Assembly: GCF_057098645.1 (NCBI RefSeq) | Contig: NZ_CM169472.1 | Length of the DNA: 64,000 nt | Reading direction: 5' to 3' (one strand) | In this document: piece by piece, positions 1-64,000 of the stretch | Numbering within the stretch: position 1 is the stretch's first letter | How the letters are laid out: the number at the start of each line of letters is the position of its first letter | Position numbers and translations under genes: made by a program | The notes under the pieces: model-generated | Databases searched by the model: none | Told to the model about the DNA's origin: nothing | What the model saw: only the letters and a program-made list of their open reading frames with translations

Positions 1-225
1 GACAGACAAAAATAAGATGAATGAGTTTTCTATAAACTTATACTTAATAATTAGAAGTTACATATCATCAGCTGTGTATCGCAACACGATTTCCAGTGTT
101 TTTCTAATCACATCAGCTTTGAGAATATCACTTGTTGTTTCCAGGGAGTGTATCAGACTTAAGATAATATTTTTATTATTAACATTATCGCCTGAAAGCA
201 TTAAATTGGTGACAGCCTGCCCTAA

Positions 226-1421
<1,196 letters not shown>

Positions 1422-1552
1422 CTAACACAGCTGACTCTTCTTCTAACAAATTACCCGAACTGCGAAAGTAACTTGCTAACGCTTTATCAGTTATTGCATT
1501 ATGAATTGTAGTATCTTCAAGCATGGTAACCTCTCATCTTACTTATGAAATT

Positions 1553-1825
1553 TTAATGTATTCTGTTTATTTTCTTACCATTGAACATACTTTTATTGTC
1601 AGCTGTCGCTGTTCTTCGGTTTGGCCCTCCTGAATCACTATTGCTAAAATCACGAATTATGCTGTCAATTAAATCTCGTCGGAAAGCATTTTCCTCAGCC
1701 GATTTCATTACGAGTAATTGCTTAATAAGAGTCTGCACCGAAAAATTTATCTTCATGCGCAGTATCTGGAGCACCGCCTGGCCAGTAATTTCATATTTTA
1801 TACTTTCATTATCAGATGTCTTCAT
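1553..1825 (-). CDS. ymgA: YmgA, small biofilm/RcsB-connector family protein (90 aa)
   Basis: Size, position between ariR and ycgZ, synteny with K-12 ycgZ-ymgA-ariR operon. Confidence 0.75.
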   Translation of the reverse strand: MKTSDNESIKYEITGQAVLQILRMKINFSVQTLIKQLLVMKSAEENAFRRDLIDSIIRDFSNSDSGGPNRRTATADNKSMFNGKKINRIH

Positions 1826-1867
1826 AACGACTTCATAGCTAACCTGTTAAATAATCAGGCTGTTGCA

Positions 1868-2104
1868 TTATTCAAAAAGCAACCCAATTAGTGCATTATA
1901 ATGTTTCTGTTCCTCTTCCCCTGTCGCTTGTTCCAGTCGGCAAAGAAGTTTGGCACAAAGCGACTTTCGACTCAGATTACGTCCATCTTTCAAAATCTCA
2001 GTCACAATTTCCCCGAGAGTTTCCTGCTGAGTAGGCAAGTTAGCTTTTGCAAAGTAACGAGTGATTGCTCCCGCAGAATCTAAAGTCACTGAATTTTGAT
2101 GCAT
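1868..2104 (-). CDS. ycgZ: YcgZ (78 aa)
   Basis: Protein MHQNSVTLDSAGAITRYFAKANL... matches recalled K-12 YcgZ; divergent from bluF. Confidence 0.8.
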   Translation of the reverse strand: MHQNSVTLDSAGAITRYFAKANLPTQQETLGEIVTEILKDGRNLSRKSLCAKLLCRLEQATGEEEQKHYNALIGLLFE

Positions 2105-2417
2105 GCTACGCCTCTGTTAAAAATGTTAATCAATGTTAAGTGAGGTAACAATAGCAAACTTGTACGAAATATGTGTACAGAATGATAAATTAATTTTTTG
2201 CAATTAGTGCTAATGCATATAAAACAATACGTTATGATAAAACATATTGCATCATTTAACTGACAACCTATACAAAAATTTTCGCCAACTCGTGTTCAAC
2301 TTTTTCCATTTTTTATCAATGTAAAGAAACAGTTATGTTTTGGTATTAAAAGAAAGACACCGGAAGATATGTCTGTTACCGTCTTACTCTCGCCTCTCCC
2401 ATTACCCTGGACAGTTA

Positions 2418-3683
2418 ATGCTTACCACCCTTATTTATCGTAGCCATATACGTGACGACGAACCTGTCAAAAAAATCGAAGAAATGGTTTCGATAGCAAA
2501 TCGCAGGAACATGCAGTCTGACGTAACAGGGATCTTACTGTTTAATGGTTCTCATTTTTTCCAGCTTCTGGAAGGTCCGGAAGAACAGGTTAAAATGATA
2601 TATCGGGCTATATGCCAGGATCCACGGCACTATAATATTGTTGAGCTGCTGTGCGATTACGCGCCTGCTCGCCGTTTTGGCAAAGCGGGAATGGAATTAT
2701 TTGATTTACGCCTGCACGAGCGAGATGACGTTTTACAGGCCGTATTCGACAAAGGCACATCAAAATTTCAGCTAACTTATGATGACAGAGCGCTACAATT
2801 TTTTCGTACTTTTGTCCTTGCAACCGAACAATCAACCTATTTCGAGATTCCTGCTGAAGACTCCTGGCTTTTTATCGCTGACGGATCTGATAAAGAACTT
2901 GATTCCTGTACCCTTTCACCAAATATAAACGACCACTTTGCCTTTCATCCTATTGTTGATCCCTTATCGCGGCGGATAATCGCTTTTGAAGCCATTGTGC
3001 AAAAAAATGAAGACAGCCCGTCAGCTATAGCAGTTGGGCAGCGTAAAGACGGGGAAATCTACACAGCGGATCTCAAAAGTAAGGCGCTTGTATTCGCGAT
3101 GGCACACGCACTTGAGCTCGGTGATAAAATGATATCTATCAATCTATTACCTATGACCCTGGTTAACGAGCCTGACGCAGTCTCTTTTTTACTTGATGAA
3201 ATAAAGGCCAATGGTCTGGTGCCTGAACAAATCATCGTTGAATTTACTGAAAGTGAAGTCATATCTCGGTTTGATGAGTTTGCCGAAGCGGTTAAATCGC
3301 TAAAGGCTGCCGGTATCAGTGTAGCAATTGATCATTTTGGCGCAGGTTTTGCTGGTTTGTTACTCCTGTCACGCTTCCAGCCTGACAGAATTAAAATCAG
3401 TCAGGAATTGATTACCAATGTTCATAAAAGCGGACCACGGCAGGCAATTATTCAGGCGATCATAAAATGCTGTACATCACTTGAAATTCAAGTCTCTGCT
3501 ATGGGCGTGGCAACACCAGAAGAGTGGATGTGGCTTGAATCCGCAGGAATTGAGATGTTTCAGGGGGATCTGTTTGCTAAAGCTAAATTGAATGGTATCC
3601 CTTCAGTTGCGTGGCCAGAAAAAAATAATTTTCAGCACATGATTTCAGTAAATCATCGTGAAAATGAATACGTTATGTTTTAA
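2418..3683 (+). CDS. bluF: BluF (YcgF), BLUF-EAL blue-light sensor / BluR anti-repressor
   Basis: Protein from MLTTLIYRSHIRDDEPVKKIEEMVSIANRRNM... matches K-12 BluF; start taken at internal ATG 2418 of the 2340 ORF. Confidence 0.85.
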   Translation: MLTTLIYRSHIRDDEPVKKIEEMVSIANRRNMQSDVTGILLFNGSHFFQLLEGPEEQVKMIYRAICQDPRHYNIVELLCDYAPARRFGKAGMELFDLRLHERDDVLQAVFDKGTSKFQLTYDDRALQFFRTFVLATEQSTYFEIPAEDSWLFIADGSDKELDSCTLSPNINDHFAFHPIVDPLSRRIIAFEAIVQKNEDSPSAIAVGQRKDGEIYTADLKSKALVFAMAHALELGDKMISINLLPMTLVNEPDAVSFLLDEIKANGLVPEQIIVEFTESEVISRFDEFAEAVKSLKAAGISVAIDHFGAGFAGLLLLSRFQPDRIKISQELITNVHKSGPRQAIIQAIIKCCTSLEIQVSAMGVATPEEWMWLESAGIEMFQGDLFAKAKLNGIPSVAWPEKNNFQHMISVNHRENEYVMF

Positions 3684-3822
3684 TTTAATCCACATTAAAA
3701 ATAATGTTTCATCCAATTTAGCTGAAATCTTATTTATACTTTGTACAATTTTAGCGTATATTGTACAAAGTATTATTGGGTCGTGTACAGGCGACGGAGA
3801 TTTGTGACCGCAAGGAGGAATT

Positions 3823-4554
3823 GTGGCTTATTACAGCATTGGTGATGTTGCTGAACGTTGCGGGATTAATCCTGTCACTCTCCGGGCCTGGCAACGCCGC
3901 TACGGTTTGTTAAAACCACAGCGCAGTGAAGGCGGACACCGACTCTTTGATGAAGAAGACATACAACGTATCGAAGAGATCAAGCGTTGGATAAGTAATG
4001 GCGTCCCTGTAGGCAAAGTTAAAGCATTACTGGAAACCACCAGCCAGGATACGGAAGATGACTGGAGCCGCTTGCAAGAAGAGATGATGTCAATTCTTCG
4101 TATGGCTAATCCTGCCAAACTACGCGCGAGAATTATTTCACTGGGTCGAGAGTACCCAGTAGATCAATTGATTAATCATGTTTACCTTCCTGTTCGCCAG
4201 CGTCTCGTGCTTGATCACAACACCTCCCGCATTATGAGCAGTATGTTTGACGGCGCACTAATTGAATACGCAGCAGCCTCGCTTTTCGAAATGCGCCGTA
4301 AGCCCGGTAAAGAAGCCATTCTGATGGCATGGAATGTTGAAGAGAGAGCACGATTGTGGCTGGAAGCATGGCGTTTATCATTGTCAGGATGGCACATTTC
4401 TGTTCTTGCTGATCCCATTGAATCGCCGCGCCCGGAACTGTTCCCGACGCAAACATTGATTGTCTGGACAGGCATGGCACCAACGAGAAGGCAAAACGAA
4501 CTTTTACAACACTGGGGTGAGCAAGGTTATAAAGTCATCTTTCATGCCCCCTAA
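3823..4554 (+). CDS. bluR: BluR (YcgE), MerR-family repressor
   Basis: N-terminal Mer[36 protein letters not shown]; synteny. Confidence 0.85.
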
Positions 4555-4774
4555 TTTCACCTTTATCCCGCCCCTTAGACAGAATGTTATAATCTGAACC
4601 CACAACAGCATTTGTACCGGAGCTGGTCCGTTGCAAAATGCTCACCGGGAGAATTCAGGTAATCCCTCTATCACACTCTGTACATATCACAGCCAAAGGA
4701 CAGACCAGATTGAAGTGGTAAAACCGATCGTGCACACTACGCAGTCTCACAACTAACAAGAGGTTATTATCCTG

Positions 4775-5179
4775 ATGGATCAGGTCGTTGTTTTTCAAAA
4801 GATGTTTGAGCAAGTGAGAAAAGAGCAAAACTTCTCCTGGTTTTATTCAGAATTAAAACATCACCGTATTGCACATTACATTTATTATCTGGCTACGGAT
4901 AACATCAGAATTATTACTCACGATGACACGGTTTTGTTATTAAGAGGAACCAGGAACCTGTTAAAAGTTAGTACGACCAAGAACCCTGCTAAAATAAAAG
5001 AGGCCGCATTGCTTCATATTTGCGGAAAATCTACATTTCGGGAATACTGTTCAACACTGGCAGACGCGGGCGTTTTCCGTTGGGTTACTGATGTTAATCA
5101 TAACAAACGCAGTTACTACGCCATTGATAATACGCTTTTATATATTGAAGATGTAGAAAATAATAAACCATTAATCTAG
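4775..5179 (+). CDS. ycgX: YcgX (DUF1398 family, 134 aa)
   Basis: Synteny and size; protein resembles K-12 YcgX. Confidence 0.7.
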   Translation: MDQVVVFQKMFEQVRKEQNFSWFYSELKHHRIAHYIYYLATDNIRIITHDDTVLLLRGTRNLLKVSTTKNPAKIKEAALLHICGKSTFREYCSTLADAGVFRWVTDVNHNKRSYYAIDNTLLYIEDVENNKPLI

Positions 5180-5874
5180 CTAAAGTTGGATGCTTAAGAA
5201 ATGCTTCATAATTCAGTAAGGCATTAGCATAATGGGAATAAAAGTACAGAGACTATCCCTATGGATGATAAATACTGTCCTTTTATTGCTACCCATAAAT
5301 AATCACCAGGCCAATACTATCAAATTGATATTTGAAATGTGATCACTTGACTTTCTATACGTTATTTTATAACGGTTAACATATTTATAAAACCAACGGG
5401 CGTGCCATACGCCCGTTTTAATACTTAACGCACATGTGTTTTGGTTTAGTCATCATCCAGTTATATGTATTTTAGCCAGGAACAGGTTAAACCTTTCCTA
5501 TATAACTCAAAAATTGAAACCTTATTCTCATGTCATGCTTATATTCATTATTATCGTTATATAAAAAGGCAACCATAATGTTTAGCAAATTGGCACAAAG
5601 TAGCATAAAGGCGATGTTTTAATTACAGGATGTTCAGTCATTTGAATGTATAACATTATAGCTAAACAAATCTAAAACGAAGTGAATAATTTATTGTTTT
5701 CACTAAATCTCATTTTGTTTAACATCCATTGAGATTCCTTGCTTTAAATTTTGTTTTATATAAGCAATCGTTTTAATTAATTTATTTTTTGAAGGGGTAA
5801 TATACTCATATGCAAAATAAAGAAATGAACATCCAAATGAACTATATTAAATACCGTGGGATAAGACATAACAA

Positions 5875-6198
5875 ATGAAGTGGGTAGTAATTGACACGGT
5901 CATTCAACCTACATGCGGCATATCTTTTTCAGCCATATGGGGTGATATGAAAATGATCATCTGGTATCAATCTACTATATTTCTTCCTCCTGGAAGTATA
6001 TTTACACCTGTTAAGCCTGGTATTATCCTTAAGGATAAAGAATATCCTATTACTATTTATAACATTGCGCCATTCAACAAGAATTTATGGAGTTTACTCA
6101 AAAGCAGTCAAGAGTGTCCTCCAGGAGAAAGCGAAATAACAAATAAATGTTTGCATAAGAGTTGTATTATAAAAATATGCCCATATGGGCTCAAGTAA
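5875..6198 (+). CDS. iraM: IraM, anti-adaptor protecting RpoS from RssB (107 aa)
   Basis: Protein [41 protein letters not shown]... about 90 percent identical to recalled K-12 IraM; AT-rich context. Confidence 0.8.
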
Positions 6199-6300
6199 TA
6201 GGTTTTATATAAATATGCTCGATATGCTATTAATAATATCCACATAAATAAAACAACGGGCGTGTTATACGCCCGTTTAAATATTTAACACATGTAGAGA

Positions 6301-7551
6301 TTACATGTTCTTGATGATCGCATCACCAAACTCTGAACATTTCAGCAGTTTAGCGCCTTCCATCAGACGTTCGAAGTCATAGGTTACGGTCTTCGCGTTG
6401 ATTGCGCCTTCCATACCTTTAACAATCAGGTCAGCCGCTTCAGTCCAGCCCATATGGCGTAACATCATCTCAGCAGAGAGAATAATAGAGCCTGGGTTAA
6501 CTTTGTCCTGACCGGCATATTTCGGCGCAGTACCGTGGGTAGCTTCAAACAGGGCGCATTCGTCACCGATGTTTGCGCCAGGGGCGATACCGATACCGCC
6601 AACCTGCGCTGCCAGGGCGTCAGAAATGTAGTCACCGTTCAGGTTCATACAGGCGATAACATCATATTCAGCCGGACGCAGCAGGATCTGTTGCAGGAAT
6701 GCATCAGCAATCACGTCTTTAATGACGATCTCTTTGCCGGTATTCGGGTTTTTAACTTTCAGCCACGGGCCGCCGTCGATCAGTTCACCGCCAAACTCTT
6801 CACGCGCCAGCTGGTAGCCCCAGTCTTTAAACGCGCCTTCGGTGAACTTCATGATGTTGCCTTTGTGCACCAGAGTCACAGAGTCACGATCGTTAGCAAT
6901 TGCGTATTCGATCGCTGCACGAACCAGACGTTTGGTGCCTTCTTCCGAACACGGCTTAATACCGATACCACAATGTTCCGGGAAGCGAATTTTCTTCACG
7001 CCCATCTCTTCACGCAGGAATTTAATCACTTTCTCGGCGTCGGCAGAGTCAGCTTTCCATTCGATACCCGCATAAATGTCTTCCGAGTTTTCACGGAAGA
7101 TAACCATATCGGTCAGTTCAGGGTGTTTAACCGGGCTTGGGGTGCCCTGATAGTAACGTACCGGACGCAGGCAGGTGTAGAGATCCAGTTCCTGGCGCAG
7201 GGCAACGTTCAGAGAGCGAATACCGCCACCAACCGGAGTGGTCAGCGGGCCTTTAATGGCAACGCGATATTCACGAATCAGATCAAGGGTTTCAGCAGGC
7301 AGCCAGACATCCTGACCATAAACCTGTGTGGATTTTTCACCGGTGTAAATTTCCATCCAGGAGATTTTACGCTCGCCTTTATAGGCTTTCTCGACTGCAG
7401 CGTCGACCACTTTCAGCATGGCTGGGGTTACATCTACACCGATTCCATCACCTTCAATGTAAGGGATAATCGGATTTTCAGGAACGTTGAGTTTGCCGTT
7501 TTGCAGGGTGATCTTCTTGCCTTGTGCCGGAACAACTACTTTACTTTCCAT
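6301..7551 (-). CDS. icd: Isocitrate dehydrogenase (NADP), 416 aa
   Basis: Protein [45 protein letters not shown]...; full-length with native 3-prime end, no e14 junction. Confidence 0.95.
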
Positions 7552-7722
7552 TCACCTCTCCTTCGAGCGCTACTGGTTTGCTCGTCTGCCACCACGTTGC
7601 ATATGCGTTTGCGTCCTGCGATACGGATGCTTTAGAGCAATTTTTTGTTAATGATTTGTAATTGGCTTGTCAATACTACCCTATTGTTTGCCGTCATGAA
7701 AGATGCGCGTTATTAGGCTATA

Positions 7723-8376
7723 ATGCGGCAATTCATAATCTCTGAAAATACCATGCAAAAAACTTCTTTTAGAAATCACCAGGTTAAGCGATTCAGCTCG
7801 CAACGTTCTACCAGGCGTAAACCTGAAAACCAGCCCACGCGTGTGATCCTGTTCAATAAACCCTACGATGTTCTTCCGCAGTTCACCGATGAAGCCGGAC
7901 GCAAAACATTAAAAGAATTCATCCCGGTTCAGGGCGTTTATGCAGCAGGTCGTCTTGACAGAGATAGCGAAGGATTATTGGTGCTGACCAATAATGGTGC
8001 ACTACAGGCGCGTTTAACCCAGCCAGGCAAACGCACTGGAAAAATCTATTATGTGCAGGTGGAAGGCATTCCCACACAAGACGCACTTGAAGCCTTGCGC
8101 AATGGCGTAACCTTAAATGATGGCCCTACCCTGCCCGCCGGCGCGGAGCTGGTTGACGAACCCGCGTGGTTATGGCCGCGGAATCCACCAATTCGTGAAC
8201 GCAAAAGTATTCCCACCAGCTGGCTGAAGATCACCTTATATGAAGGACGTAATCGCCAGGTGCGCCGCATGACCGCCCATGTTGGTTTCCCCACGCTGCG
8301 ACTGATTCGTTATGCGATGGGTGATTACACTTTGGATAATCTTGCTAATGGCGAATGGCGAGAAGTGACAGATTAA
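7723..8376 (+). CDS. rluE: 23S rRNA pseudouridine(2457) synthase RluE
   Basis: RsuA/RluE family motifs ([17 protein letters not shown]); synteny next to icd. Confidence 0.85.
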
Positions 8377-8386
8377 GGATGCAAAA

Positions 8387-10008
<1,622 letters not shown>

Positions 10009-10043
10009 TTATTATCTTTACTTAAAACAAGGAAGCAGTGAAC

Positions 10044-10685
10044 GTGGCAAAGAATTACTATGACATCACCCTCGCCCTGGCCGGTATTTGTCAGTCGGCA
10101 CGCCTGGTGCAACAACTCGCTCACCAGGGGCATTGTGATGCCGATGCGCTACACGTCTCACTCAACAGTATTATTGATATGAACCCCAGCTCGACGCTGG
10201 CGGTTTTTGGCGGTAGCGAAGCCAACCTGCGCGTCGGGCTGGAAACCTTGCTCGGCGTGCTCAATGCCAGCAGTCGCCAGGGCTTAAACGCCGAATTAAC
10301 CCGCTACACACTCAGCCTGATGGTGCTTGAGCGCAAACTCTCCTCAGCGAAAGGTGCGCTCGACACTCTGGGCAACCGGATCAACGGCCTGCAACGCCAG
10401 CTCGAACACTTCGATTTACAGTCCGAAACGCTGATGAGCGCGATGGCTGCTATCTATGTTGATGTGATCAGCCCGCTTGGCCCGCGTATTCAGGTCACCG
10501 GTTCCCCTGCAGTACTGCAAAGCCCACAAGTGCAGGCGAAAGTTCGCGCAACCCTGCTGGCAGGCATTCGCGCCGCCGTGCTCTGGCACCAGGTCGGCGG
10601 CGGACGTCTGCAACTGATGTTTTCTCGTAATCGCCTGACCACTCAGGCAAAACAAATTCTTGCTCATTTAACTCCGGAGTTGTGA
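10044..10685 (+). CDS. hflD: HflD, lysogenization regulator
   Basis: Protein [28 protein letters not shown]...; likely GTG start at 10044. Confidence 0.85.
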
Positions 10686-12059
<1,374 letters not shown>

Positions 12060-12070
12060 ACTCGTATCAG

Positions 12071-12096
12071 TGCCGGATGGCGATGCTGTCCGGCCT
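12071..12096. repeat. REP-like extragenic palindrome downstream of purB
   Basis: TGCCGGATGGCGATGCTGTCCGGCCT resembles the E. coli REP consensus. Confidence 0.4.
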
Positions 12097-12150
12097 GCTT
12101 ATTAAGATTATCCGCTTTTTATTTTTTCACTTTACCTCCCCTCCCCCGCT

Positions 12151-12167
12151 GGTTTATTTAATGTTTA
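12151..12167 (+). promoter_or_regulatory. PhoP box (direct repeat GGTTTA-N5-TGTTTA) in the phoP promoter
   Basis: GGTTTATTTAATGTTTA about 60 bp upstream of the phoP start; matches the known PhoP binding consensus. Confidence 0.6.
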
Positions 12168-12227
12168 CCCCCATAACCACATAATCGCGTTACACTATTT
12201 TAATAATTAAGACAGGGAGAAATAAAA

Positions 12228-12899
12228 ATGCGCGTACTGGTTGTTGAAGACAATGCGTTGTTACGTCACCACCTTAAAGTTCAGATTCAGGATGCTGGTC
12301 ATCAGGTCGATGATGCAGAAGATGCCAAAGAAGCCGATTATTATCTCAATGAACATTTACCGGATATTGCGATTGTCGATCTCGGATTGCCAGACGAGGA
12401 CGGTCTGTCACTGATTCGCCGCTGGCGTAGCAATGATGTTTCACTGCCGATTCTGGTATTAACCGCCCGTGAAAGCTGGCAGGACAAAGTCGAAGTATTA
12501 AGTGCCGGTGCTGATGATTACGTGACTAAACCGTTTCATATTGAAGAGGTGATGGCGCGAATGCAGGCATTAATGCGGCGTAATAGCGGCCTGGCTTCAC
12601 AGGTCATTTCGCTCCCCCCGTTTCAGGTTGATCTCTCTCGCCGTGAATTATCTATTAATGACGAAGTGATCAAACTGACCGCGTTCGAATACACCATTAT
12701 GGAAACGTTGATACGCAATAATGGCAAAGTGGTGAGCAAAGATTCGTTAATGCTCCAACTCTATCCGGATGCGGAGCTGCGGGAAAGCCATACCATTGAT
12801 GTACTGATGGGACGTCTGCGCAAAAAAATTCAGGCACAATATCCCCAAGAAGTGATTACCACCGTTCGCGGCCAGGGCTATCTGTTCGAATTGCGCTGA
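12228..12899 (+). CDS. phoP: Response regulator PhoP (223 aa)
   Basis: OmpR-family receiver and winged helix; overlaps phoQ start (ATGA). Confidence 0.95.
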
Positions 12900-14359
12900 T
12901 GAAAAAATTACTGCGTCTTTTTTTCCCGCTCTCGCTGCGGGTACGTTTTCTGTTGGCAACGGCAGCGGTAGTACTGGTGCTTTCGCTTGCCTACGGAATG
13001 GTCGCGCTGATCGGTTATAGCGTCAGTTTCGATAAAACTACGTTTCGGCTGTTACGTGGCGAGAGCAATCTGTTCTATACCCTTGCGAAGTGGGAAAACA
13101 ATAAGTTGCATGTCGAGTTACCCGAAAATATCGACAAGCAAAGCCCCACCATGACGCTAATTTATGATGAGAACGGGCAGCTTTTATGGGCGCAACGTGA
13201 CGTGCCCTGGCTGATGAAGATGATCCAGCCTGACTGGCTGAAATCGAATGGTTTTCATGAAATTGAAGCGGATGTTAACGATACCAGCCTCTTGCTGAGT
13301 GGAGATCATTCGATACAGCAACAGTTGCAGGAAGTGCGGGAAGATGATGACGACGCGGAGATGACCCACTCGGTGGCGGTAAACGTCTACCCGGCAACAT
13401 CGCGGATGCCAAAGTTAACCATTGTGGTGGTGGATACCATTCCGGTGGAGCTAAAAAGTTCCTATATGGTCTGGAGCTGGTTTATCTATGTGCTCTCAGC
13501 CAATCTGCTGTTAGTGATCCCGCTGCTGTGGGTCGCCGCCTGGTGGAGTTTACGCCCCATCGAAGCCCTGGCAAAAGAAGTCCGCGAACTGGAAGAACAT
13601 AACCGCGAATTGCTCAATCCAGCCACAACGCGAGAACTGACCAGTCTGGTACGAAACCTGAACCGATTGTTAAAAAGCGAACGCGAACGTTACGACAAAT
13701 ACCGTACAACGCTCACCGACCTGACCCATAGTCTGAAAACGCCACTGGCGGTGCTGCAAAGTACGCTGCGTTCTCTGCGTAGTGAAAAGATGAGCGTCAG
13801 TGATGCTGAACCGGTAATGCTGGAGCAAATCAGCCGCATTTCACAGCAAATTGGCTACTACCTGCATCGTGCCAGTATGCGCGGCGGGACATTGCTCAGC
13901 CGCGAGCTGCATCCGGTCGCCCCACTGCTGGACAATCTCACCTCGGCGCTGAACAAAGTGTATCAACGCAAAGGGGTCAATATCTCTCTCGATATTTCGC
14001 CAGAGATCAGCTTTGTCGGTGAGCAGAACGATTTTGTCGAGGTGATGGGCAATGTGCTGGATAATGCCTGTAAATATTGCCTCGAGTTTGTCGAAATTTC
14101 TGCAAGGCAAACCGACGAGCATCTCTATATTGTGGTCGAGGATGATGGACCCGGTATTCCATTAAGCAAGCGAGAGGTCATTTTCGACCGTGGTCAACGG
14201 GTTGATACTTTACGCCCTGGGCAAGGTGTGGGGCTGGCGGTAGCCCGCGAAATCACCGAGCAATATGAGGGTAAAATCGTCGCCGGAGAGTGCATGCTGG
14301 GCGGTGCGCGGATGGAGGTGATTTTTGGTCGCCAGCATTCTGCGCCGAAAGATGAATAA
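12899..14359 (+). CDS. phoQ: Sensor histidine kinase PhoQ (486 aa)
   Basis: Full-length PhoQ-like protein with periplasmic sensor, HAMP and HisKA/HATPase domains. Confidence 0.95.
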
Positions 14360-14443
14360 ATATGTCCTTTTATCACTATACCAAGTCAAGTCATTGATTT
14401 AATTAAACAATTATCATTGAAAAAGTGCCAAAAATCGCAAATT

Positions 14444-14508
14444 GACTACACCATTAACTACACCGTTCGGTGCACTGTATGAAACAACGTGGAACAAATA
14501 GACACAAG
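14444..14508 (+). promoter_or_regulatory. Left-arm repeat cluster: GACTACACC, AACTACACC, then GAAACAACGTGGAACAAATAGACACAAG
   Basis: Near-identical arrangement found upstream of int at 32445-32510; candidate integrase arm-type and accessory-factor binding sites. Confidence 0.4.
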
Positions 14509-14572
14509 AAATATACAGGCGGGTAATCTTTCCAGGGGGAAGCGCACCAATTCATGAGGGGCGTTAATGTCG

Positions 14573-14615
14573 ATATGGGGATCCCCATAACGGGGCTACC
14601 GGATTTTTTTTCCGG
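14573..14615. repeat. Two perfect palindromes (TATGGGGATCCCCATA and CCGGATTTTTTTTCCGG) in the island left-end non-coding region
   Basis: Read directly from the sequence. Confidence 0.5.
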
Positions 14616-14874
14616 TTAACATTTAATCAGGCTGGTGGGTTTTACATACCCTTGATCACCGTAATGATGATCCAGATGTGCACCTTTTCCACCAATGGCG
14701 GAAAAGCTCCAACCGTAACGATGATCGCTATGGTTGCCTCGATGGTCTGCGTGGTCATTATGACCATTCAGCCAGTGACCTTAATCAGAATTTTTCGCTA
14801 AAAAATGACGTTGGCCACGTCATCCTGATAGCACAAAATCACGTCGATTTTTAATGAACGGTTAAACCGTCTTT

Positions 14875-14915
14875 TTGTCACGGTGTGTCACTGGTTGTCA
14901 CTCTCCGTCACGATT
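14875..14915. repeat. Four closely spaced GTCAC repeats (TGTCACGG, TGTCACTGG, TGTCACTCT, CGTCACGAT)
   Basis: Direct repeats about 110 bp downstream of the last packaging-operon gene; candidate TerS-binding/cos-pac or operator array. Confidence 0.35.
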
Positions 14916-15025
14916 GAGGTGGTGGTCATTCTGCCCGACCGCGCATTTTTGCGCTATCGGGAATATAAAACAGTTACCGCCGTCAGCTACCCAGCTCAGA
15001 ATTGAGCCGCCTTTTAATCAACAAG

Positions 15026-15307
15026 TTACCGCCGTAACCGCTCCGGCTTCTTCCAGTGGTACGTTATTTTCGCCTTCTCCCGATACAGTTCAACGCGGCG
15101 ATTGTAGGCCAGCATTTCCAGAACGCGGATCCGTATGTCGCGCATATCCGCATCATTAAGCTGGATACCATCACGGCGCATCACCTCAGCAACAACACGC
15201 GCATAATTTTCGGCTGTCACGCTGTCCGGCTGCGTGGTCTGTTCGTCAGCCTGCTGGCTGATTCCAGAGACGCGGCGGATTAATCGCAGTATTTCTGCTT
15301 CTGTCAT
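15026..15307 (-). CDS. Hypothetical protein (93 aa) downstream of terL
   Basis: ORF with GAGG Shine-Dalgarno 8 nt upstream, 14 nt after the terL stop. Confidence 0.55.
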   Translation of the reverse strand: MTEAEILRLIRRVSGISQQADEQTTQPDSVTAENYARVVAEVMRRDGIQLNDADMRDIRIRVLEMLAYNRRVELYREKAKITYHWKKPERLRR

Positions 15308-15320
15308 GCTGCTGACCTCA

Positions 15321-16982
15321 TTACACCCCGCTAAATTCTTCCAGTTTCTGGCGGTGGCTGTCGCTTATATCAAAAGCAAAATCCTCATGCTCTGCCTGGA
15401 ATGTACCAAACGCCATCAGCGCCGCCACGCTCGGGTCTATCTTGTTCGGTGATTTTTTCTTGTTCGGCTTGATATTGGCGTTCGCGTCACTCTGCATCAC
15501 GACGTTACTCATCGACCAGGACAACACCGGATCGCTACGATGCACAATCACCCTGCGGTTAACAAAAACTTCGAACGATTTCGCCGCCGGACTGAATCTG
15601 AGGTAGGTTTGCGGGAACGGCTCCACCTCAAAGCCTGCCCCCTGTAATTGCGTCCTGAGATGCGTGGCGTTCCACGTATCAAAGCCCACCAGCCTGATAT
15701 TAAATTTCTCCGCATCCTGCATGATGTCATCTCTGATCCGGTCGTAATCAATGCAGTCACCTGGCGTTGTGCGTATCCAGCCCGCTTTAGCCCACTGGCG
15801 ATAGACAGCGCGGTTTTTATTGGCGGGGTTCTGTAGCTGGAACTCCGGCAGATAATGACGGGAAACCAGCATGATATTTTTACCGACCGGAAAGGCATAG
15901 CACACGCTGGAAATATCGCTGGTTGATGATAAGTCCAGCCCCGCGTAACACTCCTGCCCGTGTAAATCTTCCTCCGTGAACGTTCCGGCACACTCAGCCC
16001 ATGCGCCGTTACCCATCCACGGGGTAGCCCCCTGGCACCAGATATTAAATCGCTTTGTCATCATCTCCACCCATTGCGACGGAATACCCCGCGCTTTCTG
16101 GATGGTTGAGGCCAGTTTTTCACGATCCACGGAAACATCGATGTTAGGGTTAGCCTTTATCCACATCGCCGGATCATCAACCTCGTTTTCGTCGTCCAGT
16201 TCGTAAATCAGTACAAAAATTGAATCGTTGACCTCTTCGCCGTCCAGGATCTGGCAGCAATAATCATAGTGCTGCTTACAGGCTGAAACGACGTTACTGC
16301 CCGATGTGGTAATGGCAAATAACAGCCCTTCGGGACGTGCGCCCATCCCCAGCTCAAGCGCGGAATAAACGCCGTTATCGGGGTGTAGGTGGTATTCGTC
16401 CACGATGGAAAGGCTTGGGTTTGTGCCCTCGATGGTTGCCGCTTTTGCTGCCAGCGGCTTTAACAGGCTGTTGCTTTTCGGGTGCATCACCTTGTGGGCC
16501 TGAATATTCACCCGCCTGCGTAACGGTCGGGATAAAAGGCACATCTGACGCGCATCATCAAAAACGATCCGCGCCTGGTCACGGCTCACCGCTGCGGTGT
16601 AAATATCCTGCTGCCCGTTCTCCATAATCAGAAACCAGTTAGCCAGAATCGCGGCGGTCGTGGATTTCGCATTTTTGCGCGGCACTTCGATAAAGGCGCT
16701 CGTGTATTTGCGCCGTCCGGTGGCCTTAACCTTAAAGCCGAGGATGCACGCAAAGGCGAACTGCTGCCACGGCTCCAGCTCAATGGGTCTGCCACGCATC
16801 GGTCCTTTTACGTGCGGGCACACCCTGGAAAAGGCAATAAACCGCTCCACAACCTCACGATCGAACGTGTAAAGGGGGCTTTTAAGGTCCGAAAAGTACC
16901 GTTTAACAGCCTGTTTTAACCGTTTACAGGCCGGAATTTTGCCCGTTTTTACGTCTTCTGCGTACTTATTCCAGGCGGTCAA
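15321..16982 (-). CDS. terL: Terminase large subunit (553 aa)
   Basis: Size and position after TerS; ATPase and nuclease regions typical of phage TerL. Confidence 0.85.
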   Translation of the reverse strand: MTAWNKYAEDVKTGKIPACKRLKQAVKRYFSDLKSPLYTFDREVVERFIAFSRVCPHVKGPMRGRPIELEPWQQFAFACILGFKVKATGRRKYTSAFIEVPRKNAKSTTAAILANWFLIMENGQQDIYTAAVSRDQARIVFDDARQMCLLSRPLRRRVNIQAHKVMHPKSNSLLKPLAAKAATIEGTNPSLSIVDEYHLHPDNGVYSALELGMGARPEGLLFAITTSGSNVVSACKQHYDYCCQILDGEEVNDSIFVLIYELDDENEVDDPAMWIKANPNIDVSVDREKLASTIQKARGIPSQWVEMMTKRFNIWCQGATPWMGNGAWAECAGTFTEEDLHGQECYAGLDLSSTSDISSVCYAFPVGKNIMLVSRHYLPEFQLQNPANKNRAVYRQWAKAGWIRTTPGDCIDYDRIRDDIMQDAEKFNIRLVGFDTWNATHLRTQLQGAGFEVEPFPQTYLRFSPAAKSFEVFVNRRVIVHRSDPVLSWSMSNVVMQSDANANIKPNKKKSPNKIDPSVAALMAFGTFQAEHEDFAFDISDSHRQKLEEFSGV

Positions 16983-17322
16983 GCTCGTCCTCTTCTTCTG
17001 TTTCCGGTGGATTTTTACGGCGGCTTATCGGGTCAAAACCGAGCAAGGAGGCCATTTTTATCATCACTCTTTCAGCGTCGGATTTTGCGCTTAATGCGGG
17101 GTTTCTGCTCTCGCCGCCCTGACTGTTAACAATGCTGAACCCGCGCGCCGCAAGGTCTGCAACGGCTTTCCGGTAAATGGAGTAGTTGACGCAATACAGT
17201 TCCAGATTGCTCCAGTCGGCGGGGGTCAGGTCTCCCCGTTCCGCAAGCTGCCGCGATTTTTCCCGCCACTGCTTCACGGCGATATCATCCAGGTAGGCGG
17301 GGGCTTTCGGTGGTCTTGCCAT
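16966..17322 (-). CDS. terS: Terminase small subunit, P27-family-like (118 aa)
   Basis: Small acidic-C-terminus protein overlapping terL start, downstream of an HNH gene. Confidence 0.75.
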   Translation of the reverse strand: MARPPKAPAYLDDIAVKQWREKSRQLAERGDLTPADWSNLELYCVNYSIYRKAVADLAARGFSIVNSQGGESRNPALSAKSDAERVMIKMASLLGFDPISRRKNPPETEEEDELDRLE

Positions 17323-17444
17323 GCTTATTTTTCGTCAGATTATTTTTCAAAAAATTCCCGTGCATAAAAATTTGAGGAGGCGTTCGGTGCCCGGCGGGGT
17401 CGGGTTTGTCCTGAAAACGCCCCCCACCCCGTCATACAGCCTCA

Positions 17445-17669
17445 TCAGCGATTGCGGAAACATTCCATAACCTCGCGGTCACGGTCGGTTAATCGCTTCG
17501 CTGTGATGCGTTCTGCGCGTCCTGACGCTTTATCTTTATGCCCTGTTTCCTGTGTCTTCCATGCGTCACGCTGCCTTATAAGTCCACGGATAAGGCGGTT
17601 TTGTTCCCGCTCATTCATCAGCGTCATACATCCAGTTATTGCGGTTAGCGGCCCGTTCTTCCTCTTCAT
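17445..17669 (-). CDS. Hypothetical basic protein (74 aa) overlapping the 3-prime end of the HNH gene
   Basis: ATG at 17669 preceded by AGGTGG Shine-Dalgarno (5-nt spacer); out of frame with HNH; start uncertain. Confidence 0.4.
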   Translation of the reverse strand: MKRKNGPLTAITGCMTLMNEREQNRLIRGLIRQRDAWKTQETGHKDKASGRAERITAKRLTDRDREVMECFRNR

Positions 17670-18051
17670 GAAATCCACCTGCGGCACGCTTGCTTTTTGT
17701 TGCCGGATCAAGCCATTTCGTTTTCTGGTTATGACACGCCTGGCACAATGGTTGATGGTTCCATTCGGGCCAGAAGAGAACATCATCACCGCCATTAATC
17801 GGGATAATGTGATCCACCACCACGGCGGGCGTATATATCCCCTTCTCAAGGCATCGCACGCATAACGGGTTTTTACTCAGATACATGGCGCGGTATTTGT
17901 CCCACTGTCTGGAGTACCCACGCGCGCGGCGGTGTCCTCGTCTGGCATCCTCTGCACGCCATGCCGCCCGCCTGTGCTCCTCACACTTGCCGGACTTCAC
18001 GCGCCTGTTACAGCCTGGTTCTGTGCATCGTCTTAATGGTTGCCACGGCAT
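17611..18051 (-). CDS. HNH endonuclease (146 aa), packaging-associated
   Basis: Cys/His-rich motifs (CxxC ... HIIPINGGDD ... CQACHNQK); located just upstream of terS as in HNH-dependent cos packaging. Confidence 0.85.
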   Translation of the reverse strand: MPWQPLRRCTEPGCNRRVKSGKCEEHRRAAWRAEDARRGHRRARGYSRQWDKYRAMYLSKNPLCVRCLEKGIYTPAVVVDHIIPINGGDDVLFWPEWNHQPLCQACHNQKTKWLDPATKSKRAAGGFHEEEERAANRNNWMYDADE

Positions 18052-18347
18052 CAGTACACCCCCACATCACGGTAAGCCGTCCAGAGCGCGCCAATCGTCA
18101 TGGGTACGCGCGTTTTTGCGTTATCCGCTACCAGCTGGCGATTCTCGTACAGGTGAGCGATAAACATCATGCAGCCAATCTTTATGGCTGGCGTGAACTC
18201 CAGCCCGTCATCAAAGCGCCTGCCTATATGTATCTGGCACGCCTCAAGCGATGCGGCAATGTATCCGCTGATTAACTGGTCTTCCTCGTCGCCATCGATG
18301 CGGCAATGGAGTTTCACTTCTTCCAGGGTGATAAGTTCTTCTGTCAT
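18051..18347 (-). CDS. Head-tail connector protein, gp6-like (98 aa)
   Basis: Size, position and sequence character of phage gp6-like connector proteins. Confidence 0.65.
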   Translation of the reverse strand: MTEELITLEEVKLHCRIDGDEEDQLISGYIAASLEACQIHIGRRFDDGLEFTPAIKIGCMMFIAHLYENRQLVADNAKTRVPMTIGALWTAYRDVGVY

Positions 18348-18682
18348 TTTTCCGCGCCCTCACGACAAAGAATTTCAAGGCGTGTCCTGGCGGCATCCGG
18401 CAGCGGCTGCCCGATGATATTCAGTACACGCCCCGCCAGCGGCCCCGTACTGACCTTTATCCGGCTGGTGGCGTTGATGTCCTTCCGGTACCGTATCCAG
18501 ATCCTTACGGTACCAATCGCCAGCTCTGCACCCGATGAAATGGCCTCCTTGCTGCTGATCATGTTCACGCTTGCCCAGAGTGTGTGACCGTCCTCCCACG
18601 TTTCGAGTATTTCGCCGGTTATATCCCTGGTCTGTTTCAGGGTCTGAATCGTTACCCTGTCACGCAGTCGCCCTATGTTCAT
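18344..18682 (-). CDS. Head-tail adaptor / head closure protein (112 aa from MNIGRL)
   Basis: MNIGRLRDRVTIQ... typical of head-tail adaptor family; starts 4 nt inside the portal 3-prime end. Confidence 0.65.
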   Translation of the reverse strand: MNIGRLRDRVTIQTLKQTRDITGEILETWEDGHTLWASVNMISSKEAISSGAELAIGTVRIWIRYRKDINATSRIKVSTGPLAGRVLNIIGQPLPDAARTRLEILCREGAEK

Positions 18683-19890
18683 TCCGGTTTTTCTCCCTCG
18701 CTGATTTTTACTTCCTGTTTCCATGCCTGGCTGAACTCATCACCACCATCACGCGGGGACAGCCCTTCACGTTCGCGGGCTTCGTTCGGGCACATAACGC
18801 CGGATTTGATGCCGCGTTCATAGGTGGCAAAGCGTTCGCCAGGTGTGGCCCGTAACAGGTCCGCGCTGTCAAACTCCACCTGATACCGGATACCAGGTAC
18901 AGGCGAGGCCACCAGCAGGGCGTTTTTTATCTGCTGCTCAAAGTTCGCCAGCCACGGGCGCATCGTCATGGTGAGAAATGCGCGGCTTGCCTCGCTGAAA
19001 TTGCTGTAGGTGCTGTTGCTGTATTCCTGCAAAAAAATCGGCGAGACGTTGAACATTCGGGCGATGTCTTCAATGGTGAAGCGACGGGAGGCCAGCCATT
19101 CAGCATCCTGATTACTCATGCCCAGCTGCTGATAGCTCATACCCCCTTCAAGGATGGGCGTTTTTCCGGCGTTTCTGGCCCCTTTGTAGCGTTCCAGTGC
19201 GGCTAATGCCTGTTTGCCCTTCACGCCGTCCAGCCATTCGCCTGACGTGATAACCCCTGCCGCCATCATGCCATCACGCATCACGCTCGCGCCGTGGCGT
19301 TGTTGGGCCAGCCCAAGCCCCAGCGATTCGCGGCAGATGGTTACAGGTGAGCGCCCCATAAAACCGTCATCCGTGGAGTAACGAAGGTGGAGAACCTCCC
19401 ACGGTAAATAGTTGCGGGTGTTTCCGGTGTAGGCGTCAGTGATGCAGTAGCGCCAGTTGTGTTCGCCTGTCTGCTCCACGTTCACCGACTGCGGCGGGTA
19501 AGGATGTAAAGCCACCGGAAAACCATCACGCCCCCACTGAATCACCGCATAAGCATTACCGTTTAACAGGCAGTGGCGGATCATCATTCGCTTAAACTGG
19601 TAGGGAGTCTGCCACGCGTTCGGGCGCTCGTTGAGGATGTGATCGACCGGATGAGAATCAAGCCACTCTCGGGCCTCCTTCCCCTTCTCATTGCGTACCA
19701 GGTACAGGTAACACGGCATGGTAGCCACCGCCTCAGAGATGACCGTGACGGCGTTCATGACGGCGGGCAGTGATTCCGCTGTCCCCGATGATACGTACTC
19801 ACCCGCCCCCGTGTTCGATGTGCCAGCCAGCGCCATAAACTCATCAAGCGTCATGCTGCGCTGCTCTTTTTTTCTTCTGAAAGGCCACAT
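18679..19890 (-). CDS. Portal protein, HK97 family (403 aa)
   Basis: Size and position between prohead protease and connector genes. Confidence 0.8.
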   Translation of the reverse strand: MWPFRRKKEQRSMTLDEFMALAGTSNTGAGEYVSSGTAESLPAVMNAVTVISEAVATMPCYLYLVRNEKGKEAREWLDSHPVDHILNERPNAWQTPYQFKRMMIRHCLLNGNAYAVIQWGRDGFPVALHPYPPQSVNVEQTGEHNWRYCITDAYTGNTRNYLPWEVLHLRYSTDDGFMGRSPVTICRESLGLGLAQQRHGASVMRDGMMAAGVITSGEWLDGVKGKQALAALERYKGARNAGKTPILEGGMSYQQLGMSNQDAEWLASRRFTIEDIARMFNVSPIFLQEYSNSTYSNFSEASRAFLTMTMRPWLANFEQQIKNALLVASPVPGIRYQVEFDSADLLRATPGERFATYERGIKSGVMCPNEAREREGLSPRDGGDEFSQAWKQEVKISEGEKPE

Positions 19891-19891
19891 A

Positions 19892-20464
19892 TCACACCCC
19901 CGCTAAATCCGCCCACCAGCGGCGATTATCCGCACGCGGCATTTTTTCGGGGTGCTGCTCATACAGGGAACGGCGGGCCAGCTCCACGCCGGAATCGGGG
20001 TAAGCCGGTACCGATGTAACGGTAATTTCGTACAGTTCCGCCACCAGCACGGTGCGCACGCATGGATCTGTTGTGGTATCCCATACATCCTTACGGGAGC
20101 GAAAGCCAAAGCTCATCCCCGAGATGTCCCCACGCTTAACCAGTTCGATAACGTCGCGCCCTGTACTGGTATCCGGTGGGGTCAGTTCAAAGCGTAACCC
20201 TGTTTCGTCCTCTTCCAGTTTCAGCGTGCCGGAACGGGTGCGCCCCAGTAACATGCTGTGGTCATGCTCATACAGGCCGCGAACGTCATTACCCGCCGCA
20301 AGCCATTCAGTAAACGCTCCCCGCTGGAATTTTTCGTAAAACTCACCCCATAGCAGATCAGAAAGGTTATCCCAGCGAACAACGTAGCCTGTAAGCGTGT
20401 TGCTGGCGCTGGTGGTGATTTCCGATGACCGGATTTCCATACTCTTCATAATTTTTTCACCCAT
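19892..20464 (-). CDS. Prohead maturation protease, HK97 family (190 aa)
   Basis: Size and position between major capsid and portal genes. Confidence 0.8.
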   Translation of the reverse strand: MGEKIMKSMEIRSSEITTSASNTLTGYVVRWDNLSDLLWGEFYEKFQRGAFTEWLAAGNDVRGLYEHDHSMLLGRTRSGTLKLEEDETGLRFELTPPDTSTGRDVIELVKRGDISGMSFGFRSRKDVWDTTTDPCVRTVLVAELYEITVTSVPAYPDSGVELARRSLYEQHPEKMPRADNRRWWADLAGV

Positions 20465-20503
20465 AAAACACTAAAGGGGCTTTTAAGCCCCTTCTGTATG
20501 CTG

Positions 20504-21661
20504 TTAATCGTCGTCTTCCGGCAGTTCCAGAATCTTGATCGCGTTCGAATCCACCACGCCACCGCCTAAATATTTTTGCGTGAAAATTTTGATGAATCCT
20601 GGTTCTGTCAGGTTGTCCGGTCTGGTGCGAACACCTGTTTCGTGATCAACAATGTAGTAACCGCGTTTGAAGTCACCCAGGGCAATAACGTTATCAGGCA
20701 TAAACTCCAGATATTCGACCGGAAGGCCCAGCAACGTATCAGGATCACCCGCCTGTAAACGGTCGCGCCAGATATAATCACCGTTCGCGTTCTTCACCTT
20801 CTGAAGTTTTGCCGCCGTCGTGGAGTTAACCACCCAGACCGCGTTTTTGCGGTATTTTTTACGTAATGCAAATTTCAGGTCGATCAGCGGGTCCGCAGAT
20901 GTCCACGCCAGAGATTCGGAAGGTTTAATTACCTGCAACGTACCAAAATCACGCTCTTTGTCGTTCTTCTCTGCACGGGGTACGGATAAAAAACCTTTTG
21001 CTTTTTTGTCACCGTCGCCCACAACCAGATCGCTTTCTTCGGTTTCCGTGAAGGTGTCGCCAATCTCACCCGTCAGCCATGAAAGGATGTCCACATCGGA
21101 AAAATCCACGATTTCCTGTGTGGTGCGCGGGTACGCATAGACCGGATACAGCTTGATGCTCACCTCGTTAATCTGCGGGGTGCTGGTCTGTTCGCGTGCC
21201 TTACCCTCTTCACCGTGGTTAACGGTCGCACCGCCAGCGGAAACAAGCTGCTTAAACTCGTTGCTGCTGATTTTCTTCACGGTACAGATGCGGCGCATGG
21301 TGGATTCATCCGCCAGCATTCGCATGATTTCGGTGTTCAGTTCAGGGATAACGGTATAACCACCATCAGCGGGAACGCCTGTACTTAATGCGCGGGTTTC
21401 ACCTGTCAGAATGTAGTTGCGGAGTTCTGCGGGGTCAGTGGTCTGACTGCTTTTACCTGGCTTGCTGCGCTCTTCGTCTGCAATGGCTTCAAGGCGGGAA
21501 ATGTCTTTATCGAGGGATTCAGCTTTAGCGCGTAATTCGTCAAATTTTGCGCCCTCTGCATCGTTAAGGCTGCGGTTTTCTTTTTCCGCGTTCTCCAGCA
21601 TGTCGCGCATCTGATTTTTAATGGCGGTTTTCTGCTGGCGTAATTCGATTATTCTCGGCAT
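20504..21661 (-). CDS. Major capsid protein, HK97 fold, with N-terminal coiled-coil scaffolding (delta) domain
   Basis: Start taken at MPRIIELRQQ (ATG 21661) because the upstream codons of the 21706 ORF form a terminator hairpin; coiled-coil N-terminus then MCP-like body. Confidence 0.85.
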   Translation of the reverse strand: MPRIIELRQQKTAIKNQMRDMLENAEKENRSLNDAEGAKFDELRAKAESLDKDISRLEAIADEERSKPGKSSQTTDPAELRNYILTGETRALSTGVPADGGYTVIPELNTEIMRMLADESTMRRICTVKKISSNEFKQLVSAGGATVNHGEEGKAREQTSTPQINEVSIKLYPVYAYPRTTQEIVDFSDVDILSWLTGEIGDTFTETEESDLVVGDGDKKAKGFLSVPRAEKNDKERDFGTLQVIKPSESLAWTSADPLIDLKFALRKKYRKNAVWVVNSTTAAKLQKVKNANGDYIWRDRLQAGDPDTLLGLPVEYLEFMPDNVIALGDFKRGYYIVDHETGVRTRPDNLTEPGFIKIFTQKYLGGGVVDSNAIKILELPEDDD

Positions 21662-21699
21662 AAAAAAAAGTCCTGGGGTTAAGTAAGGAACTCCAGGAC
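21662..21699 (-). terminator. Intrinsic terminator immediately upstream of the capsid start codon
   Basis: Minus-strand RNA: GUCCUGG(AGUU)...(AACC)CCAGGAC stem followed by U8 and then AUG. Confidence 0.55.
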
Positions 21700-21751
21700 G
21701 CGGCAAACACTCAACCGTTTTTCATAAGGAAATCAGTAATCGCACCGATCG

Positions 21752-21801
21752 TTTTCCCGCCTGGTAATGAATATTGGCGAGCACATTAACAGGCGGGAAA
21801 A
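21752..21801 (-). promoter_or_regulatory. Long perfect hairpin in the capsid-operon leader (12-bp stem TTTTCCCGCCTG/CAGGCGGGAAAA, 26-nt loop)
   Basis: Inverted repeat read directly from the sequence. Confidence 0.45.
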
Positions 21802-21876
21802 TGGCCCCAGCGTCCTGGCACCACGGGCGAGAATAATCATGATTCAGTTCGGGTAAAATATGCCGATCCACTCAGT

Positions 21877-21906
21877 GAACAACGTGGAACAACCACGAAC
21901 AAATAA
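21877..21906 (+). promoter_or_regulatory. Third copy of the AACAACGTGGAACAA-N4-GAACAA motif, in the capsid-operon leader
   Basis: Same motif as at both island ends (14481-14508, 32483-32510). Confidence 0.35.
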
Positions 21907-21920
21907 TTTACAAAACATGA

Positions 21921-21943
21921 CAAAAAGCCGGATTGCTCCGGCT
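21921..21943 (-). terminator. Intrinsic terminator after the PerC-like gene
   Basis: Minus-strand AGCCGGA-GCAA-TCCGGCU hairpin followed by UUUUU. Confidence 0.5.
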
Positions 21944-21949
21944 GTGTGA

Positions 21950-22222
21950 TTATCTGTCCTGGTAATTTCGCCATATTTCATCACCAGCACCATCCATACC
22001 CATTTCGGCATAAGTGCGATCGACCGCCTTTTTCAGGTCTCCGTAATTATCCGGCGGCTCCGGTGGCCTCTGTGCCTTCCTGGAACATTCCAGCCGTCGC
22101 ATCGTGATATGATGCCGTTCCTTGTCTGTCTCCACCAGCTGCATGACTTCACCCCATCGCGCCGCCGCCCTCCGGTAAAAGCCTTTCGCCTCCAGTTCCT
22201 CCGCTATGCGGTCATGTACCAT
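21950..22222 (-). CDS. Small regulator, possibly PerC-family (90 aa from MVHDRIAEEL)
   Basis: ATG 22222 with GGGGGTGA Shine-Dalgarno, 11 nt after the ssb stop; FYRRAAARW motif reminiscent of PerC-like activators; family assignment is tentative. Confidence 0.4.
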   Translation of the reverse strand: MVHDRIAEELEAKGFYRRAAARWGEVMQLVETDKERHHITMRRLECSRKAQRPPEPPDNYGDLKKAVDRTYAEMGMDGAGDEIWRNYQDR

Positions 22223-22232
22223 CGTCACCCCC

Positions 22233-22643
22233 TCAGAACGAAATATCATCACCGTAAGGGTCATCGCCTCCCGCTGGTGGCTGATTACCCTGTGTGCCTG
22301 TGGTTTTGCGTCTGTTCCCGCCTGGACGTGCCGCGCGGGCACTGATTACGCTGTCTGCGATAACCTGCCAGCCCTGCCGCGTTTCTCCGTTCTGTCCGGT
22401 CCACTGGCTGACCTGCATCGTGCCGGATACGCTGGCAACATCGCCTTTTTGATGTTTAGCCAGGAAGTCGGCCTGTTTGCCAAATGCGATGACCGATAAC
22501 CATAACGTCGCCTGTCCGTCCTGTGCCTGGCTGCATGGCAAAGATACCGCCATACGCGCCAGCGTCATCGGTGTGCCCTTGCTGGTCTGTTTTACCTGCG
22601 GGTCGTCCACCAGCCGCCCGTAAGCGGCTATCTGTGCCGTCAT
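22233..22643 (-). CDS. ssb: Single-stranded DNA-binding protein (136 aa)
   Basis: OB-fold region plus Gly/Pro-rich tail ending with acidic DDISF-like C-terminus. Confidence 0.75.
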   Translation of the reverse strand: MTAQIAAYGRLVDDPQVKQTSKGTPMTLARMAVSLPCSQAQDGQATLWLSVIAFGKQADFLAKHQKGDVASVSGTMQVSQWTGQNGETRQGWQVIADSVISARAARPGGNRRKTTGTQGNQPPAGGDDPYGDDISF

Positions 22644-22891
22644 AATTCCACCTCTCCGGTTTTAACGTTGATGGTTGTTACCTGTTCCGCTTCGGCAATC
22701 TCCCGTTCTGTCAGCGTGGCAAAGTTTGCCGCCGCCGTGGTCATGAATGCGCTTATCAGGTCGGGATGTTCCTTCGCGTATCCTTCCCGCGTGTGGCGGT
22801 CTATCGTTCTGATTGCCACCTTTAAGGTGTGCTCAGTCATGTCTAACGCTTTATATTTTGGCTCTGTTCTGTCTCTGCGTTTTTGGGTCAT
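22640..22891 (-). CDS. Hypothetical protein (83 aa from MTQKRRDRTEP)
   Basis: ORF between ori and ssb; GAGAGG Shine-Dalgarno before ATG 22891; start uncertain. Confidence 0.45.
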   Translation of the reverse strand: MTQKRRDRTEPKYKALDMTEHTLKVAIRTIDRHTREGYAKEHPDLISAFMTTAAANFATLTEREIAEAEQVTTINVKTGEVEL

Positions 22892-22903
22892 TTCTCGCAA
22901 CCT

Positions 22904-23093
22904 CTCACTTTTTCGCCTCACTTTTTCAAGCGTCTCACTTCGTCGCAGTTGGGATTTTCGGTTTTTCTATGTGTGTGTTTCATAAGTATTTTTTTACCCC
23001 TCACTTTTGAGGATGTATACAGGTCGAAAAGTGAGGGAGAGCGGGCTAATTTTGGCCCTCTTTCTATCCCCCTCGCTTTTGCTCCTCACTTTT
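22904..23093. repeat. Iteron array, candidate island replication origin
   Basis: Six direct copies of (C)CTCACTTTT and one inverted copy (AAAAGTGAGG) immediately 3-prime of the rep gene, the last overlapping the rep stop codon. Confidence 0.6.
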
Positions 23094-24492
23094 ATAGCGG
23101 CGCTACATCATCCCCATCGATACGAATAACCCCATCTTTTTCCAGCTTGTACAGCCAGCGCCGGAAGTTTTTCATTTCATACCCCAGCTTTTTCATGTCA
23201 TCACGTAACAGCGGGATCGTGCACTTGTCGCCGTTCTGTGTGCGTGAACGGATGCACCCCCATAGCGCGGTATGGTTTTCCGTCTTGTTCCCTGCCTCCT
23301 CGATGCGCTCCAGTTCAACAGGAGGGCGCGGATCATCCACCACCACCAGCGACGTGATTAATTCACCGTCAGCGTCGGTAAAAAGCTCCACCACGCGTAA
23401 GTCATATGCGGCTTCTTTGAGTTCCTCCGCGTCCTTCATTTTGGTGCATGAGATAACCAGCGCTTCGCTTCCTGCGTCCTCCCTGCGTATCCGGTATTCA
23501 GCATCCAGCGAAGCACGAAATGCACTGGAACCGCGCGCGCCTTTCGTCTCATCCTTGCCGGAATGGTGAACCACCAGCACCGTGGCCCCTGTGCGTCGTT
23601 TCAGTTCGTCACAACCACGGATAAACGCCCCCATATCACGGGAATCATTTTCATCATTCCCACCAAAGCAACGCGCCAGCGTATCCAGAATAATCATGCG
23701 TACAGGTTTACCCGTTTCCCGCTCCACCTGACGGGCAGCGATAACCATTTCATCAACATCAAGCGGGGCAGCCGGAAAGATGGGGCGGTTTACCAGATAC
23801 AGATTTTTCACCTGCTCATCGTGCACAACCTCCCAGGCTTTTACACGACGCGGAACACCTATACCGCCTTCACCAACCACATAGAGAACCGCACCATGTG
23901 CAACCCTGCGGCCTCCCCACTGGCGACCAGTGGCAACATGGCACGCCCACGATCCGGCAAGGAATGATTTATAGGACCCGCTAGCCCCGTATATGCTGCA
24001 TAGCGATACCGCCGGAATAATCCCCTTAACCACGTAATCCAGTTGCGTGTCGTATCCGGTAGATCCAACGCTCATCGGTAGCGTGGTTTTTCGCTGGTGG
24101 TTTTTTTCTTCCGCCGGCTCTTTCCCGCGCACCCGTTCCAGGTATTCGCGCCAGTTCTCCCGCATATGGTTGTGCATCCCTTCGGGGTAATAATTCGCAT
24201 CAGTTACACCCGCCGCCGCCAGCTTGTGCGCAATGGCATTAATATTTGATGGCCTGATGTGGCCTGCCTTGTACAGCCGGACACAATAGCGCCCCTCGTC
24301 GATGATTCTCAGGTCTGCCAGTTCATCCAGTTGATCATCAGCCAGCACAACGGGAGGCACATTATCGCCAGCCAGTCGCCCGTCCTGTTCCTGCCACTGT
24401 TTCGCATGTGCCCAGGCATCACTACCCGCAAAAATAATGACTTCGGTCATCTTGTCGTAAGGCTGTTTTTTTAAGTTCGGTGCGCTTTTCAT
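23092..24492 (-). CDS. Replication initiation protein (primase/helicase-like RecA-fold NTPase, 466 aa)
   Basis: Deviant Walker A (GASGSYKS) and Walker B (MIILDTLARCF) motifs; position between small-gene operon and ori as in PICI pri-rep. Confidence 0.7.
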   Translation of the reverse strand: MKSAPNLKKQPYDKMTEVIIFAGSDAWAHAKQWQEQDGRLAGDNVPPVVLADDQLDELADLRIIDEGRYCVRLYKAGHIRPSNINAIAHKLAAAGVTDANYYPEGMHNHMRENWREYLERVRGKEPAEEKNHQRKTTLPMSVGSTGYDTQLDYVVKGIIPAVSLCSIYGASGSYKSFLAGSWACHVATGRQWGGRRVAHGAVLYVVGEGGIGVPRRVKAWEVVHDEQVKNLYLVNRPIFPAAPLDVDEMVIAARQVERETGKPVRMIILDTLARCFGGNDENDSRDMGAFIRGCDELKRRTGATVLVVHHSGKDETKGARGSSAFRASLDAEYRIRREDAGSEALVISCTKMKDAEELKEAAYDLRVVELFTDADGELITSLVVVDDPRPPVELERIEEAGNKTENHTALWGCIRSRTQNGDKCTIPLLRDDMKKLGYEMKNFRRWLYKLEKDGVIRIDGDDVAPL

Positions 24493-24614
24493 TTCTTGCC
24501 CCTGAATCCGTTAACTGCGTATTCCGCTCTATTCGATCACGGATTGGCATCGAAGTCCGATCAGCGATTCGCATCCATTCGATCAACCGGGAACTTAACT
24601 TTTTCTACCGCTTT

Positions 24615-25370
24615 TTAACGCGTTTTTTCGCTGCTTTCCACTACCGGGGGATTTTTCCTCAGTGACTCTCCCTGAAGGACCACTCGGTGTGAGTTATGTA
24701 CCAGTCTGTCCAGGATGGCATCTGCTGTTGTTGGGTTCTCCATCAGACCATGCCATTTATCTACCGGGAACTGGCTTACCACTATCGTGCTGCTTTGTCC
24801 GTAACGATCCTCTATGAGCTCCAGAAGGTCATTACACTGGGCGTTACTTAACTGTTCCAGCCCCAGATCGTCCAGGATTAGAACCTGTATTTTTTGCAAC
24901 TGTTTCAGATATTTCAGCCAGCTGCCATCAACACGTCCCTGAGCCAGTTGTTCCAGTAATCGCCCGGTTCTACAGTACCGGACGCTGTGTTTCTGTCGAC
25001 ATGCCTGTTCGCCCAGCGCATTGGCTATCCAGCTCTTGCCACATCCTGTCGGACCGGTTATCAGCAGGTTTTTCCTGTGGGTTATGTAGTGGCCGTTCAG
25101 CAGTTCTCTCATCTGTTCAGCCCGCAGACCTCTTGAGGCCGGATAGCGCAGCCCTTCCGGTGTTGCCTGGTATTTCAGGCCGGCATTTTTTCTCAACCGT
25201 GCCACACGGCTGTTTTCCCTGCTCAGAAGCTCGTCATCAACCAGCAGCGTCAGCCTTTCCTCGAACGACAGTTCGTCGTAGGTCTGAGGCGTTTCCCGCT
25301 GCCGTATCAGGCTCCCGGCCATCGCCGGGAGTTTCAGTTGGGTCAGTTTGTTTAACAGGTTATCACTCAT
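24615..25370 (-). CDS. istB: IS21-family helper ATPase IstB
   Basis: Walker A GPTGCGKS and typical IstB architecture; start taken at MSDNLLNKL. Confidence 0.85.
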   Translation of the reverse strand: MSDNLLNKLTQLKLPAMAGSLIRQRETPQTYDELSFEERLTLLVDDELLSRENSRVARLRKNAGLKYQATPEGLRYPASRGLRAEQMRELLNGHYITHRKNLLITGPTGCGKSWIANALGEQACRQKHSVRYCRTGRLLEQLAQGRVDGSWLKYLKQLQKIQVLILDDLGLEQLSNAQCNDLLELIEDRYGQSSTIVVSQFPVDKWHGLMENPTTADAILDRLVHNSHRVVLQGESLRKNPPVVESSEKTR

Positions 25371-25386
25371 ACTGTTGTTCCTTCTG

Positions 25387-26952
25387 TCAGTGGTAGTAGC
25401 CCGGACCACGCAGGTTTTCATGCTCTGAAGCATATGCCGGATGTTGTTCGCCCTGGCGGGATAATGGAAGCTCCAGGTTCTCCCGATGGTGACGCAGCAG
25501 ATTGTCGATAAAGCGTCTGTCAGGGGCGTTATAGTGCAGGGCAACGTAACAGGCCTTTTCCAGCCGTTCCGGGCCGTATTTTTTCTGAAGTGCCAGCAGC
25601 CCCAGAACTGCACGATAAGCCAGTTCCGGATGGGGTTTTGCCTTCAGCATGGATTCAACCACCCGGCCTGTGGACGGGCCCGTACGTTTTCCCTGCTCGA
25701 TCAGGCGTTCCGGTGTCCATGTCCCGTGCTGCCGGTGGCGCTCTGGCATGTGAAGCGGATTGGTTGTGTGTTTATATTCATGTGTGCTGCGCGGATGTTG
25801 CGCCACACACTGCCCCTTGTGCCAGAGCTGTACCACCGACTGCCCCGCCTTCAGTGACAGACGCTGACCGACCAGTTCGTGTGGAACGGAGTACCAGTGA
25901 CGGGCATATTCAACGTGGTAGTCAGGGCCAACCTTCACAGCTTTGTATTCCGTGTATTCATAAGGTGCCAGAGGCAGCGGAGAGAGTGCTGGCGCATCCA
26001 GTATGCGGAAGCGTTCTGCACGGGTTTGATTGCCGTACCCCTTCATTGGCCGGTTATTCATGTCTGTCAGTAACTCCCTAAGGCGCGCATTCAGCGCCCT
26101 GAGCGTGTGGAAGGTTTCATTACGGATGCGGGCAAGAAGCCATCGTTCAACGATGAGGACGCCGTTTTCTGCTTTTGGTTTATCTTTAGGTTTGCGTGGT
26201 CGGGCCGGGATGATAACCGTGCCATAGTGCTCAGCCAGTGCCTGATAACTGTCGTTGATGACAGGCTCATATCGATCGGCCTTTTTCACTGCGCTTCTGA
26301 GGTTATCGGGGATGAGCAGCTTCGGTACGCCGCCCAGGAAGGTCAGGCAACGGCTGTGGGCATTTAACCATGACATCATGTCCTGACCTTCGCACGCTTC
26401 AACGTAGGTATAGTTGGACGCCCCCATTACGGCCACGAAGATTGCCACGCGGCGTATCTCACCGGTGTCCGGATTAATAACAGGAACCGTAGGACCACAG
26501 AAGTCGATAAAAAGCTTTTCGCCGGCACGATGCTCCTGGCGCATGGAGAGACGTCGCGTTTTTTTCCACTCCCGGTAGCAACGGCAGAAGTGCGAGTATC
26601 CCATCGCTTTGTTACCCGCCTGTGCCTTGTATTCCATCCACAACAGTTGCCGCGTCACACCTGGTTTTCTCATTTCCGTATCGAAGTACAACATGTCAGG
26701 CATTACAAGCTCTGATGCAAAGGTGTCTTTGGGCGGAAAAATGAGTTTCTCCAGCGTGTCATGGGATATATCAGCAGGTAATGGCCATGACAGAGAAGAG
26801 GCTTTGAAGCGGGCAAGAACCTCAAAAACGGTTGAGGCGCTGATGTGTAACGTCAGTCCGATACAACGGTTAGTCAGCTTCTTGTCGAACTTGAGCTGAA
26901 GGATCTTAAAACAGGTTTCCATAGTGCTCCTGGATTTTCTCTTTCTGGACAT
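25387..26952 (-). CDS. istA: IS21-family transposase IstA
   Basis: N-terminal HTH then DDE integrase core; start ambiguous (26922, 26952 or 27033). Confidence 0.8.
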   Translation of the reverse strand: MSRKRKSRSTMETCFKILQLKFDKKLTNRCIGLTLHISASTVFEVLARFKASSLSWPLPADISHDTLEKLIFPPKDTFASELVMPDMLYFDTEMRKPGVTRQLLWMEYKAQAGNKAMGYSHFCRCYREWKKTRRLSMRQEHRAGEKLFIDFCGPTVPVINPDTGEIRRVAIFVAVMGASNYTYVEACEGQDMMSWLNAHSRCLTFLGGVPKLLIPDNLRSAVKKADRYEPVINDSYQALAEHYGTVIIPARPRKPKDKPKAENGVLIVERWLLARIRNETFHTLRALNARLRELLTDMNNRPMKGYGNQTRAERFRILDAPALSPLPLAPYEYTEYKAVKVGPDYHVEYARHWYSVPHELVGQRLSLKAGQSVVQLWHKGQCVAQHPRSTHEYKHTTNPLHMPERHRQHGTWTPERLIEQGKRTGPSTGRVVESMLKAKPHPELAYRAVLGLLALQKKYGPERLEKACYVALHYNAPDRRFIDNLLRHHRENLELPLSRQGEQHPAYASEHENLRGPGYYH

Positions 26953-27137
26953 TGACGTCTCCACTGGTTTAAACACGGCAATGGAGACTGTGGTGAAAAG
27001 AGTTAATTCCCGGAGTGACTGGCAGGATGCCAATCAATGATCGGAAGCATGCCAAATCGTGATCGATTGTGATGCCAAACTGTGATCGGAGATGGATGCC
27101 AAATCATGATCGATTCGAATGCCAAACTGCGATCGAT

Positions 27138-27434
27138 TCAGATGCCATTTTGCACGTTAACCATGGTTTTCAGCTTCTGGATGTTTGCCCGTGCCCTGGC
27201 GTTGCTGGTGGGCACGTTATGCGGCGCGGTCTGTACCAGAGAAAAATCACGCCGGAACTGATAAACAGGCATCACGCAATCATATTCGTAACCTTCACGG
27301 CGGTAAGTTACGCACCGTCCCGCCACGCCCTTAATCATTACCGTGCCGCCGTACTGGTCGCGGTAAATATCACCGCGCGTAAATTTAGGGTGAGTGTTGC
27401 CACTGGCAGTTAAGCCAGAATATTTAAGTTTCAT
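27138..27434 (-). CDS. Hypothetical protein (98 aa); last 6 codons replaced by IS21 end sequence
   Basis: Before the IS21 insertion this gene would end ...KLKTMVNGFRGKK with its TGA overlapping the rep ATG (24490-24492). Confidence 0.5.
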   Translation of the reverse strand: MKLKYSGLTASGNTHPKFTRGDIYRDQYGGTVMIKGVAGRCVTYRREGYEYDCVMPVYQFRRDFSLVQTAPHNVPTSNARARANIQKLKTMVNVQNGI

Positions 27435-27439
27435 TATTT

Positions 27440-27673
27440 TTATTCTCCGGTGTGCTGTTCTTTATATCTGTCGTGCAATAGATCTATTTTTTGCAGTTCC
27501 ATTATTACAGGCTCAAGTAGCGTTATTAATGCCGTGGCAATTCTTGATTTTTGTTTGTCGCGTTCATTATCTCCAAGCGTGTCAAGCCATATGCGCAATA
27601 TTTCCAGCATGTTTTCACTGTGAGAAAGTGCAAGAAATGCGCGGTCTATTGTTTCAAGGTAAATATCACGCAT
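27440..27673 (-). CDS. Hypothetical protein (77 aa)
   Basis: Coupled ORF (5-bp gap to next gene, 1-nt gap after previous stop). Confidence 0.5.
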   Translation of the reverse strand: MRDIYLETIDRAFLALSHSENMLEILRIWLDTLGDNERDKQKSRIATALITLLEPVIMELQKIDLLHDRYKEQHTGE

Positions 27674-27674
27674 A

Positions 27675-27896
27675 TTAATCCCCGTCCGTCGTTTTTCTTA
27701 AAACAACTTCTGTCACGAAATCAGCATAGTTAGCGGCAATATCAAGAATATTTAGCCCTGTATCCCTGTGCTCATCAGTGCAAAGAAAGAAAAAAGCCAC
27801 CAGCATAATTTCAGATATTGACGAAAGCGCATCAGCCGCATCATCAGGAACGCCGGAAAATTCCTGTTTCAGGGAATTAAAACGATCATCACGCAT
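27675..27896 (-). CDS. Hypothetical protein (73 aa)
   Basis: First ORF of the three-gene set upstream of rep. Confidence 0.45.
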   Translation of the reverse strand: MRDDRFNSLKQEFSGVPDDAADALSSISEIMLVAFFFLCTDEHRDTGLNILDIAANYADFVTEVVLRKTTDGD

Positions 27897-27929
27897 AACC
27901 CCGTTACTTTATTCGTACCCCTTATAATG

Positions 27930-28129
27930 GGGTGTTAGCCAGCCAGACCCGGCATGATTACTGCCCCCAGTCGTCCATGATCCGGGGGGTGATGTCACCG
28001 GGTCTGGTGGGGCGCTGGTAACCGCTAATAGGGGTCAGGTCAGGCACTTTTGCCGGGACCGTCTGTAACGTGGATGCCGGTACCTGCTCCCCGTGGTTAT
28101 CTGGTTAACCCATATACAAGGGAGACAGA
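27930..28129 (+). ncRNA. Candidate IS110-type bridge (guide) RNA in the 5-prime non-coding end
   Basis: Structured GC-rich non-coding flank upstream of the recombinase, where IS110-group elements encode their bridge RNA; not verified by folding. Confidence 0.25.
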
Positions 28130-29326
28130 ATGACCGAATCCAGCGATTACGAATCCGTCCAGGTCTTTATCGGCGTTGATGTCGGTAAAGATACGCATCA
28201 CGCTGTAGCCATTAATCGTTCAGGTAAACGCCTGTTCGATAAAGCATTACCCAACGACGAAAACAAACTCAGGTCGCTAATATCTGACCTGAAACAACAT
28301 GGTCAGATACTGCTGGTTGTTGATCAGCCAGCTACCATCGGTGCGTTACCTGTCGCCGTTGCCCGCTCAGAAGGAGTCCTTGTCGGATACCTCCCTGGAC
28401 TGGCCATGCGCCGCATAGCCGACTTACACGCCGGTGAAGCTAAAACTGATGCTCGTGACGCTGCCATCATTGCCGAAGCTGCCCGTACCCTGCCTCACGC
28501 GCTACGCACGCTGAAACTGGCTGACGAGCAAATCGCCGAACTCTCCATGCTCTGCGGCTTCGATGATGATCTTGCCGCACAGACAACGCAGGCCAGCAAC
28601 CGTATCCGCGGCCTTCTGACCCAGATACATCCGGCACTGGAGCGCGTTCTCGGTCCGAGACTTGATCACCCGGCGGTACTCGATCTTCTCCAGCGATATC
28701 CCTCACCAGAAAAACTCGCTTCGCTGGGTGAGAAGAAGCTGGCAGCCCAGCTCTGCAAACTTGCGCCTCGTCTGGGTAAACGCCTTGCAGCAGACATAGC
28801 TCAGGCACTGGCCGAACAAACCGTCGTCGTTCCCGGCACGAATGCCGCTGCCGTAGTACTGCCACGTCTGGCACTCCAGCTCATCACGCTGCGTAAGCAA
28901 AGAGACGAGGTGGTGCTTGAGGTAGAACAGCGAGTTCTTGCTCACCCTCTTTACCCGGTCCTGACCAGTATGCCCGGAGTCGGTGTCAGGACCGCAGCCA
29001 GACTCCTCACCGAGGTCGCCTGCCGCGCCTTCGCCTCTGCCGCACATCTCGCTGCTTATGCTGGCCTTGCGCCGGTAACTCGGCGATCCGGCTCGTCAAT
29101 ACGCGGTGAGCATCCCTCGCGACGGGGTAATAAAGCTCTCAAACGGGCGTTGTTCCTGTCGGCCTTCGCCGCGCTCAGGGATCCGCTCTCCAGGGCTTAC
29201 TACACCCGCAAAATGAGTCAGGGAAAACGACACAATCAGGCGCTTATCGCCCTGGCGAGACGACGCTGCGACGTTCTGTTCGCCATGATGCGCGACGGGA
29301 CTTTTTATACCCCGCAGGCGTCATAA
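28130..29326 (+). CDS. IS110-family transposase/recombinase (398 aa)
   Basis: N-terminal IGVDVGKDTHHAVAIN (RuvC-like DEDD) motif and C-terminal serine-containing domain. Confidence 0.85.
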   Translation: MTESSDYESVQVFIGVDVGKDTHHAVAINRSGKRLFDKALPNDENKLRSLISDLKQHGQILLVVDQPATIGALPVAVARSEGVLVGYLPGLAMRRIADLHAGEAKTDARDAAIIAEAARTLPHALRTLKLADEQIAELSMLCGFDDDLAAQTTQASNRIRGLLTQIHPALERVLGPRLDHPAVLDLLQRYPSPEKLASLGEKKLAAQLCKLAPRLGKRLAADIAQALAEQTVVVPGTNAAAVVLPRLALQLITLRKQRDEVVLEVEQRVLAHPLYPVLTSMPGVGVRTAARLLTEVACRAFASAAHLAAYAGLAPVTRRSGSSIRGEHPSRRGNKALKRALFLSAFAALRDPLSRAYYTRKMSQGKRHNQALIALARRRCDVLFAMMRDGTFYTPQAS

Positions 29327-29339
29327 CATGCTTGACAAC

Positions 29340-29561
29340 TTAATAGGGGCACCCCCCATTTTCACAATCAGCAATAAGAATATTTTTAGCGTCATTCAGC
29401 GACCGCGTGGCGGTGTATCGGATACATTCCAGGGCGAACTGTGTCCGGTCTTTCTGTTCTTCTCCCTGCGCAAGCTCTGCAGTGCATTCAATATCGATAA
29501 GCGCGTGCATCAGCGTAGTGAGCGCGGCGGCTGCTGCGTCCGGTGTGGTTTTATTGCACAT
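29340..29561 (-). CDS. Hypothetical Cys-containing protein (73 aa, MCNKTTPDAAAAALTTLMHALIDIECTAEL...)
   Basis: AGGAGG Shine-Dalgarno 8 nt upstream; ATG overlaps the end of the preceding gene by 11 bp; stop is 14 nt from the IS110 transposase stop. Confidence 0.5.
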   Translation of the reverse strand: MCNKTTPDAAAAALTTLMHALIDIECTAELAQGEEQKDRTQFALECIRYTATRSLNDAKNILIADCENGGCPY

Positions 29562-29751
29562 GGCACACCTCCTGACGAATACGGGCGGCGAATACAGCAA
29601 CACAACCGGACGGGCAACGGCTACGCGCTTCGCGTTCCGTCCAGGCGGTTACGTGGATGATTTGAGATTCTCCGGCACTCAGTGCCAGAAAACGCCACAC
29701 AAAGGCCGTTTGTGTGTGTACAAGGTGTGGTATATGATTTACAGCAACCAT
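29551..29751 (-). CDS. Hypothetical Cys/His-rich protein (66 aa, MVAVNHIPHLVHTQTAFVWRF...CPSGC...CHVQ)
   Basis: AGGAG Shine-Dalgarno 5 nt upstream of ATG; first gene of the leftward small-gene operon. Confidence 0.55.
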   Translation of the reverse strand: MVAVNHIPHLVHTQTAFVWRFLALSAGESQIIHVTAWTEREARSRCPSGCVAVFAARIRQEVCHVQ

Positions 29752-29780
29752 AACGGCTCCTAGTTTACGTTGTTGGTTAG

Positions 29781-29825
29781 AAGCCCTGCGAGTGGTAACG
29801 ACACTTGCGGGGCTTTGTCTTTTCA
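29781..29825 (+). terminator. Strong hairpin with U-rich tail, best formed on plus-strand RNA
   Basis: 14-bp stem AAGCCCUGCGAGUG/CACUUGCGGGGCUU with two G-U pairs on the plus strand (C-A mismatches on the minus strand), followed by UGUCUUUUC. Confidence 0.45.
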
Positions 29826-29845
29826 TCGATTACCTTGATAAAGGT

Positions 29846-29924
29846 GTCAGCCACTATATTAGTAACGGGTGTCAGCCACGTCAATAGTGTTTTTCCGTTT
29901 TCTTGTGTGTATACTGTCAGCCAC
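29846..29924 (+). promoter_or_regulatory. Three direct repeats TGTCAGCCAC (29846, 29870, 29915) overlapping the promoter of the RHH gene
   Basis: Exact 10-bp repeats; the third overlaps a TATACT -10-like hexamer about 30 bp upstream of the RHH start. Confidence 0.5.
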
Positions 29925-29945
29925 CTAATAACGAGGAAATCAGAT

Positions 29946-30125
29946 ATGGCAACAAAAGCAGTTAATGCAAAATCCAAAAAGCTTGAGGCTCGAGTACCAC
30001 ACGCAATAGCTGATGCTGTAGAAAATTTAAAGGAAGATGGCGAAAGTACAGGGCAATTTATCGTTTCGGCACTTGAAGGCGAGATCAAACGCCGCCAGCG
30101 CCGCAAGGCCAAAGAATCAGAATAA
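29946..30125 (+). CDS. Ribbon-helix-helix (CopG/Arc-like) DNA-binding protein (59 aa)
   Basis: MATKAVNAKSKKLEARVPHAIADAVENLKEDGESTGQFIVSALEGEIKRRQ: beta-strand then two helices pattern; plus strand, divergent from the small-gene operon. Confidence 0.6.
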   Translation: MATKAVNAKSKKLEARVPHAIADAVENLKEDGESTGQFIVSALEGEIKRRQRRKAKESE

Positions 30126-30167
30126 TCACTATCAGCGCCGTGGTGTGAGGTATTACGGCGCATTGCT

Positions 30168-30356
30168 ATGCAGGACAACACAATGACCGATAAAGAATTG
30201 ACCAAAACATTATCACCGGCACGGAAAAGACGGCGCAGAAAGATAGAGCATGAATCAGAAAGATTCGCGCCATGTGCTTTTGCCCTTGAGCAATTCCTTA
30301 AAGAATACAGGGAAAAGCGCTCATTGCAGGTATGGCAACGAACTGAACCAGACTGA
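30168..30356 (+). CDS. Hypothetical highly basic protein (57-62 aa, contains RKRRRRK)
   Basis: ORF directly downstream of the RHH gene and upstream of an intrinsic terminator; weak ribosome-binding site. Confidence 0.4.
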   Translation: MQDNTMTDKELTKTLSPARKRRRRKIEHESERFAPCAFALEQFLKEYREKRSLQVWQRTEPD

Positions 30357-30451
30357 TTGCATTGCCCACCAGCCTGATAGCGGCTATCATCCCCGTGCTT
30401 ATGTTTGGGATCACACACACAAACGGCGCAGCGGGTTATCTGTTCAGAAAG

Positions 30452-30479
30452 GCGGCTCCATTTCGGGGCCGCTTTTTTT
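30452..30479 (+). terminator. Intrinsic terminator of the plus-strand RHH cassette
   Basis: GCGGCUCC-AUUUC-GGGGCCGC hairpin followed by UUUUUUU. Confidence 0.6.
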
Positions 30480-30625
30480 ATGCCTGAAAAACCCCAATTT
30501 TGTGGTTTTCCAGTCTCACCAGGGCGAACGAATCCCCGCCCACGTTCTGGCGTATATTCAATCTTCATGGTTATAGCTCTGTGTTCAGATGATTGATGTG
30601 TGGCGGCTGTGTGCCGCCAGCGTGA

Positions 30626-30814
30626 TTAATGAACTGCCTTGCAGCTATCCTTCCAGGCCAGAACCTCGGATAAAGACCAGCCAACGGAACGACCGCCAAG
30701 TTTACGACGTGATGGGAATTGTCCGGCCTTTTCCAGGCGGTAGCGACACGTACGGCTAAGGCCGGTTAGTTTTTCGCATTCTTTTTCACGTATAAACCGA
30801 TCAGTGCTTAACAC
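30626..30814 (-). CDS. alpA: AlpA-family phage regulatory protein (62 aa)
   Basis: LTGLSRTCRYRLEKAGQFPSRRKLGGRSVGWSLSEVLAW matches the AlpA/Xis-like HTH family pattern. Confidence 0.8.
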   Translation of the reverse strand: MLSTDRFIREKECEKLTGLSRTCRYRLEKAGQFPSRRKLGGRSVGWSLSEVLAWKDSCKAVH

Positions 30815-31188
30815 TATTGCCCCCTTTCGTTTCTTAAAGAGTTATTTCGTGTTCTATTGCGTTGAGATGTGTCTGATTGTGTCAGGATGATTCAGAGTTG
30901 GCAAATGTTGAGGCCGTATGGTTTACAGAAAGAGGAATAATCAGGATAAAATCATTTAAATTCATGTTAATACAAAGACATAAAATATTGTTTCATGCCT
31001 TTTTTCTCGCTATTTAAAGAGTGATTCGCTAGTGTATAAAAAACCAGTGACACATTAAAAATCAGCTACTTATAAATCTGTACACTTTTTCGCCTCTTGT
31101 TCGTAGTTGTTCCGCATTGTTGCTCATTGTTGCACGTTGTATCTGTTCGCATATCCAGTATGCGCATACTGAAAAAATACGAAAAAAA

Positions 31189-32406
31189 TTATTTTCTTCT
31201 GGCTACTGGTAGCGTGGTTACGTTTTCATGTGTTCCCGCCAGTATCCCTAACCGCTCCATCCACATATCCAGCGCATTGCGTTTAGCATCCAGATAACGG
31301 GAATGATTATAAACTCGCTGCATTCCTGGCATCTGGTGGCCTGTAAGCTGCTCCACGACATGCGGATCAACGCCTAAATCGTTCAGCATGGTTGTAAAGG
31401 TGCGCCGGATGTCATGCAGTGACCAGTGAGGATGATTAAGCCTCCTGTGCGCTAATCTTCCATACTGCGATACGCTGGCCTCCTGTTTCACTTCCCCCAG
31501 CAATAAGCCCGTGTGCCTGTTCTGCTCCACCAGCTGCGTGACGAACGGCAGGATCGCTTCCGGTATGGGCCGGAATATTGCGACCTTCGTTTTGCTGTGC
31601 TCCTTCGGAACGGTCCATAGCATTTCCGTAAAATCCCACTCCCCGATCTCCGATAGCCTCAGTTCTACCGTCCTGGCTCCGAAGACAATCAGGAGGCGGA
31701 TTAACGCGACGTAGTAAGGGGAAAATATTTTTTTGTCCAGTGCCTGCAATAATTCGCCAAGTTCTTTGTTACTTAAGACACGTTCGCTTATATCCGGTTT
31801 TTTCCCAACGTCCGCCACGTTCAGATCGTCCAGAACGTTGCTGATTGCATAGCGCCGCCTACGGCAGAACTTAAGCGCCTGTTTGCACGCCTGTAGCACG
31901 AATCCGGCAGTAACAGGCGTTCGCTTTGCCACCTGGTCAAAACAGGCCAGCCAGTGCCGTAGCTCGCATTTATCCAGCGGCATAGCACCAATCTGCTGTA
32001 TTACGTGATTATTAAGTCGCCTTTTCAGGGCGATATAATCCACGCGCTTTTCCTTTACGTAATACTCAAGCCAGTAGGTGAGCGCATCGCCAACCGTTAC
32101 GGGCTTTAACGCTTCCTGTACGGTGTAATTCATCTCATGACGTGGATTTTTCCCCTCAGCCAGCCATGTGCGACACTGTGCGGCTTTTTCCCTAGCTGCT
32201 TTCAGGCTCAGATCAGGATAACTTCCCAGCTTAATGCGTTCGGGTCGTGTCTCCCTTCCCGTTCCGGCCCTGTATGTGAAATACCAGGTCAATTTCCCTG
32301 ATGTTAAATATTTCACGCTCAGGTTTCCGCCATCACTATAAAACGTGTTTTTCTCCGCTGGCTTACCATGAAGTTTCCTTAGCAAGGTATCGCTCAGTTT
32401 GTTCAT
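31189..32406 (-). CDS. int: Tyrosine integrase, P4-like (about 405 aa)
   Basis: Arm-binding N-terminal domain plus catalytic R..HxxR..Y signature (HDIRRTF...RYLD); start at ATG 32406 (GTG 32418 also possible). Confidence 0.9.
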   Translation of the reverse strand: MNKLSDTLLRKLHGKPAEKNTFYSDGGNLSVKYLTSGKLTWYFTYRAGTGRETRPERIKLGSYPDLSLKAAREKAAQCRTWLAEGKNPRHEMNYTVQEALKPVTVGDALTYWLEYYVKEKRVDYIALKRRLNNHVIQQIGAMPLDKCELRHWLACFDQVAKRTPVTAGFVLQACKQALKFCRRRRYAISNVLDDLNVADVGKKPDISERVLSNKELGELLQALDKKIFSPYYVALIRLLIVFGARTVELRLSEIGEWDFTEMLWTVPKEHSKTKVAIFRPIPEAILPFVTQLVEQNRHTGLLLGEVKQEASVSQYGRLAHRRLNHPHWSLHDIRRTFTTMLNDLGVDPHVVEQLTGHQMPGMQRVYNHSRYLDAKRNALDMWMERLGILAGTHENVTTLPVARRK

Positions 32407-32444
32407 TGCTCTGCTCACGTTTTACCCCCTCTTTACGAAAAAGT

Positions 32445-32510
32445 GACTACACCAGTGACTACACCGATCGTTGCACAAAGGGCTACAACGTGAAACAAGC
32501 TGGAACAAGG
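32445..32510 (+). promoter_or_regulatory. Right-arm repeat cluster: GACTACACC x2 then ACAACGTGAAACAAGCTGGAACAAGG
   Basis: Between the int start and the chromosomal junction; mirrors the left-arm cluster. Confidence 0.4.
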
Positions 32511-32593
32511 AAAATCACAAATCTGTTGATAATCAAAAACATAATGCACAGCCTGAAACATTATGAAACAGCAAAAAACACTAAATGATAAAA

Positions 32594-33500
32594 TGCTGTT
32601 ATTCTTAACCCGCTGGTGCAACACATGGTCCGCTGGCGAGTGCCGCGTGTACTGGCGGTGTCGATTTTGATGACCATCATCGTGATGGCTATGGTGTTGC
32701 TGTTAGCTTATCTGGGTTCCGCGCTCAACGAGTTGACGCGGACGTTACCGCAATATCGCAACTCTATTATGACGCCGCTGCAAGCTCTTGAGCCGTTGTT
32801 GCAACGCGTAGGGATTGACGTCTCAGTTGACCAGCTGGCGCATTACATTGATCCGAACGCGGCGATGACGTTGCTCACCAACTTATTGACGCAGTTATCT
32901 AATGCCATGTCATCAATATTTTTATTGCTGCTGACGGTGCTGTTTATGCTGCTCGAAGTGCCACAATTGCCCGGAAAATTTCAGCAAATGATGGCGCGTC
33001 CGGTTGAAGGGATGGCGGCGATTCAGCGTGCGATTGACAGTGTGTCTCATTATCTGGTGCTGAAAACAGCCATCAGCATCATCACCGGCCTGGTCGCATG
33101 GGCGATGCTCGCCGCCCTCGATGTTCGCTTCGCTTTTGTCTGGGGATTGCTGGCCTTTGCGCTTAATTACATCCCTAATATTGGTTCAGTTCTCGCGGCA
33201 ATCCCCCCTATCGCTCAGGTACTGGTGTTTAATGGCTTCTACGAAGCGTTGCTGGTGCTGGCGGGATATCTGCTGATTAATCTGGTCTTCGGCAATATTC
33301 TGGAGCCGCGCATCATGGGACGTGGGCTGGGGCTTTCGACATTGGTGGTATTTTTGTCGTTGATTTTTTGGGGATGGTTGTTAGGACCGGTGGGTATGCT
33401 GCTTTCCGTGCCGTTGACAATTATTGTCAAAATTGCGCTTGAACAAACAGCGGGAGGTCAAAGCATCGCCGTTCTGTTAAGCGATCTCAATAAAGAGTGA
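32594..33500 (+). pseudogene. tqsA: tqsA (ydgG) AI-2 exporter, 5-prime truncated at the island junction (lacks about 45 codons)
   Basis: K-12-like TqsA sequence begins abruptly at ...[16 protein letters not shown]; an in-frame TAA sits at 32589-32591 just inside the island. Confidence 0.8.
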
Positions 33501-33524
33501 CGGCCTCCGCAGAGGCCGTCAGGG
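33501..33524. terminator. Bidirectional hairpin between tqsA and pntB
   Basis: ACGGCCTCCGCAGAGGCCGTC inverted repeat. Confidence 0.45.
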
Positions 33525-34916
<1,392 letters not shown>

Positions 34917-34923
34917 TTACCCC

Positions 34924-36519
<1,596 letters not shown>

Positions 36520-36979
36520 TCATGTACGAGCTAAATGTTACTCCGTTAAAATAAATTAGTAACAAACGCCCTATAACGTACTGAAAATTATGCCTGTGAT
36601 CTAGCGCCAAAAATCAGTATTTCGGCGTGAACTCGCAAAATATTAACGATTCAGCCGTGATAGTGGGATAAACACCTTAGAACGCCGGATAAAGACTGAT
36701 AATTGTCTTCGACGGTCGGGTAAAACGAGACATCGCCCCGGCACGAATCACTACTTAACATTAAATTAACTTATACAATTCAGTTGCTTCAGTAGTAATG
36801 ATGCTGATACGGCTGTTTTTTAAGCATAGACGGTCATTTGAGCAGGATTAAAATTGGCTTAAGGAATGTGATATGAAAAATGACGCAGACAGTTACACCG
36901 TTTAAATGCAATAATCAGCCACGTTTCTCGTTAATAACAATACCAGTACCTGGTTTGCGCAAGGCGAAGGATTATTTTT

Positions 36980-37924
36980 ATGAAGCTTAAGAACACCCTC
37001 CTGGCGTCGGCACTGCTTTCTGCTACGGCATTCTCCGTTAACGCAGCAACAGAACTGACACCGGAGCAAGCGGCAGCGGTTAAACCTTTTGACCGTGTAG
37101 TGGTTACCGGTCGTTTTAATGCTATTGGCGAAGCGGTGAAAGCCGTTTCTCGTCGCGCAGATAAAGAAGGTGCCGCCTCTTTTTATGTTGTCGACACTTC
37201 TGATTTTGGTAACAGCGGTAACTGGCGTGTGGTCGCTGACCTCTATAAAGCCGATGCTGAAAAAGCAGAAGAAACAAGTAATCGCGTAATTAACGGTGTT
37301 GTCGAACTGCCGAAAGATCAGGCTGTTCTGATTGAACCGTTTGACACGGTCACCGTCCAGGGCTTCTATCGTAGCCAGCCAGAAGTCAATGATGCCATTA
37401 CCAAAGCGGCAAAAGCGAAAGGTGCCTACTCTTTCTACATCGTTCGTCAAATCGATGCCAACCAAGGCGGCAACCAGCGTATTACTGCATTCATCTATAA
37501 AAAAGATGCTAAGAAACGTATCGTCCAGAGCCCGGATGTGATCCCGGCAGATTCCGAAGCAGGACGTGCAGCTCTGGCTGCCGGTGGCGAAGCCGCGAAG
37601 AAAGTTGAGATCCCGGGTGTTGCGACTACCGCATCACCAAGTTCTGAAGTCGGTCGCTTCTTTGAAACCCAGTCATCAAAAGGCGGGCGTTACACCGTCA
37701 CGCTCCCGGATGGCACTAAAGTCGAAGAACTGAACAAAGCGACCGCAGCGATGATGGTCCCGTTCGACAGCATCAAATTCTCTGGCAACTACGGCAACAT
37801 GACCGAAGTCTCCTATCAGGTTGCGAAACGTGCCGCGAAGAAAGGTGCTAAGTATTACCACATCACCCGCCAGTGGCAGGAACGTGGTAATAACCTGACC
37901 GTCAGCGCAGATCTGTATAAATAA
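36980..37924 (+). CDS. ydgH: YdgH, DUF1471-repeat periplasmic protein
   Basis: Signal peptide plus three repeated YdgH/BhsA-like domains; synteny. Confidence 0.8.
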   Translation: MKLKNTLLASALLSATAFSVNAATELTPEQAAAVKPFDRVVVTGRFNAIGEAVKAVSRRADKEGAASFYVVDTSDFGNSGNWRVVADLYKADAEKAEETSNRVINGVVELPKDQAVLIEPFDTVTVQGFYRSQPEVNDAITKAAKAKGAYSFYIVRQIDANQGGNQRITAFIYKKDAKKRIVQSPDVIPADSEAGRAALAAGGEAAKKVEIPGVATTASPSSEVGRFFETQSSKGGRYTVTLPDGTKVEELNKATAAMMVPFDSIKFSGNYGNMTEVSYQVAKRAAKKGAKYYHITRQWQERGNNLTVSADLYK

Positions 37925-38109
37925 CTATTCAGTTACTCCTATAAGGCGGCTTGATGCCGCCTTTCGCATTTTTAGTCACAAATTTCCCCGCGACCATTGC
38001 ATGCAGACACATCTCTTCGTAAAATCCCGCGCTTCAGTGGCAAACTCCATTTTTATGCGTTTTGCCCTAATATTTATTCTTCTTATCACGTTTTAATCAC
38101 TGGATATCG

Positions 38110-39492
38110 ATGGAAAAGAAACTGGGACTGAGCGCACTCACCGCGCTGGTATTAAGCTCAATGCTGGGCGCGGGTGTTTTCAGTCTGCCGCAAAATATGG
38201 CGGCAGTTGCCAGCCCGGCAGCACTGCTCATCGGCTGGGGTATTACTGGCGCTGGCATTTTATTGCTGGCCTTTGCCATGCTGATCCTCACGCGCATTCG
38301 TCCCGAACTTGACGGCGGTATCTTTACCTATGCCCGCGAAGGGTTTGGCGAGCTAATCGGCTTTTGTTCCGCATGGGGATACTGGCTGTGTGCAGTCATC
38401 GCCAACGTCTCCTATCTGGTGATCGTTTTTTCCGCGTTAAGCTTTTTTACGGACACGCCGGAATTGCGCCTGTTTGGCGATGGTAATACCTGGCAATCGA
38501 TCGTCGGTGCATCGGCTTTATTGTGGATTGTTCACTTTTTGATCCTGCGCGGGGTGCAAACCGCTGCCAGCATTAACCTGGTGGCGACACTGGCAAAATT
38601 GTTGCCGCTGGGTCTGTTTGTTGTGCTGGCGATGATGATGTTCAAACTGGATACCTTCAAGCTCGACTTCACCGGACTTGCACTTGGCGTACCTGTTTGG
38701 GAACAGGTGAAAAACACCATGCTGATCACCCTGTGGGTTTTCATTGGTGTGGAAGGTGCCGTGGTTGTTTCTGCCCGTGCGCGTAATAAACGTGATGTTG
38801 GCAAAGCGACACTGCTGGCGGTTCTCTCCGCTCTGGGCGTTTACTTGCTGGTAACGCTGCTTTCGCTGGGTGTGGTGGCACGTCCTGAACTGGCTGAAAT
38901 TCGTAACCCGTCAATGGCCGGTCTGATGGTGGAAATGATGGGACCGTGGGGCGAAATCATCATCGCTGCCGGTTTGATCGTTTCCGTTTGCGGCGCGTAC
39001 TTAAGCTGGACCATCATGGCGGCAGAAGTTCCGTTCCTGGCTGCCACTCATAAAGCATTCCCACGCATTTTTGCGCGCCAGAACGCACAAGCTGCGCCAT
39101 CCGCCTCACTGTGGTTGACCAACATCTGCGTGCAAATTTGTCTGGTACTCATCTGGCTGACCGGTTCCGATTACAACACGTTGCTGACCATCGCCTCAGA
39201 AATGATTCTGGTGCCCTATTTCCTGGTCGGCGCGTTCTTGCTGAAAATCGCAACCCGTCCACTGCATAAAGCGGTAGGTGTCGGTGCCTGCATTTATGGC
39301 TTATGGTTATTGTACGCCTCTGGTCCAATGCACTTGCTGTTATCCGTTGTTCTGTATGCACCGGGGCTGCTGGTTTTCCTGTATGCGCGCAAAACGCATA
39401 CACATGATAATGTACTGAACCGTCAGGAAATGGTGCTGATTGGCATGCTGTTAATTGCCTCAGTTCCGGCGACCTGGATGCTGGTGGGATAA
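38110..39492 (+). CDS. ydgI: Putative arginine:ornithine antiporter (ArcD/YdgI)
   Basis: 460-aa APC-family transporter; synteny. Confidence 0.8.
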   Translation: MEKKLGLSALTALVLSSMLGAGVFSLPQNMAAVASPAALLIGWGITGAGILLLAFAMLILTRIRPELDGGIFTYAREGFGELIGFCSAWGYWLCAVIANVSYLVIVFSALSFFTDTPELRLFGDGNTWQSIVGASALLWIVHFLILRGVQTAASINLVATLAKLLPLGLFVVLAMMMFKLDTFKLDFTGLALGVPVWEQVKNTMLITLWVFIGVEGAVVVSARARNKRDVGKATLLAVLSALGVYLLVTLLSLGVVARPELAEIRNPSMAGLMVEMMGPWGEIIIAAGLIVSVCGAYLSWTIMAAEVPFLAATHKAFPRIFARQNAQAAPSASLWLTNICVQICLVLIWLTGSDYNTLLTIASEMILVPYFLVGAFLLKIATRPLHKAVGVGACIYGLWLLYASGPMHLLLSVVLYAPGLLVFLYARKTHTHDNVLNRQEMVLIGMLLIASVPATWMLVG

Positions 39493-39528
39493 CGTTCATC
39501 CCATCGTTGGATAGCAAAGGAGATAACG

Positions 39529-40251
39529 ATGGGTAAAACCCAGCCCTTGCCAATATTAATTACTGGCGGAGGTCGTCGCATCGGCCTCGCCCTCGCATGG
39601 CATTTCATTAATCAAAAGCAACCGGTGATTGTCAGCTATCGGACACACTATCCAGCCATTGATGGACTGATTAATGCAGGTGCGCAGTGTATTCAGGCTG
39701 ATTTTTCGACCAACGACGGTGTGATGGCGTTTGCCGATGAAGTACTAAAAAGCACCCATGGTCTGCGTGCTATTTTGCATAACGCCAGTGCGTGGATGGC
39801 GGAAAAACCGGGTGCGCCACTGGCCGACGTACTGGCTTGCATGATGCAGATCCACGTTAATACCCCATACCTGCTCAACCATGCGCTGGAAAGATTACTG
39901 CGTGGGCACGGACACGCCGCCAGCGATATCATTCACTTTACCGATTATGTGGTGGAGCGCGGTAGCGACAAACATATTGCGTATGCTGCAAGCAAAGCGG
40001 CACTGGATAATATGACCCGCTCGTTTGCCCGCAAGCTGGCACCGGAAGTGAAAGTGAATTCTATTGCGCCATCGCTGATCCTGTTTAATGAACATGATGA
40101 TGCCGAATATCGACAACAGGCGCTGAATAAATCACTGATGAAAACCGCGCCTGGCGAGAAAGAAGTGATCGACCTGGTCGATTACTTACTTACCAGCTGC
40201 TTTGTCACCGGACGCAGTTTCCCACTTGATGGCGGTCGTCATCTGCGTTAA
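39529..40251 (+). CDS. folM: Dihydromonapterin reductase FolM
   Basis: SDR family, 240 aa; synteny. Confidence 0.85.
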   Translation: MGKTQPLPILITGGGRRIGLALAWHFINQKQPVIVSYRTHYPAIDGLINAGAQCIQADFSTNDGVMAFADEVLKSTHGLRAILHNASAWMAEKPGAPLADVLACMMQIHVNTPYLLNHALERLLRGHGHAASDIIHFTDYVVERGSDKHIAYAASKAALDNMTRSFARKLAPEVKVNSIAPSLILFNEHDDAEYRQQALNKSLMKTAPGEKEVIDLVDYLLTSCFVTGRSFPLDGGRHLR

Positions 40252-40583
40252 TGCAGCTTAATCCAGCATATAATCAACACCCATGCGCTTATCCCCCAGC
40301 ACGCAACAGAACCAACAAAAGCAGCGGGCAAGCGCATCATTCCGGTGAAATACCATAGCGACACCAGGTAAACAAAATAGGGAATAATCGACCACATGCT
40401 AAAAATGATGGTTGCGCGCAAGGCTTCAATGCCACGTTCGCTGGCAACAATATAATGCGCGATGAGCGCAAAGGTCGGGAAAAGTGGAATCAGCCCGGCG
40501 ATATAATAATTTTTCGTTTTTGCTAAAACACCAATCAACAGCACTACCAGCGCACCGAGCGCGGCTTTGATTACCAGCCCCAT
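40248..40583 (-). CDS. ydgC: YdgC inner-membrane protein (GlpM family)
   Basis: 111-aa hydrophobic protein; synteny. Confidence 0.8.
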   Translation of the reverse strand: MGLVIKAALGALVVLLIGVLAKTKNYYIAGLIPLFPTFALIAHYIVASERGIEALRATIIFSMWSIIPYFVYLVSLWYFTGMMRLPAAFVGSVACWGISAWVLIICWIKLH

Positions 40584-40711
40584 CTTTTTACCTTAACACT
40601 TCCATAACAAGTCATCAGTAGAATACCTGATGAAAACTTGTTTAGAAACGATTGATAGTAAGTAAAAACAGCGCGGTGTATTGTGACGTTTTTATATCTA
40701 CCGTGAATGTT

Positions 40712-41431
40712 ATGAACACTATCGTATTTGTGGAAGATGATGCGGAAGTCGGTTCACTGATTGCCGCGTACCTGGCAAAACATGATATGCAGGTTACCGT
40801 AGAGCCGCGCGGCGACCAGGCCGAAGAAACCATTTTGCGAGAAAATCCGGATTTGGTGTTACTCGACATCATGCTACCAGGCAAGGACGGCATGACCATT
40901 TGTCGTGATTTACGCGCAAAGTGGTCTGGACCGATTGTTCTTCTAACCTCTCTCGATAGCGATATGAACCACATCCTGGCACTGGAAATGGGTGCCTGCG
41001 ACTATATTCTCAAAACGACGCCCCCTGCTGTTTTGTTAGCGCGTTTACGTTTGCATTTGCGTCAGAATGAGCAAGCCACGCTGACCAAAGGTCTTCAGGA
41101 AACGTCACTGACTCCCTACAAAGCCCTGCATTTCGGCACGTTGACCATCGATCCTATCAACCGCGTAGTCACCCTGGCTAACACTGAAATCTCGCTCTCG
41201 ACAGCTGATTTCGAATTATTGTGGGAATTAGCTACCCATGCCGGGCAAATCATGGACCGCGATGCATTGCTGAAAAATTTACGCGGCGTCAGTTATGACG
41301 GACTGGATCGTAGCGTGGACGTGGCTATTTCGCGGTTAAGAAAAAAACTGCTCGATAACGCCGCAGAACCTTATCGCATTAAAACTGTGCGTAACAAAGG
41401 CTATCTTTTTGCGCCTCATGCATGGGAATAA
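40712..41431 (+). CDS. rstA: Response regulator RstA
   Basis: OmpR-family; start at MNTIVFVEDD. Confidence 0.9.
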   Translation: MNTIVFVEDDAEVGSLIAAYLAKHDMQVTVEPRGDQAEETILRENPDLVLLDIMLPGKDGMTICRDLRAKWSGPIVLLTSLDSDMNHILALEMGACDYILKTTPPAVLLARLRLHLRQNEQATLTKGLQETSLTPYKALHFGTLTIDPINRVVTLANTEISLSTADFELLWELATHAGQIMDRDALLKNLRGVSYDGLDRSVDVAISRLRKKLLDNAAEPYRIKTVRNKGYLFAPHAWE

Positions 41432-41434
41432 GCG

Positions 41435-42736
41435 ATGAAAAAACTGTTTATCCAGTTTTACCTGTTATTGTTTGTCTGCTTCCTTGTGATGTCTCTGCTG
41501 GTTGGGCTGGTGTACAAATTTACCGCCGAACGCGCGGGCAAACAGTCGCTGGATGATTTGATGAACAGTTCGCTGTATCTGATGCGCAGCGAATTGCGTG
41601 AGATCCCCCCACACGACTGGGGTAAGACGCTGAAAGAGATGGATTTAAATCTCTCTTTCGATCTGCGTGTCGAGCCACTGAGTAAATACCATCTTGATGA
41701 TATTTCCATGCACCGACTGCGTGGCGGCGAAATTGTCGCCCTGGACGATCAGTACACGTTTTTGCAGCGTATCCCGCGCAGCCACTACGTGCTGGCAGTT
41801 GGTCCTGTTCCTTATCTTTATTATCTCCATCAGATGCGATTGCTGGATATCGCCCTGATCGCTTTTATTGCTATTTCCCTCGCCTTTCCGGTGTTTATCT
41901 GGATGCGTCCGCACTGGCAGGATATGTTAAAACTGGAAGCAGCGGCGCAACGATTTGGCGATGGGCATCTCAATGAACGTATCCACTTTGATGAGGGTTC
42001 GAGCTTTGAACGACTTGGTATCGCATTTAACCAGATGGCGGACAATATCAACGCCTTGATTGCCAGCAAAAAACAGCTTATTGACGGTATCGCTCACGAA
42101 CTGCGAACACCGTTAGTGCGCCTGCGTTATCGACTGGAGATGAGCGATAACCTGAGCGCCGCCGAATCCCAGGCGTTGAATCGCGATATCAGTCAACTTG
42201 AAGCTTTAATTGAAGAGCTGCTGACTTATGCCCGACTCGATCGCCCACAAAACGAGCTTCATCTTAGCGAACCAGACCTGCCGTTGTGGCTATCAACGCA
42301 TCTGGCAGATATTCAGGCAGTAACGCCCGATAAAACGGTACGGATAAAAACGCTCATGCAAGGCCATTATGCGGCGTTGGATATGCGCTTAATGGAGCGC
42401 GTGCTGGATAATTTGCTCAATAACGCCCTGCGCTACTGCCATTCAACGGTTGAAACCAGCCTGCTACTGTCGGGGAATAGAGCGACATTAATTGTTGAGG
42501 ATGATGGCCCAGGGATTGCCCCAGAAAACCGCGAACATATCTTTGAACCTTTTGTGCGCCTCGATCCCAGCCGGGATCGCTCAACCGGCGGCTGCGGGCT
42601 GGGGCTGGCAATTGTCCACTCTATAGCACTGGCAATGGGCGGTACGGTTAATTGTGACACCAGCGAACTGGGTGGTGCCCGCTTCTCGTTTAGCTGGCCG
42701 TTATGGCATAACATCCCGCAATTTACCTCTGCTTGA
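41435..42736 (+). CDS. rstB: Sensor kinase RstB
   Basis: 433-aa HAMP/HisKA/HATPase protein. Confidence 0.9.
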   Translation: MKKLFIQFYLLLFVCFLVMSLLVGLVYKFTAERAGKQSLDDLMNSSLYLMRSELREIPPHDWGKTLKEMDLNLSFDLRVEPLSKYHLDDISMHRLRGGEIVALDDQYTFLQRIPRSHYVLAVGPVPYLYYLHQMRLLDIALIAFIAISLAFPVFIWMRPHWQDMLKLEAAAQRFGDGHLNERIHFDEGSSFERLGIAFNQMADNINALIASKKQLIDGIAHELRTPLVRLRYRLEMSDNLSAAESQALNRDISQLEALIEELLTYARLDRPQNELHLSEPDLPLWLSTHLADIQAVTPDKTVRIKTLMQGHYAALDMRLMERVLDNLLNNALRYCHSTVETSLLLSGNRATLIVEDDGPGIAPENREHIFEPFVRLDPSRDRSTGGCGLGLAIVHSIALAMGGTVNCDTSELGGARFSFSWPLWHNIPQFTSA

Positions 42737-42778
42737 CACTACGCGCACGGTGGTCAAGTCACCACCACTGTGCTATAA

Positions 42779-45141
<2,363 letters not shown>

Positions 45142-45253
45142 GGCCTGCTCCTCACCTGATTAATTTTTTCTTTCTGTTTTGCTTTCGTTAAGCAACTTTT
45201 AGCTCGCTTATTATTTACCATTTGATAACAAATGTTTGGTCTTTCGTGCCATG

Positions 45254-45280
45254 TAAAAAAACCGCCCCGAAGGGCGGCTC
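45254..45280 (-). terminator. Intrinsic terminator after fumA
   Basis: Minus-strand CCGCCC-UUCG-GGGCGG hairpin followed by U7. Confidence 0.6.
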
Positions 45281-45283
45281 TGT

Positions 45284-46930
45284 TTATTTCACACAGCGGG
45301 TGCATTGTGTGAGTTGTATCTGCTGGAAGAAGTCATTTCCTTTATCATCCACAAGGATAAACGCCGGGAAATCTTCCACTTCAATTTTCCAGATGGCTTC
45401 CATTCCCAGTTCCGGATATTCAACACATTCCAGGCTCTTAATACTTCCCTGCGCCAATACAGCGGCCGGACCACCGATACTGCCAAGGTAGAAGCCGCCG
45501 TGTTTTTTACAGGCATCCGTCACCTGCTGGCTGCGGTTGCCTTTCGCCAGCATGATCATACTTCCGCCCTGCGCTTGCAGTTGATCGACATAAGAATCCA
45601 TCCGTCCGGCGGTCGTTGGGCCAAGAGAACCGGAGGCATAACCTTCCGGCGTTTTGGCCGGACCCGCGTAGTAAATCGGATGATCTTTAATGTACTGCGG
45701 CAGCCCTTCACCGTTATCCATCCGCTCTTTCAGTTTGGCGTGAGCAATATCACGACCAACGATAATCGTGCCGTTAAGCGATAAGCGTGTAGAAACGGGA
45801 TACTGCGACAACTGTGCGAGGATCTCTTTCATCGGACGGTTAAGGTCAACGCGCACCGCTTCGCCTTCTCCCGCTTTGCGCAGCTCTTCCGGGATATATT
45901 TGCCTGGATTATGTTCCAGTTTTTCGATCCAGATCCCCTGACGGTTGATCTTCGCTTTGATATTACGGTCAGCAGAGCAGGAGACGCCCATACCGACCGG
46001 GCAGGATGCGCCGTGACGTGGCAGGCGAATCACGCGGATGTCGTGAGCGAAGTATTTACCACCAAACTGCGCACCCAGACCAAGATTTTGCGCTTCGATC
46101 AGCAATTCTTTTTCCAGTTCCACATCGCGGAACGCCTGACCGTGCTCATTCCCTTCCGTTGGCAGTTCATCATAGTATTTCGCGGAAGCCAGTTTCACCG
46201 TTTTAAGGTTCGTTTCTGCAGAAGTTCCACCAATAACGAACGCAATATGATACGGAGGACAGGCCGCCGTACCCAGCGTGCGCATCTTCTCAACCAAGTA
46301 ATTTTTCAGTTTCCCCGGCGTCAGTAACGCTTTGGTTTCCTGATAGAGATACGTCTTGTTTGCCGAACCACCACCTTTGGCGATACAGAGGAATTTGTAT
46401 TCGTCGCCATCAACGGCATAAAGATCGATCTGCGCTGGCAGATTGGTGCCGGTATTCACTTCTTTATACATATCCAGCGGCGCGTTTTGCGAGTAGCGCA
46501 GATTATCTTCGATATAAGTGTTATAGACACCGCGCGCCAGCGCCGCTTCATCACCACCACCGGTCCATACACGCTGCCCTTTTTTACCAACAATAATCGC
46601 GGTGCCGGTATCCTGACAGGTTGGCAGAACGCCTTTCGCCGCGATGTCGGAGTTACGCAGGAATTGCAGCGCCACATATTTATCATTTTCGCTGGCCTCC
46701 GGGTCACGCAGAATGTCGGCCACCTGTTGTTGGTGAGCCGGACGCAGCATAAACGACGCATCATGAAACGCCTGACGCGCCAACAGAGTTAACGCTTCGG
46801 GTGCGACTTTCAAAATCTCCTGCCCTTCAAATTCAGATACGCTAACGTGTTCGCTGGTTAGCAGGTAATACTCAGTATCATCTTTTTTGAGTGGAAAAGG
46901 AGCCTGATAATGAAAGGGTTTGTTTGACAT
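45284..46930 (-). CDS. fumA: Fumarate hydratase class I (aerobic)
   Basis: 548 aa Fe-S fumarase. Confidence 0.95.
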
Positions 46931-47128
46931 TGTTCTCTCACTTACTGCCTGGTTTGGTTATGCTCTGGGCGGGTGTTCCGTTGCCCTGTTAAAAGCGAGT
47001 AACAATATCCTACACACTTTTTTAACAAAAACTGAGACTAGTACGACTTTTTGCGGCTCCAGGTTACTTCCCGTAGGATTCTTGCTTTAATAGCGGGATT
47101 AATTTCCACATTAAAACAGGGATTGATC

Positions 47129-48304
47129 ATGCAAAAACTCATTAACTCAGTGCAAAACTATGCCTGGGGCAGCAAAACGGCGTTGACTGAACTTTATGGT
47201 ATGGAAAATCCATCCAGCCAGCCGATGGCCGAGCTGTGGATGGGCGCACATCCGAAAAGCAGTTCACGAGTGCAGAATGCCGCCGGAGATATCGTTTCAC
47301 TGCGTGATGTGATTGAGAGTGATAAATCGACTCTGCTCGGAGAGGCCGTTGCCAAACGCTTTGGCGAACTGCCTTTCCTGTTCAAAGTATTATGCGCAGC
47401 ACAGCCGCTCTCCATTCAGGTTCATCCAAACAAACACAATTCTGAAATCGGTTTTGCCAAAGAAAATGCCGCAGGTATCCCGATGGATGCCGCCGAGCGT
47501 AACTATAAAGATCCTAACCACAAGCCGGAGCTGGTTTTTGCGCTGACGCCTTTCCTTGCGATGAACGCGTTTCGTGAATTTTCCGAGATTGTCTCCCTAC
47601 TCCAGCCCGTCGCAGGTGCACATCCGGCAATTGCTCACTTTTTACAACAGCCACATGCCGAACGTTTAAGCGAACTGTTCGCCAGCCTGTTGAATATGCA
47701 GGGTGAAGAAAAATCCCGCGCGCTGGCGATTTTAAAATCGGCCCTCGATAGCCAGCAGGGTGAACCGTGGCAAACGATTCGTTTAATTTCTGAATTTTAC
47801 CCGGAAGACAGCGGTCTGTTCTCCCCACTATTGCTGAATGTGGTGAAATTGAATCCTGGCGAAGCGATGTTCCTGTTCGCTGAAACACCGCACGCTTACC
47901 TGCAAGGCGTGGCGCTGGAAGTGATGGCAAACTCCGATAACGTGCTGCGTGCGGGTCTGACGCCTAAATACATTGATATTCCGGAACTGGTTGCCAATGT
48001 GAAGTTCGAAGCCAAACCGGCTAACCAGTTGTTGACCCAGCCGGTGAAACAAGGCGCAGAACTGGACTTCCCGATTCCTGTGGATGATTTTGCCTTCTCG
48101 CTGCATGACCTTAGTGATAAAGAAACCACCATTAGCCAGCAGAGTGCCGCCATTTTGTTCTGTGTCGAAGGCGATGCAACGCTGTGTAAAGGTTCTCAGC
48201 AGTTACAGCTTAAACCGGGTGAATCAGCGTTTATTGCCGCCAACGAATCACCGGTGACTGTTAAAGGCCACGGTCGTTTAGCGCGTGTTTACAACAAGCT
48301 GTAA
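47129..48304 (+). CDS. manA: Mannose-6-phosphate isomerase
   Basis: MQKLINSVQNYAWGSKTALTELYG...; 391 aa. Confidence 0.95.
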   Translation: MQKLINSVQNYAWGSKTALTELYGMENPSSQPMAELWMGAHPKSSSRVQNAAGDIVSLRDVIESDKSTLLGEAVAKRFGELPFLFKVLCAAQPLSIQVHPNKHNSEIGFAKENAAGIPMDAAERNYKDPNHKPELVFALTPFLAMNAFREFSEIVSLLQPVAGAHPAIAHFLQQPHAERLSELFASLLNMQGEEKSRALAILKSALDSQQGEPWQTIRLISEFYPEDSGLFSPLLLNVVKLNPGEAMFLFAETPHAYLQGVALEVMANSDNVLRAGLTPKYIDIPELVANVKFEAKPANQLLTQPVKQGAELDFPIPVDDFAFSLHDLSDKETTISQQSAAILFCVEGDATLCKGSQQLQLKPGESAFIAANESPVTVKGHGRLARVYNKL

Positions 48305-48404
48305 GAGCTTACTGAAAAAATTAACATCTCTTGCTAAGCTTATTAAAGGCTTATAACACCTTCAGGCGGCCAGTCCGCCTGATTTCATTTTATGGATAAT
48401 CATT

Positions 48405-64000: not shown

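Follow-up and report, generated by a model that had tools for sequence, protein, structure and literature searches.

How did the anti-adaptor gene iraM come to lie beside the 3' end of icd, bracketed by two copies of one terminator-like hairpin, in a chromosome with no prophage at icd? We addressed this question in a window of 64,000 nucleotides (the whole stretch of DNA analysed, from contig NZ_CM169472.1 of assembly GCF_057098645.1), which is 100% identical to E. coli O145 strain RM9872 and whose relevant features are collected in Table 1. The first-pass annotation had described the e14 attachment site as unoccupied, and this holds, as icd is intact, iraM is separated from it by a gap of 102 bp and no prophage is found at icd. 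The AT-richness that it ascribed to the iraM segment was also recovered, with a GC content of 29.9% over 5439-6240 versus 50.4% for icd, and 31.5% versus 53.2% GC at third codon positions of iraM and icd. Upstream, the product of ycgX belongs to Pfam DUF1398 (E=1e-47).

Table 1. Features of the icd-iraM region, in window coordinates.
Feature	Position	Strand	Remarks
bluF	2340-3683	+	
bluR	3823-4554	+	
ycgX (DUF1398)	4775-5179	+	Outside T(d); common to iraM-positive and iraM-negative genomes
ymgL	5232-5342	+	Outside T(d); common to iraM-positive and iraM-negative genomes
Flank on the ymgL side of T(d)	5348-5381	.	Like the TTTTGATAA repeats beside the e14 terminator copy (local alignment)
T(d), distal orphan copy of the module	5380-5438	-	Hairpin 5395-5417, CC loop variant
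Segment between T(d) and T(p), 802 bp	5439-6240	+	ymgK, iraM promoter region, iraM, iraM 3' flank
ymgK	5578-5622	+	Within the T(d)-T(p) segment
iraM (anti-adaptor of RssB; PmrD-like family PF11183)	5875-6198	+	RefSeq annotation
T(p), proximal copy of the module	6241-6297	-	Hairpin 6255-6277, then GUUGUUUUAUUU on the icd strand
Terminator plus last ~165 nt of icd	6248-6464	-	Surrogate gene end of icd-integrating phages
icd (NADP isocitrate dehydrogenase), intact, prophage-free	6301-7551	-	ORF list and RefSeq annotation
rluE	7723-8376	+	

A terminator hairpin duplicated around iraM

The two direct copies of a hairpin repeat that had been noticed around iraM were confirmed. The repeat search returned a single family of direct repeats, with copies of 43 nt at 5390-5432 and 6250-6292 that are 86% identical and start 860 nt apart, and gapped BLAST extended it to 5380-5437 against 6241-6295, with 48 of 58 aligned positions identical, 3 gap positions and E=1e-10. 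The hairpin pattern AACGGGCGTGNNATACGCCCGTT is present at just two places in the 64 kb, those of T(d) and T(p), with 0.00 occurrences expected from 100 shuffles. Within the window, the homology between both copies ends 2-4 nt short of the icd stop codon.

Both copies were called terminator-like on the minus strand, which is the strand of icd and not that of iraM. The terminator scan gave for each of them a 9-bp stem with 6 GC pairs, a 5-nt loop and a tail (GTTTTATTTA and GGTTTTATAA), whereas the plus strand of both lacks a U-tract that would qualify and gave no call. When folded as RNA, T(p) reached -20.7 kcal/mol (z=-4.4) and T(d) -17.1 kcal/mol, and both hairpins of the window fold well on either strand, at -17 to -21 kcal/mol. 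T(p) lies 57 nt past the stop codon of iraM, on the other strand, and starts 24 nt past the stop codon of icd. This short distance, together with the hairpin found downstream of icd in Citrobacter and Enterobacter, which shares the outer stem AACGGG...CCCGTT and differs in its interior, leads us to predict that T(p) is the native intrinsic terminator of icd. As for T(d), there is no annotated minus-strand gene between 5438 and 6240, and the copy follows ymgL on the plus strand.

A scan against Rfam returned sub-threshold chance matches only (for example, tpke11 with 21 bits against a cut-off of 43). A transposon or MITE with target-site duplication was considered and rejected, as the repeat search found no terminal inverted repeats bounding 5439-6240 and the 58-nt repeat of the module is only 83-86% identical. 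In strain WCHEC040047, the inner stem and loop of T(p) (L101, 2586-2608) are inverted with respect to all other copies (GCGTATAACACGC versus GCGTGTTATACGC), which looks like a structure-preserving "flip" of the hairpin.

The icd end in phages and iraM as phage-type cargo

The module is not restricted to the chromosome, as window positions 6248 to 6459-6464 are matched by approximately 26 genomes of lambdoid phages. The matched unit comprises the terminator and the last ~165 nt of icd and ends in a shared crossover region near CATATGGCG. Its left edge, 6248, is also the left edge of the homology between T(d) and T(p) (6241 gapped, 6250 ungapped). In phage 21, int and three arm-type sites precede a hairpin that is identical to T(p) and carries the annotation of a terminator. 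An ICDH-like pseudogene comes next, and both terminator and pseudogene sit beside attP and int. The identical hairpin and the coincident left edge liken the window to the attP region of phage 21 and of 21-like prophages such as the sitABCD element of B2 strains. The difference is that the YYTTCCCCAAAA arm sites are absent beside T(p), where the 3' flank of iraM is found instead; the 57 nt between iraM and T(p) contain neither an int gene nor arm motifs of the 21 or e14 type.

K-12 shows the module in three nested copies. There, e14 separates icd from icdC, a fragment of 168 nt that abuts T(p) and iraM. Within e14, the surrogate icd 3' end is followed directly by its own diverged hairpin, AACGGGAGCGTTACGCTCCCGTT (L005, 16060), and the complete order is e14 terminator, e14, icdC with T(p), iraM, T(d) and ymgL. 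The gene iraM is thus outside e14, being located beyond icdC in K-12 and present in our window without e14, in contradiction to the IraL paper, where it was placed "on the e14 prophage" (PMC4045071).

The outer side of T(d) also has a resemblance to e14. The flank on the ymgL side is similar, in register, to the region of three TTTTGATAA repeats by the e14 terminator (L005, ~16015-16052), and in local alignments of e14 or e14-like flanks with the chromosomal flanks of B2 and K-12 strains, 0-3 of 3,000 shuffles reached the score. The window's own allele of the flank is a weaker match to that of e14 (38 of 3,000), and the similarity extends to the single copy of B2 strains. No similarity of this kind was detected in the same alignments for the flank of phage 21 or that of T(p). 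The ycgX-ymgL side may be a still older e14-like layer, or e14 may have captured its flank from a chromosome.

Among the matches listed in the scan of a genome collection with Icd, the only close relatives were E. albertii, two Citrobacter, two Enterobacter and Superficieibacter, most of which have a prophage at icd, and none of them provided a clean outgroup. In E. albertii, every context returned (L104 and L106-L111) had icd, a phage 21-type terminator, an integrase fragment and a decayed prophage (with Q antiterminator, IS1 and NleG), and lacked the bluF-ycgX block. In O157:H7, a prophage with int/xis of the phage 21 type sits directly at icd (L119, 3572-4940), and searches of the whole genome for ymgL, T(d) and iraM gave no match at megablast sensitivity.

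Outside this locus, every relative of iraM whose surroundings were examined belonged to a lambdoid prophage and was placed between Q or stx2 and the lysis genes. These relatives are alone-standing morons (self-contained accessory genes) on the strand opposite late transcription, with 55-73% protein identity. Chromosomal iraM resembles lambdoid-phage morons, of which the iraM homologues by stx2 in Stx phages and the DUF1398 genes between lysis and terminase are examples, in being small, AT-rich and alone on its strand. It differs in that no phage genes flank it, and the phage-borne relatives, which fill the slot between Q and lysis, share with the window only the ORF (71-74% nucleotide identity), with no hairpin in their flanks. 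A prophage integrated with int next to icd would have iraM on the strand that it occupies here, which alone is a one-in-two coincidence. The neighbouring ycgX has a paralogue, 70% identical, in an E. albertii prophage, between the lysis and terminase genes; relatives of YcgX in E. albertii and "Escherichia sp." were discarded as orthologues, being paralogues at other loci.

None of 50,697 phage records contained iraM and the icd module together, and the IMG/VR contigs with both were rejected as chromosomal edges of prophage predictions. The Pfam scan of the IraM protein gave no match, the assignment to PF11183 (PmrD) being a precomputed one, and a pattern search for a PhoP box upstream of iraM gave no useful signal, with 95 loose matches across the window. 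The prophage homologues of iraM, the GC content given above and, in the MFDS1022581 lineage described below, an IS3 remnant in the island, with trkG and e14-like arms after it, indicate a phage or other mobile origin for the segment between the copies.

Occurrence of the two copies across E. coli

The first-pass annotation had named, as a refutation of its reading, the presence of the duplicated hairpin in all E. coli regardless of iraM, which would indicate an ordinary conserved terminator pair. This is not the case, and the reading is not refuted. Two copies with iraM were counted in 3,864 of 5,426 complete E. coli genomes, while 1,036 have ymgL, exactly one hairpin and icd sequence but no iraM, with the breakpoints inside the repeat. 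The one-copy junction consists of the left flank of T(d) and of T(p) from the loop onward, the switch occurring within a shared stretch of 11 nt, CAACGGGCGTG. With respect to the B2 genomes, the indel amounts to 860 bp, that is, the 5439-6240 segment and one copy of the repeat. One-copy strains include CFT073, UTI89, 536, S88, Nissle 1917, ATCC 25922, the type strain and ST131, and we take all the identifiable ones among those listed to be phylogroup B2.

Two exceptions to this near confinement to B2 were found, GPEC606 and EcN_Sk. In GPEC606, an IS200C is located beside the single hairpin. The insertion sequence lies directly on the ymgL side of the hairpin in two backgrounds, AR_0067, which has iraM, and GPEC606, which does not (L120, ~672-1383, and L002, ~2705-3420), which reflects either a hotspot beside the hairpin or one insertion in a common ancestor, with iraM deleted afterwards. 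EcN_Sk (NZ_CP172017.1; L121, 6123-9324) is a hybrid genome labelled Nissle that has the K-12 protein alleles of bluF, bluR, ycgX and ymgL, and after ymgL a single hairpin, a K-12-type icdC, no iraM and then the Nissle sit prophage. When a synthetic junction for the deletion between T(d) and T(p) of K-12 was used as a query for recent deletions in phylogroup A, EcN_Sk was the sole exact match (225/225); its junction could stem from hybridisation in the laboratory, from repair of a heteroduplex or from an error of assembly. As one-copy junctions are nearly confined to B2, deletion between both copies is rare.

The distal copy has been subject to decay. Its hairpin is intact in lineages E and F and in the WCHEC040047-type lineage. 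In K-12, a central base pair is broken (AACGGCCGTGCCACACGTCCGTT) and the minimum-energy fold lacks the stem. A deletion of ~435 bp in the GCA_009898965.1 lineage (L112, ~5455) takes out the ymgL-like region together with T(d), and strain 980-2 (L103, 873-3048) has ISKpn26 between ymgL and iraM, where no T(d) hairpin was found. These are two independent losses of the copy.

In the window, no remnant of icd coding sequence was detected next to T(d), as 1,766 of 2,000 shuffles scored as well. The situation is different in the MFDS1022581 lineage, a deep-branching group of 17 complete genomes labelled E. coli, whose bluR-ycgX segment is ~95% identical to that of the other strains compared; among themselves, these other strains reach 98-99%. 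Here T(d) is followed by a colinear spacer and TTAACATATTCTTGAT, where the end of icd reads TTACATGTTCTTGAT; none of 2,000 shuffles reached this score, and BLAST placed the match adjacent to T(d) on icd. T(d) in this lineage retains a remnant of the icd stop codon and ~15 nt of coding sequence, and was probably once attached to an icd end. The island between T(d) and icd (L118, 9637-14979) contains, in this order, an IS3 remnant, a ymgK-like region, an additional gene of the YmgB/AriR family (a ymgB/ariR paralogue) upstream of iraM, iraM itself, trkG (a Rac-prophage gene in K-12), an unassigned ORF of 455 aa, e14-like arm sequence and another copy of the terminator before icd. Its iraM has 80% nucleotide identity, and the island as a whole is 75-80% identical to that of the window, versus ~95% for the bluR-ycgX flank.

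Modules have also been exchanged piecewise. In ST648, the terminator and icd-end module is 97% identical to that of phage 21 and the iraM-side flank is kept, while the icdC module of ST131 is 96% identical to the e14-like one and the ymgL-side flank is kept. As both modules are mosaic with their chromosomal left flanks preserved, joints at the terminator must have formed repeatedly, and this mosaicism agrees with what is known of icd, whose 3' end is replaced as phages integrate and are lost. ST648 has in addition two genes, of the STM2901 family and DUF1493, between icd and rluE (L117, 5379-6163) that are absent from the window.

Whether B2 lost the iraM segment or never had it was judged from the divergence of the lineages. 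Phylogroup F is commonly placed beside B2. ST648, which belongs to phylogroup F (PMC8339308), has both copies of the module and iraM. The iraM segment is 5-7% diverged among the E, A, F and WCHEC040047-type lineages, and the adjacent ymgL spacer has diverged about as much among all lineages, B2 included. In the local comparison of bluR-ycgX, B2 is the most divergent (basal) lineage of E. coli proper. The single copy of B2 looks like T(p) and not like T(d), which fits both a deletion and a terminator that was never displaced and remained under selection. We infer, by about two to one, that B2 lost the segment. The two copies in ST648, the similar divergence of the segment and the ymgL spacer, and the presence of T(d) and iraM in the more distant MFDS1022581 lineage all argue for a loss. 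The basal position of B2 in the flank comparison argues against it, as does the MFDS1022581 island, whose divergence greatly exceeds that of its flanks, so that it could be an independent acquisition. E. albertii is uninformative on this polarity, since its bluF-ycgX block is absent and a decayed 21-like prophage follows icd.

Origin and meaning of the duplication

We propose, with a probability of roughly 0.6, that T(d) is an earlier terminator of icd, displaced by an iraM-carrying element that integrated in icd, and that B2 strains lost iraM through recombination between both copies. Elements that integrate at the icd 3' end (e14, phage 21 and their relatives) bring a surrogate for the last ~165 nt of icd and its terminator, so that every integration shifts the previous icd end and terminator outward and leaves direct repeats. 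T(p) would be the terminator that now serves icd, and T(d) that of an earlier icd end. The displacing element, most likely a lambdoid prophage that entered by the route of e14 and phage 21, would have carried iraM and since decayed to ymgK-iraM, with the displaced icd coding fragment beside T(d) deleted and the integrase and arm sites once beside T(p) also lost. The shared module would then act as portable homology, recombination between the copies dropping the intervening DNA and leaving a single copy. The B2 genomes that lack iraM most likely arose in this way. Since T(d) of the window has no icd remnant, the proposal needs two deletions that ended near the edges of the module, and the lack of phage genes, integrase and arm-type sites between T(d) and T(p) counts against it. 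So do the restriction of the phage similarity to the iraM ORF, the lack of iraM together with the icd module in any of the 50,697 phage records, and the rarity of deletion between the copies. Of the two origins suggested at first pass, past recombination at the icd 3' end, with the repeats as its footprint, has the stronger support, as icd-integrating phages carry the module and T(d) of MFDS1022581 retains the icd remnant. The other, an inserted cassette, stands loosely in the sense of foreign DNA, as we found no sign of a cassette-type mobility mechanism.

A different route to the same arrangement would be the recombination of an iraM-bearing circle, itself with a diverged icd terminator, in the left stem CAACGGGCGTG, with icd uninvolved and B2 as the ancestral empty site. 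The one-copy junction of B2, with the left flank of T(d) and T(p) from the loop, is what an empty site predicts, the homology in the window does stop just before the icd stop codon, and the divergence of B2 in bluR-ycgX allows a gain after the B2 split. We nevertheless consider this route unlikely, as a terminator-only target does not predict that T(d) of MFDS1022581 reaches ~15 nt into icd coding sequence. Moreover, ST648, of phylogroup F, and the more distant MFDS1022581 both have T(d) and iraM, and an iraM segment as diverged among lineages as its flank argues against a late spread. No recombinase or circular form is known for such an element, and the only documented mechanism at the site crosses over inside icd.

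Explanations without an icd-targeting element fare worse. That the hairpin was simply duplicated locally and selected as a bidirectional end for ycgX-ymgL and iraM, with no mobile DNA, appears improbable to us, even if the hairpins fold well on both strands (-17 to -21 kcal/mol), T(d) follows ymgL and T(p) follows iraM on the strand of those genes, and the E, F and WCHEC040047-type lineages have kept an intact T(d) hairpin. The terminator scan called both copies on the minus strand alone, their plus strand having no qualifying U-tract, and T(d) is broken in K-12, deleted in the GCA_009898965.1 lineage and not found in 980-2; the icd remnant, the AT-rich phage-related cargo and the phage-borne copies would also be left unexplained. 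Still harder to credit, and very improbable, is a dispersed family of hairpin repeats (REP/BIME-like, an IS200/IS605-type palindrome element or an integron attC) with iraM as a passenger. The location of IS200C beside the hairpin in two backgrounds does indicate that it attracts at least one hairpin-dependent element, but the 64 kb contain two copies only, across E. coli the matches map to icd or to fragments of it, with a median of 1-2 places per genome, Rfam gave no match and the unit contains neither an integrase nor a Y1 transposase. IS200/IS605 elements excise seamlessly, unlike the empty site observed here, which keeps one hairpin.

The displacement of an icd end, as we propose it for T(d), has a known counterpart in the attL/attR duplication and icdC of e14 in K-12, as relayed from Hill, Gray and Brody (1989) by PMC6379469 and bioRxiv 10.64898/2026.06.14.732165. 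Both cases share the locus and the module (icd 3' end and terminator), direct repeats that flank foreign DNA, and the loss of the intervening DNA via recombination between copies. They differ in that our outer copy keeps the terminator part only (58 nt versus about 230 nt) and that the iraM layer lacks an integrase and phage structural genes. This layer is also old, 5-7% diverged among phylogroups, and lies outside e14, being found in e14-free genomes. Occupied and one-copy empty forms, as in an attachment-site duplication, are both present (3,864 versus 1,036 genomes). The repeats of icd 3' end plus terminator are represented by the terminator, with the icd part absent from T(d) of the window and ~15 nt long in MFDS1022581, and no tyrosine integrase with arm sites was found by the gene-proximal repeat. 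The duplication of tRNA and tmRNA 3' ends in tandem island arrays is similar in that the element supplies a replacement 3' end and displaced ends stack as direct repeats that record the order of arrival, although the target here is a protein-coding gene with its terminator instead of an RNA gene. The locus is an older, eroded case of the known e14/icdC phenomenon and not a new mechanism.

A wider and more tentative idea, to which we give a low probability, is that the whole region downstream of icd is a readable stack of integrations, each layer consisting of cargo and a displaced terminator and the terminator module being the recombination joint. The layers would be ycgX-ymgL, with remnants of e14-like arms, and T(d); ymgK-iraM and T(p); and the e14, 21-like or sit elements, and the joint would add, swap or remove them. 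If this were true, the presence or absence of IraM, a stabiliser of RpoS, across phylogroups would be set by recombination at a terminator hairpin, and the hairpin at the joint would be the one that also attracts IS200C.

The understanding of how icd-targeting phages work is unchanged by these results, whose use lies in annotation and in the history of iraM. They correct the record, as iraM is outside e14 and in an older, separate layer, and they suggest an origin for this PhoP-controlled regulator of RpoS stability as phage-type DNA captured at the icd integration hotspot. They also offer a sequence-level account of the absence of iraM in B2 strains such as CFT073, UTI89, Nissle and ST131. 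Finally, displaced terminators can outlive the coding part of an attachment-site duplication and may in this way mark very old integrations.

Follow-up and report, generated by a model that had tools for sequence, protein, structure and literature searches.

The window, by which we mean the whole 64,000-nucleotide stretch that was analysed, carries an island at 14360-32593, limits taken from a sequence-only reading that proved accurate to within a few bases, with the island-specific DNA spanning 14368-32593 between the att cores. phoQ ends at 14359 and a tqsA 3′ fragment runs from 32594 (ORF 32616-33500), such that the flanks read purB-phoP-phoQ and then 'tqsA-pntB-pntA, i.e., two loci joined head-to-head that lie ~0.49 Mb apart in K-12 and other genomes. 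The ends comprise the following features:

14358-14367: left core AAATATGTCC, phoQ/roxA-site type, overlapping the phoQ stop codon
14368-15025: left arm, phoQ-site type by sequence comparison with islands L001 and L002
14444-14464: GACTACACC-like repeat pair in the left arm, candidate integrase arm sites
14485-14497: motif CAACGTGGAACAA in the left arm
32440-32593: right arm, with a GACTACACC pair at 32445-32465 and CAACGTG(A/G)AACAA-like repeats at 32486-32508
32594-32602: right core TGCTGTTAT, tqsA-site type

These ends are mismatched: the left junction is of the phoQ/roxA type, and the right one, where the integrase lies, is of the tqsA type. Islands L002 and L003, at the phoQ/roxA site, carry the AAATATGTCC core on either side, and the empty K-12 phoQ/roxA site reads GAATAAATATGCCCATAC. 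Island L001, at the tqsA site, has the TGCTGTTAT core at each end; the sequence of the intact tqsA in L004 is TTATTGCTGTTATTCTTAACC, and collinearity with L004 begins exactly at 32594.

Gene content and lineage

The sequence-only reading had described a satellite that makes capsids itself and takes only its tails from a helper phage. Every island ORF that it named is present at its place on the minus strand, and profile searches (PHROGs, NCBIfam, Pfam) bore out each named function, all head proteins being homologues. The head and packaging genes run capsid, protease, portal, closure, adaptor, HNH, TerS, TerL (identities are to EcCIEDL933):

20504-21661, minus: major capsid protein, HK97-fold, with N-terminal delta domain (phrog_10; TIGR01554, E 5e-88)
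19892-20464, minus: prohead protease, HK97 family (phrog_80, E 5e-68; 99.5%)
18679-19890, minus: portal (phrog_12, E 3e-116; 99.5%)
18344-18682, minus: head closure (connector) protein (phrog_25, TIGR01563; 96.4%)
18051-18347, minus: head-tail adaptor, Ad1, gp6-like (phrog_40, E 5e-36; 99.0%)
17611-18051, minus: HNH endonuclease of the packaging module (phrog_144, E 1e-44; 98.6%)
17445-17627, minus: 60-aa protein (phrog_3173; 100% identical to the same-position EDL933 protein)
16966-17322, minus: TerS, P27 family (phrog_83, E 3e-39; 100%)
15321-16982, minus: TerL (phrog_9, E 4e-178; 98.4% over the full length)
15026-15307, minus: 93-aa protein, last gene after TerL (phrog_1561, E 2e-55; 92%), with no match in PADLOC

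The element is not new, having already been described as an EcCIEDL933-type capsid-forming phage-inducible chromosomal island (cf-PICI). Protein comparison gave 96-100% identity and equal lengths between its ten packaging-module proteins and their counterparts in this experimentally defined satellite, which supports the claim of a capsid-building, tail-borrowing element, and on sequence grounds it is almost certainly a chromosomal copy of the lineage typified by EcCIEDL933 (Alqurainy et al., bioRxiv 10.1101/2022.09.08.507074; capsid structure 10.1101/2025.02.11.637232). The prototype itself is found between roxA and phoQ in E. coli O157:H7 EDL933. No island protein matched the PHROG tail, holin, or lysin families, and the noted absence of tail and lysis genes holds both inside the island and next to it, where core gene phoQ and the tqsA fragment flank. 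The head-gene order stands as first read, while its permutation is a known property of the lineage and not special to this island; the paper on EcCIEDL933 states that organisation differs between the island and helper packaging modules and says nothing further on order (10.1101/2022.09.08.507074).

The capsid protein is 99.2% identical to the EcCIEDL933 gene 1786 product and matches a solved structure (PDB 9gyi, 385 aa, E 4e-255). Its delta (scaffold) domain of ~92 residues is followed by S93-T-G-V-P-A-D, i.e., the SxGxxAD motif at residues 93-99, with S93 as the predicted mature N-terminus; the same maturation motif was reported for the EcCIEDL933 and HK97 capsids (10.1101/2022.09.08.507074; 10.1101/2025.02.11.637232). 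By gene order, counted from capsid gene 1786, the 60-aa protein probably corresponds to EcCIEDL933 gene 1792, mutation of which severely reduced transfer (10.1101/2022.09.08.507074). A putative cos site can be placed between genes at 17323-17444, with terS on one side and the HNH/60-aa genes on the other, and no experimental mapping was found in the literature examined. We chose this placement because HK97-like packaging has an HNH-cos-TerS arrangement.

Upstream of the head genes lie the early, replication, and regulatory genes and two insertion sequences (IS):

31189-32418, minus: tyrosine integrase, P4-like architecture, tqsA-site type (Pfam Arm-DNA-bind_3 and Phage_integrase)
31107-31139, minus: pair of CAACGTGGAACAA-like repeats between int and alpA, upstream of the latter
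30626-30814, minus: AlpA (phrog_2790, phrog_66; 100% identical to EcCIEDL933 AlpA)
29777-30568, minus: 263-aa ORF in the variable region downstream of alpA
29946-30125, plus: YlcI/YnfO-family gene (NF041551), opposite strand to the 263-aa ORF
29551-29751, minus: homologue of Icd-like host cell-division inhibitors (NF033153, E 6e-18; 98% identical to EcCIEDL933)
27898-29373, plus: ISEc20, IS110 family, transposase 28130-29326 (99.7% identical to annotated copies)
27440-27896, minus: two small genes, 77 and 73 aa (phrog_2196, phrog_24341)
27138-27434, minus: DUF4222 gene (phrog_285; annotation in relatives)
24516-27154, minus: ISSso4-like IS21-family element, istA 25387-27033 and istB 24615-25613 (99.6-99.9% identical to annotated ISSso4-family copies)
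23092-24492, minus: RepA-family helicase (AAA_25), replication initiator/helicase (Pfam AAA_25, E 5e-43; phrog_2850)
22895-23093: iteron cluster just downstream of repA, six AAGTGAG(G/A) copies, one inverted
22640-22891, minus: 83-aa protein (phrog_1231; 91% identical to EcCIEDL933)
22233-22643, minus: SSB (phrog_44, E 1e-39; 97.8% identical to EcCIEDL933)
21950-22222, minus: PerC-family small regulator (phrog_994 and transcriptional-activator PHROGs; PGAP annotation of relatives), 89% identical to its EcCIEDL933 counterpart
21878-21922: tandem CAACGTGGAACAA-like repeats preceding the capsid operon

The integrase gene shares 98.8% nucleotide identity with tqsA-site island L001 versus 88-92% with phoQ-site islands. 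AlpA was needed for EcCIEDL933 induction, as the alpA mutant phenotype indicated, and the gene after alpA was variable, with no function assigned (10.1101/2022.09.08.507074); here, the 263-aa ORF had no family match in PHROG, NCBIfam, or PADLOC. The RepA resembles the DUF927 protein of EcCIEDL933 only in its N-terminal 125 aa (67% identity), and the iteron cluster is a presumptive replication origin. The repeats at 21878-21922, which occupy a conserved position in five further copies of the island, EcCIEDL933 among them, are a candidate operator for the island's activator.

Insertion sequences and mosaic structure

The two IS account for ~4.1 kb of the 18.2-kb island. The ISSso4-like element, bounded by 7 bp of duplicated target sequence (CGTTAAC, 24509-24515 and 27155-27161), lies 16 bp upstream of the repA start codon (ATG), having inserted into the DUF4222 gene at its 3′ end; the DUF4222 ORF terminates inside the element, with the IS end replacing its last codons. 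ISEc20 lies opposite to the island genes, directly adjoins the 73-aa gene at its start codon, and removes the 3′ end from a small ORF (~29374-29561); no uninterrupted empty site for it was found, relatives being ~0.4-0.7 kb longer at that place. Both IS sit between alpA and repA. The ISSso4-like element cuts the early genes off from repA and ISEc20 breaks the early region upstream of it, and early transcription into repA is probably polar-blocked.

From 14360 to 16500, the sequence has 1-9 mismatches per 500 bp to phoQ-site island L002 and is diverged from L001, from which the counterpart of 14646-15016 is absent. Farther right, L001 is the nearly identical island, with 0-3 mismatches per 500 bp, and L002 the more divergent one. 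The mismatch profile places the crossover between phoQ-type left and tqsA-type right sequence in this interval, inside which both references fit equally:

16500-18000: crossover interval

The exchange did not take place at the core, because phoQ-type sequence continues just inside the left core, and L001 is not the exact parent, because its 0.33-kb perC-adjacent segment is missing here. That segment is also missing from L002, and mosaicism is common among these islands, a point against the explanation that follows. The left 2-3.5 kb (left arm and TerL) probably derives from a phoQ/roxA-site copy and the remainder (head genes, replication module, alpA, and int) from one residing within tqsA. 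Homologous recombination between two inverted resident copies would be the simplest cause, and it would have inverted ~0.49 Mb and left each island with one att half-site per type. Complete genomes with both copies in inverted orientation do exist, and the pair in JNE141411 (AP027256) shares 9.8 kb at 99.7% identity. The junctions between the tqsA 5′ fragment and an island and between an island and roxA fall outside the window.

Judging from the single breakpoint in the window, we consider it likely that the island is a real recombinant at an inversion breakpoint. The hybrid ends might instead be an assembly artefact in which two ordinary copies, at phoQ/roxA and in tqsA, were joined across near-identical head modules. 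The hybrid phoQ…tqsA arrangement was seen in 0/5,426 complete E. coli genomes, the set surveyed for island arrangements, and is therefore either rare or a mis-join across two near-identical copies; co-resident copies that may share ~10 kb at 99.7% identity are a classic cause of such errors, and the crossover falls exactly where the two island types are indistinguishable. Against this, the window is contiguous across four multi-copy IS and 45 kb of flanks, which suggests a long-read or finished, repeat-resolving assembly, and E. coli is well known to undergo real inversions of this kind, between homologous mobile elements in inverted orientation; we hold an artefact to be improbable.

Life cycle and mobility

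For the prototype, the steps of the cycle were shown by experiment, beginning with the triggering of EcCIEDL933 alpA by a helper siphovirus, of which HK106 and HK446 are examples (10.1101/2022.09.08.507074). By transfer from EcCIEDL933 at 96-100% protein identity, a helper siphovirus would likewise trigger the alpA of this island, and AlpA would switch on excision, replication, and the packaging operon. The capsid protein with its delta domain, the protease, and the portal would then form the island's own small T=4 HK97-fold capsids, its own HNH, TerS, and TerL would package its DNA, and its own adaptor and head-closure proteins would seal the head, with infectivity arising only once helper-made tails had joined. 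Because every head and packaging gene retains its full length, capsid production could survive even in the rearranged island.

The implied mobilisable 14-kb unit is probably not what this locus holds, given that two IS have inserted and the attachment sites do not match. The alternative of a cf-PICI that is still functional throughout and mobilisable, tolerating the IS and undergoing normal excision and transfer with a suitable helper, would fit the full-length ten packaging genes, alpA, int, repA, and ssb, the presence of iterons, and an ISSso4-like element that spares repA and its ribosome-binding region and runs in the same direction, making read-through possible. Also in its favour, published cf-PICI sizes run to ~18 kb (10.1101/2022.09.08.507074; 10.1101/2025.02.11.637232); the present unit measures 18.2 kb, versus 15.4 kb for the prototype. 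Nevertheless, the cores differ (AAATATGTCC left, TGCTGTTAT right), the integrase is of the right-hand type only, and 4.1 kb of IS, one of the two antisense, separates alpA from repA. Tyrosine recombinases normally require identical overlap regions, and we regard full function as unlikely. With a tqsA-type integrase facing a phoQ-type left core, clean excision is unlikely, and the two IS and the position at an apparent inversion breakpoint suggest that this copy is probably stuck in place; overall, we lean towards a rearranged copy that would be unable to excise or transfer.

Another rival reading is that of an HK97-like prophage, not a satellite, which has decayed and lost its tail and lysis modules; in its favour, the head and packaging genes are phage homologues, and IS elements and pseudogenes occur nearby. 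Such decay is hard to reconcile with the same compact ~14-15 kb gene set bounded by precise att repeats at two sites (54/5,426 and 246/5,426 genomes), with near-identity to an experimentally proven helper-dependent satellite, with an early module (AlpA, P4-like integrase, RepA plus iterons) that is PICI-like and not lambdoid, or with core genes adjoining both ends, and is extremely improbable. Taken together, the island is very probably an EcCIEDL933-lineage cf-PICI copy that is recombinant and IS-bearing and for which excision is unlikely, a joint statement whose weaker parts we infer. The sequence-only reading was right on gene content and silent on the two IS (4.1 kb), the non-matching ends, and the mosaic structure.

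Comparison with known systems

With HK97 and HNH-dependent cos packaging phages, the island shares an HK97-fold capsid protein with a delta domain and SxGxxAD motif, a prohead protease, a portal, gp6/gp7-like connectors, and a packaging trio of HNH, TerS, and TerL, but it lacks tail, lysis, and lysogeny modules and its head genes are reordered (capsid-protease-portal … HNH-TerS-TerL); the capsid of the EcCIEDL933 prototype is T=4 and not T=7. Satellite P4 is similar in integrase architecture (Arm-DNA-bind_3 plus Phage_integrase), an AlpA/Vis-type regulator, and an Icd-like gene, but P4 depends on its helper for capsid protein, terminase, and cos site and has Sid, Psu, and Delta genes, whereas the island has its own full head module and no PHROG match to Sid-, Psu-, or Delta-like proteins among its ORFs.

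Classical PICIs such as EcCICFT073 and EcCIED1a share the integrase-alpA-replication early module and AlpA-dependent induction, and int, alpA, and rep of EcCIEDL933 are common to classical Gram-negative PICIs (10.1101/2022.09.08.507074). Those islands, however, lack genes for capsid, portal, adaptor, connector, and TerL and instead remodel the capsids of the helper; in SatelliteFinder, portal, adaptor, and connector are forbidden genes for PICIs.

Among close relatives, the tqsA-site island of 14EC001 (CP024127) is 98.8-99.7% identical to the right 14 kb of the present island, and the phoQ-site islands of 07-4299 (CP027462) and JNE141411 are >99% identical to its left 2 kb; these islands, like the tqsA-site copy that JNE141411 also has, show matching cores at both ends and carry neither these two IS nor the phoQ…tqsA combination. 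Relative to EcCIEDL933, the island differs in its two IS insertions and non-matching att ends, a tqsA-targeting integrase (91% aa identity), a 466-aa RepA/AAA_25 helicase in place of a 710-aa DUF927 replication protein, and the absence of a 74-aa small gene upstream of the capsid gene, while the two agree in gene order all the way from alpA to the final gene, in the phoQ-adjacent left junction type, and in their conserved intergenic motifs.

Gene content of the island and its surroundings

The window is an E. coli-type chromosome in which 18.2 kb separate the phoQ stop codon (14359) from a 3' fragment of tqsA ('tqsA, from 32594), with island genes all on the minus strand and core genes (phoQ on one side, tqsA/pntB on the other) adjoining both island ends. 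Genes were assigned by profile searches (PHROGs, NCBIfam, and Pfam) and are given below in transcription order.

Features of the island (window positions)
31189-32418, minus: integrase, the recombinase at one island end (Pfam Arm-DNA-bind_3 and Phage_integrase; phrog_1)
30626-30814, minus: AlpA, regulation module (phrog_2790/66)
29777-30568, minus: variable ORF of 263 aa, without a family match
Between the 263-aa ORF and the small genes, minus: Icd-like gene
Upstream of repA, minus: several small genes, including a DUF4222 gene
23092-24492, minus: RepA-family AAA_25 helicase (Pfam)
Directly downstream of repA: six AAGTGAG(G/A) iterons
After repA, minus: 83-aa gene, SSB, PerC-family regulator
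20504-21661, minus: major capsid protein (phrog_10/TIGR01554)
After the capsid gene, minus: prohead protease (phrog_80), portal (phrog_12)
After the portal, minus: head closure Hc1 or connector (phrog_25/TIGR01563), then head-tail adaptor Ad1 (phrog_40)
End of the transcription order, minus: HNH (phrog_144), 60-aa gene, TerS (phrog_83, P27 family), TerL (phrog_9), 93-aa gene

The sequence-only reading had placed a tail-less, capsid-encoding island at 14360-32593, and both its limits and its head proteins (capsid, portal, and terminase homologues) were confirmed by these searches. The island encodes its own replication module (RepA helicase, iterons, and SSB), its own capsid, maturation protease, portal, adaptor, and connector, and its own HNH, TerS, and TerL, and no tail, tape-measure, baseplate, holin, or lysin PHROG match was found among all island ORFs, which bears out the absence of tail and lysis genes. 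The permuted head-gene order noted earlier is real, but it is a property of the lineage and not peculiar to this copy. The island content stands as first described, but two insertion sequences inside it had been overlooked. One, an ISSso4-like element of the IS21 family (24516-27154; 7-bp duplication CGTTAAC), sits upstream of repA, 16 bp from its start codon and within the final codons of the DUF4222 gene, and parts repA from its upstream genes. The other, ISEc20 (IS110 family; 27898-29373), runs opposite to the island genes; one side directly adjoins the start codon of a 73-aa gene, and on the other side the element truncates a small ORF. When the two ISEc20 flanks were joined as a query for the empty site, they were contiguous in no genome, and relatives have 0.4-0.7 kb of extra sequence there, so a simple insertion could not be demonstrated; either a neighbouring deletion or a different set of variable genes may account for this.

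An Rfam scan of 14000-33000 at a permissive threshold returned no RNA family, and hence no P4-like CI/C4-type RNA was detectable. PADLOC assigned none of nine unassigned small proteins to a defence family, which gives no support to the variable regions carrying a known immune system. The 263-aa ORF is rich in Cys, Arg, and Ser, of odd composition, annotated by PGAP as "hypothetical protein" in relatives, and without a match in PHROG, NCBIfam, or PADLOC; since a YlcI/YnfO-family gene lies inside it on the plus strand (29946-30125), the long ORF may be no real gene. A 74-aa gene upstream of the capsid gene is present in EcCIEDL933, the prototype capsid-forming PICI (cf-PICI), and in L001 (the tqsA-site island of another E. 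coli genome), and is absent from the window island and from the phoQ-site island L002. This difference (window 21922-21950 versus L001 12401-12731 and, in the phoQ/roxA-site island L003, 27484-27894) marks a small variable region at the packaging-operon boundary.

Elsewhere in the window, an IS5-family element (226-1415; transposase 373-1353) occupies the ariR/ymgA region upstream of bluF relative to E. coli JNE141411. The glucuronide operon (49958-53835) is decaying, with uidA intact, uidC disrupted by another IS5-family element (transposase 50818-51798), and uidB split by substitution into ORFs 53542-53835 and 52462-53508. The uidC::IS5 junction also occurs in 13 complete genomes. Such genomes were followed up as candidates for close relatives; in the one examined, tqsA is unoccupied, and this empty site served only to define attB. 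Compared with strain S1-KEN-03-A, hdhA (56853-57619) has a single base deleted from a T7 run at 57214 and is thereby split into two ORFs, which may reflect either a genuine frameshift or a sequencing error in the homopolymer. Finally, iraM and ycgX come immediately after icd (6301-7551), and the icd site of this genome is free of an e14-type prophage (window 4775-7551).

Mismatched ends and a probable inversion

The lineage occupies at least two sites, between phoQ and roxA (L002, EDL933), where the flanks carry AAATATGTCC, and inside tqsA (L001), where they carry TGCTGTTAT, and both attB sequences were confirmed by the empty sites of K-12 and S1-KEN-03-A. The window island combines the two: its left junction is of the phoQ/roxA type and its right junction of the tqsA type, and its integrase is also of the tqsA type (98.8% nucleotide identity to L001 versus 88-92% to phoQ-site islands). 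Mismatch profiles in 500-bp steps against L001 and L002 revealed that 14360-16500 is near-identical to L002 (1-9 mismatches per 500 bp) and contains 370 bp that L001 lacks, while 18000-24500 and 29559-32593 are near-identical to L001 (0-8 mismatches per 500 bp); the nearest relative switches within 16.5-18.0 kb, where both fit equally. We read the exchange of ends as internal homologous recombination. Integrase-mediated exchange at the att cores was rejected because sequence immediately within the left core is phoQ-type, as are the 2 kb that follow, which places the crossover inside the island.

The flanking genes run purB-phoP-phoQ and then 'tqsA-pntB-pntA-ydgH...tus...add. Relative to K-12, two loci ~0.49 Mb apart are thereby joined head-to-head, the signature of an inversion. 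Given this gene order, the hybrid ends are most simply explained by an inversion, at whose breakpoint the island probably lies; a deletion was rejected, as it does not account for flanks that are head-to-head relative to K-12. Both copies occur on opposite strands in several complete genomes, so the precondition for such an inversion arises naturally. Among 5,426 complete E. coli genomes, the phoQ-type left junction was found in 54, the tqsA-type right junction in 246, and the hybrid phoQ-island-tqsA arrangement in none. The reciprocal junctions lie outside the window, which leaves room for an assembly mis-join across two island copies, an explanation of the hybrid ends that we consider improbable. 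JNE141411 (NZ_AP027256.1) carries copies at the phoQ/roxA site (L006 19300-35350) and the tqsA site (L007 2460-17560), ~0.49 Mb apart and inverted, one with a frameshifted integrase and the other with a frameshifted TerL. These copies have 9.8 kb in common at 99.7% identity, which suggests that the co-resident satellites underwent gene conversion. As the un-inverted ancestor JNE141411 was rejected, because its copies have become homogenised and, in the middle part, neither is closer to the window island; judged by these sequences, it illustrates the precondition for inversion and is not the parent of the window.

A fuller version of the inversion reading, which we regard as doubtful, is that two co-resident cf-PICIs served as portable homology, such that the ~0.49-Mb phoQ-tqsA segment (which we take from the K-12 map to hold dif and the inner Ter sites) was inverted, the island ends were swapped, the att sites were mismatched on both copies, tqsA was split permanently, and an intact capsid module was left stranded on the chromosome. 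Nothing specific on satellite-mediated inversions, and none for cf-PICIs, was found in the literature searched. If true, satellite-satellite recombination would both drive large rearrangements and open a path to satellite immobilisation or domestication. The ~10 kb of near-identical inverted homology in co-resident cf-PICIs is able to rearrange the chromosome near the terminus.

Candidate cis-elements and probable consequences for this copy

Two repeat types were found in intergenic or arm DNA of the island.

Repeat elements (window positions)
14485-14497: CAACGTGGAACAA, left arm
21880-21902: CAACGTGGAACAA, upstream of the capsid operon
31107-31139: CAACGTGGAACAA, upstream of alpA
32486-32508: CAACGTGGAACAA, right arm near the int promoter
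14444-14464 and 32445-32465: GACTACACC pairs, in the two arms only

The 13-nt CAACGTGGAACAA, allowing at most 2 mismatches, has six matches in the window versus 1.8 expected by chance, all in island intergenic DNA. Its four positions are kept in five other copies (L001, L002, L003, L006, and L007), including EcCIEDL933, and the non-island flanks of all examined loci hold just two matches, which is chance level. These repeats are a candidate AlpA operator, combining excision-directionality and activator sites, and as such a concrete one that is amenable to an AlpA-binding test, while the GACTACACC pairs are candidate integrase arm sites. By analogy with HK97-type packaging layouts, which run HNH-cos-TerS, a candidate cos site is probably located in the 122-bp gap 17323-17444, between the HNH/60-aa genes and terS.

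An intact excisable element needs the same core at both ends, matching its integrase, and was rejected here because AAATATGTCC and TGCTGTTAT differ. Excision would join a phoQ-type attL with a tqsA-type attR via a tqsA-type integrase, and since tyrosine recombinases normally need identical overlap sequences, these unlike cores make clean excision unlikely. The two IS elements, situated between alpA and repA, should act as polar on early transcription. Capsid synthesis might nevertheless persist, given an intact head module with a repeat element of its own upstream. The gene tqsA is already listed as split by integrative elements, and in this chromosome its halves would be separated by 0.49 Mb. 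The length of the unit exceeds that of the 15.4-kb prototype by 18%, which puts it at the top of the published cf-PICI size range (10.1101/2025.02.11.637232). The IS insertions and the end exchange with a sister copy illustrate one way in which a satellite can become inactive, which is relevant where satellites are scored "intact" on gene content alone.

Relation to EcCIEDL933 and other satellites

A temperate HK97-like prophage was rejected as the class of this island because it has no tail, lysis, or immunity modules and is bordered directly by core genes on either side. A classical PICI lacks its own portal, adaptor, connector, and TerL (all counted as forbidden for PICIs by SatelliteFinder) and depends on helper capsid proteins; the window island has all four, and this class was therefore rejected. 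P4-like satellites hijack helper capsids through Sid/Psu/Delta-type proteins and use the helper's cos site and terminase, while the window island has no Sid/Psu/Delta-type PHROG family, encodes its own capsid and terminase, and resembles P4 only in its integrase, AlpA, and Icd-like parts. In every sequence criterion of SatelliteFinder and of the 2025 capsid-structure study (10.1101/2025.02.11.637232), it is instead a cf-PICI, with a size (18.2 kb including 4.1 kb of IS, ~14.1 kb without) in keeping with the ~10-18 kb criterion.

EcCIEDL933, the element on which cf-PICIs were defined (Alqurainy et al., 10.1101/2022.09.08.507074), was located between roxA and phoQ of the EDL933 chromosome and its proteins were compared pairwise with those of the window island. 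The proteins listed below are equal in length to their counterparts, with the following identities.

Identity to EcCIEDL933
AlpA, TerS, and 60-aa protein: 100%
Portal and protease: 99.5%
Capsid: 99.2%
Adaptor: 99.0%
HNH: 98.6%
TerL and Icd-like: 98.4%
SSB: 97.8%
Head closure: 96.4%

The capsid protein matches PDB 9gyi across all 385 residues (E 4e-255) and has its SxGxxAD maturation motif at residues 93-99, where the structure paper puts the mature N-terminus (10.1101/2025.02.11.637232). The proposal of a satellite that builds its own capsids is thereby supported by near-identical packaging proteins and by the class criteria.

For the prototype, induction by helper phages HK106 and HK446 requires alpA, and mutations in packaging genes abolish transfer without affecting replication or the helper, except for hypothetical gene 1792, whose mutation severely lowers transfer (10.1101/2022.09.08.507074). 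Overexpression of alpA on its own drives EcCIEDL933 reproduction. EcCIEDL933 is unaffected by helper capsid mutants and affected by helper tail mutants, and its packaging module is organised otherwise than that of its helper (10.1101/2022.09.08.507074). Its capsid is a T=4, 47.5-nm shell of HK97 fold, and tail fit is set by adaptor and connector, with HK106 tails accepted and HK022 tails not (10.1101/2025.02.11.637232). Helper-dependent induction, small own capsids, and helper-tail-only transfer would carry over to the window island by sequence identity, and we infer the same tail preference from adaptor and closure proteins that are 96-99% identical.

The IS insertions and the recombinant ends at a probable inversion breakpoint, which are specific to this copy, are of modest interest. 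The island itself is a copy of a satellite that has been published and characterised in both its structure and its genetics, with similar copies in hundreds of sequenced E. coli genomes, and its family, lineage, gene order, capsid structure, and tail-stealing biology are all already published.

Follow-up and report, generated by a model that had tools for sequence, protein, structure and literature searches.

A hybrid phage satellite island that joins phoQ to a truncated tqsA and probably marks a large inversion across the Escherichia coli terminus

In a 64,000-nucleotide stretch of E. coli DNA (contig NZ_CM169472.1 of assembly GCF_057098645.1, here called the window), one integrated island lies between phoQ and a remnant of tqsA, two genes that are far apart in E. 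coli K-12. How did a single island come to bridge them? The first-pass annotation, made from the letters alone, had placed the phoQ 3' end to the left of the island and the abrupt start of tqsA to its right, with the two flanks about 480 kb apart in K-12. As judged from the list of open reading frames and the annotation of matching loci, phoQ (12899..14359, + strand) is intact and is the final gene of the left flank, which corresponds to the K-12 1.19-Mb region, reversed. Its stop codon occupies positions 14357-14359, and island DNA follows from 14368, in agreement with the earlier description.

The right flank corresponds to the K-12 1.67-Mb region in the forward orientation and begins with a 5'-truncated tqsA (32594..33500, + strand) that runs from codon 43 to the stop. 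Homology to tqsA is picked up again from its nucleotide 129, in codon 43; the annotated break at 32594 was correct, and the codon number given for it was about 45. The flank was expected to continue into pntBA and rstAB, and it does so in colinear order (pntB, pntA, ydgH, ydgI, folM, ydgC, rstA, rstB) and on through tus and fumC. In K-12 MG1655, phoQ lies at 1,188,316-1,189,776 (- strand) and tqsA at 1,673,913-1,674,947 (+ strand), and the break points are 485.7 kb apart, close to the first estimate. Compared with K-12, the phoQ flank of the window is reversed relative to the tqsA flank.

We searched for the same join with the raw region and with an IS-free composite made of 3 kb of the phoQ flank, two conserved island pieces and 3 kb of the tqsA flank. 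Across 5,426 complete E. coli genomes, neither query found the two flanks in one place. The join was also absent from the public contigs found through the exact RepA, the RepA of the phoQ-site parent, the integrase and the 93-amino-acid end protein, all of which had native arrangements, and a look-up of the chimeric TerL gave no record. Because of its absence from both collections, we regard the phoQ-tqsA join as a singleton observation. A full-text literature search combining inversion, phoQ and tqsA returned nothing relevant. The GC skew across the junction was uninformative (about 0 in the left flank and about -0.04 in the right flank), and neither dif nor a tRNA gene was found within the 64-kb window.

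Gene content and insertions of the island

The island (14368..32593, - strand) is 18,226 bp long, or about 14.1 kb minus two IS elements, and on the evidence of its genes it is a capsid-forming satellite of the cf-PICI type. The PICI backbone of integrase, alpA and replication module is present. The tyrosine integrase (31189..32418, - strand) is of the tqsA-site type, and the exact protein was found only beside 'tqsA-pntB, in 11 public contigs. The alpA-type regulator of 62 amino acids (30626..30814, - strand) lies in a region 100% identical to contig L026, whose product has the Pfam domain PF05930 (Phage_AlpA), and a RepA-type helicase/primase is encoded at 23092-24492. The island also has its own capsid and packaging genes, for a major capsid protein, protease, portal, connectors, HNH protein, TerS and TerL, all eight with PHROG E-values of 1e-34 to 1e-178. 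No tail or lysis annotation was found among the larger open reading frames or among genes annotated in relatives that are nearly identical, and the small accessory open reading frames had no match in PADLOC, Pfam or NCBIfam.

This gene set matches that of EcCIEDL933 and the cf-PICIs (bioRxiv 10.1101/2022.09.08.507074), which likewise combine int, alpA, a replication module, an HK97-type capsid, protease, portal, head-tail connectors, HNH, TerS and TerL in about 14-15 kb without tail or lysis genes. A cf-PICI would be expected to need a helper phage, as the source of its tails, for induction and transfer. The window copy differs from these elements in that it combines parts of two islands, its att ends belong to two different sites, and an IS21-family element and ISEc20 interrupt it.

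The IS21-family element is ISSso4-like (24516..27154, - strand; istA at 25387-27033 and istB at 24615-25613). It is flanked by a 7-bp target duplication, CGTTAAC, at the DUF4222/repA junction and is missing from all relatives examined. ISEc20, of the IS110 family (27903..29351, + strand; transposase at 28130-29326), has an insertion point identical to that in an independent phoQ-site island (L034). Both IS insertions are later than the island itself. A stretch of about 4 kb that is missing in relatives was considered as defence cargo, and this was rejected when its sequence proved to be that of the two IS elements. The same-lineage contig L027 ends at 27183, 28 bp from the IS21-family insertion site, which might reflect a shared IS, and carries no IS bases.

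Parental haplotypes and attachment cores

Native islands occupy the phoQ/roxA site (site A) in some genomes and the tqsA site (site B) in others, and for the phasing of the window copy we took as parents the native A and B islands of same-lineage drafts whose flanks differ from the window by 0 SNPs. Across 282 SNPs diagnostic between A and B, the window was A-type at 185/185 sites and then B-type at 96/97, with a single switch. The last A-diagnostic site is at 16614 and the first B-diagnostic site at 16803. The crossover interval between them (16615..16802) is a 188-bp stretch inside terL that is the same in both parental islands. The parental cores have 10.5 kb in common at 97.65% identity; the longest identical stretch between the parents is 1,976 bp, and the switch falls instead in the 188-bp stretch.

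The segment from the phoQ-site island (14368..16614, - strand) comprises the A-specific end, the 93-amino-acid open reading frame and the 3' part of terL, without a mismatch to the same-lineage site-A contigs L016, L017 and L024. The 93-amino-acid end protein lies beside phoQ at every place shown (24 public contigs). The three contigs also match the left flank (5026-14367) perfectly and thus have 0 mismatches over 5026-16802. The segment from the tqsA-site island (16803..32593, - strand) carries the terL 5' end, terS, HNH, connectors, portal, protease, capsid, PerC, SSB, repA, regulatory genes, alpA and int. Here contigs L010 and L007 differ by only two SNPs (19496 and 22410) over 16615-24514 and have 0 mismatches over 27155-27902 and 29352-38588. 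The site-B contigs L026 and L027, of the same lineage, are free of mismatches over 29352-42418, L026 thus matching 29352-38588 and extending to 42418. In another site-B contig, L030, the match stops at 30858, where IS1 begins. Because there were no mismatches or gaps over more than 20 kb against these Illumina-type contigs, the window appears to come from an accurately polished assembly.

The gene that holds the switch, terL (15321..16982, - strand), is an intact open reading frame for 553 amino acids. It is predicted to encode a chimeric protein, with K34 from B and M166, A319, N369 and S483 from A, and this exact protein had no record in the public gene index. The predicted reciprocal TerL, which would have E34, I166, T319, T369 and G483, was considered as a marker and rejected, since it is a common natural allele at both sites.

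The site-A att core, AAATATGTCC (10 bp, 14358..14367), overlaps the phoQ stop codon and is present at both ends of the native phoQ/roxA island in contig L002. The site-B att core, TGCTGTTAT (9 bp, 32594..32602), consists of tqsA nucleotides 129-137, and native islands in tqsA (L001) carry a copy at each end. An intact integrated element would have a direct repeat of one core at its two ends; the window has only the left copy of AAATATGTCC and only the right copy of TGCTGTTAT, and the island therefore is without a flanking direct repeat. The mismatched cores and the one parental switch bear out the early suggestion that this copy is a hybrid.

Native islands were found at both loci elsewhere. 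The island junction at the phoQ/roxA site was present in 574 of the 5,426 complete E. coli genomes and that at the tqsA site in 246. On the K-12 map, islands native to site A point in the opposite direction to those native to site B. Genomes of O157:H7 carry a close relative of the island at the phoQ site. In one complete genome of another lineage, JNE141411, both islands are present about 490 kb apart and form a 9,831-bp inverted repeat of 99.67% identity. This genome shows the pre-inversion configuration. Draft genomes of the window's own lineage seem to have island A alone or island B alone. Contig L024 (GCA_012249965.1) breaks exactly at the A/B SNP 18904, the point at which assembly would be expected to stop if a B copy were also present; this hints that both islands may be co-resident in this lineage as well. 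Mosaic islands such as L005/L006 also occur, in which a site-A island has a B-type interior.

Origin of the phoQ-tqsA join

We consider that the window island is the product of homologous recombination between two inverted islands, which would have produced an inversion of about 0.49 Mb spanning dif; we give this reading a probability of roughly three in four. A large inversion through related islands in inverted orientation was the explanation first offered from the sequence, and it is supported by the native islands at both loci, by their opposite orientation and by the single parental switch; all of its predictions that could be checked within the window held. We infer that two satellites about 98% identical were co-resident in the ancestor of the strain, one between phoQ and roxA and the other, facing the opposite way, inside tqsA. 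A single RecA-type crossover within the 188 bp of identical terL sequence (16615-16802) would then invert the DNA between the islands, about 486 kb on the K-12 scale if the whole interval was inverted. In the product that the window contains, the phoQ flank with island A's terminase end would have become joined to the rest of island B and to the truncated tqsA. The reciprocal product, unseen, would read roxA-intA...terL / B-end-tqsA'(nucleotides 1-137)-mdtJ. Several points weigh against this reading: the join is a singleton, its reciprocal would lie beyond the window, co-residence in this lineage is no more than hinted at, and the crossover would have used a 188-bp identical stretch where one of 1,976 bp was available.

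It was proposed that the join might alternatively be a misassembly across repeated copies. According to this explanation, both islands are native in the chromosome and the assembler switched copies in common sequence, either by bridging the 188-bp node wrongly or by orienting a segment wrongly, and thus made an apparent inversion. Long common sequence is a classic cause of mis-joins, and the parental islands have it, being 97.65% identical over 10.5 kb and perfectly matched in tracts as long as 2 kb. The arrangement is also unique: it was seen in none of the 5,426 complete genomes and in no public contig that was examined. However, the window has one clean switch with perfect parental haplotypes on either side, and its base accuracy is perfect against independent assemblies. 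Two private IS insertions interrupt the repeat in the window copy, and a node of 188 bp is trivial for long reads to span. We therefore think an assembly artefact unlikely.

On the other hand, the join may be real and belong to a more complex rearrangement, such as an inverted duplication or translocation bounded by the islands, with the native junctions persisting elsewhere in the genome. Inverted duplications at homologous prophages have been seen besides inversions in E. coli O157:H7 (PMC8743559), and the window contains just one of the junctions. Such a rearrangement takes more steps than one reciprocal crossover, however, and the reference gene order is colinear for at least 14 kb to the left of the island and at least 31 kb to its right; we judge it about half as probable as an artefact.

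Integrase-driven events, either site-specific recombination between the att sites of the islands or integration of a pre-formed recombinant satellite into a secondary site, were rejected as very improbable: although the island ends are related (the integrase-end region, 30428-32594 including int, is 87-91% identical in DNA to site-A islands), the exchange point is in terL, some 2.3 kb into the island and away from the att core, the left and right junctions are base for base the native site-A and site-B junctions, and the duplication of one core on both sides that integration would leave is absent.

The close relatives are native on both sides, rather than having phoQ and tqsA adjacent, the arrangement that the first-pass annotation had named as contrary to an inversion. 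If recombination between inverted islands did invert the interval, the consequences can be outlined on K-12 coordinates. The K-12 dif site (1,590,750-1,590,777) falls inside the interval between the break points. It would move by about 0.32 Mb, and the replichores would then stand at about 43:57. Both hybrid islands would be unable to excise, because their cores differ at the two ends. The window island itself is probably no longer mobile: its att ends do not match, and the IS21-family element sits at the junction with repA.

Related rearrangements and significance

The event is a well-resolved case of an already known kind of rearrangement. Prophage-bounded inversions with a bias toward the terminus have been described in E. 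coli O157:H7 (Fitzgerald et al. 2021, PMC8743559), and prophage-bounded rearrangements in O157:H7 are attributed to Iguchi et al. 2006 as cited there. The likeness lies in homologous recombination between long, highly similar, inverted phage-related elements, in inversions of hundreds of kilobases around the terminus and in the hybrid elements left at the boundaries. In contrast to the lambdoid and Stx prophages of O157, the repeats in the window are cf-PICI-type satellites of about 14 kb, and the end points are the phoQ/roxA and tqsA attachment sites. The inversion proposed here would also be asymmetric about dif, with 402 kb on one side and 83 kb on the other in K-12 terms; the O157 inversions, by contrast, reportedly changed replichore size little. 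Inversions mediated by rrn operons or IS elements in Salmonella Typhi and Shigella (PMC3107234, PMC2957434) similarly arise by inverted-repeat recombination and involve large segments around the terminus, but their repeat is an rRNA operon or an IS element and not a mobile satellite.

Genome annotation should not treat the island as the outcome of an ordinary integration, and the synteny break would be explained by recombination. The window probably provides a large, terminus-spanning inversion resolved at the base-pair level. The inversion would be very recent, because both parental haplotypes are still identifiable within the lineage.

The substrate for such an inversion is common, since the junction at phoQ occurs in about 10% of complete genomes and the one at tqsA in about 5%, with both in some. 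We consider it doubtful, if conceivable, that E. coli populations repeatedly and reversibly invert the terminus region about pairs of satellites at phoQ/roxA and tqsA, which would serve as a hinge. Every such flip would shuffle modules between the two satellites, lock both in place through mismatched att ends and shift dif by about 0.3 Mb. If this were true, hinge flips could explain mosaic islands such as L005/L006, and satellites, beyond prophages alone, would generally drive structural polymorphism and their own domestication.

The single event proposed for the window probably leaves both satellites immobile and the replichores unequal, which could affect fitness. With it, capsid-forming phage satellites would join prophages as elements that rearrange the E. 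coli genome.

Island content and insertion sequences

The island between the two cores (14368-32593) is 18,226 bp long, and its listed genes are all on the minus strand. They encode TerL, TerS, an HNH endonuclease, a head-tail adaptor, a head-closure protein, a portal, a prohead protease, an HK97-type major capsid protein, PerC, SSB, a RepA-type helicase/primase, small regulatory ORFs, an AlpA-type regulator and a tyrosine integrase; the island has no tail or lysis genes. Such a gene set defines the capsid-forming PICIs, or cf-PICIs, for which EcCIEDL933 is the prototype (bioRxiv 10.1101/2022.09.08.507074), and the island is of this type. For a 263-aa ORF between the alpA and Icd-like genes (29777-30568, minus strand), Pfam, NCBIfam and PADLOC gave no match. 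Its coding status is uncertain, because gene callers sometimes favor opposite-strand ORFs in the identical DNA of relatives.

About 4.1 kb of apparent cargo was rejected as such, being two insertion sequences; the island measures 14.1 kb when they are left out. The IS21-family element (ISSso4-like; 24516-27154) lies at the DUF4222/repA junction, has a 7-bp target duplication (CGTTAAC) and was seen in none of the relatives examined. The element probably separates repA from its upstream operon. The second element is ISEc20 (IS110 family; 27903-29351). An independent island at the phoQ site of GCA_053263075.1 (locus L034, positions 1-113) carries it at the identical point, between 27902 and 27903, which suggests recurrent, sequence-specific targeting of a small ORF in the cf-PICI regulatory region. 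Two IS5-family copies were also found in the window, one near its left end (373-1353) and one inside uidC (about 50.8-51.8 kb), the latter at the same place in NZ_CP145698.1.

Mismatched junctions and native islands

On the left, the phoQ ORF is intact (12899-14359 in the ORF list), and AAATATGTCC, a 10-mer at 14358-14367, follows its stop codon. Similarity to the K-12 phoQ-roxA intergenic region ends there, in agreement with the first-pass annotation, which took the 3' end of phoQ as the left border. On the right, K-12-like sequence starts again at 32594, where TGCTGTTAT corresponds to tqsA nucleotides 129-137; the abrupt start of tqsA had been placed correctly, but at codon 43 rather than about 45. 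The remainder of tqsA (to 33500) is followed by pntB, pntA, ydgH, ydgI, folM, ydgC, rstA, rstB, tus and fumC. Because phoQ lies at 1,188,316-1,189,776 (minus strand) and tqsA at 1,673,913-1,674,947 (plus strand) in K-12 MG1655, the two break points are 485.7 kb apart there, as expected for loci described as normally distant, and the phoQ flank of the window runs reversed relative to the tqsA flank.

Related islands occupy both loci in other E. coli. Site A lies between phoQ and roxA (for example, locus L002), and site B lies inside tqsA (for example, locus L001), where a 144-nt 5' tqsA fragment is left adjoining mdtJ. Integration into tqsA, with disruption of the gene, has been reported before (PMC3603311, PMC7192596). 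At site A the native island lies between direct repeats of the core AAATATGTCC, and at site B between direct repeats of the core TGCTGTTAT. Since the left end of the window copy carries the site-A core and the right end the site-B core, no direct repeat flanks it. Along the K-12 plus strand, the integrase comes first and the terminase last in island A, and the reverse holds for island B; the two are therefore mutually inverted. Of 5,426 complete E. coli genomes, 574 have the phoQ-island junction and 246 have the integrase-'tqsA junction. Both junction types also occur in several O103 and O111 genomes, and the complete genome of JNE141411 (NZ_AP027256.1) has both islands about 490 kb apart in the pre-inversion configuration, with a common inverted repeat of 9,831 bp at 99.67% identity. 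Related islands in inverted orientation, as the first-pass annotation had supposed, thus exist at the two loci. In JNE141411, genes are marked as frameshifted at both sites, namely roxA and the integrase (site A) and terL (site B).

A single parental switch in terL

Same-lineage draft assemblies were retrieved by exact-protein look-ups. Three site-A contigs (L016, L017 and L024) had no mismatch to the window over 5026-16802, which comprises 9.3 kb of chromosome and the island's first 2.4 kb. Starting at 16803, L016 and L017 differed at 98 to 269 sites where they spanned the island, and L024, which breaks at 18903, differed at 37. Two site-B contigs (L010 and L007) had 63 mismatches over 15023-16614, only two SNPs (19496 and 22410) over 16615-24514, and none over 27155-27902 and 29352-38588. 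In a third, L026, the zero-mismatch match reached 42418, with one mismatch in 27155-27902.

The parental cores have 10.5 kb in common at 97.65% identity, and a three-way alignment of the window with the two parental islands gave 282 sites that tell the parents apart. The window carries the A allele at the first 185 (14408-16614) and the B allele at 96 of the 97 later ones, from 16803 onward. Because A alleles end at 16614 and B alleles begin at 16803, the exchange falls within a 188-bp stretch inside terL (16615-16802) that is the same in both parents. The exchange leaves a chimeric TerL, in which K34 is B-derived and M166, A319, N369 and S483 are A-derived; this protein is not on record in the public gene index. 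The mismatched cores and the one switch bear out the earlier proposal that this copy is a hybrid.

Three other same-lineage site-A islands (L005, L006 and L022) have A-type ends and an interior (equivalent to 15633-27902) that matches the lineage's tqsA-site island exactly. The B-type interior may be the footprint of an earlier exchange between the two sites; contig continuity, which suggests only one island in each of these genomes, counts against that reading.

Proposed inversion, alternatives and consequences

If two inverted repeats recombined by one reciprocal crossover, all DNA between them would be inverted, converting R-[intA..terA]-P ... M-[terB..intB]-N into R-[intA..|..terB]-M' ... 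P'-[terA..|..intB]-N. Of the two product junctions, the latter would be that of the window, running from the reversed phoQ side through the A terminase end and the B integrase end to 'tqsA-pntB. We infer this mechanism from the anatomy: no simpler path accounts for an internal switch between two native junctions, and inversion keeps its place as the simplest explanation.

The join could also come from something more complex, for instance an inverted duplication; the window shows one junction only, and inverted duplications are known in O157:H7 (PMC8743559). An assembly mis-join within the shared sequence, also possible, would look the same as a real join, but the parental switch is single and clean, two private insertion sequences interrupt the repeat, and base-level agreement with independent assemblies is perfect. 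Integrase-mediated events were rejected on the position of the exchange inside the island and on both junctions being native.

The A-derived part of the island differs from its native relatives at no site and the B-derived part at two, and the rearrangement is very recent on the scale of the lineage. The phoQ-island-tqsA join was found in none of the 5,426 complete genomes, nor in the contigs found in the public gene index through RepA, integrase, end-protein and chimeric TerL look-ups; the same genomes and contigs held no relative with phoQ and tqsA natively adjacent. The complete-genome set does not include the lineage of the window, the best flank identity there being 98.9% (right flank; RefSeq E. 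coli). More than 10 draft or Logan assemblies have zero-SNP flanks (5026-14367 and 32594-42418). The lineage is thus sampled as drafts only, and its members vary in carrying island A, island B or possibly both.

The interval contains dif in K-12 (1,590,750-1,590,777), with 402 kb on the phoQ side of it and 83 kb on the tqsA side, and tus stays outside on the right flank. Inversion would move dif by about 0.32 Mb and give replichores of about 43:57 in K-12 coordinates, with oriC at its familiar K-12 position. A TerB-like site, GGATGTTGTAACTAAAG (42784-42800, plus strand; one mismatch to the pattern used), also outside the proposed inversion, lies about 10 kb from the junction on its right side and immediately upstream of tus.

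The B-type integrase is unlikely to excise the island precisely, as the core at one end differs from that at the other. With these mismatched cores and the IS21-family insertion parting repA from the upstream genes, the hybrid island is probably immobile.

Prophage-bounded, terminus-biased inversions have been described in E. coli O157:H7 (PMC8743559, which cites Iguchi et al. 2006 on such inversions). The rearrangement in the window is the same kind of terminus-biased event, except that its repeats are phage satellites rather than prophages. This type of inversion is already known, and satellites serving as the repeats are a mild extension of satellite effects on host chromosomes: a neatly resolved case, useful for annotation, that holds no surprise for the specialist.

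What the first reader, a model, noticed from the sequence alone, without database searches (positions are those of the whole stretch)
14444..32510. Conserved motif cluster at both island ends plus a third copy in the capsid-operon leader
Both ends carry tandem (G/A)ACTACACC repeats followed about 20 bp later by ACAACGTG(G)AAACAA...GAACAA (14444-14508 and 32445-32510). A third copy of the second motif (GAACAACGTGGAACAACCACGAACAAATAA) lies at 21877-21906 in front of the capsid operon. The tandem 9-mers look like integrase arm-type sites. The 15-mer present at attL, attR and a promoter region suggests a single factor (AlpA-like) that both directs excision and activates packaging genes.
Basis: partly seen in the sequence, partly recalled or inferred. 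Interest (0 to 1): 0.6.

Follow-up and report, generated by a model that had tools for sequence, protein, structure and literature searches.

The report
Integrase and AlpA sites in a PICI
The repeated motifs are real and are most likely the integrase and AlpA (excisionase/activator) binding sites of a capsid-forming phage satellite, giving a testable candidate AlpA operator, although this copy is a rearranged chimera that probably cannot excise.

Summary
The element (about 14358-32602) is an EcCIEDL933-like capsid-forming PICI, broken by IS21- and IS110-family insertions.

There are two kinds of repeat:
- **Tandem ACTACACC pairs.** They occur only on the two att arms. In relatives they change when Int changes. 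They are probably Int arm-type sites.
- **(G/A/C)AACAA hexamers phased at 10 bp.**

Phased triples occur 6 times in the window against 0.01 expected, all inside the island. In 63 related loci every such cluster falls in one of these same positions.

The hexamer shares its GTTC core and its three-sites-at-10-bp layout with the mapped TorI excisionase sites of prophage KplE1. It persists where Int is unrelated but AlpA is about 60% identical. The best reading is that AlpA binds these arrays to direct excision, autoactivate, and switch on capsid genes. This is inferred, not shown.

One correction: the two ends are not a cognate pair. The left end is a phoQ-site attL and the right end a tqsA-site attR, with different cores.

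This is a new instance of a known kind. Interest is moderate.

The parts
14358..14367 (.). Left junction and core of the phoQ|roxA-type att site (AAATATGTCC). phoQ stops at 14359.
   Evidence: K-12 homology ends at 14364. The same core is repeated at both ends of the phoQ-site island L002.
14387..14399 (-). IHF-consensus match (AATCAATGACTTG) between the core and the arm sites of the P' arm. Candidate bending site.
   Evidence: Regex WATCAANNNNTTR; conserved in L001 and L002. Consensus match only.
14444..14464 (+). Tandem pair GACTACACC-att-AACTACACC. Probable Int arm-type sites on the P' arm.
   Evidence: Invariant in the attL alignment. Changes together with Int.
14482..14507 (+). Phased array AAACAA-n4-GAACAA-n4-ACACAA. 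Probable AlpA/RDF sites on the P' arm.
15026..21661 (-). Capsid/packaging operon: capsid, protease, portal, head closure, connector, HNH, TerS, TerL and a small ORF.
   Evidence: ORFs and RefSeq annotation of the relatives L001 and L002.
21670..21699 (-). Terminator-like hairpin GUCCUGG...CCAGGAC. It is followed by U8 (21662-21669), which abuts the capsid AUG at 21661. An AGGA (possible RBS) lies in the 3' stem.
   Evidence: Fold gives -17.9 kcal/mol, z = -2.1. The stem is kept with a different loop in L053. The function is inferred.
21830..21857 (-). Weak sigma70-like promoter candidate TTTACC-n16-TATTCT. The array lies about 20-45 bp upstream of its -35 hexamer.
   Evidence: Read by eye from alignment A4. 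It is below the threshold of the consensus scan, which found no promoter here. An equivalent TTTACA-n16-TATGTT is present in L006, L009 and L010.
21877..21914 (+). Capsid-operon array GAACAA x3 (21877-21902; reads TTGTTC x3 on the operon's strand) plus the invariant box ATAATTTACAAA (21903-21914).
   Evidence: It is the only conserved block in leaders that are otherwise unrelated (L006, L009, L010, L053).
21926..21943 (-). Intrinsic terminator after the PerC-like gene. It separates the upstream module from the capsid-operon control region.
30626..30814 (-). alpA (62 aa). Phage_AlpA winged-helix protein, candidate binder of the phased arrays.
   Evidence: PF05930 at E 6e-17 and phrog_2790 'excisionase and transcriptional regulator'. 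The AF2 model (pLDDT 87) is closest to excisionases: 8c3t with TM 0.84, then RdfS, Pukovnik Xis and TorI.
30850..30895 (-). Degenerate proximal phased array (ACACAA-type units at a 10-bp period), 35-80 bp upstream of the alpA start codon.
   Evidence: Read (window, L005, L006, EcCICFT073). Weak and not tested statistically.
31097..31149 (-). Distal alpA-upstream array. It has 5 phased units (+ strand TTGTTC, TTGTTC, TTGTTG, TTGTTG, TTGTAT) plus one out-of-phase TGTTCG. Its orientation is opposite to that of the other three arrays.
   Evidence: Found at the same place in all window-type relatives and in EcCICFT073, which has 6-7 units.
31189..32418 (-). int (409 aa). Tyrosine recombinase with an N-terminal arm-binding domain.
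   Evidence: PF13356 at E 1e-17 and PF00589 at E 7.5e-16.
32445..32465 (+). Tandem pair GACTACACC-agt-GACTACACC. Probable Int arm-type sites on the P arm, 27 bp upstream of the int start codon.
   Evidence: Invariant in alignment A2.
32483..32508 (+). Phased array CTACAA-n4-AAACAA-n4-GAACAA. Probable AlpA/RDF sites on the P arm.
32555..32580 (+). Weaker core-proximal phased array GAAACA-n4-GAAACA-n4-AAAACA.
   Evidence: Equivalent CGAACAC x2 in L007-L009 and GAACAA/GAAACA/GAACAC in L006.
32594..32602 (.). Right junction and core of the tqsA-type att site (TGCTGTTAT). The 3' part of tqsA follows.
   Evidence: K-12 tqsA homology starts at 32594. The core is repeated at both ends of the tqsA-site island L001.

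Best explanation
The region is a capsid-forming phage-inducible chromosomal island (cf-PICI) of the EcCIEDL933 type. The motif clusters are its protein-binding sites.

**Arm module.** Each arm of the attachment site carries a module of about 65 bp.
- It has two tandem ACTACACC sites. The N-terminal arm-binding domain of the P4-like integrase is inferred to bind them.
- About 20 bp away are three (G/A/C)AACAA sites on the same face of the helix (10-bp period). The island's AlpA is inferred to bind them head-to-tail. AlpA is a small winged-helix protein with an excisionase fold.
- AlpA on both arms would bend the DNA and tip Int toward excision.

**The same array elsewhere.**
- *Upstream of alpA.* A longer array of 5-7 units lies about 285-335 bp upstream of the alpA start codon. 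It is the likely site of AlpA's published positive autoregulation.
- *Before the capsid operon.* In capsid-forming islands only, three units lie about 20-45 bp upstream of the -35 hexamer of a weak promoter-like sequence in front of the capsid/packaging operon. There AlpA would act as an upstream activator.

One helper-induced protein would therefore couple excision, its own amplification and capsid production.

**Shown versus inferred.** Shown here: the positions of the sites, their non-randomness and conservation, and how each motif tracks Int or AlpA. Inferred: which protein binds which motif, and the effect on transcription.

**This copy.** It is a chimera of two islands. Its attL comes from the phoQ|roxA site and its attR from the tqsA site. 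It is also interrupted by two IS elements, so it is probably unable to excise normally.
For: **Identity of the element.**
- The gene content matches RefSeq-annotated relatives.
- The described cf-PICI family is documented in 10.1101/2022.09.08.507074.

**Non-randomness.**
- Searches give the motif counts against shuffles.
- Phased triples occur 6 times against 0.01 expected, all inside the island.

**Positional conservation.**
- In 63 loci (1.03 Mb), 118 of 120 phased clusters fall in the main arm arrays, alpA-upstream or the cf capsid leader. One more (L050) is a core-proximal array on an att arm, and one (L029) was not placed.
- The clusters are conserved blocks in alignments whose other columns drift.
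- In L006, L009 and L010 the capsid leader is otherwise unrelated, yet the array and the adjacent box are kept.
- In L015 and L025 the alpA-upstream array contains an exact 25-nt copy of the leader array.

**Assignment of the tandem pair to Int.**
- Int has PF13356.
- L008 and L010 have near-identical AlpA DNA-binding regions, but their Ints differ and their pairs differ (ACTACACC against TGACCACACA). The change occurs on both arms.

**Assignment of the phased array to AlpA.**
- Where Int is only 26% identical (L070) or 54% identical (L068), AlpA is still about 60% identical. A TGTTTC or TTGTTCG array still sits next to the Int pair.
- AlpA is PF05930. Its model is closest to excisionases.
- The mapped TorI RDF sites in KplE1 attL are GTTCG/GATCG, three at a 10-bp period. 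That is the same core and layout (PMC2951348; sequence check).

**Function, from the literature.**
- A near-identical AlpA (4 differences) in EcCICFT073 activates its own promoter and downstream genes. It triggers excision when overexpressed (PMC6092414). That island has 6-7 units upstream of alpA.
- An alpA mutation abolishes EcCIEDL933 induction.
- alpA overexpression is used to drive EcCIEDL933 particle production (10.1101/2025.02.11.637232).

**Chimera.**
Against: - No binding or expression data exist for these sites, and the papers I could search report no AlpA operator.
- In EcCICFT073, AlpA did not change a Pint-lacZ fusion, although the P-arm array lies in that region. Presence of an array is therefore not sufficient for a transcriptional effect.
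- The leader array is oriented opposite to the alpA-upstream array relative to the gene downstream.
- The classical PICIs L005, L007, L008 and EcCICFT073 have no array before their packaging module. AlpA dependence of packaging genes therefore does not require one.
- AlpA variants are too similar (58-100% identity) to give a clean protein-motif covariation test.
- The Int-pair relation is not monotonic. L068 Int (54% identity) keeps ACTACACC, while L010 Int (66%) does not.
- The distant cf-PICIs L051 and L055 have a different phased motif in the leader. It was not found elsewhere in those loci. The leader factor there could be something other than the RDF.
- The capsid promoter is a by-eye candidate below the scan threshold.
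Confidence: 0.65

Rival explanations
1. The assignments are the other way round. The phased GAACAA arrays would be the Int arm-type sites, like the three tandem P' sites of lambda. The ACTACACC pairs would bind another factor.
For: - Three direct repeats at a period of about 10 bp on an att arm are also typical of lambda P'1-P'3 (own knowledge).
- Both motifs lie on both arms.
Against: - The arrays persist next to an Int that is only 26% identical (L070), whereas the tandem pair changes.
- The arrays also occur at two sites with no recombination role: alpA-upstream and the capsid leader.
- The ACTACACC-to-TGACCACACA switch tracks Int, not AlpA.
- The core GTTC matches mapped RDF (TorI) sites. 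It does not match the IntS arm sites, whose conserved motif is TAAA.
Confidence: 0.1
2. The capsid-leader array is not an AlpA site. It would be a recognition element belonging to the packaging module, such as a terminase/cos-proximal site, a module-specific regulator site, or a conserved recombination linker between modules. On this reading it only resembles the att-arm motif.
For: - The array travels with the cf packaging module across islands that have different int/alpA variants and different upstream genes.
- In L051 and L055 the box TTTGTAAATTAT is kept, but the phased units differ and are not seen elsewhere in those loci.
- Classical PICIs lack the array.
Against: - The leader array is the same hexamer at the same period as the arm and alpA arrays.
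- In L015 and L025 it is a 25-nt exact copy of part of the alpA-upstream array.
- The arm and alpA-upstream arrays are present in classical PICIs that have a different TerS.
- In HK97-like arrangements cos is expected next to HNH/terS, not upstream of the capsid gene (own knowledge).
- No phage has a similar leader.
Confidence: 0.15
3. The arrays bind a host protein that recognises direct repeats with a period of about 10 bp, such as an OmpR-family response regulator, rather than an island protein.
For: Direct hexamer repeats at 10-11 bp are typical of OmpR/PhoB-family sites (own knowledge).
Against: - There are no phased triples in the 45.8 kb of chromosome flanking the island.
- The array is kept in a 68% GC genome next to an AlpA homologue.
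- The motif differs from the PhoP, PhoB, ArcA and CpxR boxes as I recall them, which have an 11-bp period and other hexamers.
Confidence: 0.04
4. The similarity of the two ends is a historical duplication or gene conversion of one arm onto the other, with no present function.
For: The two arm modules are about 78% identical over about 59 bp.
Against: - Within the modules the motif positions are invariant across islands while the spacers drift.
- The spacing between the pair and the array differs between arms in L007-L009, yet both motifs are kept.
- Both arms switch together to a new pair motif in L010.
Confidence: 0.04

Closest known systems
KplE1 (CPS-53) attL: IntS arm-type sites plus TorI RDF sites overlapping PintS (Panis et al. 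2010, PMC2951348)
   Same: - The int gene abuts the att arm, so the int promoter region contains both Int arm sites and RDF sites.
- The RDF block I3-I5 is three sites at a 10-bp period with core GTTCG/GATCG. The units here are TTGTTC(G/C/A) at a 10-bp period.
- In both cases the RDF is a small winged-helix protein that is expressed separately from int.
   Different: - TorI is only marginally similar to PF05930 (E 0.16). Its TM score to the AlpA model is 0.64.
- TorI sites are on one arm and repress PintS. Here strong arrays lie on both arms, plus two promoter-region arrays.
- Published AlpA does not regulate Pint in EcCICFT073.
AlpA of the E. coli PICIs EcCICFT073 and EcCIEDL933 (Fillol-Salom 2018, PMC6092414; Alqurainy et al., 10.1101/2022.09.08.507074)
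   Same: - Same element family. The window's AlpA differs from EcCICFT073 AlpA at 4 of 62 residues.
- EcCICFT073 carries the same arm modules and a 6-7 unit array upstream of alpA.
- The published phenotypes match the array positions: autoactivation, excision on overexpression, and requirement for cf-PICI induction.
   Different: - Those papers, as far as I could search them, define no AlpA binding site and no capsid-operon promoter.
- This copy is chimeric and IS-disrupted.
Dual-function RDF/regulators: RdfS of ICEMlSymR7A (PMC11963761); P2 Cox, 186 Apl and P4 Vis (own knowledge)
   Same: - One small wHTH protein binds the att site and also promoters, coupling excision to gene expression.
- It oligomerises on repeated sites.
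- RdfS is the second-best structural match to the AlpA model.
   Different: - RdfS shows no consensus motif (abstract). Here there is a clear hexamer.
- Cox and Apl mainly repress lysogenic promoters. Here the target would be a structural-gene operon of a satellite.
Lambda attP (P1, P2, X1-X1.5-X2, F, H sites, P'1-P'3; own knowledge)
   Same: Heterobivalent Int with arm sites on both arms, phased RDF sites, and IHF-like bending sites between the arms and the core.
   Different: - Lambda Xis sites are on the P arm only.
- The motifs and spacing are unrelated.
- Lambda Xis is not known to activate late or structural genes.
Pseudomonas aeruginosa AlpA antiterminator (PMC7969949, PMC9371919)
   Same: - Same protein name and a predicted winged-helix protein.
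- Its target operons have an intrinsic terminator immediately upstream of the first gene. The window-type capsid leader has the same feature.
   Different: - The ABE is GGGACG-n5-GGTA between -35 and -10. Here the sites are GAACAA arrays upstream of the candidate -35.
- The PDB sequence search with the window's AlpA (E up to 1) listed only 8c3t.
- L006-type leaders have no such terminator.

Membership tests
Capsid-forming PICI (EcCIEDL933-like) | int, alpA and a replication gene at one end, in PICI order | tested here: met
   int 31189-32418, alpA 30626-30814 and RepA-family helicase 23092-24492.
Capsid-forming PICI (EcCIEDL933-like) | Own complete head and packaging module (capsid, protease, portal, connectors, HNH, TerS, TerL), with no tail or lysis genes | tested here: met
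   ORFs 15026-21661 and RefSeq names in the relatives L001 and L002, which are 97-99% identical. No tail or lysis ORFs lie between the att junctions.
Capsid-forming PICI (EcCIEDL933-like) | Size about 10-18 kb at a dedicated att site | tested here: inconclusive
   The element is 18.2 kb including about 4.3 kb of IS-associated DNA. The ends belong to two different PICI sites, phoQ|roxA and tqsA, so the element is a recombinant and not a single integration.
Capsid-forming PICI (EcCIEDL933-like) | Helper-phage induction, with transfer in its own capsids on helper tails | not testable with these tools
   Experimental property. It is published for EcCIEDL933 only.
Arm-type sites of a heterobivalent tyrosine integrase | Integrase has an N-terminal arm-DNA-binding domain | tested here: met
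   PF13356 Arm-DNA-bind_3, residues 8-95, E 1.1e-17.
Arm-type sites of a heterobivalent tyrosine integrase | Repeated sites on both arms, distinct from and distant from the core | tested here: met
   The pairs lie 77 bp (P') and 129 bp (P) from the cores. The sequence is unrelated to either core.
Arm-type sites of a heterobivalent tyrosine integrase | Site sequence changes with the integrase | tested here: met
   ACTACACC changes to TGACCACACA (L010, L029, L050) and to TTGGTCCAAA (L070), on both arms where both arms are available. These are few independent events, and the relation to overall Int identity is not monotonic.
Arm-type sites of a heterobivalent tyrosine integrase | Bound by the Int N-terminal domain | not testable with these tools
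   Needs EMSA or footprinting.
wHTH recombination directionality factor (Xis/TorI/AlpA-type) site array | Element encodes a small wHTH protein with an excisionase fold | tested here: met
   PF05930 at E 6e-17. The AF2 model has pLDDT 87. The best PDB matches are the GIsul2 excisionase 8c3t (TM 0.84/0.91), RdfS, Pukovnik Xis and TorI.
wHTH recombination directionality factor (Xis/TorI/AlpA-type) site array | Direct repeats in helical phase within the att arm(s) | tested here: met
   Three units at a 10-bp period on each arm, plus a weaker core-proximal array. The layout and GTTC core match the TorI sites I3-I5.
wHTH recombination directionality factor (Xis/TorI/AlpA-type) site array | Protein required for excision and binds these sites | not testable with these tools
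   Excision on alpA overexpression is published for the near-identical EcCICFT073 protein. Binding has not been reported in the papers found.
AlpA-type processive antiterminator (P. aeruginosa AlpA) | Binding element embedded between -35 and -10 of the target promoter | tested here: not met
   The arrays lie upstream of the only promoter-like candidate, and the motif is unrelated to GGGACG-n5-GGTA. The promoter itself is unmapped, so the result is weak.
AlpA-type processive antiterminator (P. aeruginosa AlpA) | Intrinsic terminator between the promoter and the first gene | tested here: inconclusive
   A hairpin plus U8 abuts the capsid AUG in the window and in L053. It is absent from L006-, L009- and L010-type leaders.

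The most novel reading that the evidence does not exclude
PICI AlpA may not be a simple upstream activator. It could load onto RNA polymerase at the phased array, as P. aeruginosa AlpA and lambda Q do, and make the polymerase resistant to termination. The hairpin-plus-U8 terminator that abuts the capsid AUG would then be read through only when the helper phage has induced AlpA. One excisionase-fold protein would act as recombination directionality factor, autoactivator and antiterminator for the satellite's capsid genes.
Probability: 0.1. Interest if true: 0.7.

Novelty: new member of a known kind. Interest (0 to 1): 0.42.

Why it matters
AlpA is the published master switch of Gram-negative PICIs and cf-PICIs. 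I found no operator for it, and no promoter for the cf-PICI capsid operon, in the papers I could search.

- The phased GAACAA/TTGTTC(G) array is a concrete, mutable candidate operator at four defined places.
- It makes the question of how AlpA couples excision, self-amplification and capsid production directly testable by EMSA, reporter fusions and arm-site mutants.
- It offers a sequence signature for finding AlpA-controlled genes and for delimiting PICI att sites in genomes.

The concept itself is well precedented: an RDF that also regulates transcription, and Int arm sites beside RDF sites. A specialist would find this useful rather than surprising.

Tried and rejected
- **Rfam.** A scan of 14300-32700 at E up to 0.1 found nothing.
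- **Phage collection.** A blastn search with the capsid leader found no match. No phage late-promoter homologue could be used.
- **Consensus promoter scan.** It found no sigma70 promoter in the leader and nothing above chance around int/alpA. The promoter I list is a by-eye, sub-threshold candidate.
- **Word-indexed AlpA homologue search.** It returned only close relatives, at least 59% identical. A clean AlpA-motif covariation test was therefore not possible. I ran no further search on it.
- **Distant cf-PICIs.**
  - L054 (Pasteurellaceae-like, at a tRNA) has other repeats (TTAGTTATAC) and a truncated far end. It was not comparable.
  - L051 and L055 have a different leader motif that I could not find near their int/xis genes.
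- **tRNA target.** None is present in the window.
- **TerS/cos reading and host response-regulator reading.** Both were considered and judged unlikely (see the rival explanations).
- **Source genome.** No complete E. coli genome out of 5,426 carries this configuration. The source may be an IS-rich Shigella-like genome, which is a guess.

Full report
**1. The observation**

- RACTACACC occurs four times in 64 kb, as two tandem pairs at 14444/14456 and 32445/32457. The expectation is 0.49, and no shuffle reaches 4.
The expectation is 0.05.

Reading the sequence shows that the second motif is a hexamer, (G/A/C)AACAA, repeated with a 10-bp period.
- There are three units at 14482-14507, three at 21877-21902 and three at 32483-32508.
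- There are five or six units at 31097-31149 in the opposite orientation.

Three phased AACAA units with at most 1 mismatch occur 6 times in the window against 0.01 in 200 dinucleotide shuffles. None lies in the 45.8 kb outside the element.

**2. What the element is**

*Gene content.*
- All on the minus strand, the region encodes int, an AlpA-family protein, a RepA-family helicase, SSB and a PerC-like protein. A complete HK97-type head and packaging operon follows: capsid, protease, portal, head closure, connector, HNH, TerS and TerL.
- There are no tail or lysis genes.
- RefSeq relatives 97-99% identical carry the same annotation.
- This is the EcCIEDL933-type capsid-forming PICI described by Alqurainy et al..
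- IS21-family (about 24516-27154) and IS110-family (within 27903-29558) elements interrupt it.

*The two ends are not a cognate pair.*
- Related islands sit either between phoQ and roxA (core AAATATGTCC) or inside tqsA (core TGCTGTTAT).
- In the window the left flank is purB-phoP-phoQ, and K-12 homology ends at 14364.
- The right flank is the 3' part of tqsA followed by pntB and pntA, and K-12 homology starts at 32594.
- Neither roxA nor the 5' part of tqsA is in the window.
- Inside the element, 14300-22654 is 98.2% identical to a phoQ-site island.
- By contrast, 18632-24515 and 29559-32700 are more than 99% identical to a tqsA-site island.
- The simplest reading is homologous recombination between two inverted island copies about 0.5 Mb apart. 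That would invert the segment between them. The inversion itself is inferred, because the reciprocal junction is not in the window.
- No complete E. coli genome of 5,426 has this configuration.

**3. Layout of the att site**

Joining the two arms gives an attP of about 300 bp, in this order:
- int start (32418)
- tandem pair (32445-32465)
- 17 bp
- array (32483-32508)
- a conserved TATAATCA block
- weak array (32555-32580)
- core
- IHF-consensus site (14387-14399)
- tandem pair (14444-14464)
- 17 bp
- array (14482-14507)

In alignments of eight islands from four integration sites, the ACTACACC pairs and the AACAA units are invariant blocks, while neighbouring columns drift.

**4. Comparison with relatives**

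I compared 63 loci (1.03 Mb), drawn from E. coli genomes, IMG/VR and metagenome assemblies.
- Of the 120 phased-triple clusters, 118 lie in the main arm arrays, upstream of alpA, or in front of a cf-type capsid operon. One further cluster (L050) is a core-proximal array on an att arm, and one (L029) was not placed.
- cf-PICIs at yifB, clpS/cspD and thiM/rcnR have leaders that are otherwise unrelated to the window's. They keep the three units and the adjacent box TTTGTAAATTAT.
- The classical PICIs L005, L007, L008 and EcCICFT073 keep the arm and alpA-upstream arrays. They have none before their packaging genes.
- In L015 and L025 the alpA-upstream array contains an exact 25-nt copy of the leader array.

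**5. Which protein binds which motif**

*The tandem pair follows Int.*
- Int has an Arm-DNA-bind_3 domain.
- L008 and L010 have almost the same AlpA DNA-binding region, but their Ints differ. Their pairs also differ, ACTACACC against TGACCACACA, and the change is on both arms.
- L070 has an Int only 26% identical, and its pair is TTGGTCCAAA.

*The phased array follows AlpA.*
- AlpA stays at 58% identity or more in all these loci. The array persists next to the diverged Ints of L068 (TTGCTCG, TTATTCG, TTGTTCG, TGGTTCG) and L070 (CTGTTTC x2).
- AlpA is PF05930. Its AF2 model (pLDDT 87) is closest to solved excisionases: GIsul2 Xis with TM 0.84, then RdfS, Pukovnik Xis and TorI.
- The TorI sites of KplE1 attL, mapped by experiment, have cores GTTCG/GATCG/GTCCG. 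Sites I3-I5 stand at a 10-bp period (PMC2951348). I checked this on the K-12 sequence.
- The PICI unit TTGTTC(G/C/A) has the same core and the same layout.

**6. Link to published function**

- EcCICFT073 AlpA differs from the window's at 4 residues.
- It activates its own promoter and downstream PICI genes, and it triggers excision and replication when overexpressed. It does not change Pint-lacZ (PMC6092414).
- That island has 6-7 phased units about 280-340 bp upstream of alpA.
- An alpA mutation abolishes EcCIEDL933 induction and transfer.
- alpA overexpression is used to drive EcCIEDL933 reproduction for particle purification.
- None of the papers I could search reports an AlpA operator.

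**7. The capsid leader**

- The array follows a clear terminator after the PerC-like gene.
- It lies about 20-45 bp upstream of the -35 hexamer of a weak promoter-like sequence, TTTACC-n16-TATTCT at 21857-21830. L006-type leaders have TTTACA-n16-TATGTT in the same position.
- That position fits an upstream (class I-like) activator. The promoter is a by-eye candidate below the scan threshold.
- The leader RNA is unusually structured (z = -4.1). It ends in a hairpin plus U8 that abuts the capsid AUG. L053 keeps the stem with a different loop.

**8. Verdict**

It rests on comparative inference and on published phenotypes, not on binding data.
- The main caveats are listed under the evidence against the best explanation.
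- In kind, this is a new instance of the well-known pairing of integrase arm sites with arrays for a dual-function recombination directionality factor. Its value is a concrete candidate operator for PICI AlpA.

Noticed in passing
window 12228-14367 and 32594-36510: The left flank is phoP-phoQ (K-12 about 1.19 Mb). The right flank is 3' tqsA-pntB-pntA (K-12 about 1.67 Mb). The island therefore sits at the junction of an apparent inversion of about 0.5 Mb spanning the terminus region, probably made by recombination between two inverted PICI copies. No complete E. coli genome of 5,426 shares the configuration.
   Followed up: partly
window 24516-27154 and 27903-29558: An IS21-family element (istA 25387-27033, istB within 24615-25400) is inserted about 20 bp upstream of the RepA helicase start. 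An IS110-family transposase (28130-29326) lies in a segment that replaces about 430 bp of the regulatory-side genes. This island copy is likely defective.
   Followed up: partly
window 21662-21801 (- strand): The capsid leader RNA is strongly structured (226 nt, z = -4.1). It has a long hairpin UUUUCCCGCCUG...CAGGCGGGAAAA (21801-21752) and a terminator-like hairpin plus U8 that touches the capsid AUG and contains a possible AGGA ribosome-binding site. There is no Rfam family. It could be an attenuator or antitermination target.
   Followed up: partly
window 31156-31171: A perfect 16-bp palindrome CAGTATGCGCATACTG lies between the int stop and the distal alpA array. It is conserved in window-type islands (L002, L005) but absent from L006 and EcCICFT073. 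It could be a site for a dimeric regulator, for example the unknown helper-phage inducer of alpA.
   Followed up: no
L051 535-559 and L055 9791-9815: Distant cf-PICIs (capsid 66-70% identical) keep the box TTTGTAAATTAT before the capsid operon. It is followed by three 10-bp-phased units of a different sequence (TTGTAC/CCGTAC, GTTTAC, TCTTAC/GCTTAC). L055 lies next to a P2-like prophage ogr gene and has an unrelated Int and an HTH_17-like Xis.
   Followed up: partly
L054 8215-8450: A Pasteurellaceae-like cf-PICI has AGTGTTCACC iterons in direct and inverted copies just downstream of its primase gene. This is probably the replication origin. It is unrelated to the motif studied here.
   Followed up: no
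L066 (EcCICFT073) 13200-13300 and L005 13860-13930: Classical PICIs have two consecutive intrinsic terminators after the PerC-like gene and no GAACAA array before their capsid-remodelling and packaging genes. Their packaging module must therefore be controlled differently from that of cf-PICIs.
   Followed up: no

What the first reader, a model, noticed from the sequence alone, without database searches (positions are those of the whole stretch)
15026..15307. Extra 93-aa gene after terL at the distal end of the packaging operon
HK97-like head modules normally have the portal after terL; here a coupled unknown ORF is the last gene before the island end. Cargo or packaging-accessory genes are often found at such operon ends.
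Basis: inference. Interest (0 to 1): 0.3.

Follow-up and report, generated by a model that had tools for sequence, protein, structure and literature searches.

The report
Conserved end gene of phage satellites
The 93-aa gene after terL is real, but it is not a packaging add-on or cargo: it is a conserved last gene of E. coli-type phage satellites (PICIs), its function is unknown, and published marker constructs indicate it is dispensable for transfer.

Summary
The ORF at 15026-15307 (minus strand, 93 aa) is confirmed. It starts 13 nt after the terL stop and has a GAGGT ribosome-binding site. It is under purifying selection (dN/dS 0.12-0.5).

The surrounding element is a capsid-forming PICI (cf-PICI) of the EcCIEDL933 type.

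The gene is not tied to terL:
- It occurs in 1566 of 5426 complete E. coli genomes; this terL occurs in 537.
- It is the last gene of PICIs with at least four kinds of packaging module (TerS/TerL, Rpp, DUF1441, ProQ/PerC type), and of some with no terminase-like gene.
- A 200-640 bp repeat region and a conserved 270-bp att arm always follow it.
- It has no hit in 50,697 phage genomes, and no match in Pfam, NCBIfam, PADLOC, the PDB or fold searches.

Primer mapping shows it equals c1505 of EcCICFT073. Over-expressed c1505 did not block lambda, and the c1504-07::cat island that lacks it was the element used in the published transfer assays. By gene count it is gene 1795 of EcCIEDL933, where the marker of the published strains sits.

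Best guess, at low confidence: a small arginine-rich nucleic-acid-binding protein acting on the adjacent island end. Its kind is already catalogued. Interest is modest.

The parts
15026..15307 (-). ORF93: 93-aa, arginine-rich (15 R, 4 K; net charge about +4), predicted all-helical protein with an invariant C-terminal WKKPERLRR. Member of PHROG 1561. Orthologue of EcCICFT073 c1505 and, by gene count, of EcCIEDL933 gene 1795.
15308..15323 (-). terL-ORF93 junction: terL stop TAA (15321-15323), GAGGT Shine-Dalgarno (15315-15319) and a 7-nt spacer. No terminator or promoter-like site was found here, so co-transcription with terL is inferred.
15321..16982 (-). cf-PICI large terminase (TerL_ATPase + TerL_nuclease domains), the upstream neighbour in this island only.
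15016..15028 (-). TAACTTGTTGATT: a match to the IHF consensus YAANNNNTTGATW whose first three bases are the ORF93 stop codon. Together with the last codons (CGGTTACGGCGGTAAC) it can form a 6-7 bp hairpin.
14941..15015 (-). Repeat region: a second CGGCGGTAAC unit (14955-14982) and two short palindromes (GCTCAATTCTGAGC at 14994-15007; GCGCAAAAATGCGC at 14941-14954).
14877..14911 (-). Four GTGAC repeats phased at 10 bp. Arrays of this kind occur in 14 of 41 distinct islands.
14372..14640 (.). Conserved att-arm block of the island, with the arm-type direct repeats ATTGACTACACC / ATTAACTACACC at 14441-14464. Similar repeats occur at the int end.
14358..14367 (.). att core AAATATGTCC, overlapping the phoQ stop codon; the island boundary.
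   Evidence: K-12 empty site compared with both EDL933 junctions

Best explanation
Tier 1, identity (shown; confidence about 0.9). The ORF is a genuine gene and the local copy of a narrow Enterobacteriaceae family (Escherichia, Salmonella, Citrobacter; PHROG 1561). It is a fixed end-of-island backbone gene of E. coli-type PICIs. It sits between whatever packaging or interference module the island carries and a 200-640 bp repeat region followed by a conserved 270-bp att arm. It is neither part of the HK97-type head/terminase machinery nor exchangeable cargo. In this cf-PICI it is probably read from the same late transcript as terL. Tier 2, mechanism (inferred; about 0.25-0.3). It is a small, arginine-rich, all-helical nucleic-acid-binding protein made late in the satellite cycle. 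It acts on the DNA or RNA of the adjacent island end. That stretch holds same-orientation IHF-consensus and hairpin repeats, the first of which begins with the gene's own stop codon. After excision and circularisation the stretch lies directly upstream of attP and int on the same strand. The protein would tune recombination, int expression or the end of the late transcript. It would not be needed for capsid assembly, packaging or laboratory transfer.
For: Element identity: int, PerC, SSB, AAA_25 helicase, DUF4222, capsid, protease, portal, connectors, HNH, TerS and TerL are all present. The same arrangement, with a 92%-identical ORF, occurs in the prototype EcCIEDL933 between roxA and phoQ. 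Backbone status: the ORF is in 1566 genomes (2007 places) against 537 genomes (582 places) for this terL. It is the last gene after TerL, Rpp, a Nu1-like 146-aa protein, DUF1441, or a 175-aa protein of a ProQ/PerC-type island, and in some islands after no terminase-like gene. The conserved arm block follows at 199-640 nt in nearly all of 43 loci (two outliers, at most 1092 nt), which leaves no room for cargo. There is no tblastn hit in 50,697 phage genomes. Real protein: dN/dS is 0.12-0.5, and 10 of about 29 invariant residues are Arg or Lys, including WKKPERLRR, which is kept even in the 44%-identical Salmonella member. Cis region: the strict IHF consensus averages 1.24 hits per 300 nt in one orientation, against 0.00 in the other and 0.008 in shuffles, over 41 distinct islands; the stop codon starts a match in 20 of 41. 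EDL933 has 6 copies within 390 bp and nothing comparable elsewhere in the island. Dispensability for transfer: the c1505 primers map with 0 mismatches around the CFT073 orthologue, and c1504-07::cat removes L100 23104-24000, which holds the ORF and the array. That island, in lambda and phi80 lysogens, was the 'EcCICFT073 cat' element used as wild type in the transfer assays (PMC6739421). The EcCIEDL933 marker is '1795-1796::cat'.
Against: No DNA- or RNA-binding fold was recognised. The AF2 model is only moderate (pLDDT 68) and matches nothing. ORF93 variants do not track the att site: islands at clpS carry variants 93% and 77% identical to the window ORF at nucleotide level, and islands at phoQ carry diverged variants (100% and 89%). 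15 of 41 islands have no strict consensus site in the first 300 nt. The authors report that a cloned int-attP segment was tested for integration in DH5alpha (PMC6092414). The island without c1505 was still the element used in their transfer assays. A helper-embedded cf-PICI lacks the gene. The hairpin at the stop codon is not more stable than shuffled sequence (z -0.4 to -1.8).
Confidence: 0.4

Rival explanations
1. Host- or phage-directed accessory protein. It would be an anti-phage or counter-defence/establishment factor, or a lysogenic-conversion regulator, acting through protein-protein contacts rather than on the island's own DNA.
For: The 3' end of PICIs is a documented place for accessory and immune genes (PMC11364771; 10.1101/2025.02.11.637232). 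The gene appears dispensable for laboratory transfer. It is a small orphan protein with a narrow taxonomic range. In classical PICIs it has its own 77-300 nt upstream region.
Against: It is a fixed syntenic gene, not a variable hotspot occupant. It has no PADLOC hit. Over-expressed c1505 did not reduce lambda plaquing; phi80 and HK97 were reported only for c1503 (PMC6739421 section 8). EcCIEDL933 does not block HK106 or HK446, although its marker sits at 1795-1796. The invariant residues are dominated by Arg/Lys, which suggests a nucleic-acid ligand.
Confidence: 0.25
2. Packaging accessory of the cf-PICI terminase: a factor that helps TerS/TerL/HNH recognise or cut the island's cos site, or that docks the terminase on the small procapsid.
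For: The gene is 13 nt after terL with its own SD sequence. In most islands the upstream neighbour is terminase-related: TerL, Rpp, Nu1-like or DUF1441. In classical PICIs an inverted lambda cosN lies about 65-75 nt upstream of the ORF.
Against: The same protein (85-98% identical) serves islands that use lambda-type, HK97-type and DUF1441-type packaging, and islands with no terminase-like gene next to it. The authors' gene-by-gene mutagenesis of the packaging module names only gene 1792 as hypothetical; by count that is the ORF between hnh and terS, not this one. The marker of the strains used for all the capsid, packaging and cryo-EM work sits at 1795-1796. EcCICFT073 without c1505 was the element used in the lambda and phi80 transfer assays.
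Confidence: 0.08
3. The conservation belongs to overlapping cis-acting DNA or RNA (terminator, IHF sites, att arm), and the reading frame is incidental or decaying.
For: The last 40 nt and the first 35 nt downstream are nearly identical between the window and a 44%-identical Salmonella copy. A hairpin and an IHF-consensus match overlap the stop codon.
Against: dN/dS is well below 1 along the whole gene. Length is kept at 86-94 aa. Synonymous changes occur even in the invariant tail (GAG/GAA, TTA/TTG/CTG, CGG/CGA/CGT). Only occasional frameshifted copies were seen (L013).
Confidence: 0.04

Closest known systems
EcCICFT073 c1505 and EcCIEDL933 gene 1795: uncharacterised genes of the two experimentally studied E. 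coli PICIs
   Same: Orthologues: 91% and 92% amino-acid identity, the same last-gene position, and the same att site (phoQ/roxA) at the ORF end.
   Different: Nothing of substance. The window copy sits in an island interrupted by IS elements, and the int end of that island is joined to another locus (tqsA). The equation with '1795' rests on gene counting from capsid = 1786, not on a sequence given in the paper.
Recombination directionality factors and attP architectural proteins (lambda Xis, P4 Vis/AlpA, with IHF sites in the attP arms)
   Same: A small basic protein encoded next to an att arm that is rich in same-orientation IHF-consensus sites, on the arm distal to int, as with the Xis/IHF sites of lambda (the lambda layout is from general knowledge).
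   Different: No winged-helix or HTH_17 signature. The predicted fold is three helices. These islands already carry AlpA. The repeats lie 300-650 bp from the core, further out than a typical attP. Transfer of the island does not appear to require the gene.
PICI 3'-end accessory and immune genes (for example Tai and other satellite-borne defence systems)
   Same: Position at the 3' end, and apparent dispensability for the excision-replication-packaging cycle.
   Different: Those genes are variable and are exchanged at hotspots. This one is fixed across at least four island types and about 29% of E. coli genomes. It showed no anti-lambda activity when over-expressed.
Rpp / Ppi / TerS-type packaging redirectors of satellites
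   Same: It lies next to them and is expressed from the same late region.
   Different: No sequence or fold similarity, and it is not specific to one helper packaging system.

Membership tests
Capsid-forming PICI (the element that carries the ORF) | PICI core present: P4-type integrase, replication module (DUF4222 + primase/helicase), unidirectional gene order | tested here: met
   Pfam hits: Arm-DNA-bind_3 + Phage_integrase, DUF4222, AAA_25, SSB, PerC. All lie on the minus strand.
Capsid-forming PICI (the element that carries the ORF) | Own HK97-type capsid, protease, portal and two connectors, then hnh-terS-terL, in that order | tested here: met
   The order is as described for Proteobacteria in 10.1101/2022.09.08.507074.
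Capsid-forming PICI (the element that carries the ORF) | No tail or lysis genes; size about 15 kb | tested here: met
   No tail or lysis family was found among the ORFs of 14.4-32.4 kb. The span is about 18 kb including two IS elements, so about 14-15 kb without them.
Capsid-forming PICI (the element that carries the ORF) | Helper-dependent induction and use of helper tails only | not testable with these tools
   Experimental property. The IS21 and IS110 insertions and the rearranged int end suggest that this copy may be immobile.
PHROG 1561 / c1505 / 1795 family | Full-length sequence match | tested here: met
   Residues 1-93 match profile positions 1-93 of 93, E 2.3e-55. 85 of 93 residues are identical to CFT073 c1505.
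PHROG 1561 / c1505 / 1795 family | Last gene of the island, followed by a repeat region and a conserved att arm | tested here: met
HK97-type head or packaging proteins | Match to a structural or terminase family, by sequence or by fold | tested here: not met
Known anti-phage defence systems | Match to a PADLOC model, or anti-phage activity | tested here: not met
   No PADLOC hit. In the published work pBAD18-c1505 did not block lambda. Only a few phages were tested.
Excisionase / RDF (Xis, Vis/AlpA, HTH_17) | Winged-helix or HTH_17 domain; stimulates excision | tested here: not met
   No such domain was found, and the model is three helices. The activity itself cannot be tested here.
IHF binding sites (the downstream repeats) | Match to WATCAANNNNTTR / YAANNNNTTGATW | tested here: met
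   About 150-fold enrichment over shuffles, in one orientation only.
IHF binding sites (the downstream repeats) | Bound and bent by IHF | not testable with these tools
   Needs a footprint or ChIP. The motif (TAAC-N3-TTGAT) is tighter than the IHF consensus and could instead be an iteron for another protein.

The most novel reading that the evidence does not exclude
ORF93 and the IHF-consensus/hairpin repeat array that begins at its stop codon form a previously unrecognised 'end module' common to all E. coli-type PICIs. The arginine-rich protein (with IHF) would remodel the island end. After circularisation that end lies directly upstream of attP and int. Remodelling would set the direction or timing of recombination, or int expression, in donor versus recipient cells. 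Such a function would be invisible in standard transfer assays but selected in nature.
Probability: 0.15. Interest if true: 0.55.

Novelty: new member of a known kind. Interest (0 to 1): 0.3.

Why it matters
About 29% of complete E. coli genomes carry this gene, often in several copies. It is one of the few genes shared by PICIs that otherwise use quite different ways of hijacking phages, yet nobody knows what it does. The standard laboratory derivative of one model island deletes it, and the marker of the other sits at its position. Any role it has in integration control, establishment in wild hosts or phage interplay would therefore have gone unseen. Knowing that it is backbone, not cargo and not packaging machinery, also helps when annotating satellites and choosing 'neutral' marker sites.

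Tried and rejected
Sequence families. Pfam, NCBIfam and PADLOC scans gave nothing. A profile search of PDB sequences gave only E ~1 noise.

Structure.
- The AF2 monomer had pLDDT 68.
- The afdb50 library was not available.
- A tandem-dimer AF2 construct gave pLDDT 41 and was uninformative.

Remote homology. The exhaustive phmmer search over 1.84 billion representatives found only 37 clusters. Its two long hits are ankyrin and TPR repeat proteins at 29% identity, which BLASTP does not support (E 0.8). I treat them as repeat-driven chance matches.

Other collections. The genome-contig scan confirmed nothing. There was no Rfam family in 14300-15400.

Signals near the ORF. The promoter and terminator scans were at chance level. 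The hairpin over the stop codon folds, but no better than shuffled sequence.

Ideas rejected.
- A cos site downstream of the ORF: in classical PICIs the cosN copies flank rpp instead.
- Replication iterons for the repeat array: the replicases differ between islands that share the array.

Full report
**Observation.** The window carries rluE-nudJ-mnmA-hflD-purB-phoP-phoQ on the plus strand, up to 14359. A minus-strand island follows. Pfam confirms these genes:
- integrase, 31189-32418
- DUF4222
- AAA_25 helicase
- SSB
- PerC
- HK97-type capsid, 20504-21706
- protease
- portal
- head-completion protein
- gp6-like connector
- HNH
- P27-family TerS, 16966-17322
- TerL, 15321-16982

The ORF in question (15026-15307, minus strand, 93 aa) starts 13 nt after the terL stop, with GAGGT seven nt before its ATG. 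It is the last ORF of the operon.

**What the element is.**
- The gene order capsid-protease-portal-connectors-hnh-terS-terL, with a PICI integrase/replication core and no tail genes, is that of capsid-forming PICIs (10.1101/2022.09.08.507074).
- The prototype EcCIEDL933, read from the EDL933 chromosome, has the same order between roxA and phoQ and a 92%-identical 93-aa ORF after terL.
- A K-12 empty site places the att core (AAATATGTCC) on the phoQ stop codon, so everything from 14358 on is island.
- 'Portal after terL' is therefore not expected here. The order is normal for this family.

**The gene is not a terL appendage.**
- blastn against 5426 complete E. coli genomes finds the ORF in 1566 genomes (2007 places). 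This terL is in 537 genomes (582 places).
- A probe that joins the terL 3' end to the ORF is covered at 80% or more in 491 genomes. Nearly every cf-PICI has the gene, but most copies lie elsewhere.
- Annotated contexts show it as the last gene of several island types:
  - classical PICIs, after Rpp (IHE3034, O157 TX265-1, CFT073);
  - islands with a Nu1-like 146-aa gene;
  - islands with a ClpP-capsid fusion plus DUF1441;
  - a Salmonella-type island with ProQ/PerC and unknown morphogenesis genes (44% identity).
- Among 80 IMG/VR loci the upstream neighbour is Rpp in 32, TerL in 21, Nu1-like in 15, and none of these in 12. Some of the last group have no terminase-like gene at all.
- The conserved 270-bp att-arm block follows the ORF at 199-640 nt in nearly all of 43 loci (two outliers, at most 1092 nt), so no cargo fits between them.
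- No phage genome of 50,697 encodes it.
- One helper-embedded cf-PICI, inserted in a prophage terL, lacks it.
- It is therefore a fixed end-of-island backbone gene of enterobacterial PICIs.

**The protein.**
- dN/dS among ten copies is 0.12-0.5.
- The family is narrow: 37 clusters at 50% identity among 1.84 billion representatives, from Escherichia, Salmonella and Citrobacter.
- Conserved parts are an N-terminal amphipathic helix, a helical hairpin (RRDGIxLNxxDxxxIRxRV), and an invariant tail Y-x-WKKPERLRR. The tail is kept even in the 44%-identical member, and some synonymous changes occur within it.
- The protein has 15 Arg and 4 Lys against 15 acidic residues.
- AF2 gives three helices (3-14, 32-45, 52-82) at pLDDT 68.
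- No sequence family, solved structure or fold matches it.

**Published genetics, recovered by primer mapping.**
- The pBAD18-c1505 primers of PMC6739421 (Table S5) map with no mismatch to CFT073 at L100 23316-23689. They bracket the orthologue at 23373-23654, which shares 85 of 93 residues with the window copy.
- The paper states that, of the genes cloned from this region, only c1503 (rppA) reduced lambda plaquing.
- The homology arms of 'c1504-07::cat' delete L100 23104-24000. That removes the inverted cosN, the ORF and the repeat region.
- This allele, in lambda and phi80 lysogens, is the 'EcCICFT073 cat' element used as wild type in the transfer assays.
- For the cf-PICI prototype, the capsid is gene 1786. 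Counting along the operon makes the 'hypothetical gene 1792' the small ORF between hnh and terS; its loss severely reduced transfer. The count makes this ORF gene 1795.
- The strains used for all EcCIEDL933 work carry '1795-1796::cat'. I could not see whether that is a replacement or an insertion.
- Together these data argue against an essential packaging role. They also show that the model constructs cannot reveal what the gene does.

**The DNA after the gene.**
- The last 40 nt of the ORF and about 35 nt beyond it are almost identical even between copies that are 44% identical as proteins.
- The stop codon TAA opens a match to the IHF consensus (TAACTTGTTGATT). Further copies, short palindromes with compensating changes, and phased GTGAC repeats follow.
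- Over 41 distinct islands the strict consensus occurs 1.24 times per 300 nt in the gene's orientation. It occurs 0.00 times in the other orientation and 0.008 times in shuffles.
- EDL933 has six copies in 390 bp and nothing comparable elsewhere in the island.
- After excision this region would lie directly upstream of attP and int on the same strand. This is inferred from the map.

**Mechanism.**
- Shown: the gene is a real, conserved, PICI-specific backbone gene at the island end. It is apparently co-transcribed with terL here, and published constructs indicate it is dispensable for transfer of a classical PICI.
- Inferred, at about 0.25-0.3: it is a small arginine-rich nucleic-acid-binding protein acting on the adjacent repeat/att region or its transcript.
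- Against this: no recognised binding fold, no co-variation with the att site, repeats absent from some islands, and no apparent requirement for the gene in the published transfer assays.
- Rivals:
  - a host- or phage-directed accessory factor (0.25);
  - conservation caused only by overlapping cis elements (0.04).

**Comparison and novelty.** The closest known things are its own uncharacterised orthologues, c1505 and 1795. It resembles a recombination directionality factor only in size, charge and position, and it fails the domain test. It resembles 3'-end PICI cargo only in position, and it is not variable. The window copy is one more member of a catalogued but unstudied family inside a known kind of element.

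**Dead ends** are listed under Tried and rejected.

Noticed in passing
window 14877-15028 (and L003 14745-15180, L009 6572-6970): There is an orientation-specific array of IHF-consensus-like units (TAAC-N3-TTGAT-W), short palindromes with compensating changes, and phased GTGAC repeats directly after the ORF. The first unit starts with the ORF's stop codon. The strict consensus is about 150-fold enriched over shuffles across 41 distinct islands.
   Followed up: partly
window 32419-33500 versus 14358-14367: The integrase end of the island abuts an N-terminally truncated tqsA, which is a PICI att site (cf. L014). The ORF93 end abuts phoQ, the att site of EcCIEDL933 and EcCICFT073. The chromosome therefore seems rearranged between two PICI insertion sites, roughly 480 kb apart on the K-12 map.
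   Followed up: partly
window 24615-27033 and 28130-29326: An IS21-family element (istA/istB) sits between the DUF4222 gene and the AAA_25 helicase gene, which overlap in intact islands. An IS110-family transposase gene lies further on. This copy of the island is probably no longer mobile.
   Followed up: no
window about 17445-17627 (minus strand): A small ORF of about 60 aa lies between hnh and terS. By gene count it is the 'hypothetical gene 1792' of EcCIEDL933, whose mutation severely reduced transfer. It lies where an HK97-type cos site would be expected.
   Followed up: no
L097 (E. coli OkiPb01706, NZ_AP042637.1 1398484-1410750): A cf-PICI is inserted inside the terL gene of an HK97-like prophage (a helper-embedded arrangement). 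This one lacks the ORF93 gene after its own terL.
   Followed up: no
L100 22558 and 23297; L005 9348 and 10215; L006 9347 and 10214: Classical PICIs carry two perfect lambda cosN sequences (GGGCGGCGACCT) in inverted orientation flanking rpp. One lies about 65-75 nt upstream of the ORF93 start. In some Rpp-type islands the rpp-ORF93 gap is only 21-77 nt, so that copy is absent.
   Followed up: partly
window 14642-14801, both strands: Short ORFs that would encode hydrophobic peptides lie in the region between the repeats and the att arm. One example on the plus strand reads ...KAPTVTMIAMVASMVCVVIMTI...; there is also a 41-aa ORF on the minus strand. The region is partly conserved in EDL933, where all five codon differences in the plus-strand frame are amino-acid replacements, all to other hydrophobic residues. 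Annotations differ between genomes (c1506/c1507 in CFT073).
   Followed up: no

What the first reader, a model, noticed from the sequence alone, without database searches (positions are those of the whole stretch)
17445..17669. Small basic ORF overlapping the HNH gene out of frame, between HNH and terS
A 74-aa ORF with a good AGGTGG ribosome-binding site begins 59 nt inside the HNH 3-prime end in a different frame and ends before a GC-rich hairpin upstream of terS. Overprinted genes in packaging modules are uncommon and could encode a packaging specificity or redirecting factor.
Basis: seen in the sequence. Interest (0 to 1): 0.35.

Follow-up and report, generated by a model that had tools for sequence, protein, structure and literature searches.

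The report
Small conserved satellite packaging gene

Summary
The ORF, its ATG at 17669, the AGGTGG and the 59-nt overlap with HNH are all in the sequence. The element is a capsid-forming PICI almost identical to EcCIEDL933. The 3' 174 nt (17445-17618, minus strand) are a genuine gene. It matches phrog_3173 end to end. NCBI annotates it as hypothetical protein WP_000174068.1. About 21 clusters of 47-61-aa relatives occur across Enterobacterales, always in the order HNH, small gene, about 125-nt spacer, terS. Invariant residues are written with 2-4 synonymous codons, and indels are in frame.

The conserved start is the ATG at 17618, in an ATGAATGA overlap with the HNH stop. That is ordinary translational coupling. 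Long overprinting is therefore not supported.

The spacer after the gene is homologous to the phage P27 cos region, and P27 has no such gene. Function is unknown. The best guess is an accessory packaging factor acting with HNH and terminase at cos. It is probably the "hypothetical gene 1792" whose mutation severely reduced EcCIEDL933 transfer. Interest is low to moderate, and the gene is already known.

The parts
17445..17618 (-). Small gene as best defined here: 57 aa plus stop. Sequence MNEREQNRLIRGLIRQRDAWKTQETGHKDKASGRAERITAKRLTDRDREVMECFRNR, pI 10.7, 6.9 kDa.
   Evidence: phrog_3173 matched over 1-57 of 57 positions, E=7.5e-37. Profile search finds 21 clusters of 42-71 aa. Conserved synteny. 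Synonymous-codon pattern.
17619..17627 (-). Three extra codons (MTL) in the NCBI PGAP call (60 aa, WP_000174068.1). This ATG is forced by the conserved HNH motif W-M-Y.
   Evidence: The PHROG profile and distant homologs start at MNE/MTE.
17628..17669 (-). Lineage-specific and not under constraint in this frame.
   Evidence: Start codon is ATG in 5 of 68, GTG in 31, non-start in 32. pN/pS is 3.8 in this frame against 0.20 in the HNH frame.
17675..17680 (-). It is the HNH codons Ala-Gly-Gly.
   Evidence: Present in 28 of 68 unique relatives, replaced in the 85% and 71% clades.
17611..17618 (-). ATGAATGA: the small-gene start overlapping the HNH stop (translational coupling signature).
   Evidence: ATGA(A/C)TGA in 68 of 68. 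An 8-nt overlap in most of the 18 diverse loci, 4 nt in one.
17611..18051 (-). HNH endonuclease gene of the satellite packaging module.
   Evidence: Pfam PF01844, E=1.7e-8. phrog_144. Intact in 68 of 68.
17408..17430 (-). Conserved G-run block GGGGTGGGGGGCGTTTTCAGGAC of the spacer, starting about 15 nt after the small-gene stop.
   Evidence: Near-invariant across 16 elements from many genera. A G-rich block aligns at the same place in phage P27.
17377..17386 (-). Predicted cohesive-end (cos) 10-mer CGAACGCCTC, by alignment to the annotated cos-site of phage P27.
   Evidence: P27 misc_feature 'cos-site' CGCCCGCCCC aligns here. The virion-derived vB_KppS-Ant record lacks 69 nt around the equivalent position. 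Cleavage itself is inferred.
17341..17376 (-). Conserved CTCAAATTTTTATGCACGG...TTTTTTGAAAAATA block of the spacer.
16966..17322 (-). terS (P27-family small terminase, 118 aa).
   Evidence: PF05119, E=1.3e-23. Intact in 68 of 68.
15321..16982 (-). terL (large terminase).
   Evidence: PF03354 and PF20441.

Best explanation
Shown:
- The window carries a capsid-forming phage-inducible chromosomal island (cf-PICI) of the EcCIEDL933 type.
- Between its hnh and terS genes lies a genuine 57-codon gene (17445-17618, minus strand).
- It encodes a very basic protein made of two helices joined by a disordered linker.
- The family has a fixed N-terminus, M-(N/T)-E, and a fixed C-terminus, RDRE-x-x-x-(C/A)-FRNR-COOH.
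- It is restricted to Enterobacterales cf-PICI packaging modules.
- Its ATG sits in an ATGAnTGA overlap with the hnh stop codon.
- It is the last gene before a conserved, P27-type cos region.

Inferred:
- It is translated by coupling to hnh, so the two proteins are made together.
- The protein then acts as a non-essential accessory factor of the satellite's HNH-TerS-TerL machinery at the adjacent cos site. It would do so by binding cos-flanking DNA or one of those proteins, raising the efficiency of cos recognition or cleavage.
- The 74-aa form with a 59-nt overprint is a lineage-specific accident of HNH codons. It is not the functional gene.
For: Gene reality:
- Full-length match to phrog_3173.
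- 21 clusters at <50% identity in 1.84 billion representatives, nearly all 47-61 aa with the same ends.
- In-frame indels of 9-21 nt.
- In 20 diverse sequences the last 14 codons carry 11, 5 and 29 extra alleles at codon positions 1, 2 and 3 (p=3e-5). Six invariant residues each use 2-4 synonymous codons, including CGN/AGR switches.
- The sense frame is open in 20 of 20, the other sense frames in 0 of 20, and antisense frames in at most 10 of 20.
- Within E. coli, pN/pS is 0.385 in frame against 1.03 and 1.40 out of frame, with a synonymous excess at p about 0.005-0.03.

Start codon: and the open frames of L101 and L085.

Synteny: HNH, small gene, 115-130 nt spacer, terS in 18 loci from Enterobacter, Klebsiella, Proteus, Xenorhabdus, Pectobacterium, Erwinia, Kosakonia and others.

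Satellite specificity:
- Only 3 tblastn hits in 50,697 phage records, all cf-PICI-like.
- Phages P27 and 689R6 have HNH, cos, terS with no such ORF.

cos adjacency.

Phenotype: in Alqurainy et al. (bioRxiv 10.1101/2022.09.08.507074), a mutant of 'hypothetical gene 1792' of the packaging module replicated normally. Its transfer was severely reduced but not abolished, and complementation restored it. Locus-tag arithmetic places 1792 in the slot between HNH and terS.
Against: - No biochemical function can be read from the sequence. There is no Pfam, NCBIfam, PDB or Foldseek match, and the AF2 model is not a compact fold (pTM 0.36).
- The identification with gene 1792 is an inference from numbering. 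The offset between the two annotations drifts by 2 over about 60 genes.
- The middle third of the protein evolves almost freely (22 synonymous against 50 non-synonymous changes).
- Within E. coli alone, the test of variable sites by codon position is not significant (15/18/24).
- 3 of 68 close variants carry a nonsense or frameshift mutation while HNH and terS are intact in all 68. One Kosakonia element has lost the stop codon. The gene is therefore dispensable at least for persistence.
- In this E. coli lineage the SD before the conserved ATG is weak. The strong AGGTGG plus ATG/GTG upstream could still yield an extended isoform.
Confidence: 0.6

Rival explanations
1. A 74-aa protein is started at ATG 17669 behind AGGTGG, truly overprinted on the last 59 nt of hnh, and the extension matters for function.
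For: - A strong SD with 5-nt spacing and an ATG are present in the window.
- GTG with the same SD occurs in most relatives of 93% identity or more.
- The 74-aa form has been called on 4 contigs in public data.
Against: - The start is absent in 32 of 68 unique relatives and in every distant lineage.
- pN/pS of the extension is 3.8 in this frame against 0.20 in the HNH frame.
- The PHROG profile and all homologs begin at MNE/MTE.
- In L101 and L085 the frame is closed just upstream of the conserved ATG.
Confidence: 0.05
2. The protein is a satellite-versus-helper specificity or interference factor. For example, it keeps the helper's terminase/HNH off the satellite cos, or blocks cross-talk between the two HNH-type packaging systems. 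It would not be a positive cofactor of the satellite's own terminase.
For: - The family is confined to cf-PICIs and is absent from phages with the same HNH-cos-terS layout.
- Other PICIs use small helical proteins (Rpp, Ppi) to redirect packaging (introduction of the cf-PICI paper).
Against: - The same paper reports that helper phage titres were unaffected by all packaging-module mutants.
- There is no sequence similarity to any named family.
Confidence: 0.15
3. The ORF is conserved only because the DNA is part of the cos region (a cosQ/cosB-like site), or acts as a leader for terS expression. The peptide itself has no function.
For: - The ORF ends about 15 nt before an extremely conserved non-coding block and about 59 nt before the predicted cos 10-mer.
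- A few natural variants are disrupted.
Against: - The DNA inside the ORF is far less conserved than the spacer. It varies mainly at synonymous sites, while the amino acids stay fixed.
- Both ORF ends and its length are conserved across genera.
- The first 15 nt after the stop are variable, which separates the ORF from the conserved DNA blocks.
- The probable 1792 mutant was complemented in trans.
Confidence: 0.04
4. The protein is a structural or DNA-condensing component, such as an internal head protein or a head-completion helper of the small capsid, rather than a terminase cofactor.
For: - It is very basic and largely disordered or helical.
- It is encoded at the end of the head-morphogenesis gene string.
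- The partial transfer defect fits a stabilising role.
Against: - Tight coupling to hnh and adjacency to cos, rather than to the capsid, portal or connector genes.
- Connector and head-closure proteins are already encoded.
Confidence: 0.1

Closest known systems
phrog_3173 (PHROGs v4, unknown function) / NCBI WP_000174068.1 'hypothetical protein'
   Same: - Full-length profile match (positions 1-57 of 57, E=7.5e-37).
- The 60-aa PGAP protein is identical in E. coli AR_0013 and in EDL933.
- The 57- and 60-aa forms are each seen on about 1000 or more contigs.
   Different: Nothing differs in sequence.
'Hypothetical gene 1792' of EcCIEDL933 (Alqurainy et al., bioRxiv 10.1101/2022.09.08.507074)
   Same: - Same island type and same packaging module.
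- Numbering puts 1792 between HNH (1791) and terS (1793).
- The reported phenotype is a severe but incomplete loss of transfer, complemented in trans.
   Different: Identity is inferred, not stated in the text held here, at roughly 80% confidence. The paper gives no function.
HNH-cos-terS junction of phage P27 and related cos phages with HNH-dependent terminases (HK97 type)
   Same: - Same gene order.
- P27-family TerS.
- Homologous spacer with a G-run and ACCGCCCGCCCC-TCAAATTTTTAC, which includes the annotated 10-nt cos-site.
   Different: - Phages P27 and 689R6 have no ORF between hnh and cos.
- Their TerS carries an additional basic N-terminal arm of about 45 aa that the satellite TerS lacks.
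Rpp and Ppi, small packaging-redirecting proteins of classical PICIs/SaPIs
   Same: Small satellite-encoded proteins that act on packaging initiation.
   Different: - No detectable sequence or fold similarity.
- cf-PICIs bring their own TerS/TerL/HNH and reportedly do not interfere with the helper.
- Binding to a helper TerS was not tested.

Membership tests
phrog_3173 small-protein family | End-to-end match to the 57-position profile | tested here: met
   E=7.5e-37, residues 4-60 of the 60-aa form and 18-74 of the 74-aa form.
phrog_3173 small-protein family | Length about 47-61 aa, with N-terminal M(N/T)E and C-terminal RDRExxx(C/A)FRNR at the very end | tested here: met
   Alignments A1 and A2. 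21 clusters.
phrog_3173 small-protein family | Position: overlaps the hnh stop and is followed by a spacer of about 115-130 nt and then terS | tested here: met
   The window has an 8-nt overlap and a 122-nt spacer. The same holds in nearly all of 18 loci; the one exception has lost its stop codon.
Capsid-forming PICI (cf-PICI, EcCIEDL933 type) | [quoted passage not shown] | tested here: met
   Pfam hits. Annotation of the 100%-identical locus between roxA and phoQ. Same site and gene order in EDL933.
Overprinted gene (long out-of-frame overlap coding in both frames) | Conserved start codon inside the upstream gene | tested here: not met
   ATG in 5 of 68, GTG in 31, non-start in 32. Absent in all distant lineages.
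Overprinted gene (long out-of-frame overlap coding in both frames) | Purifying selection in the second frame across the overlap | tested here: not met
   pN/pS is 3.8 in the small-ORF frame against 0.20 in the HNH frame for positions 17619-17669.
Rpp/Ppi-type packaging redirection factors | Sequence or fold homology to Rpp or Ppi | tested here: inconclusive
   No named family hit in Pfam, PHROGs, NCBIfam, PDB or BFVD. No direct pairwise comparison with Rpp or Ppi sequences was run.
Rpp/Ppi-type packaging redirection factors | Binds helper TerS and changes cos/pac specificity | not testable with these tools
   Needs pull-down, two-hybrid and packaging assays.
Intrinsic terminator / structured hairpin after the ORF | Stable stem-loop beyond chance, a T-tract, and covariation | tested here: not met
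   z=-1.1 against shuffles. 0 terminator-like sites. 0 compensatory pairs in 16 sequences.
P27-type cos site (context of the ORF) | Sequence homology of the hnh-terS spacer to the annotated P27 cos region | tested here: met
   Alignment A4. P27 cos-site feature.
P27-type cos site (context of the ORF) | Cleavage to cohesive ends at that 10-mer in the satellite | not testable with these tools
   Indirect only. The virion-derived vB_KppS-Ant record breaks in this spacer and lacks 69 nt around the 10-mer.

The most novel reading that the evidence does not exclude
The 57-aa protein is a cf-PICI-specific cos-recognition subunit. It would be made stoichiometrically with HNH. It would supply in trans the basic DNA-binding arm that the truncated satellite TerS lacks relative to phage P27-family TerS. 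That would give the satellite terminase its exclusive specificity for the satellite cos. This would amount to a fourth, previously unrecognised component of an HNH-dependent packaging initiation complex.
Probability: 0.2. Interest if true: 0.55.

Novelty: already known. Interest (0 to 1): 0.27.

Why it matters
cf-PICIs are recently described satellites. They build their own capsids and package only their own DNA. How that exclusivity is achieved at the cos site is not understood.

This small protein is conserved and satellite-specific. It is coupled to hnh and sits next to cos, so it is an obvious candidate for part of the answer. The comparative data here give its correct boundaries, its family signature and the likely cos 10-mer, all of which make it directly testable.

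As a discovery the finding is modest. The gene is already annotated, is catalogued in PHROGs, and has probably already been mutated. The unusual feature that motivated the finding, the long overprint, is not real.

Tried and rejected
1. Pfam, NCBIfam, PDB sequence-profile, Foldseek PDB and BFVD searches gave no informative hit. The only 'match' was a 13-residue chance similarity to CHIP.
2. The idea that the small protein is the split-off N-terminal arm of P27-type TerS was rejected. Phage TerS N-termini (GRGRKPKPT..LAGNPGKR) show no resemblance to it.
3. An antisense ORF (+ strand, 17452-17865, 137 aa) is open in 67 of 68 close relatives but in at most 10 of 20 diverse ones. It is rejected as a by-product of the sense gene.
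4. Programmed frameshift fusion of HNH to the small protein was considered. There is no slippery heptamer at the hnh 3' end, and no fused homolog appeared among the 21 clusters.
5. The hairpin or terminator after the ORF is not supported.
6. The P12620-1 'phage' record ends inside the small ORF. It is an assembly break, so it says nothing about cos.
7. Direct confirmation that EDL933_1792 is this ORF was attempted and failed. The cluster-member names did not include that tag, the published journal version is not held, and no supplements are held.
8. Within E. coli alone, an open frame is not evidence of coding: P(no stop by chance) is about 0.35 at 15% divergence.

Full report
**Context**

All genes near the finding are on the minus strand. 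Pfam assigns them as follows:

| Coordinates | Gene |
|---|---|
| 19892-20464 | prohead protease |
| 18679-19890 | portal |
| 18344-18724 | head completion |
| 18051-18347 | gp6-like connector |
| 17611-18051 | HNH endonuclease |
| 16966-17322 | P27-family TerS |
| 15321-16982 | TerL |

A 100%-identical stretch in E. coli AR_0013 lies in a roughly 14-kb island between roxA and phoQ. That island carries integrase, regulator and primase genes, then this head and packaging module, and no tail genes. The same island at the same site in O157:H7 EDL933 is EcCIEDL933, the prototype capsid-forming PICI (bioRxiv 10.1101/2022.09.08.507074). Homologous hnh-terS junctions occur in 532 of 5,426 complete E. 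coli genomes.

**The observation**

The 74-codon ORF, its ATG at 17669, AGGTGG five bases upstream, the 59-nt overlap with hnh and the 122-nt gap to terS are all present. NCBI's pipeline already annotates the same frame, from a later ATG at 17627, as a 60-aa hypothetical protein, WP_000174068.1. That protein is identical in EDL933.

**Is it a gene?**

Several independent lines say yes for the 3' 57 codons.

- Both the 60-aa and 74-aa versions match PHROG family 3173 (unknown function) over all 57 profile positions. The match starts at residue 4 of the 60-aa form and residue 18 of the 74-aa form (E about 1e-36).
- A profile search of 1.84 billion representative proteins found 21 clusters, nearly all 47-61 aa. 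They begin M-(N/T)-E and end ...RDRE-x-x-x-(C/A)-FRNR at the C-terminus.
- Three distant members from metagenomes and 15 loci from one-genome-per-species contigs all show capsid-protease-portal-(head completion)-connector-HNH-[small gene]-spacer-terS-terL. The genera include Enterobacter, Intestinirhabdus, Erwinia, Kosakonia, Phytobacter, Xenorhabdus, Pluralibacter, Proteus, Pectobacterium, Klebsiella and Winslowiella. The small-gene ATG overlaps the hnh stop by 8 nt in most loci and by 4 nt in one. The spacer to terS is 115-130 nt in all but one locus, where the stop codon has been lost.
- Homologs differ by in-frame indels of 9, 9 and 21 nt.
- In 20 unique diverse sequences, the last 14 codons show 11, 5 and 29 extra alleles at codon positions 1, 2 and 3 (chi-square p=3e-5). 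The six invariant residues R, R, F, R, N, R are each encoded by two to four synonymous codons, including CGN/AGR switches.
- The sense frame is open in 20 of 20. The other two sense frames are open in 0 of 20, and the antisense frames in at most 10 of 20.
- Within E. coli clades (99-85% DNA identity), pN/pS is 0.385 in frame against 1.03 and 1.40 in the shifted frames. For comparison, HNH is 0.21 and terS 0.15. The synonymous excess against random placement of the same substitutions gives p of about 0.005-0.03.

Two caveats apply. The middle 15 codons are nearly unconstrained (22 synonymous against 50 non-synonymous changes). A simple count of variable sites by codon position within E. coli is not significant (15/18/24). 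The constraint therefore sits in the two terminal helices.

**Where does it start?**

- The octamer ATGA(A/C)TGA, with the small-gene ATG overlapping the hnh TGA, is present in 68 of 68 unique relatives. The equivalent overlap occurs across genera.
- In Pectobacterium betavasculorum (L101) and a metagenomic element (L085), the frame opens only one to four codons upstream of this ATG. No other start is possible there.
- Most lineages have GAGG 6-7 nt upstream of it. The window's lineage has GACG.
- The ATG at 17627 that PGAP uses is fixed by the conserved HNH motif W-M-Y, so its conservation says nothing about the small gene.
AGGTGG is the HNH codons Ala-Gly-Gly and is lost in the 85% and 71% clades.
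- Across the 51-nt extension, pN/pS is 3.8 in the small-ORF frame and 0.20 in the HNH frame.

The real overlap is the ordinary 8-nt start/stop overlap of translationally coupled operon genes. An extended isoform in this particular lineage cannot be excluded, but it is not what selection maintains.

**What lies downstream**

The spacer is more conserved than the flanking coding DNA across genera. It contains the blocks GGGTGGGGG, GAC.AA, GG.ACC, CC.CCTCAAATTTTTA.GC.CGG and a T-run. The first roughly 15 nt after the stop codon are variable.

In phage P27, hnh (L34) is followed by a spacer with an annotated 10-nt cos-site and then terS (L35), with no ORF in between. Phage vB_EcoM-689R6 has the same layout. 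The P27 spacer aligns with the satellite spacers. The P27 cos 10-mer CGCCCGCCCC falls on window CGAACGCCTC (17377-17386).

The virion-derived linear record of the Klebsiella cf-PICI vB_KppS-Ant is 100% identical to an island in K. pneumoniae ATCC 13883. It breaks in exactly this spacer and lacks 69 nt centred on the 10-mer. That fits linear ends at cos with terminal under-coverage, which is an inference. The small gene would then be the last gene of the right arm of the packaged DNA, ending about 59 nt before the predicted cut.

It is no more stable than shuffled sequence (z=-1.1). It is not a terminator, and it shows no covariation.

**What the protein looks like**

It is 57 aa and 6.9 kDa, with pI 10.7 (16 K+R against 10 D+E). 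AlphaFold2 with the family alignment predicts a long N-terminal amphipathic helix (residues 3-31, pLDDT above 90), a disordered basic linker and a short C-terminal helix (residues 45-55). The pTM is 0.36, so it is not a compact fold. No match was found in Pfam, NCBIfam, PDB sequences, Foldseek PDB or BFVD.

**Distribution**

A tblastn search of 50,697 phage records finds only three hits, all of them cf-PICI-like sequences. The closest true-phage TerS relatives are below 38% identity. The family appears confined to Enterobacterales cf-PICIs.

**Link to published work**

The cf-PICI paper reports mutating every gene of the EcCIEDL933 packaging module. Transfer was abolished in every case except 'hypothetical gene 1792', where it was severely reduced. 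Replication and helper titres were unaffected, and complementation restored transfer.

The numbering argument runs as follows.

- A proteomics paper describes EDL933_1785 as a 9-kDa CP-933C protein with a 406-nt upstream intergenic region that contains an unannotated pchE-like gene (PMC5120812).
- This fits the 74-aa gene just upstream of the capsid gene. The gap from ssb is 407 nt and contains the PerC-family gene.
- Counting on gives 1786 capsid, then protease, portal, head closure, connector, 1791 HNH, 1792 the gene between hnh and terS, and 1793 terS.
- RefSeq's original numbering has exactly two slots (RS08725, RS08730) between connector and terS.
- The offset between the two numbering schemes drifts by only 2 over about 60 genes (EDL933_1726 corresponds to RS08390).

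I rate the identification at about 80%. I could not confirm it directly.

**Mechanism**

Shown: this is a conserved, satellite-specific small basic protein whose start is coupled to the hnh stop, and it lies immediately upstream of a P27-type cos region.

Inferred: it is co-produced with HNH and acts as a non-essential accessory of the HNH-TerS-TerL complex at cos. This fits the partial, trans-complementable transfer defect.

A speculative lead is that the satellite TerS (118 aa) lacks the basic N-terminal arm of about 45 aa found in P27-type phage TerS, and the small protein might compensate. It is not homologous to that arm.

The rivals are a specificity or interference factor, a structural or DNA-condensing role, and a purely cis DNA or leader function. 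They are listed with their evidence. The cis-only model is contradicted by the synonymous-site pattern.

**Dispensability**

Three of 68 close variants are disrupted: a 1-nt deletion in L013, and CGA>TGA at the same codon in L055 and L083. HNH and terS are intact in all 68. One Kosakonia element has lost the stop codon.

**Verdict**

This is a real gene with wrong boundaries and the wrong reason for interest. It is already annotated and catalogued, and probably already has a published phenotype, but its function is still unknown.

Noticed in passing
window 17323-17444 (minus strand): The hnh/small-gene to terS spacer is more conserved across Enterobacterales genera than the flanking genes. It is homologous to the phage P27 cos region, and the predicted cohesive-end 10-mer is CGAACGCCTC at 17377-17386.
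   Followed up: partly
L002 (LR881103.1 vB_KppS-Ant) versus L105 3057-3125: The virion-derived 16.5-kb 'phage' record is a Klebsiella cf-PICI, 100% identical to an island in K. pneumoniae ATCC 13883. It lacks 69 nt of the cos spacer at its ends. This is probably end under-coverage, but a double cut cannot be excluded.
   Followed up: partly
window 16966-17322 (terS) versus L108 2363-2833 and L109 2339-2833: The satellite TerS (118 aa) lacks the basic N-terminal arm of about 45 aa (GRGRKPKPT..LAGNPGKR) present in the TerS of phages P27 and 689R6.
   Followed up: partly
L055 and L083, aligned to window 17483-17485: The same CGA>TGA nonsense mutation (codon R45 of the small protein) occurs in two otherwise different 85%-clade sequences. 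CGA>CAA at this codon is also common, so it may be a mutational hotspot or may reflect recombination.
   Followed up: no
L104 (Kosakonia cowanii) 3001-3327: The stop codon of the small gene is lost, so the frame reads through the cos spacer into terS.
   Followed up: no
window 17452-17865 (+ strand): A 137-aa antisense ORF spans the small gene and part of hnh. It is open in 67 of 68 close relatives but not in diverse ones, so it is judged a by-product.
   Followed up: yes
window 15026-15307 (minus strand): A 93-aa hypothetical gene directly after terL matches phrog_1561 (unknown function). In the Klebsiella element a gene annotated as tape measure protein occupies this position, and L089 carries a gene with a tail-assembly-chaperone domain (Phage_TAC_4) there.
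   Followed up: no
L004/L091 (PQ569648.1 Klebsiella phage P12620-1): This 106-kb 'complete phage genome' ends inside a cf-PICI small gene after a cf-PICI head module. It is probably a chimeric assembly of phage and satellite.
   Followed up: no
window 17611-18051 and relatives: The -1 frame of hnh is open from about codon 59 to the end in nearly all relatives without being coding. This is a composition effect that invites false overprinting calls.
   Followed up: yes

What the first reader, a model, noticed from the sequence alone, without database searches (positions are those of the whole stretch)
21662..21949. Capsid operon is gated by an intrinsic terminator placed directly against its start codon
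On the minus strand the capsid ATG (21661) is immediately preceded by a stem-loop plus U8 (21662-21699), with a 12-bp perfect hairpin (21752-21801) and the shared motif further upstream. No promoter can fit between terminator and start codon, so capsid expression needs read-through. This resembles lambdoid late-operon control, implying an antitermination step or a small leader RNA of about 200 nt ending at this terminator.
Basis: partly seen in the sequence, partly recalled or inferred. Interest (0 to 1): 0.6.

Follow-up and report, generated by a model that had tools for sequence, protein, structure and literature searches.

The report
Satellite capsid operon leader-RNA gate
The stretch in front of a phage-satellite's capsid gene encodes a folded leader RNA whose last hairpin looks like both a transcription stop signal and a cover over the ribosome-binding site, with a built-in alternative fold that could open it. 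This control element has not been described in the papers or the RNA database I could search.

Summary
On the minus strand a hairpin (21699-21670, -12.7 kcal/mol) is followed by U8 (21669-21662) and then the capsid ATG (21661). The Shine-Dalgarno AGGA (21674-21671) sits in the hairpin's 3' arm.

The element is an EcCIEDL933/CP-933C-type capsid-forming PICI. The interval holds its late promoter (three phased TTGTTC repeats; -35 TTTACC, -10 TATTCT) and a leader of about 163 nt.

The leader belongs to a structured RNA family (HP1-HP2-linker-HP3). I found it in front of the capsid gene in more than 100 cf-PICIs, with strong covariation, and it is absent from Rfam.

In relatives the last hairpin only buries the ribosome-binding site. 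The U-tract that makes it terminator-like occurs only in this E. coli lineage (about 360 of 5426 genomes).

No Q-like gene and no put-like RNA is present. Instead the leader carries its own antiterminator: CCAGGACGC in HP1 pairs with the terminator's 5' arm GCGUCCUGG. That fold is predicted to be favoured while the 3' arm is still unmade.

My best reading is a default-off attenuator acting on both transcription and translation, with an unknown trigger. "Lambdoid-like antitermination" is only partly supported.

The parts
21950..22222 (-). perC/pchE-like gene, the last gene upstream of the leader
   Evidence: Pfam PF06069 PerC, E = 1.7e-43. Annotated as a PerC family regulator in near-identical genomes.
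21921..21943 (-). Terminator of the upstream (perC) transcript: AGCCGGAGCAAUCCGGCU plus U5
   Evidence: Found by the terminator scan. Folds at -12.0 kcal/mol. Invariant in the lineage.
21906..21914 (-). TTTGTAAAT box, at a fixed distance (about 90 nt) upstream of HP1 across the family
   Evidence: Aligned promoter regions of about 55 distinct cf-PICIs.
21877..21902 (-). Three TTGTTC repeats at a 10-bp period; candidate activator (AlpA) sites of the late promoter
   Evidence: Exact match to the pattern, with 6 matches in the window against 0.10 expected. The same four-cluster layout occurs in L001, L096 and L003.
21830..21857 (-). Promoter-like element: -35 TTTACC (21857-21852), 16-bp spacer, -10 TATTCT (21835-21830). 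The inferred start is near 21824.
   Evidence: The same geometry (TTTAC[ATC]-16-TAT[CGT]TT) occurs in GTTC-repeat relatives. The 5-nt gap between the -10 and HP1 is constant family-wide. Invariant in the lineage. This is an inference; there is no transcript mapping.
21801..21824 (-). HP1, a 5'-terminal hairpin with a GACG loop (GUGGUGCCAGGACGCUGGGGCCAU)
   Evidence: Present in the MFE fold. 6 of its 10 pairs show compensatory changes. The canonical 25-nt version is an exact signature of cf-PICI capsid leaders: 118 of 118 hits precede a capsid gene.
21810..21818 (-). Antiterminator segment CCAGGACGC inside HP1. Its CCAGGAC is identical to the terminator's 3' arm.
   Evidence: 9-bp complement to 21701-21693. 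It is the favoured fold for nascent RNA of 133-148 nt. The long-range helix is paired in 81.8% of alignment cells against 23-46% for slid controls.
21752..21801 (-).
   Evidence: -23.5 kcal/mol. 25 distinct stem sequences occur among 37 leaders. All 10 pairs show double-sided changes and 95% of cells are paired.
21731..21750 (-). Small extra hairpin (HP2b), specific to this lineage
   Evidence: MFE fold. Not tested further.
21693..21701 (-). GCGUCCUGG: the terminator's 5' arm and the partner of the antiterminator segment. It contains the family-invariant CGUC.
   Evidence: (invariant columns).
21670..21699 (-). Terminator / RBS-sequestering hairpin (T1, the positional homologue of family HP3)
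   Evidence: -12.7 kcal/mol. Present in the MFE and centroid folds. Natural variants keep or improve pairing in L017 and L028, and weaken it in L026 and L016.
21671..21674 (-). Shine-Dalgarno AGGA, inside the 3' arm, 9 nt before the AUG
   Evidence: Read directly from the sequence. The GGA-to-AUG geometry matches relatives, where GGAAACC is paired in HP3.
21662..21669 (-). U8 tract: the terminator tail and also the SD-AUG spacer
   Evidence: It is U7 or U8 in all lineage members. It is absent from 80 distinct leaders of the main family.
20504..21661 (-). HK97-type major capsid gene, first gene of the packaging operon
   Evidence: Pfam PF05065, E = 1.6e-61.
20473..20494 (-). Second terminator-like hairpin (T2) between the capsid and protease genes
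   Evidence: -13.8 kcal/mol. An equivalent GC hairpin plus T-run follows the capsid stop in nearly all cf-PICIs.
30626..30814 (-). alpA (62 aa), the candidate activator acting on the TTGTTC repeats
   Evidence: Pfam PF05930, E = 5.4e-17. AlpA is the master activator of Gram-negative PICIs and autoregulates (PMC6092414, PMC11773190).
31087..31132 (+). TTGTTC-type phased repeats in the int-alpA intergenic region
   Evidence: The same arrangement occurs in L001, L096 and L003.
32483..32508 (-). TTGTTC-type phased repeats just upstream of int, near one island end
   Evidence: (D1, D3).
14482..14507 (-). TTGTTC-type phased repeats at the other island end
   Evidence: (D1, D3).

Best explanation
The interval 21662-21949 is the late promoter plus a 5' leader of about 163 nt for the capsid/packaging operon. 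The operon belongs to an EcCIEDL933 (CP-933C/OI-51)-type capsid-forming phage-inducible chromosomal island.

Shown:
- The leader is a member, though a divergent one, of a conserved structured RNA family. The family layout is a 5'-terminal hairpin HP1 with a GACG loop, an abutting long hairpin HP2, an unpaired C/U-rich linker, and a final hairpin HP3 whose 3' arm contains the capsid Shine-Dalgarno.
- In this E. coli lineage the final hairpin is followed by U7-8 that runs straight into the AUG. It therefore has the full anatomy of an intrinsic terminator, while its 3' arm still carries the SD (AGGA) and its U-tract serves as the SD-AUG spacer.
- The leader also encodes an alternative pairing. 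CCAGGACGC in HP1 (identical to the terminator's 3' arm CCAGGAC) is complementary to the terminator's 5' arm GCGUCCUGG.
- That alternative is the predicted minimum-energy fold while the nascent RNA is 133-148 nt long, by 3-4 kcal/mol. It loses by 7.5 kcal/mol once the 3' arm has been made.

Inferred mechanism:
- This is a default-off attenuator. With HP1 closed, the terminator forms and polymerase stops at the doorstep of the capsid gene. Any RNA that escapes has a buried ribosome-binding site.
- If the HP1 segment captures the 5' arm, the terminator cannot form and the SD is left free. Transcription of the whole operon and translation of the capsid gene would then switch on together.
- The decision is kinetic. 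The trigger is unknown. I would guess a factor made after satellite induction that opens or holds HP1, or a change in polymerase speed or pausing.
- In relatives without the U-tract, the same switch would act through RBS masking and, secondarily, Rho polarity.
- The promoter itself is probably activated by the island's master regulator AlpA through the phased TTGTTC repeats.
For: Anatomy and stability.

Context as a cf-PICI: Pfam hits for capsid, protease, portal, HNH, TerS, TerL, PerC, SSB, AAA_25 and AlpA. Synteny with annotated E. coli islands. Identity with CP-933C/OI-51 (PMC3378721) and EcCIEDL933.

Family:
- 80 IMG/VR loci plus genome loci share the leader architecture.
- Covariance-model alignment of 66 distinct leaders: 94.2% of cells paired against 34-49% for slid controls. 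20 of 34 pairs show double-sided changes. All 10 HP2 pairs covary.
- The model scores the window's leader at 17.1 bits, E = 4e-4 in 3 kb.
- The exact HP1 25-mer precedes a capsid gene in 118 of 118 hits.
- Rfam has no match.

SD sequestration is predicted independently in every leader. The U-tract occurs only in this lineage.

Alternative pairing:
- GACG and CGUC are the only invariant blocks in their neighbourhoods.
- The long-range helix is 81.8% paired against 23-46% for slid controls, with 5 pairs changed on both sides.
- The HP3 variant UCCCGUC always occurs together with HP1 GACGGGA, and L451 keeps pairing through a G.U.
- In the main family the helix is 97.3% paired.
- Length-dependent flip of the MFE fold.

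Promoter: constant geometry across the family and invariance within the lineage.

TTGTTC repeats: enriched and recurring at the int-proximal, int-alpA, late-promoter and far-end positions in three independent islands. AlpA is a known activator and autoregulator.
Against: - There are no transcript data, so termination at U8 is unproven.
- The hairpin has an 8-nt loop and an internal mismatch, which is not ideal for an efficient terminator.
- The homologous hairpin in more than 80 relatives has no U-tract. The ancestral function is therefore translational, and the U-run could simply be an A/U-rich spacer.
- Support for the antiterminator helix is modest. Most of its pairs never vary. Only about two independent lineages plus one wobble give covariation. 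Duplex energies beat mononucleotide shuffles only at p of about 0.03-0.04 per lineage.
- The final equilibrium favours the off state by 7.5 kcal/mol here and by 3-12 kcal/mol in relatives. In the main family the alternative is not the MFE fold at any intermediate length.
- No sensor has been identified.
- The link between the TTGTTC repeats and AlpA is by position only, and the repeats are not shared with alpA-proximal regions in the L002-type islands.
Confidence: 0.5

Rival explanations
1. The hairpin is only a translational operator. It masks the capsid ribosome-binding site, as HP3 does in all relatives. The U8 run is just an A/U-rich SD-AUG spacer or S1-binding enhancer, and polymerase reads through with little termination.
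For: In more than 80 distinct related leaders the homologous hairpin sequesters the SD and has no U-tract. The GGA-to-AUG spacing of 9 nt is preserved. The 8-nt loop and internal mismatch are sub-optimal for termination.
Against: A 7-bp stem with 5 GC pairs closing directly onto eight uninterrupted U is the canonical termination signal. Its stability equals the two neighbouring bona fide-looking terminators: -12.7 against -12.0 and -13.8 kcal/mol. The U7-8 run is fixed in the lineage. The lineage-specific antiterminator complement covers the whole lower stem.
Confidence: 0.2
2. Constitutive, unregulated attenuator or insulator. The terminator simply lowers basal and read-through transcription into the packaging genes. 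Expression after induction relies on strong AlpA-activated initiation plus leaky read-through, without any RNA switch.
For: Many relatives carry a terminator-like GC hairpin plus T-run immediately upstream of the -10 element instead, which suggests a general need for insulation. A partial terminator after the capsid gene is universal. The off fold is much more stable at equilibrium.
Against: It does not explain the near-invariance of HP1 or the covarying HP2 clamp. It does not explain the conserved HP1-HP3 complementarity across three sequence versions. It also does not explain why the SD is buried.
Confidence: 0.13
3. Lambdoid-style processive antitermination. A protein (Q-like, or supplied by the helper phage) or the HP1-HP2 RNA itself (put-like) modifies RNA polymerase at the promoter. 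The modified polymerase then ignores this terminator and the one after the capsid gene.
For: Two adjacent stem-loops start at the inferred +1, like putL. The operon contains at least two terminator-like sites, T1 and T2. HP1 is far more conserved in sequence than pairing alone requires, which suggests recognition by a conserved partner such as RNAP.
Against: No Q, N or other antiterminator family appears among the island's proteins or in annotated relatives. There is no sequence similarity to putL or putR beyond shuffles, and the model does not hit HK022. P. aeruginosa AlpA, a Q21-like antiterminator, is not homologous to the 62-aa PICI AlpA. Relatives lack a terminator in the leader.
Confidence: 0.12
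4. The complementary blocks are DNA operator half-sites (AGACGTGA / TCACGTCT; here CCAGGACGC / GCGTCCTGG). A dimeric or looping repressor binds them at +10 and +125, and the 'hairpins' are by-products.
For: HP1 is an imperfect palindrome at the transcription start. Co-variation of two sites with one protein would mimic RNA covariation.
Against: HP2 changes sequence completely while keeping its pairing, with many G.U pairs, and that only makes sense in RNA. L451 keeps the long-range pairing only through a G.U. HP1 has asymmetric bulges.
Confidence: 0.05

Closest known systems
Classical transcription attenuators with terminator/antiterminator alternative pairing (trp, pyrBI type)
   Same: A leader RNA in which an upstream segment mimics the terminator's 3' arm and competes for its 5' arm. 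The default is termination just before the first gene. The decision is taken while the RNA is being made.
   Different: There is no leader peptide or identified sensing ribosome. The 4-codon mini-ORF at 21725-21711 has no SD. The competing segment lies in a 5'-terminal hairpin about 110 nt away and is brought near by a clamp hairpin. The terminator also contains the SD and abuts the AUG.
Dual-acting riboswitch expression platforms, where the terminator stem also sequesters the SD
   Same: One hairpin controls both transcription termination and ribosome access. Relatives use the same aptamer-like upstream part with either a translational or a transcriptional platform.
   Different: No ligand or aptamer is known. 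It is not in Rfam 15. The element sits on a phage satellite in front of a capsid gene.
Lambda PR'-tR' late control by Q, and the short terminated leader RNAs that result
   Same: A late structural operon preceded by a terminator, so that a short leader transcript is expected. Read-through is needed for capsid synthesis.
   Different: No Q gene, and no Q-binding or pause element was recognised. The terminator touches the start codon instead of lying far upstream. An intrinsic antiterminator pairing is present.
HK022 put RNA
   Same: Two adjacent stem-loops transcribed immediately after the promoter of an operon that contains terminators.
   Different: No sequence or model similarity. HP1 is a simple 24-nt hairpin. 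The evidence here points to pairing with the terminator, not to polymerase modification.
P4 Vis and P2 Cox: small excisionase-type proteins that bind phased repeats at att and at late promoters
   Same: PICI AlpA is a Vis homologue (PMC6092414). Phased direct repeats occur both near the island ends and at the late promoter.
   Different: AlpA binding to TTGTTC repeats has not been demonstrated. The layout is not shared by all cf-PICI lineages.
P. aeruginosa AlpA antiterminator
   Same: The name only. It also controls genes preceded by a terminator immediately upstream of the first ORF.
   Different: It is a Q21-fold protein with a C-terminal HTH (DNA-contact residues numbered 128-142). It is unrelated to the 62-aa PF05930 AlpA of PICIs. 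The PDB search with the PICI AlpA returned only one unrelated small AlpA-family structure.

Membership tests
Intrinsic (Rho-independent) terminator | GC-rich stem closing directly onto a run of U | tested here: met
   7-bp lower stem with 5 GC pairs, then U8 with no gap; -12.7 kcal/mol.
Intrinsic (Rho-independent) terminator | Compact hairpin (short loop, uninterrupted stem) | tested here: inconclusive
   8-nt loop and a 1x1 A.C mismatch. The consensus scan missed it for that reason.
Intrinsic (Rho-independent) terminator | RNA 3' ends form in the U-tract | not testable with these tools
   No transcript data were available. No sRNA from this locus appears in the Hfq-CRAC supplement that was searched.
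Terminator/antiterminator attenuator | An alternative helix mutually exclusive with the terminator | tested here: met
   9 bp, 21818-21810 with 21701-21693. It is the MFE fold at 133-148 nt.
Terminator/antiterminator attenuator | Evolutionary support for the alternative helix | tested here: inconclusive
   81.8% paired against 23-46% for slid controls, with 5 pairs changed on both sides. These changes come from about two lineages plus one G.U. Shuffle p is about 0.03-0.04.
Terminator/antiterminator attenuator | A sensor that chooses between the folds (leader peptide, protein or ligand) | tested here: inconclusive
   No conserved uORF, because HP2 lengths differ by non-multiples of 3. The mini-ORF at 21725-21711 lacks an SD. 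No protein partner was identified.
Lambdoid Q-dependent late control | A Q-family antiterminator gene in the element | tested here: not met
   Pfam scans of the island proteins and PGAP annotation of three relatives show none.
HK022 put RNA | Two stem-loops directly downstream of the promoter | tested here: met
   HP1 and HP2 are 0-3 nt apart and start at the inferred +1.
HK022 put RNA | Sequence or structure similarity to putL/putR | tested here: not met
   Local alignment scores equal those of shuffles, whereas putL against putR scores 35. Model R1 does not hit the HK022 locus L015.
Capsid-forming PICI (EcCIEDL933 type) | int, alpA and pri/rep plus an own HK97-type capsid, protease, portal, connectors, HNH, TerS and TerL, all co-oriented | tested here: met
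   Synteny with CP-933C in O157. Description of the family.
cf-PICI capsid leader RNA (family defined here) | HP1 (GACG loop), abutting HP2, C/U linker and an SD-containing HP3 directly before the capsid AUG | tested here: met
   All modules are present in the window. Model R1 scores 17.1 bits, E = 4e-4, but mis-aligns HP3, so the window is a divergent member.
Any Rfam 15 family | Match to a curated covariance model | tested here: not met
   No hit at E <= 1 in the window at 12-32 kb or on the leaders of six related loci.
P. aeruginosa AlpA-type antiterminator | Homology of the island's AlpA to PA0907 | tested here: not met
   The 62-aa protein hits PF05930. The PDB search returns only 8c3t, a small AlpA-family protein. 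Pae AlpA has a Q21-like fold.

The most novel reading that the evidence does not exclude
The HP1-HP2 module may be a new kind of sensor RNA on phage satellites. One possibility is a polymerase- or factor-binding antitermination RNA functionally like put but unrelated to it. Another is a riboswitch-like receptor for a helper-phage or satellite product. Either way it would decide, at the first gene, whether the satellite builds its own capsids. It would act through interchangeable output platforms: RBS masking in most cf-PICIs and a terminator fused to the start codon in the E. coli EcCIEDL933 lineage.
Probability: 0.15. Interest if true: 0.8.

Novelty: new variant of a known kind. Interest (0 to 1): 0.6.

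Why it matters
Capsid-forming PICIs are widespread and move between genera by making their own small capsids. How they time expression of the packaging operon is not addressed in the cf-PICI papers I could read: neither uses 'promoter', the 2022 preprint does not mention 'terminator', and the 2025 one does not mention 'transcription'.

A conserved leader RNA that gates both transcription and translation of the first (capsid) gene would be the missing checkpoint between AlpA-dependent induction and capsid production.

It offers a compact, testable model of an attenuator whose terminator is fused to the start codon. It also gives a 25-nt signature (GTGGCACTCAGACGTGAGCCGCCAC) that marks cf-PICIs of the main lineage in sequence data; the window's own lineage carries a divergent HP1. 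The same element (CP-933C/OI-51) influences virulence regulation in E. coli O157:H7 (PMC3378721).

Tried and rejected
1. AlpA as a Q-like antiterminator. The published antiterminator 'AlpA' of P. aeruginosa turned out to be an unrelated protein.
2. put-like RNA. I fetched HK022 putL and putR and found no similarity.
3. Known RNA family. Rfam was negative.
4. Known O157 sRNA. Esr41 maps to SpLE1. Searching the Hfq-CRAC supplements for Sp7/SpLE2, locus tags or coordinates of this locus gave nothing. The Pas sRNAs are lambdoid, not satellite.
5. Sigma-54 promoter. HP1 contains TGGCAC, but there is no GC at the -12 spacing.
6. Leader peptide. A frame opening at the 5'-terminal GUG is not conserved, because HP2 lengths differ by non-multiples of three. 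The mini-ORF at 21725-21711 has no SD.
7. boxA-like (CGUCUUAAC) and ops-like (GGCGG) resemblances, checked by eye, are not conserved across lineages.
8. Search for further HP1 variants. Three degenerate scans of IMG/VR returned only the canonical HP1 plus chance matches. A scan for HP3 variants added four leaders of one lineage.
9. Test of whether the late-promoter repeats recur elsewhere in each island. This held for the EcCIEDL933 type and L003 but not generally in IMG/VR loci, so the AlpA-site inference remains limited.
10. blastn of the leader against phage genomes. The window's leader has no match. The main-family leader matches only three records, which look like cf-PICI-like entries.
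11. Bidirectional terminator. The plus strand has the A-run before the hairpin and no U-run after it, so the signal is specific to the minus strand.
Full report
**1. What is at the coordinates**

Read on the minus strand, the perC-like gene ends at 21950. Its own terminator follows: AGCCGGAGCAAUCCGGCU plus U5, at 21943-21921.

Next come a TTTGTAAAT box (21914-21906) and three TTGTTC repeats spaced exactly 10 bp apart (21902-21877). A promoter-like element follows, with -35 TTTACC (21857-21852), a 16-bp spacer and -10 TATTCT (21835-21830).

A leader of about 163 nt then runs to the capsid ATG at 21661.
- a hairpin GUCCUGG-A-GUU / CCUUACUU / AAC-C-CCAGGAC at 21699-21670;
- U8 at 21669-21662;
- the AUG.

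The hairpin appears in both the MFE and the centroid fold of the region, and the region as a whole is unusually structured (z = -5.3). Folded alone the hairpin is worth -12.7 kcal/mol. The neighbouring perC terminator gives -12.0 and the hairpin after the capsid gene -13.8.

The start codon is the one PGAP uses in near-identical genomes and aligns with Met1 of related capsids.

**2. Context**

The window from about 14.4 to 32.5 kb is a capsid-forming phage-inducible chromosomal island (cf-PICI). All its genes lie on the minus strand, in this order:
- int and alpA (62 aa, PF05930);
- small ORFs, interrupted by IS110- and IS21-type insertions;
- an AAA_25 replication protein, SSB and PerC;
- capsid (PF05065), prohead protease, portal, head-closure and connector proteins, HNH, TerS and TerL.

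It is syntenic with annotated islands in E. coli UCPROB-002 and in O157:H7. The O157 copy is EcCIEDL933, the prototype cf-PICI. It is also known as cryptic prophage CP-933C / O-island 51 / Sp7, and its PerC homologue is PchE.

The 321-nt region occurs in 457 of 5426 complete E. coli genomes, and in 359 of them at full length. Nearly all full-length copies are 95-99% identical. It is absent from the phage collection.

**3. The leader is one member of a conserved RNA family**

More divergent cf-PICIs came from three sources: the E. coli collection (L002, L003), the one-genome-per-species GTDB collection (Citrobacter L004, Erwinia L005) and IMG/VR. The IMG/VR search gave 80 loci with capsid identity of 65-100%. 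Those outside the AT-rich lineages described at the end of this section share a common plan upstream of the capsid gene:
- TTTGTAAAT, then three 10-bp-phased repeats whose sequence differs between lineages.
- A -10-like TAT[CGT]TT.
- Exactly 5 nt later, HP1, which is GUGGCACUCAGACGUGAGCCGCCAC in most members.
- HP2, a long hairpin 0-3 nt after HP1.
- A C/U-rich unpaired linker.
- HP3 (UGGUUUC-A-CGU ... ACG-GAAACCA), then about 5 nt and the AUG.

Each leader folded on its own gives these three hairpins. A covariance model built on 31 leaders retrieved 69 strong matches from the loci held. In the resulting alignment of 66 distinct sequences:
- 94.2% of cells are paired, against 34-49% when partners are slid.
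- 20 of 34 pairs show compensatory changes on both sides.
- In HP2 all ten pairs do. I counted 25 different HP2 stem sequences among 37 leaders, with many G.U pairs.
- HP1 has six covarying pairs.
- The lower stem of HP3 is invariant, so it is uninformative about covariation.

The exact 25-nt HP1 occurs in more than 120 IMG/VR contigs. Among the loci held for those hits, 118 copies were found, and each one precedes a capsid-like start within 260 nt. Rfam 15 has nothing matching.

Neither cf-PICI paper uses the word 'promoter'. The 2022 preprint lacks 'terminator' and the 2025 one lacks 'transcription'.

The window's leader has the same modules, but HP1 differs at about 10 of 24 positions. The model scores it at only 17.1 bits (E = 4e-4 in 3 kb) and mis-aligns its 3' part. 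It is a divergent member.

Twenty-one further loci, from AT-rich lineages, keep the TTTGTAAAT box, the repeats and the promoter-proximal hairpin, but the leader downstream is shorter and lacks the canonical HP1. The model does not hit them. Three of them (L057, L058, L062) still end in a hairpin whose 3' arm carries the SD.

**4. What the final hairpin is**

In every relative, HP3 pairs the SD core (GGA of ACGGAAACC) with GGUUUC..CG. The GGA-to-AUG distance is 9 nt, the same as AGGA-to-AUG here. The conserved function of this position is therefore masking of the capsid ribosome-binding site.

None of 80 distinct main-family leaders has a run of six or more T before the ATG. The U7-8 tract occurs only in the EcCIEDL933 lineage, and there it is fixed.

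An RBS-sequestering hairpin has acquired a U-tract and hence the complete anatomy of an intrinsic terminator.

Natural variants in the 3' arm mostly keep or improve pairing: L017 changes CC to UU (G-C becomes G.U, A.C becomes A-U), and L028 behaves similarly. Two copies weaken the stem, and one of them (L026) also loses the SD.

**5. A built-in antiterminator**

In the family alignment, the only invariant blocks in their neighbourhoods are GACG (the HP1 loop) and CGUC (in the 5' half of HP3). These blocks are complementary, and the complementarity extends differently in different lineages:
- Main family: AGACGUGA with UCACGUCU (8 bp).
- L083-type: GACGGGA with UCCCGUC. The A-to-C change in HP3 is matched by U-to-G in the HP1 3' arm and A-to-C in its 5' arm. 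Five leaders have otherwise different HP2s. In L451 a loop A-to-G change is tolerated as G.U.
- Window lineage: CCAGGACGC (21818-21810) with GCGUCCUGG (21701-21693), 9 bp.

Counted on the alignments, this long-range helix is 81.8% paired against 23-46% for slid controls, with five pairs changed on both sides. Within the main family it is 97.3% paired.

In the window lineage the HP1 segment CCAGGAC is identical to the terminator's 3' arm. This is the classical mimicry of an antiterminator.

Folding nascent transcripts of increasing length shows the switch:
- From 133 to 148 nt the 5' arm is out and the 3' arm is not yet made. The minimum-energy structure opens HP1 and forms the antiterminator helix, by 3-4 kcal/mol.
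- From about 150 nt onward HP1 plus the terminator wins, by 7.5 kcal/mol at completion.

HP2 would act as a sequence-independent clamp that brings the two partners close, which explains why only its pairing is conserved.

The caveats are real. Most pairs of the long-range helix never vary. The covariation rests on about two independent lineages plus one wobble. Duplex energies exceed mononucleotide shuffles only at p of about 0.03-0.04 per lineage. In the main family the alternative is 3-12 kcal/mol less stable and is never the MFE fold at intermediate lengths.

**6. Mechanism proposed**

*Shown:* the terminator-like, SD-containing hairpin abutting the AUG; a conserved structured leader; a mutually exclusive alternative pairing; and no room for a promoter downstream.

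*Inferred:* a default-off attenuator.
- With HP1 closed, polymerase terminates in the U-tract, leaving a leader RNA of about 155-163 nt.
- Transcripts that escape have a masked RBS.
- When the HP1 segment captures the 5' arm, termination is prevented and the SD is free. Operon transcription and capsid translation then turn on together.
- In relatives lacking the U-tract the same switch would act on translation, with Rho polarity on the untranslated first gene as the likely operon-wide consequence.
- The trigger is unknown. The near-invariance of the HP1 sequence, far beyond what pairing needs, suggests a conserved trans-acting partner.

A second terminator-like hairpin directly after the capsid gene is present in almost all cf-PICIs (window 20494-20473). 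It probably sets the capsid-to-protease/portal ratio.

**7. Promoter and AlpA**

The TTGTTC x3 pattern is strongly enriched in the window, with 6 matches against 0.10 expected. It occurs at four places:
- the late promoter;
- just upstream of int (32483-32508);
- the int-alpA intergenic region (31087-31132, opposite orientation);
- the far end of the island (14482-14507).

The same four-place layout is found in three other islands at three different chromosomal sites (L001, L096, L003).

AlpA is the master activator of Gram-negative PICIs. It activates its own promoter and is a homologue of P4 Vis, an excisionase that also regulates late promoters. AlpA binding to these repeats is therefore a reasonable inference, but it is not universal. 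L002-type islands carry the repeats only at the late promoter, and other lineages use different repeat sequences.

**8. Comparison with what is known**

- No Q-family gene is present.
- There is no similarity to putL or putR.
- The P. aeruginosa antiterminator AlpA shares only a name with the PICI protein.

Functionally, the closest known systems are terminator/antiterminator attenuators and riboswitch-type platforms in which the terminator stem also hides the SD. Three things differ here:
- The antiterminator lies in a 5'-terminal hairpin about 110 nt away.
- The terminator is fused to the start codon.
- The host element is a phage satellite.

**9. Verdict**

The feature is best filed as a new variant of a known kind: a previously uncatalogued cis-regulatory leader RNA family of cf-PICIs, with a terminator-type output in the E. 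coli EcCIEDL933 lineage.

Confidence in the attenuator model is about 0.5. The main rival is a purely translational role for the hairpin.

Noticed in passing
window 14360-14520 and 32430-32620: The island has phoQ on its left, as EcCIEDL933/CP-933C does in O157:H7. On its right it has tqsA/pntB, as the copy in strain UCPROB-002 does. The two ends share a 76-nt direct repeat at 74% identity (14439-14514 / 32440-32515), which carries ACTACACC repeats and TTGTTC-type repeats. This looks like a rearrangement between two cf-PICI insertion sites, or an assembly join.
   Followed up: partly
window 24534-27043 and about 28000-29400: Two insertion sequences interrupt the early/replication region of the island. 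One is an IS21-type element (istA at 27033-25387, istB at 25613-24615, terminal inverted repeats at 24534-24551 / 27026-27043). The other is an IS110-family transposase (28130-29326, plus strand). This copy of the satellite may therefore be defective.
   Followed up: no
window 20473-20494 (minus strand); equivalent positions in L001-L095: A GC-rich hairpin followed by a T-run sits directly after the capsid stop codon and before the protease gene in almost every cf-PICI examined. Its stem sequence varies. It is an operon-internal terminator or attenuator conserved family-wide.
   Followed up: partly
window 30452-30485 (plus strand): A strong hairpin (GCGGCUCC..GGGGCCGC) plus T7 is followed immediately by ATGCC. 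It mirrors the T8-ATGCC junction at the capsid start (inverted repeat I4, 74% complementary). It probably terminates the plus-strand YlcI/YnfO-like gene.
   Followed up: no
window 21711-21730 (minus strand): The leader-internal CCTTATGAAAAAC resembles the capsid start context of other cf-PICIs (CACTTCATGAAAAAAC). The covariance model aligns its start-codon columns there. It opens a 4-codon mini-ORF (ATG AAA AAC GGT TGA) that has no SD, and the frame is kept in a variant (AAG CGT). It may be a relic of an ancestral start replaced by the terminator-containing segment.
   Followed up: partly
window 21877-21902, 14482-14507, 31087-31132, 32483-32508: TTGTTC repeats at a 10-bp period occur at the late promoter, at both island ends and between int and alpA. 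The same layout is found in three other islands. These are candidate AlpA (Vis-like) binding sites that link excision, autoregulation and late transcription.
   Followed up: partly
L004, L005, L034-L095, just upstream of the -10-like element: In most non-E. coli-type cf-PICIs a GC hairpin plus T-run (for example CCCCUGUCUCUGACGGGGGUUUUCUUU) lies between the phased repeats and the -10, overlapping the -35 position. The window lineage instead has a TTTACC -35 there and places its terminators elsewhere.
   Followed up: no
window 15026-15307 (minus strand): A 93-aa ORF with no Pfam match follows terL as the last gene of the packaging operon. It is conserved in the four annotated relatives (L001, L002, L003, L096). 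Its function is unknown.
   Followed up: no
window 21801-21824; L074 2859-2883: HP1 of the main family contains TGGCAC, the sigma-54 -24 motif, but no GC at the -12 spacing. This seems coincidental.
   Followed up: partly
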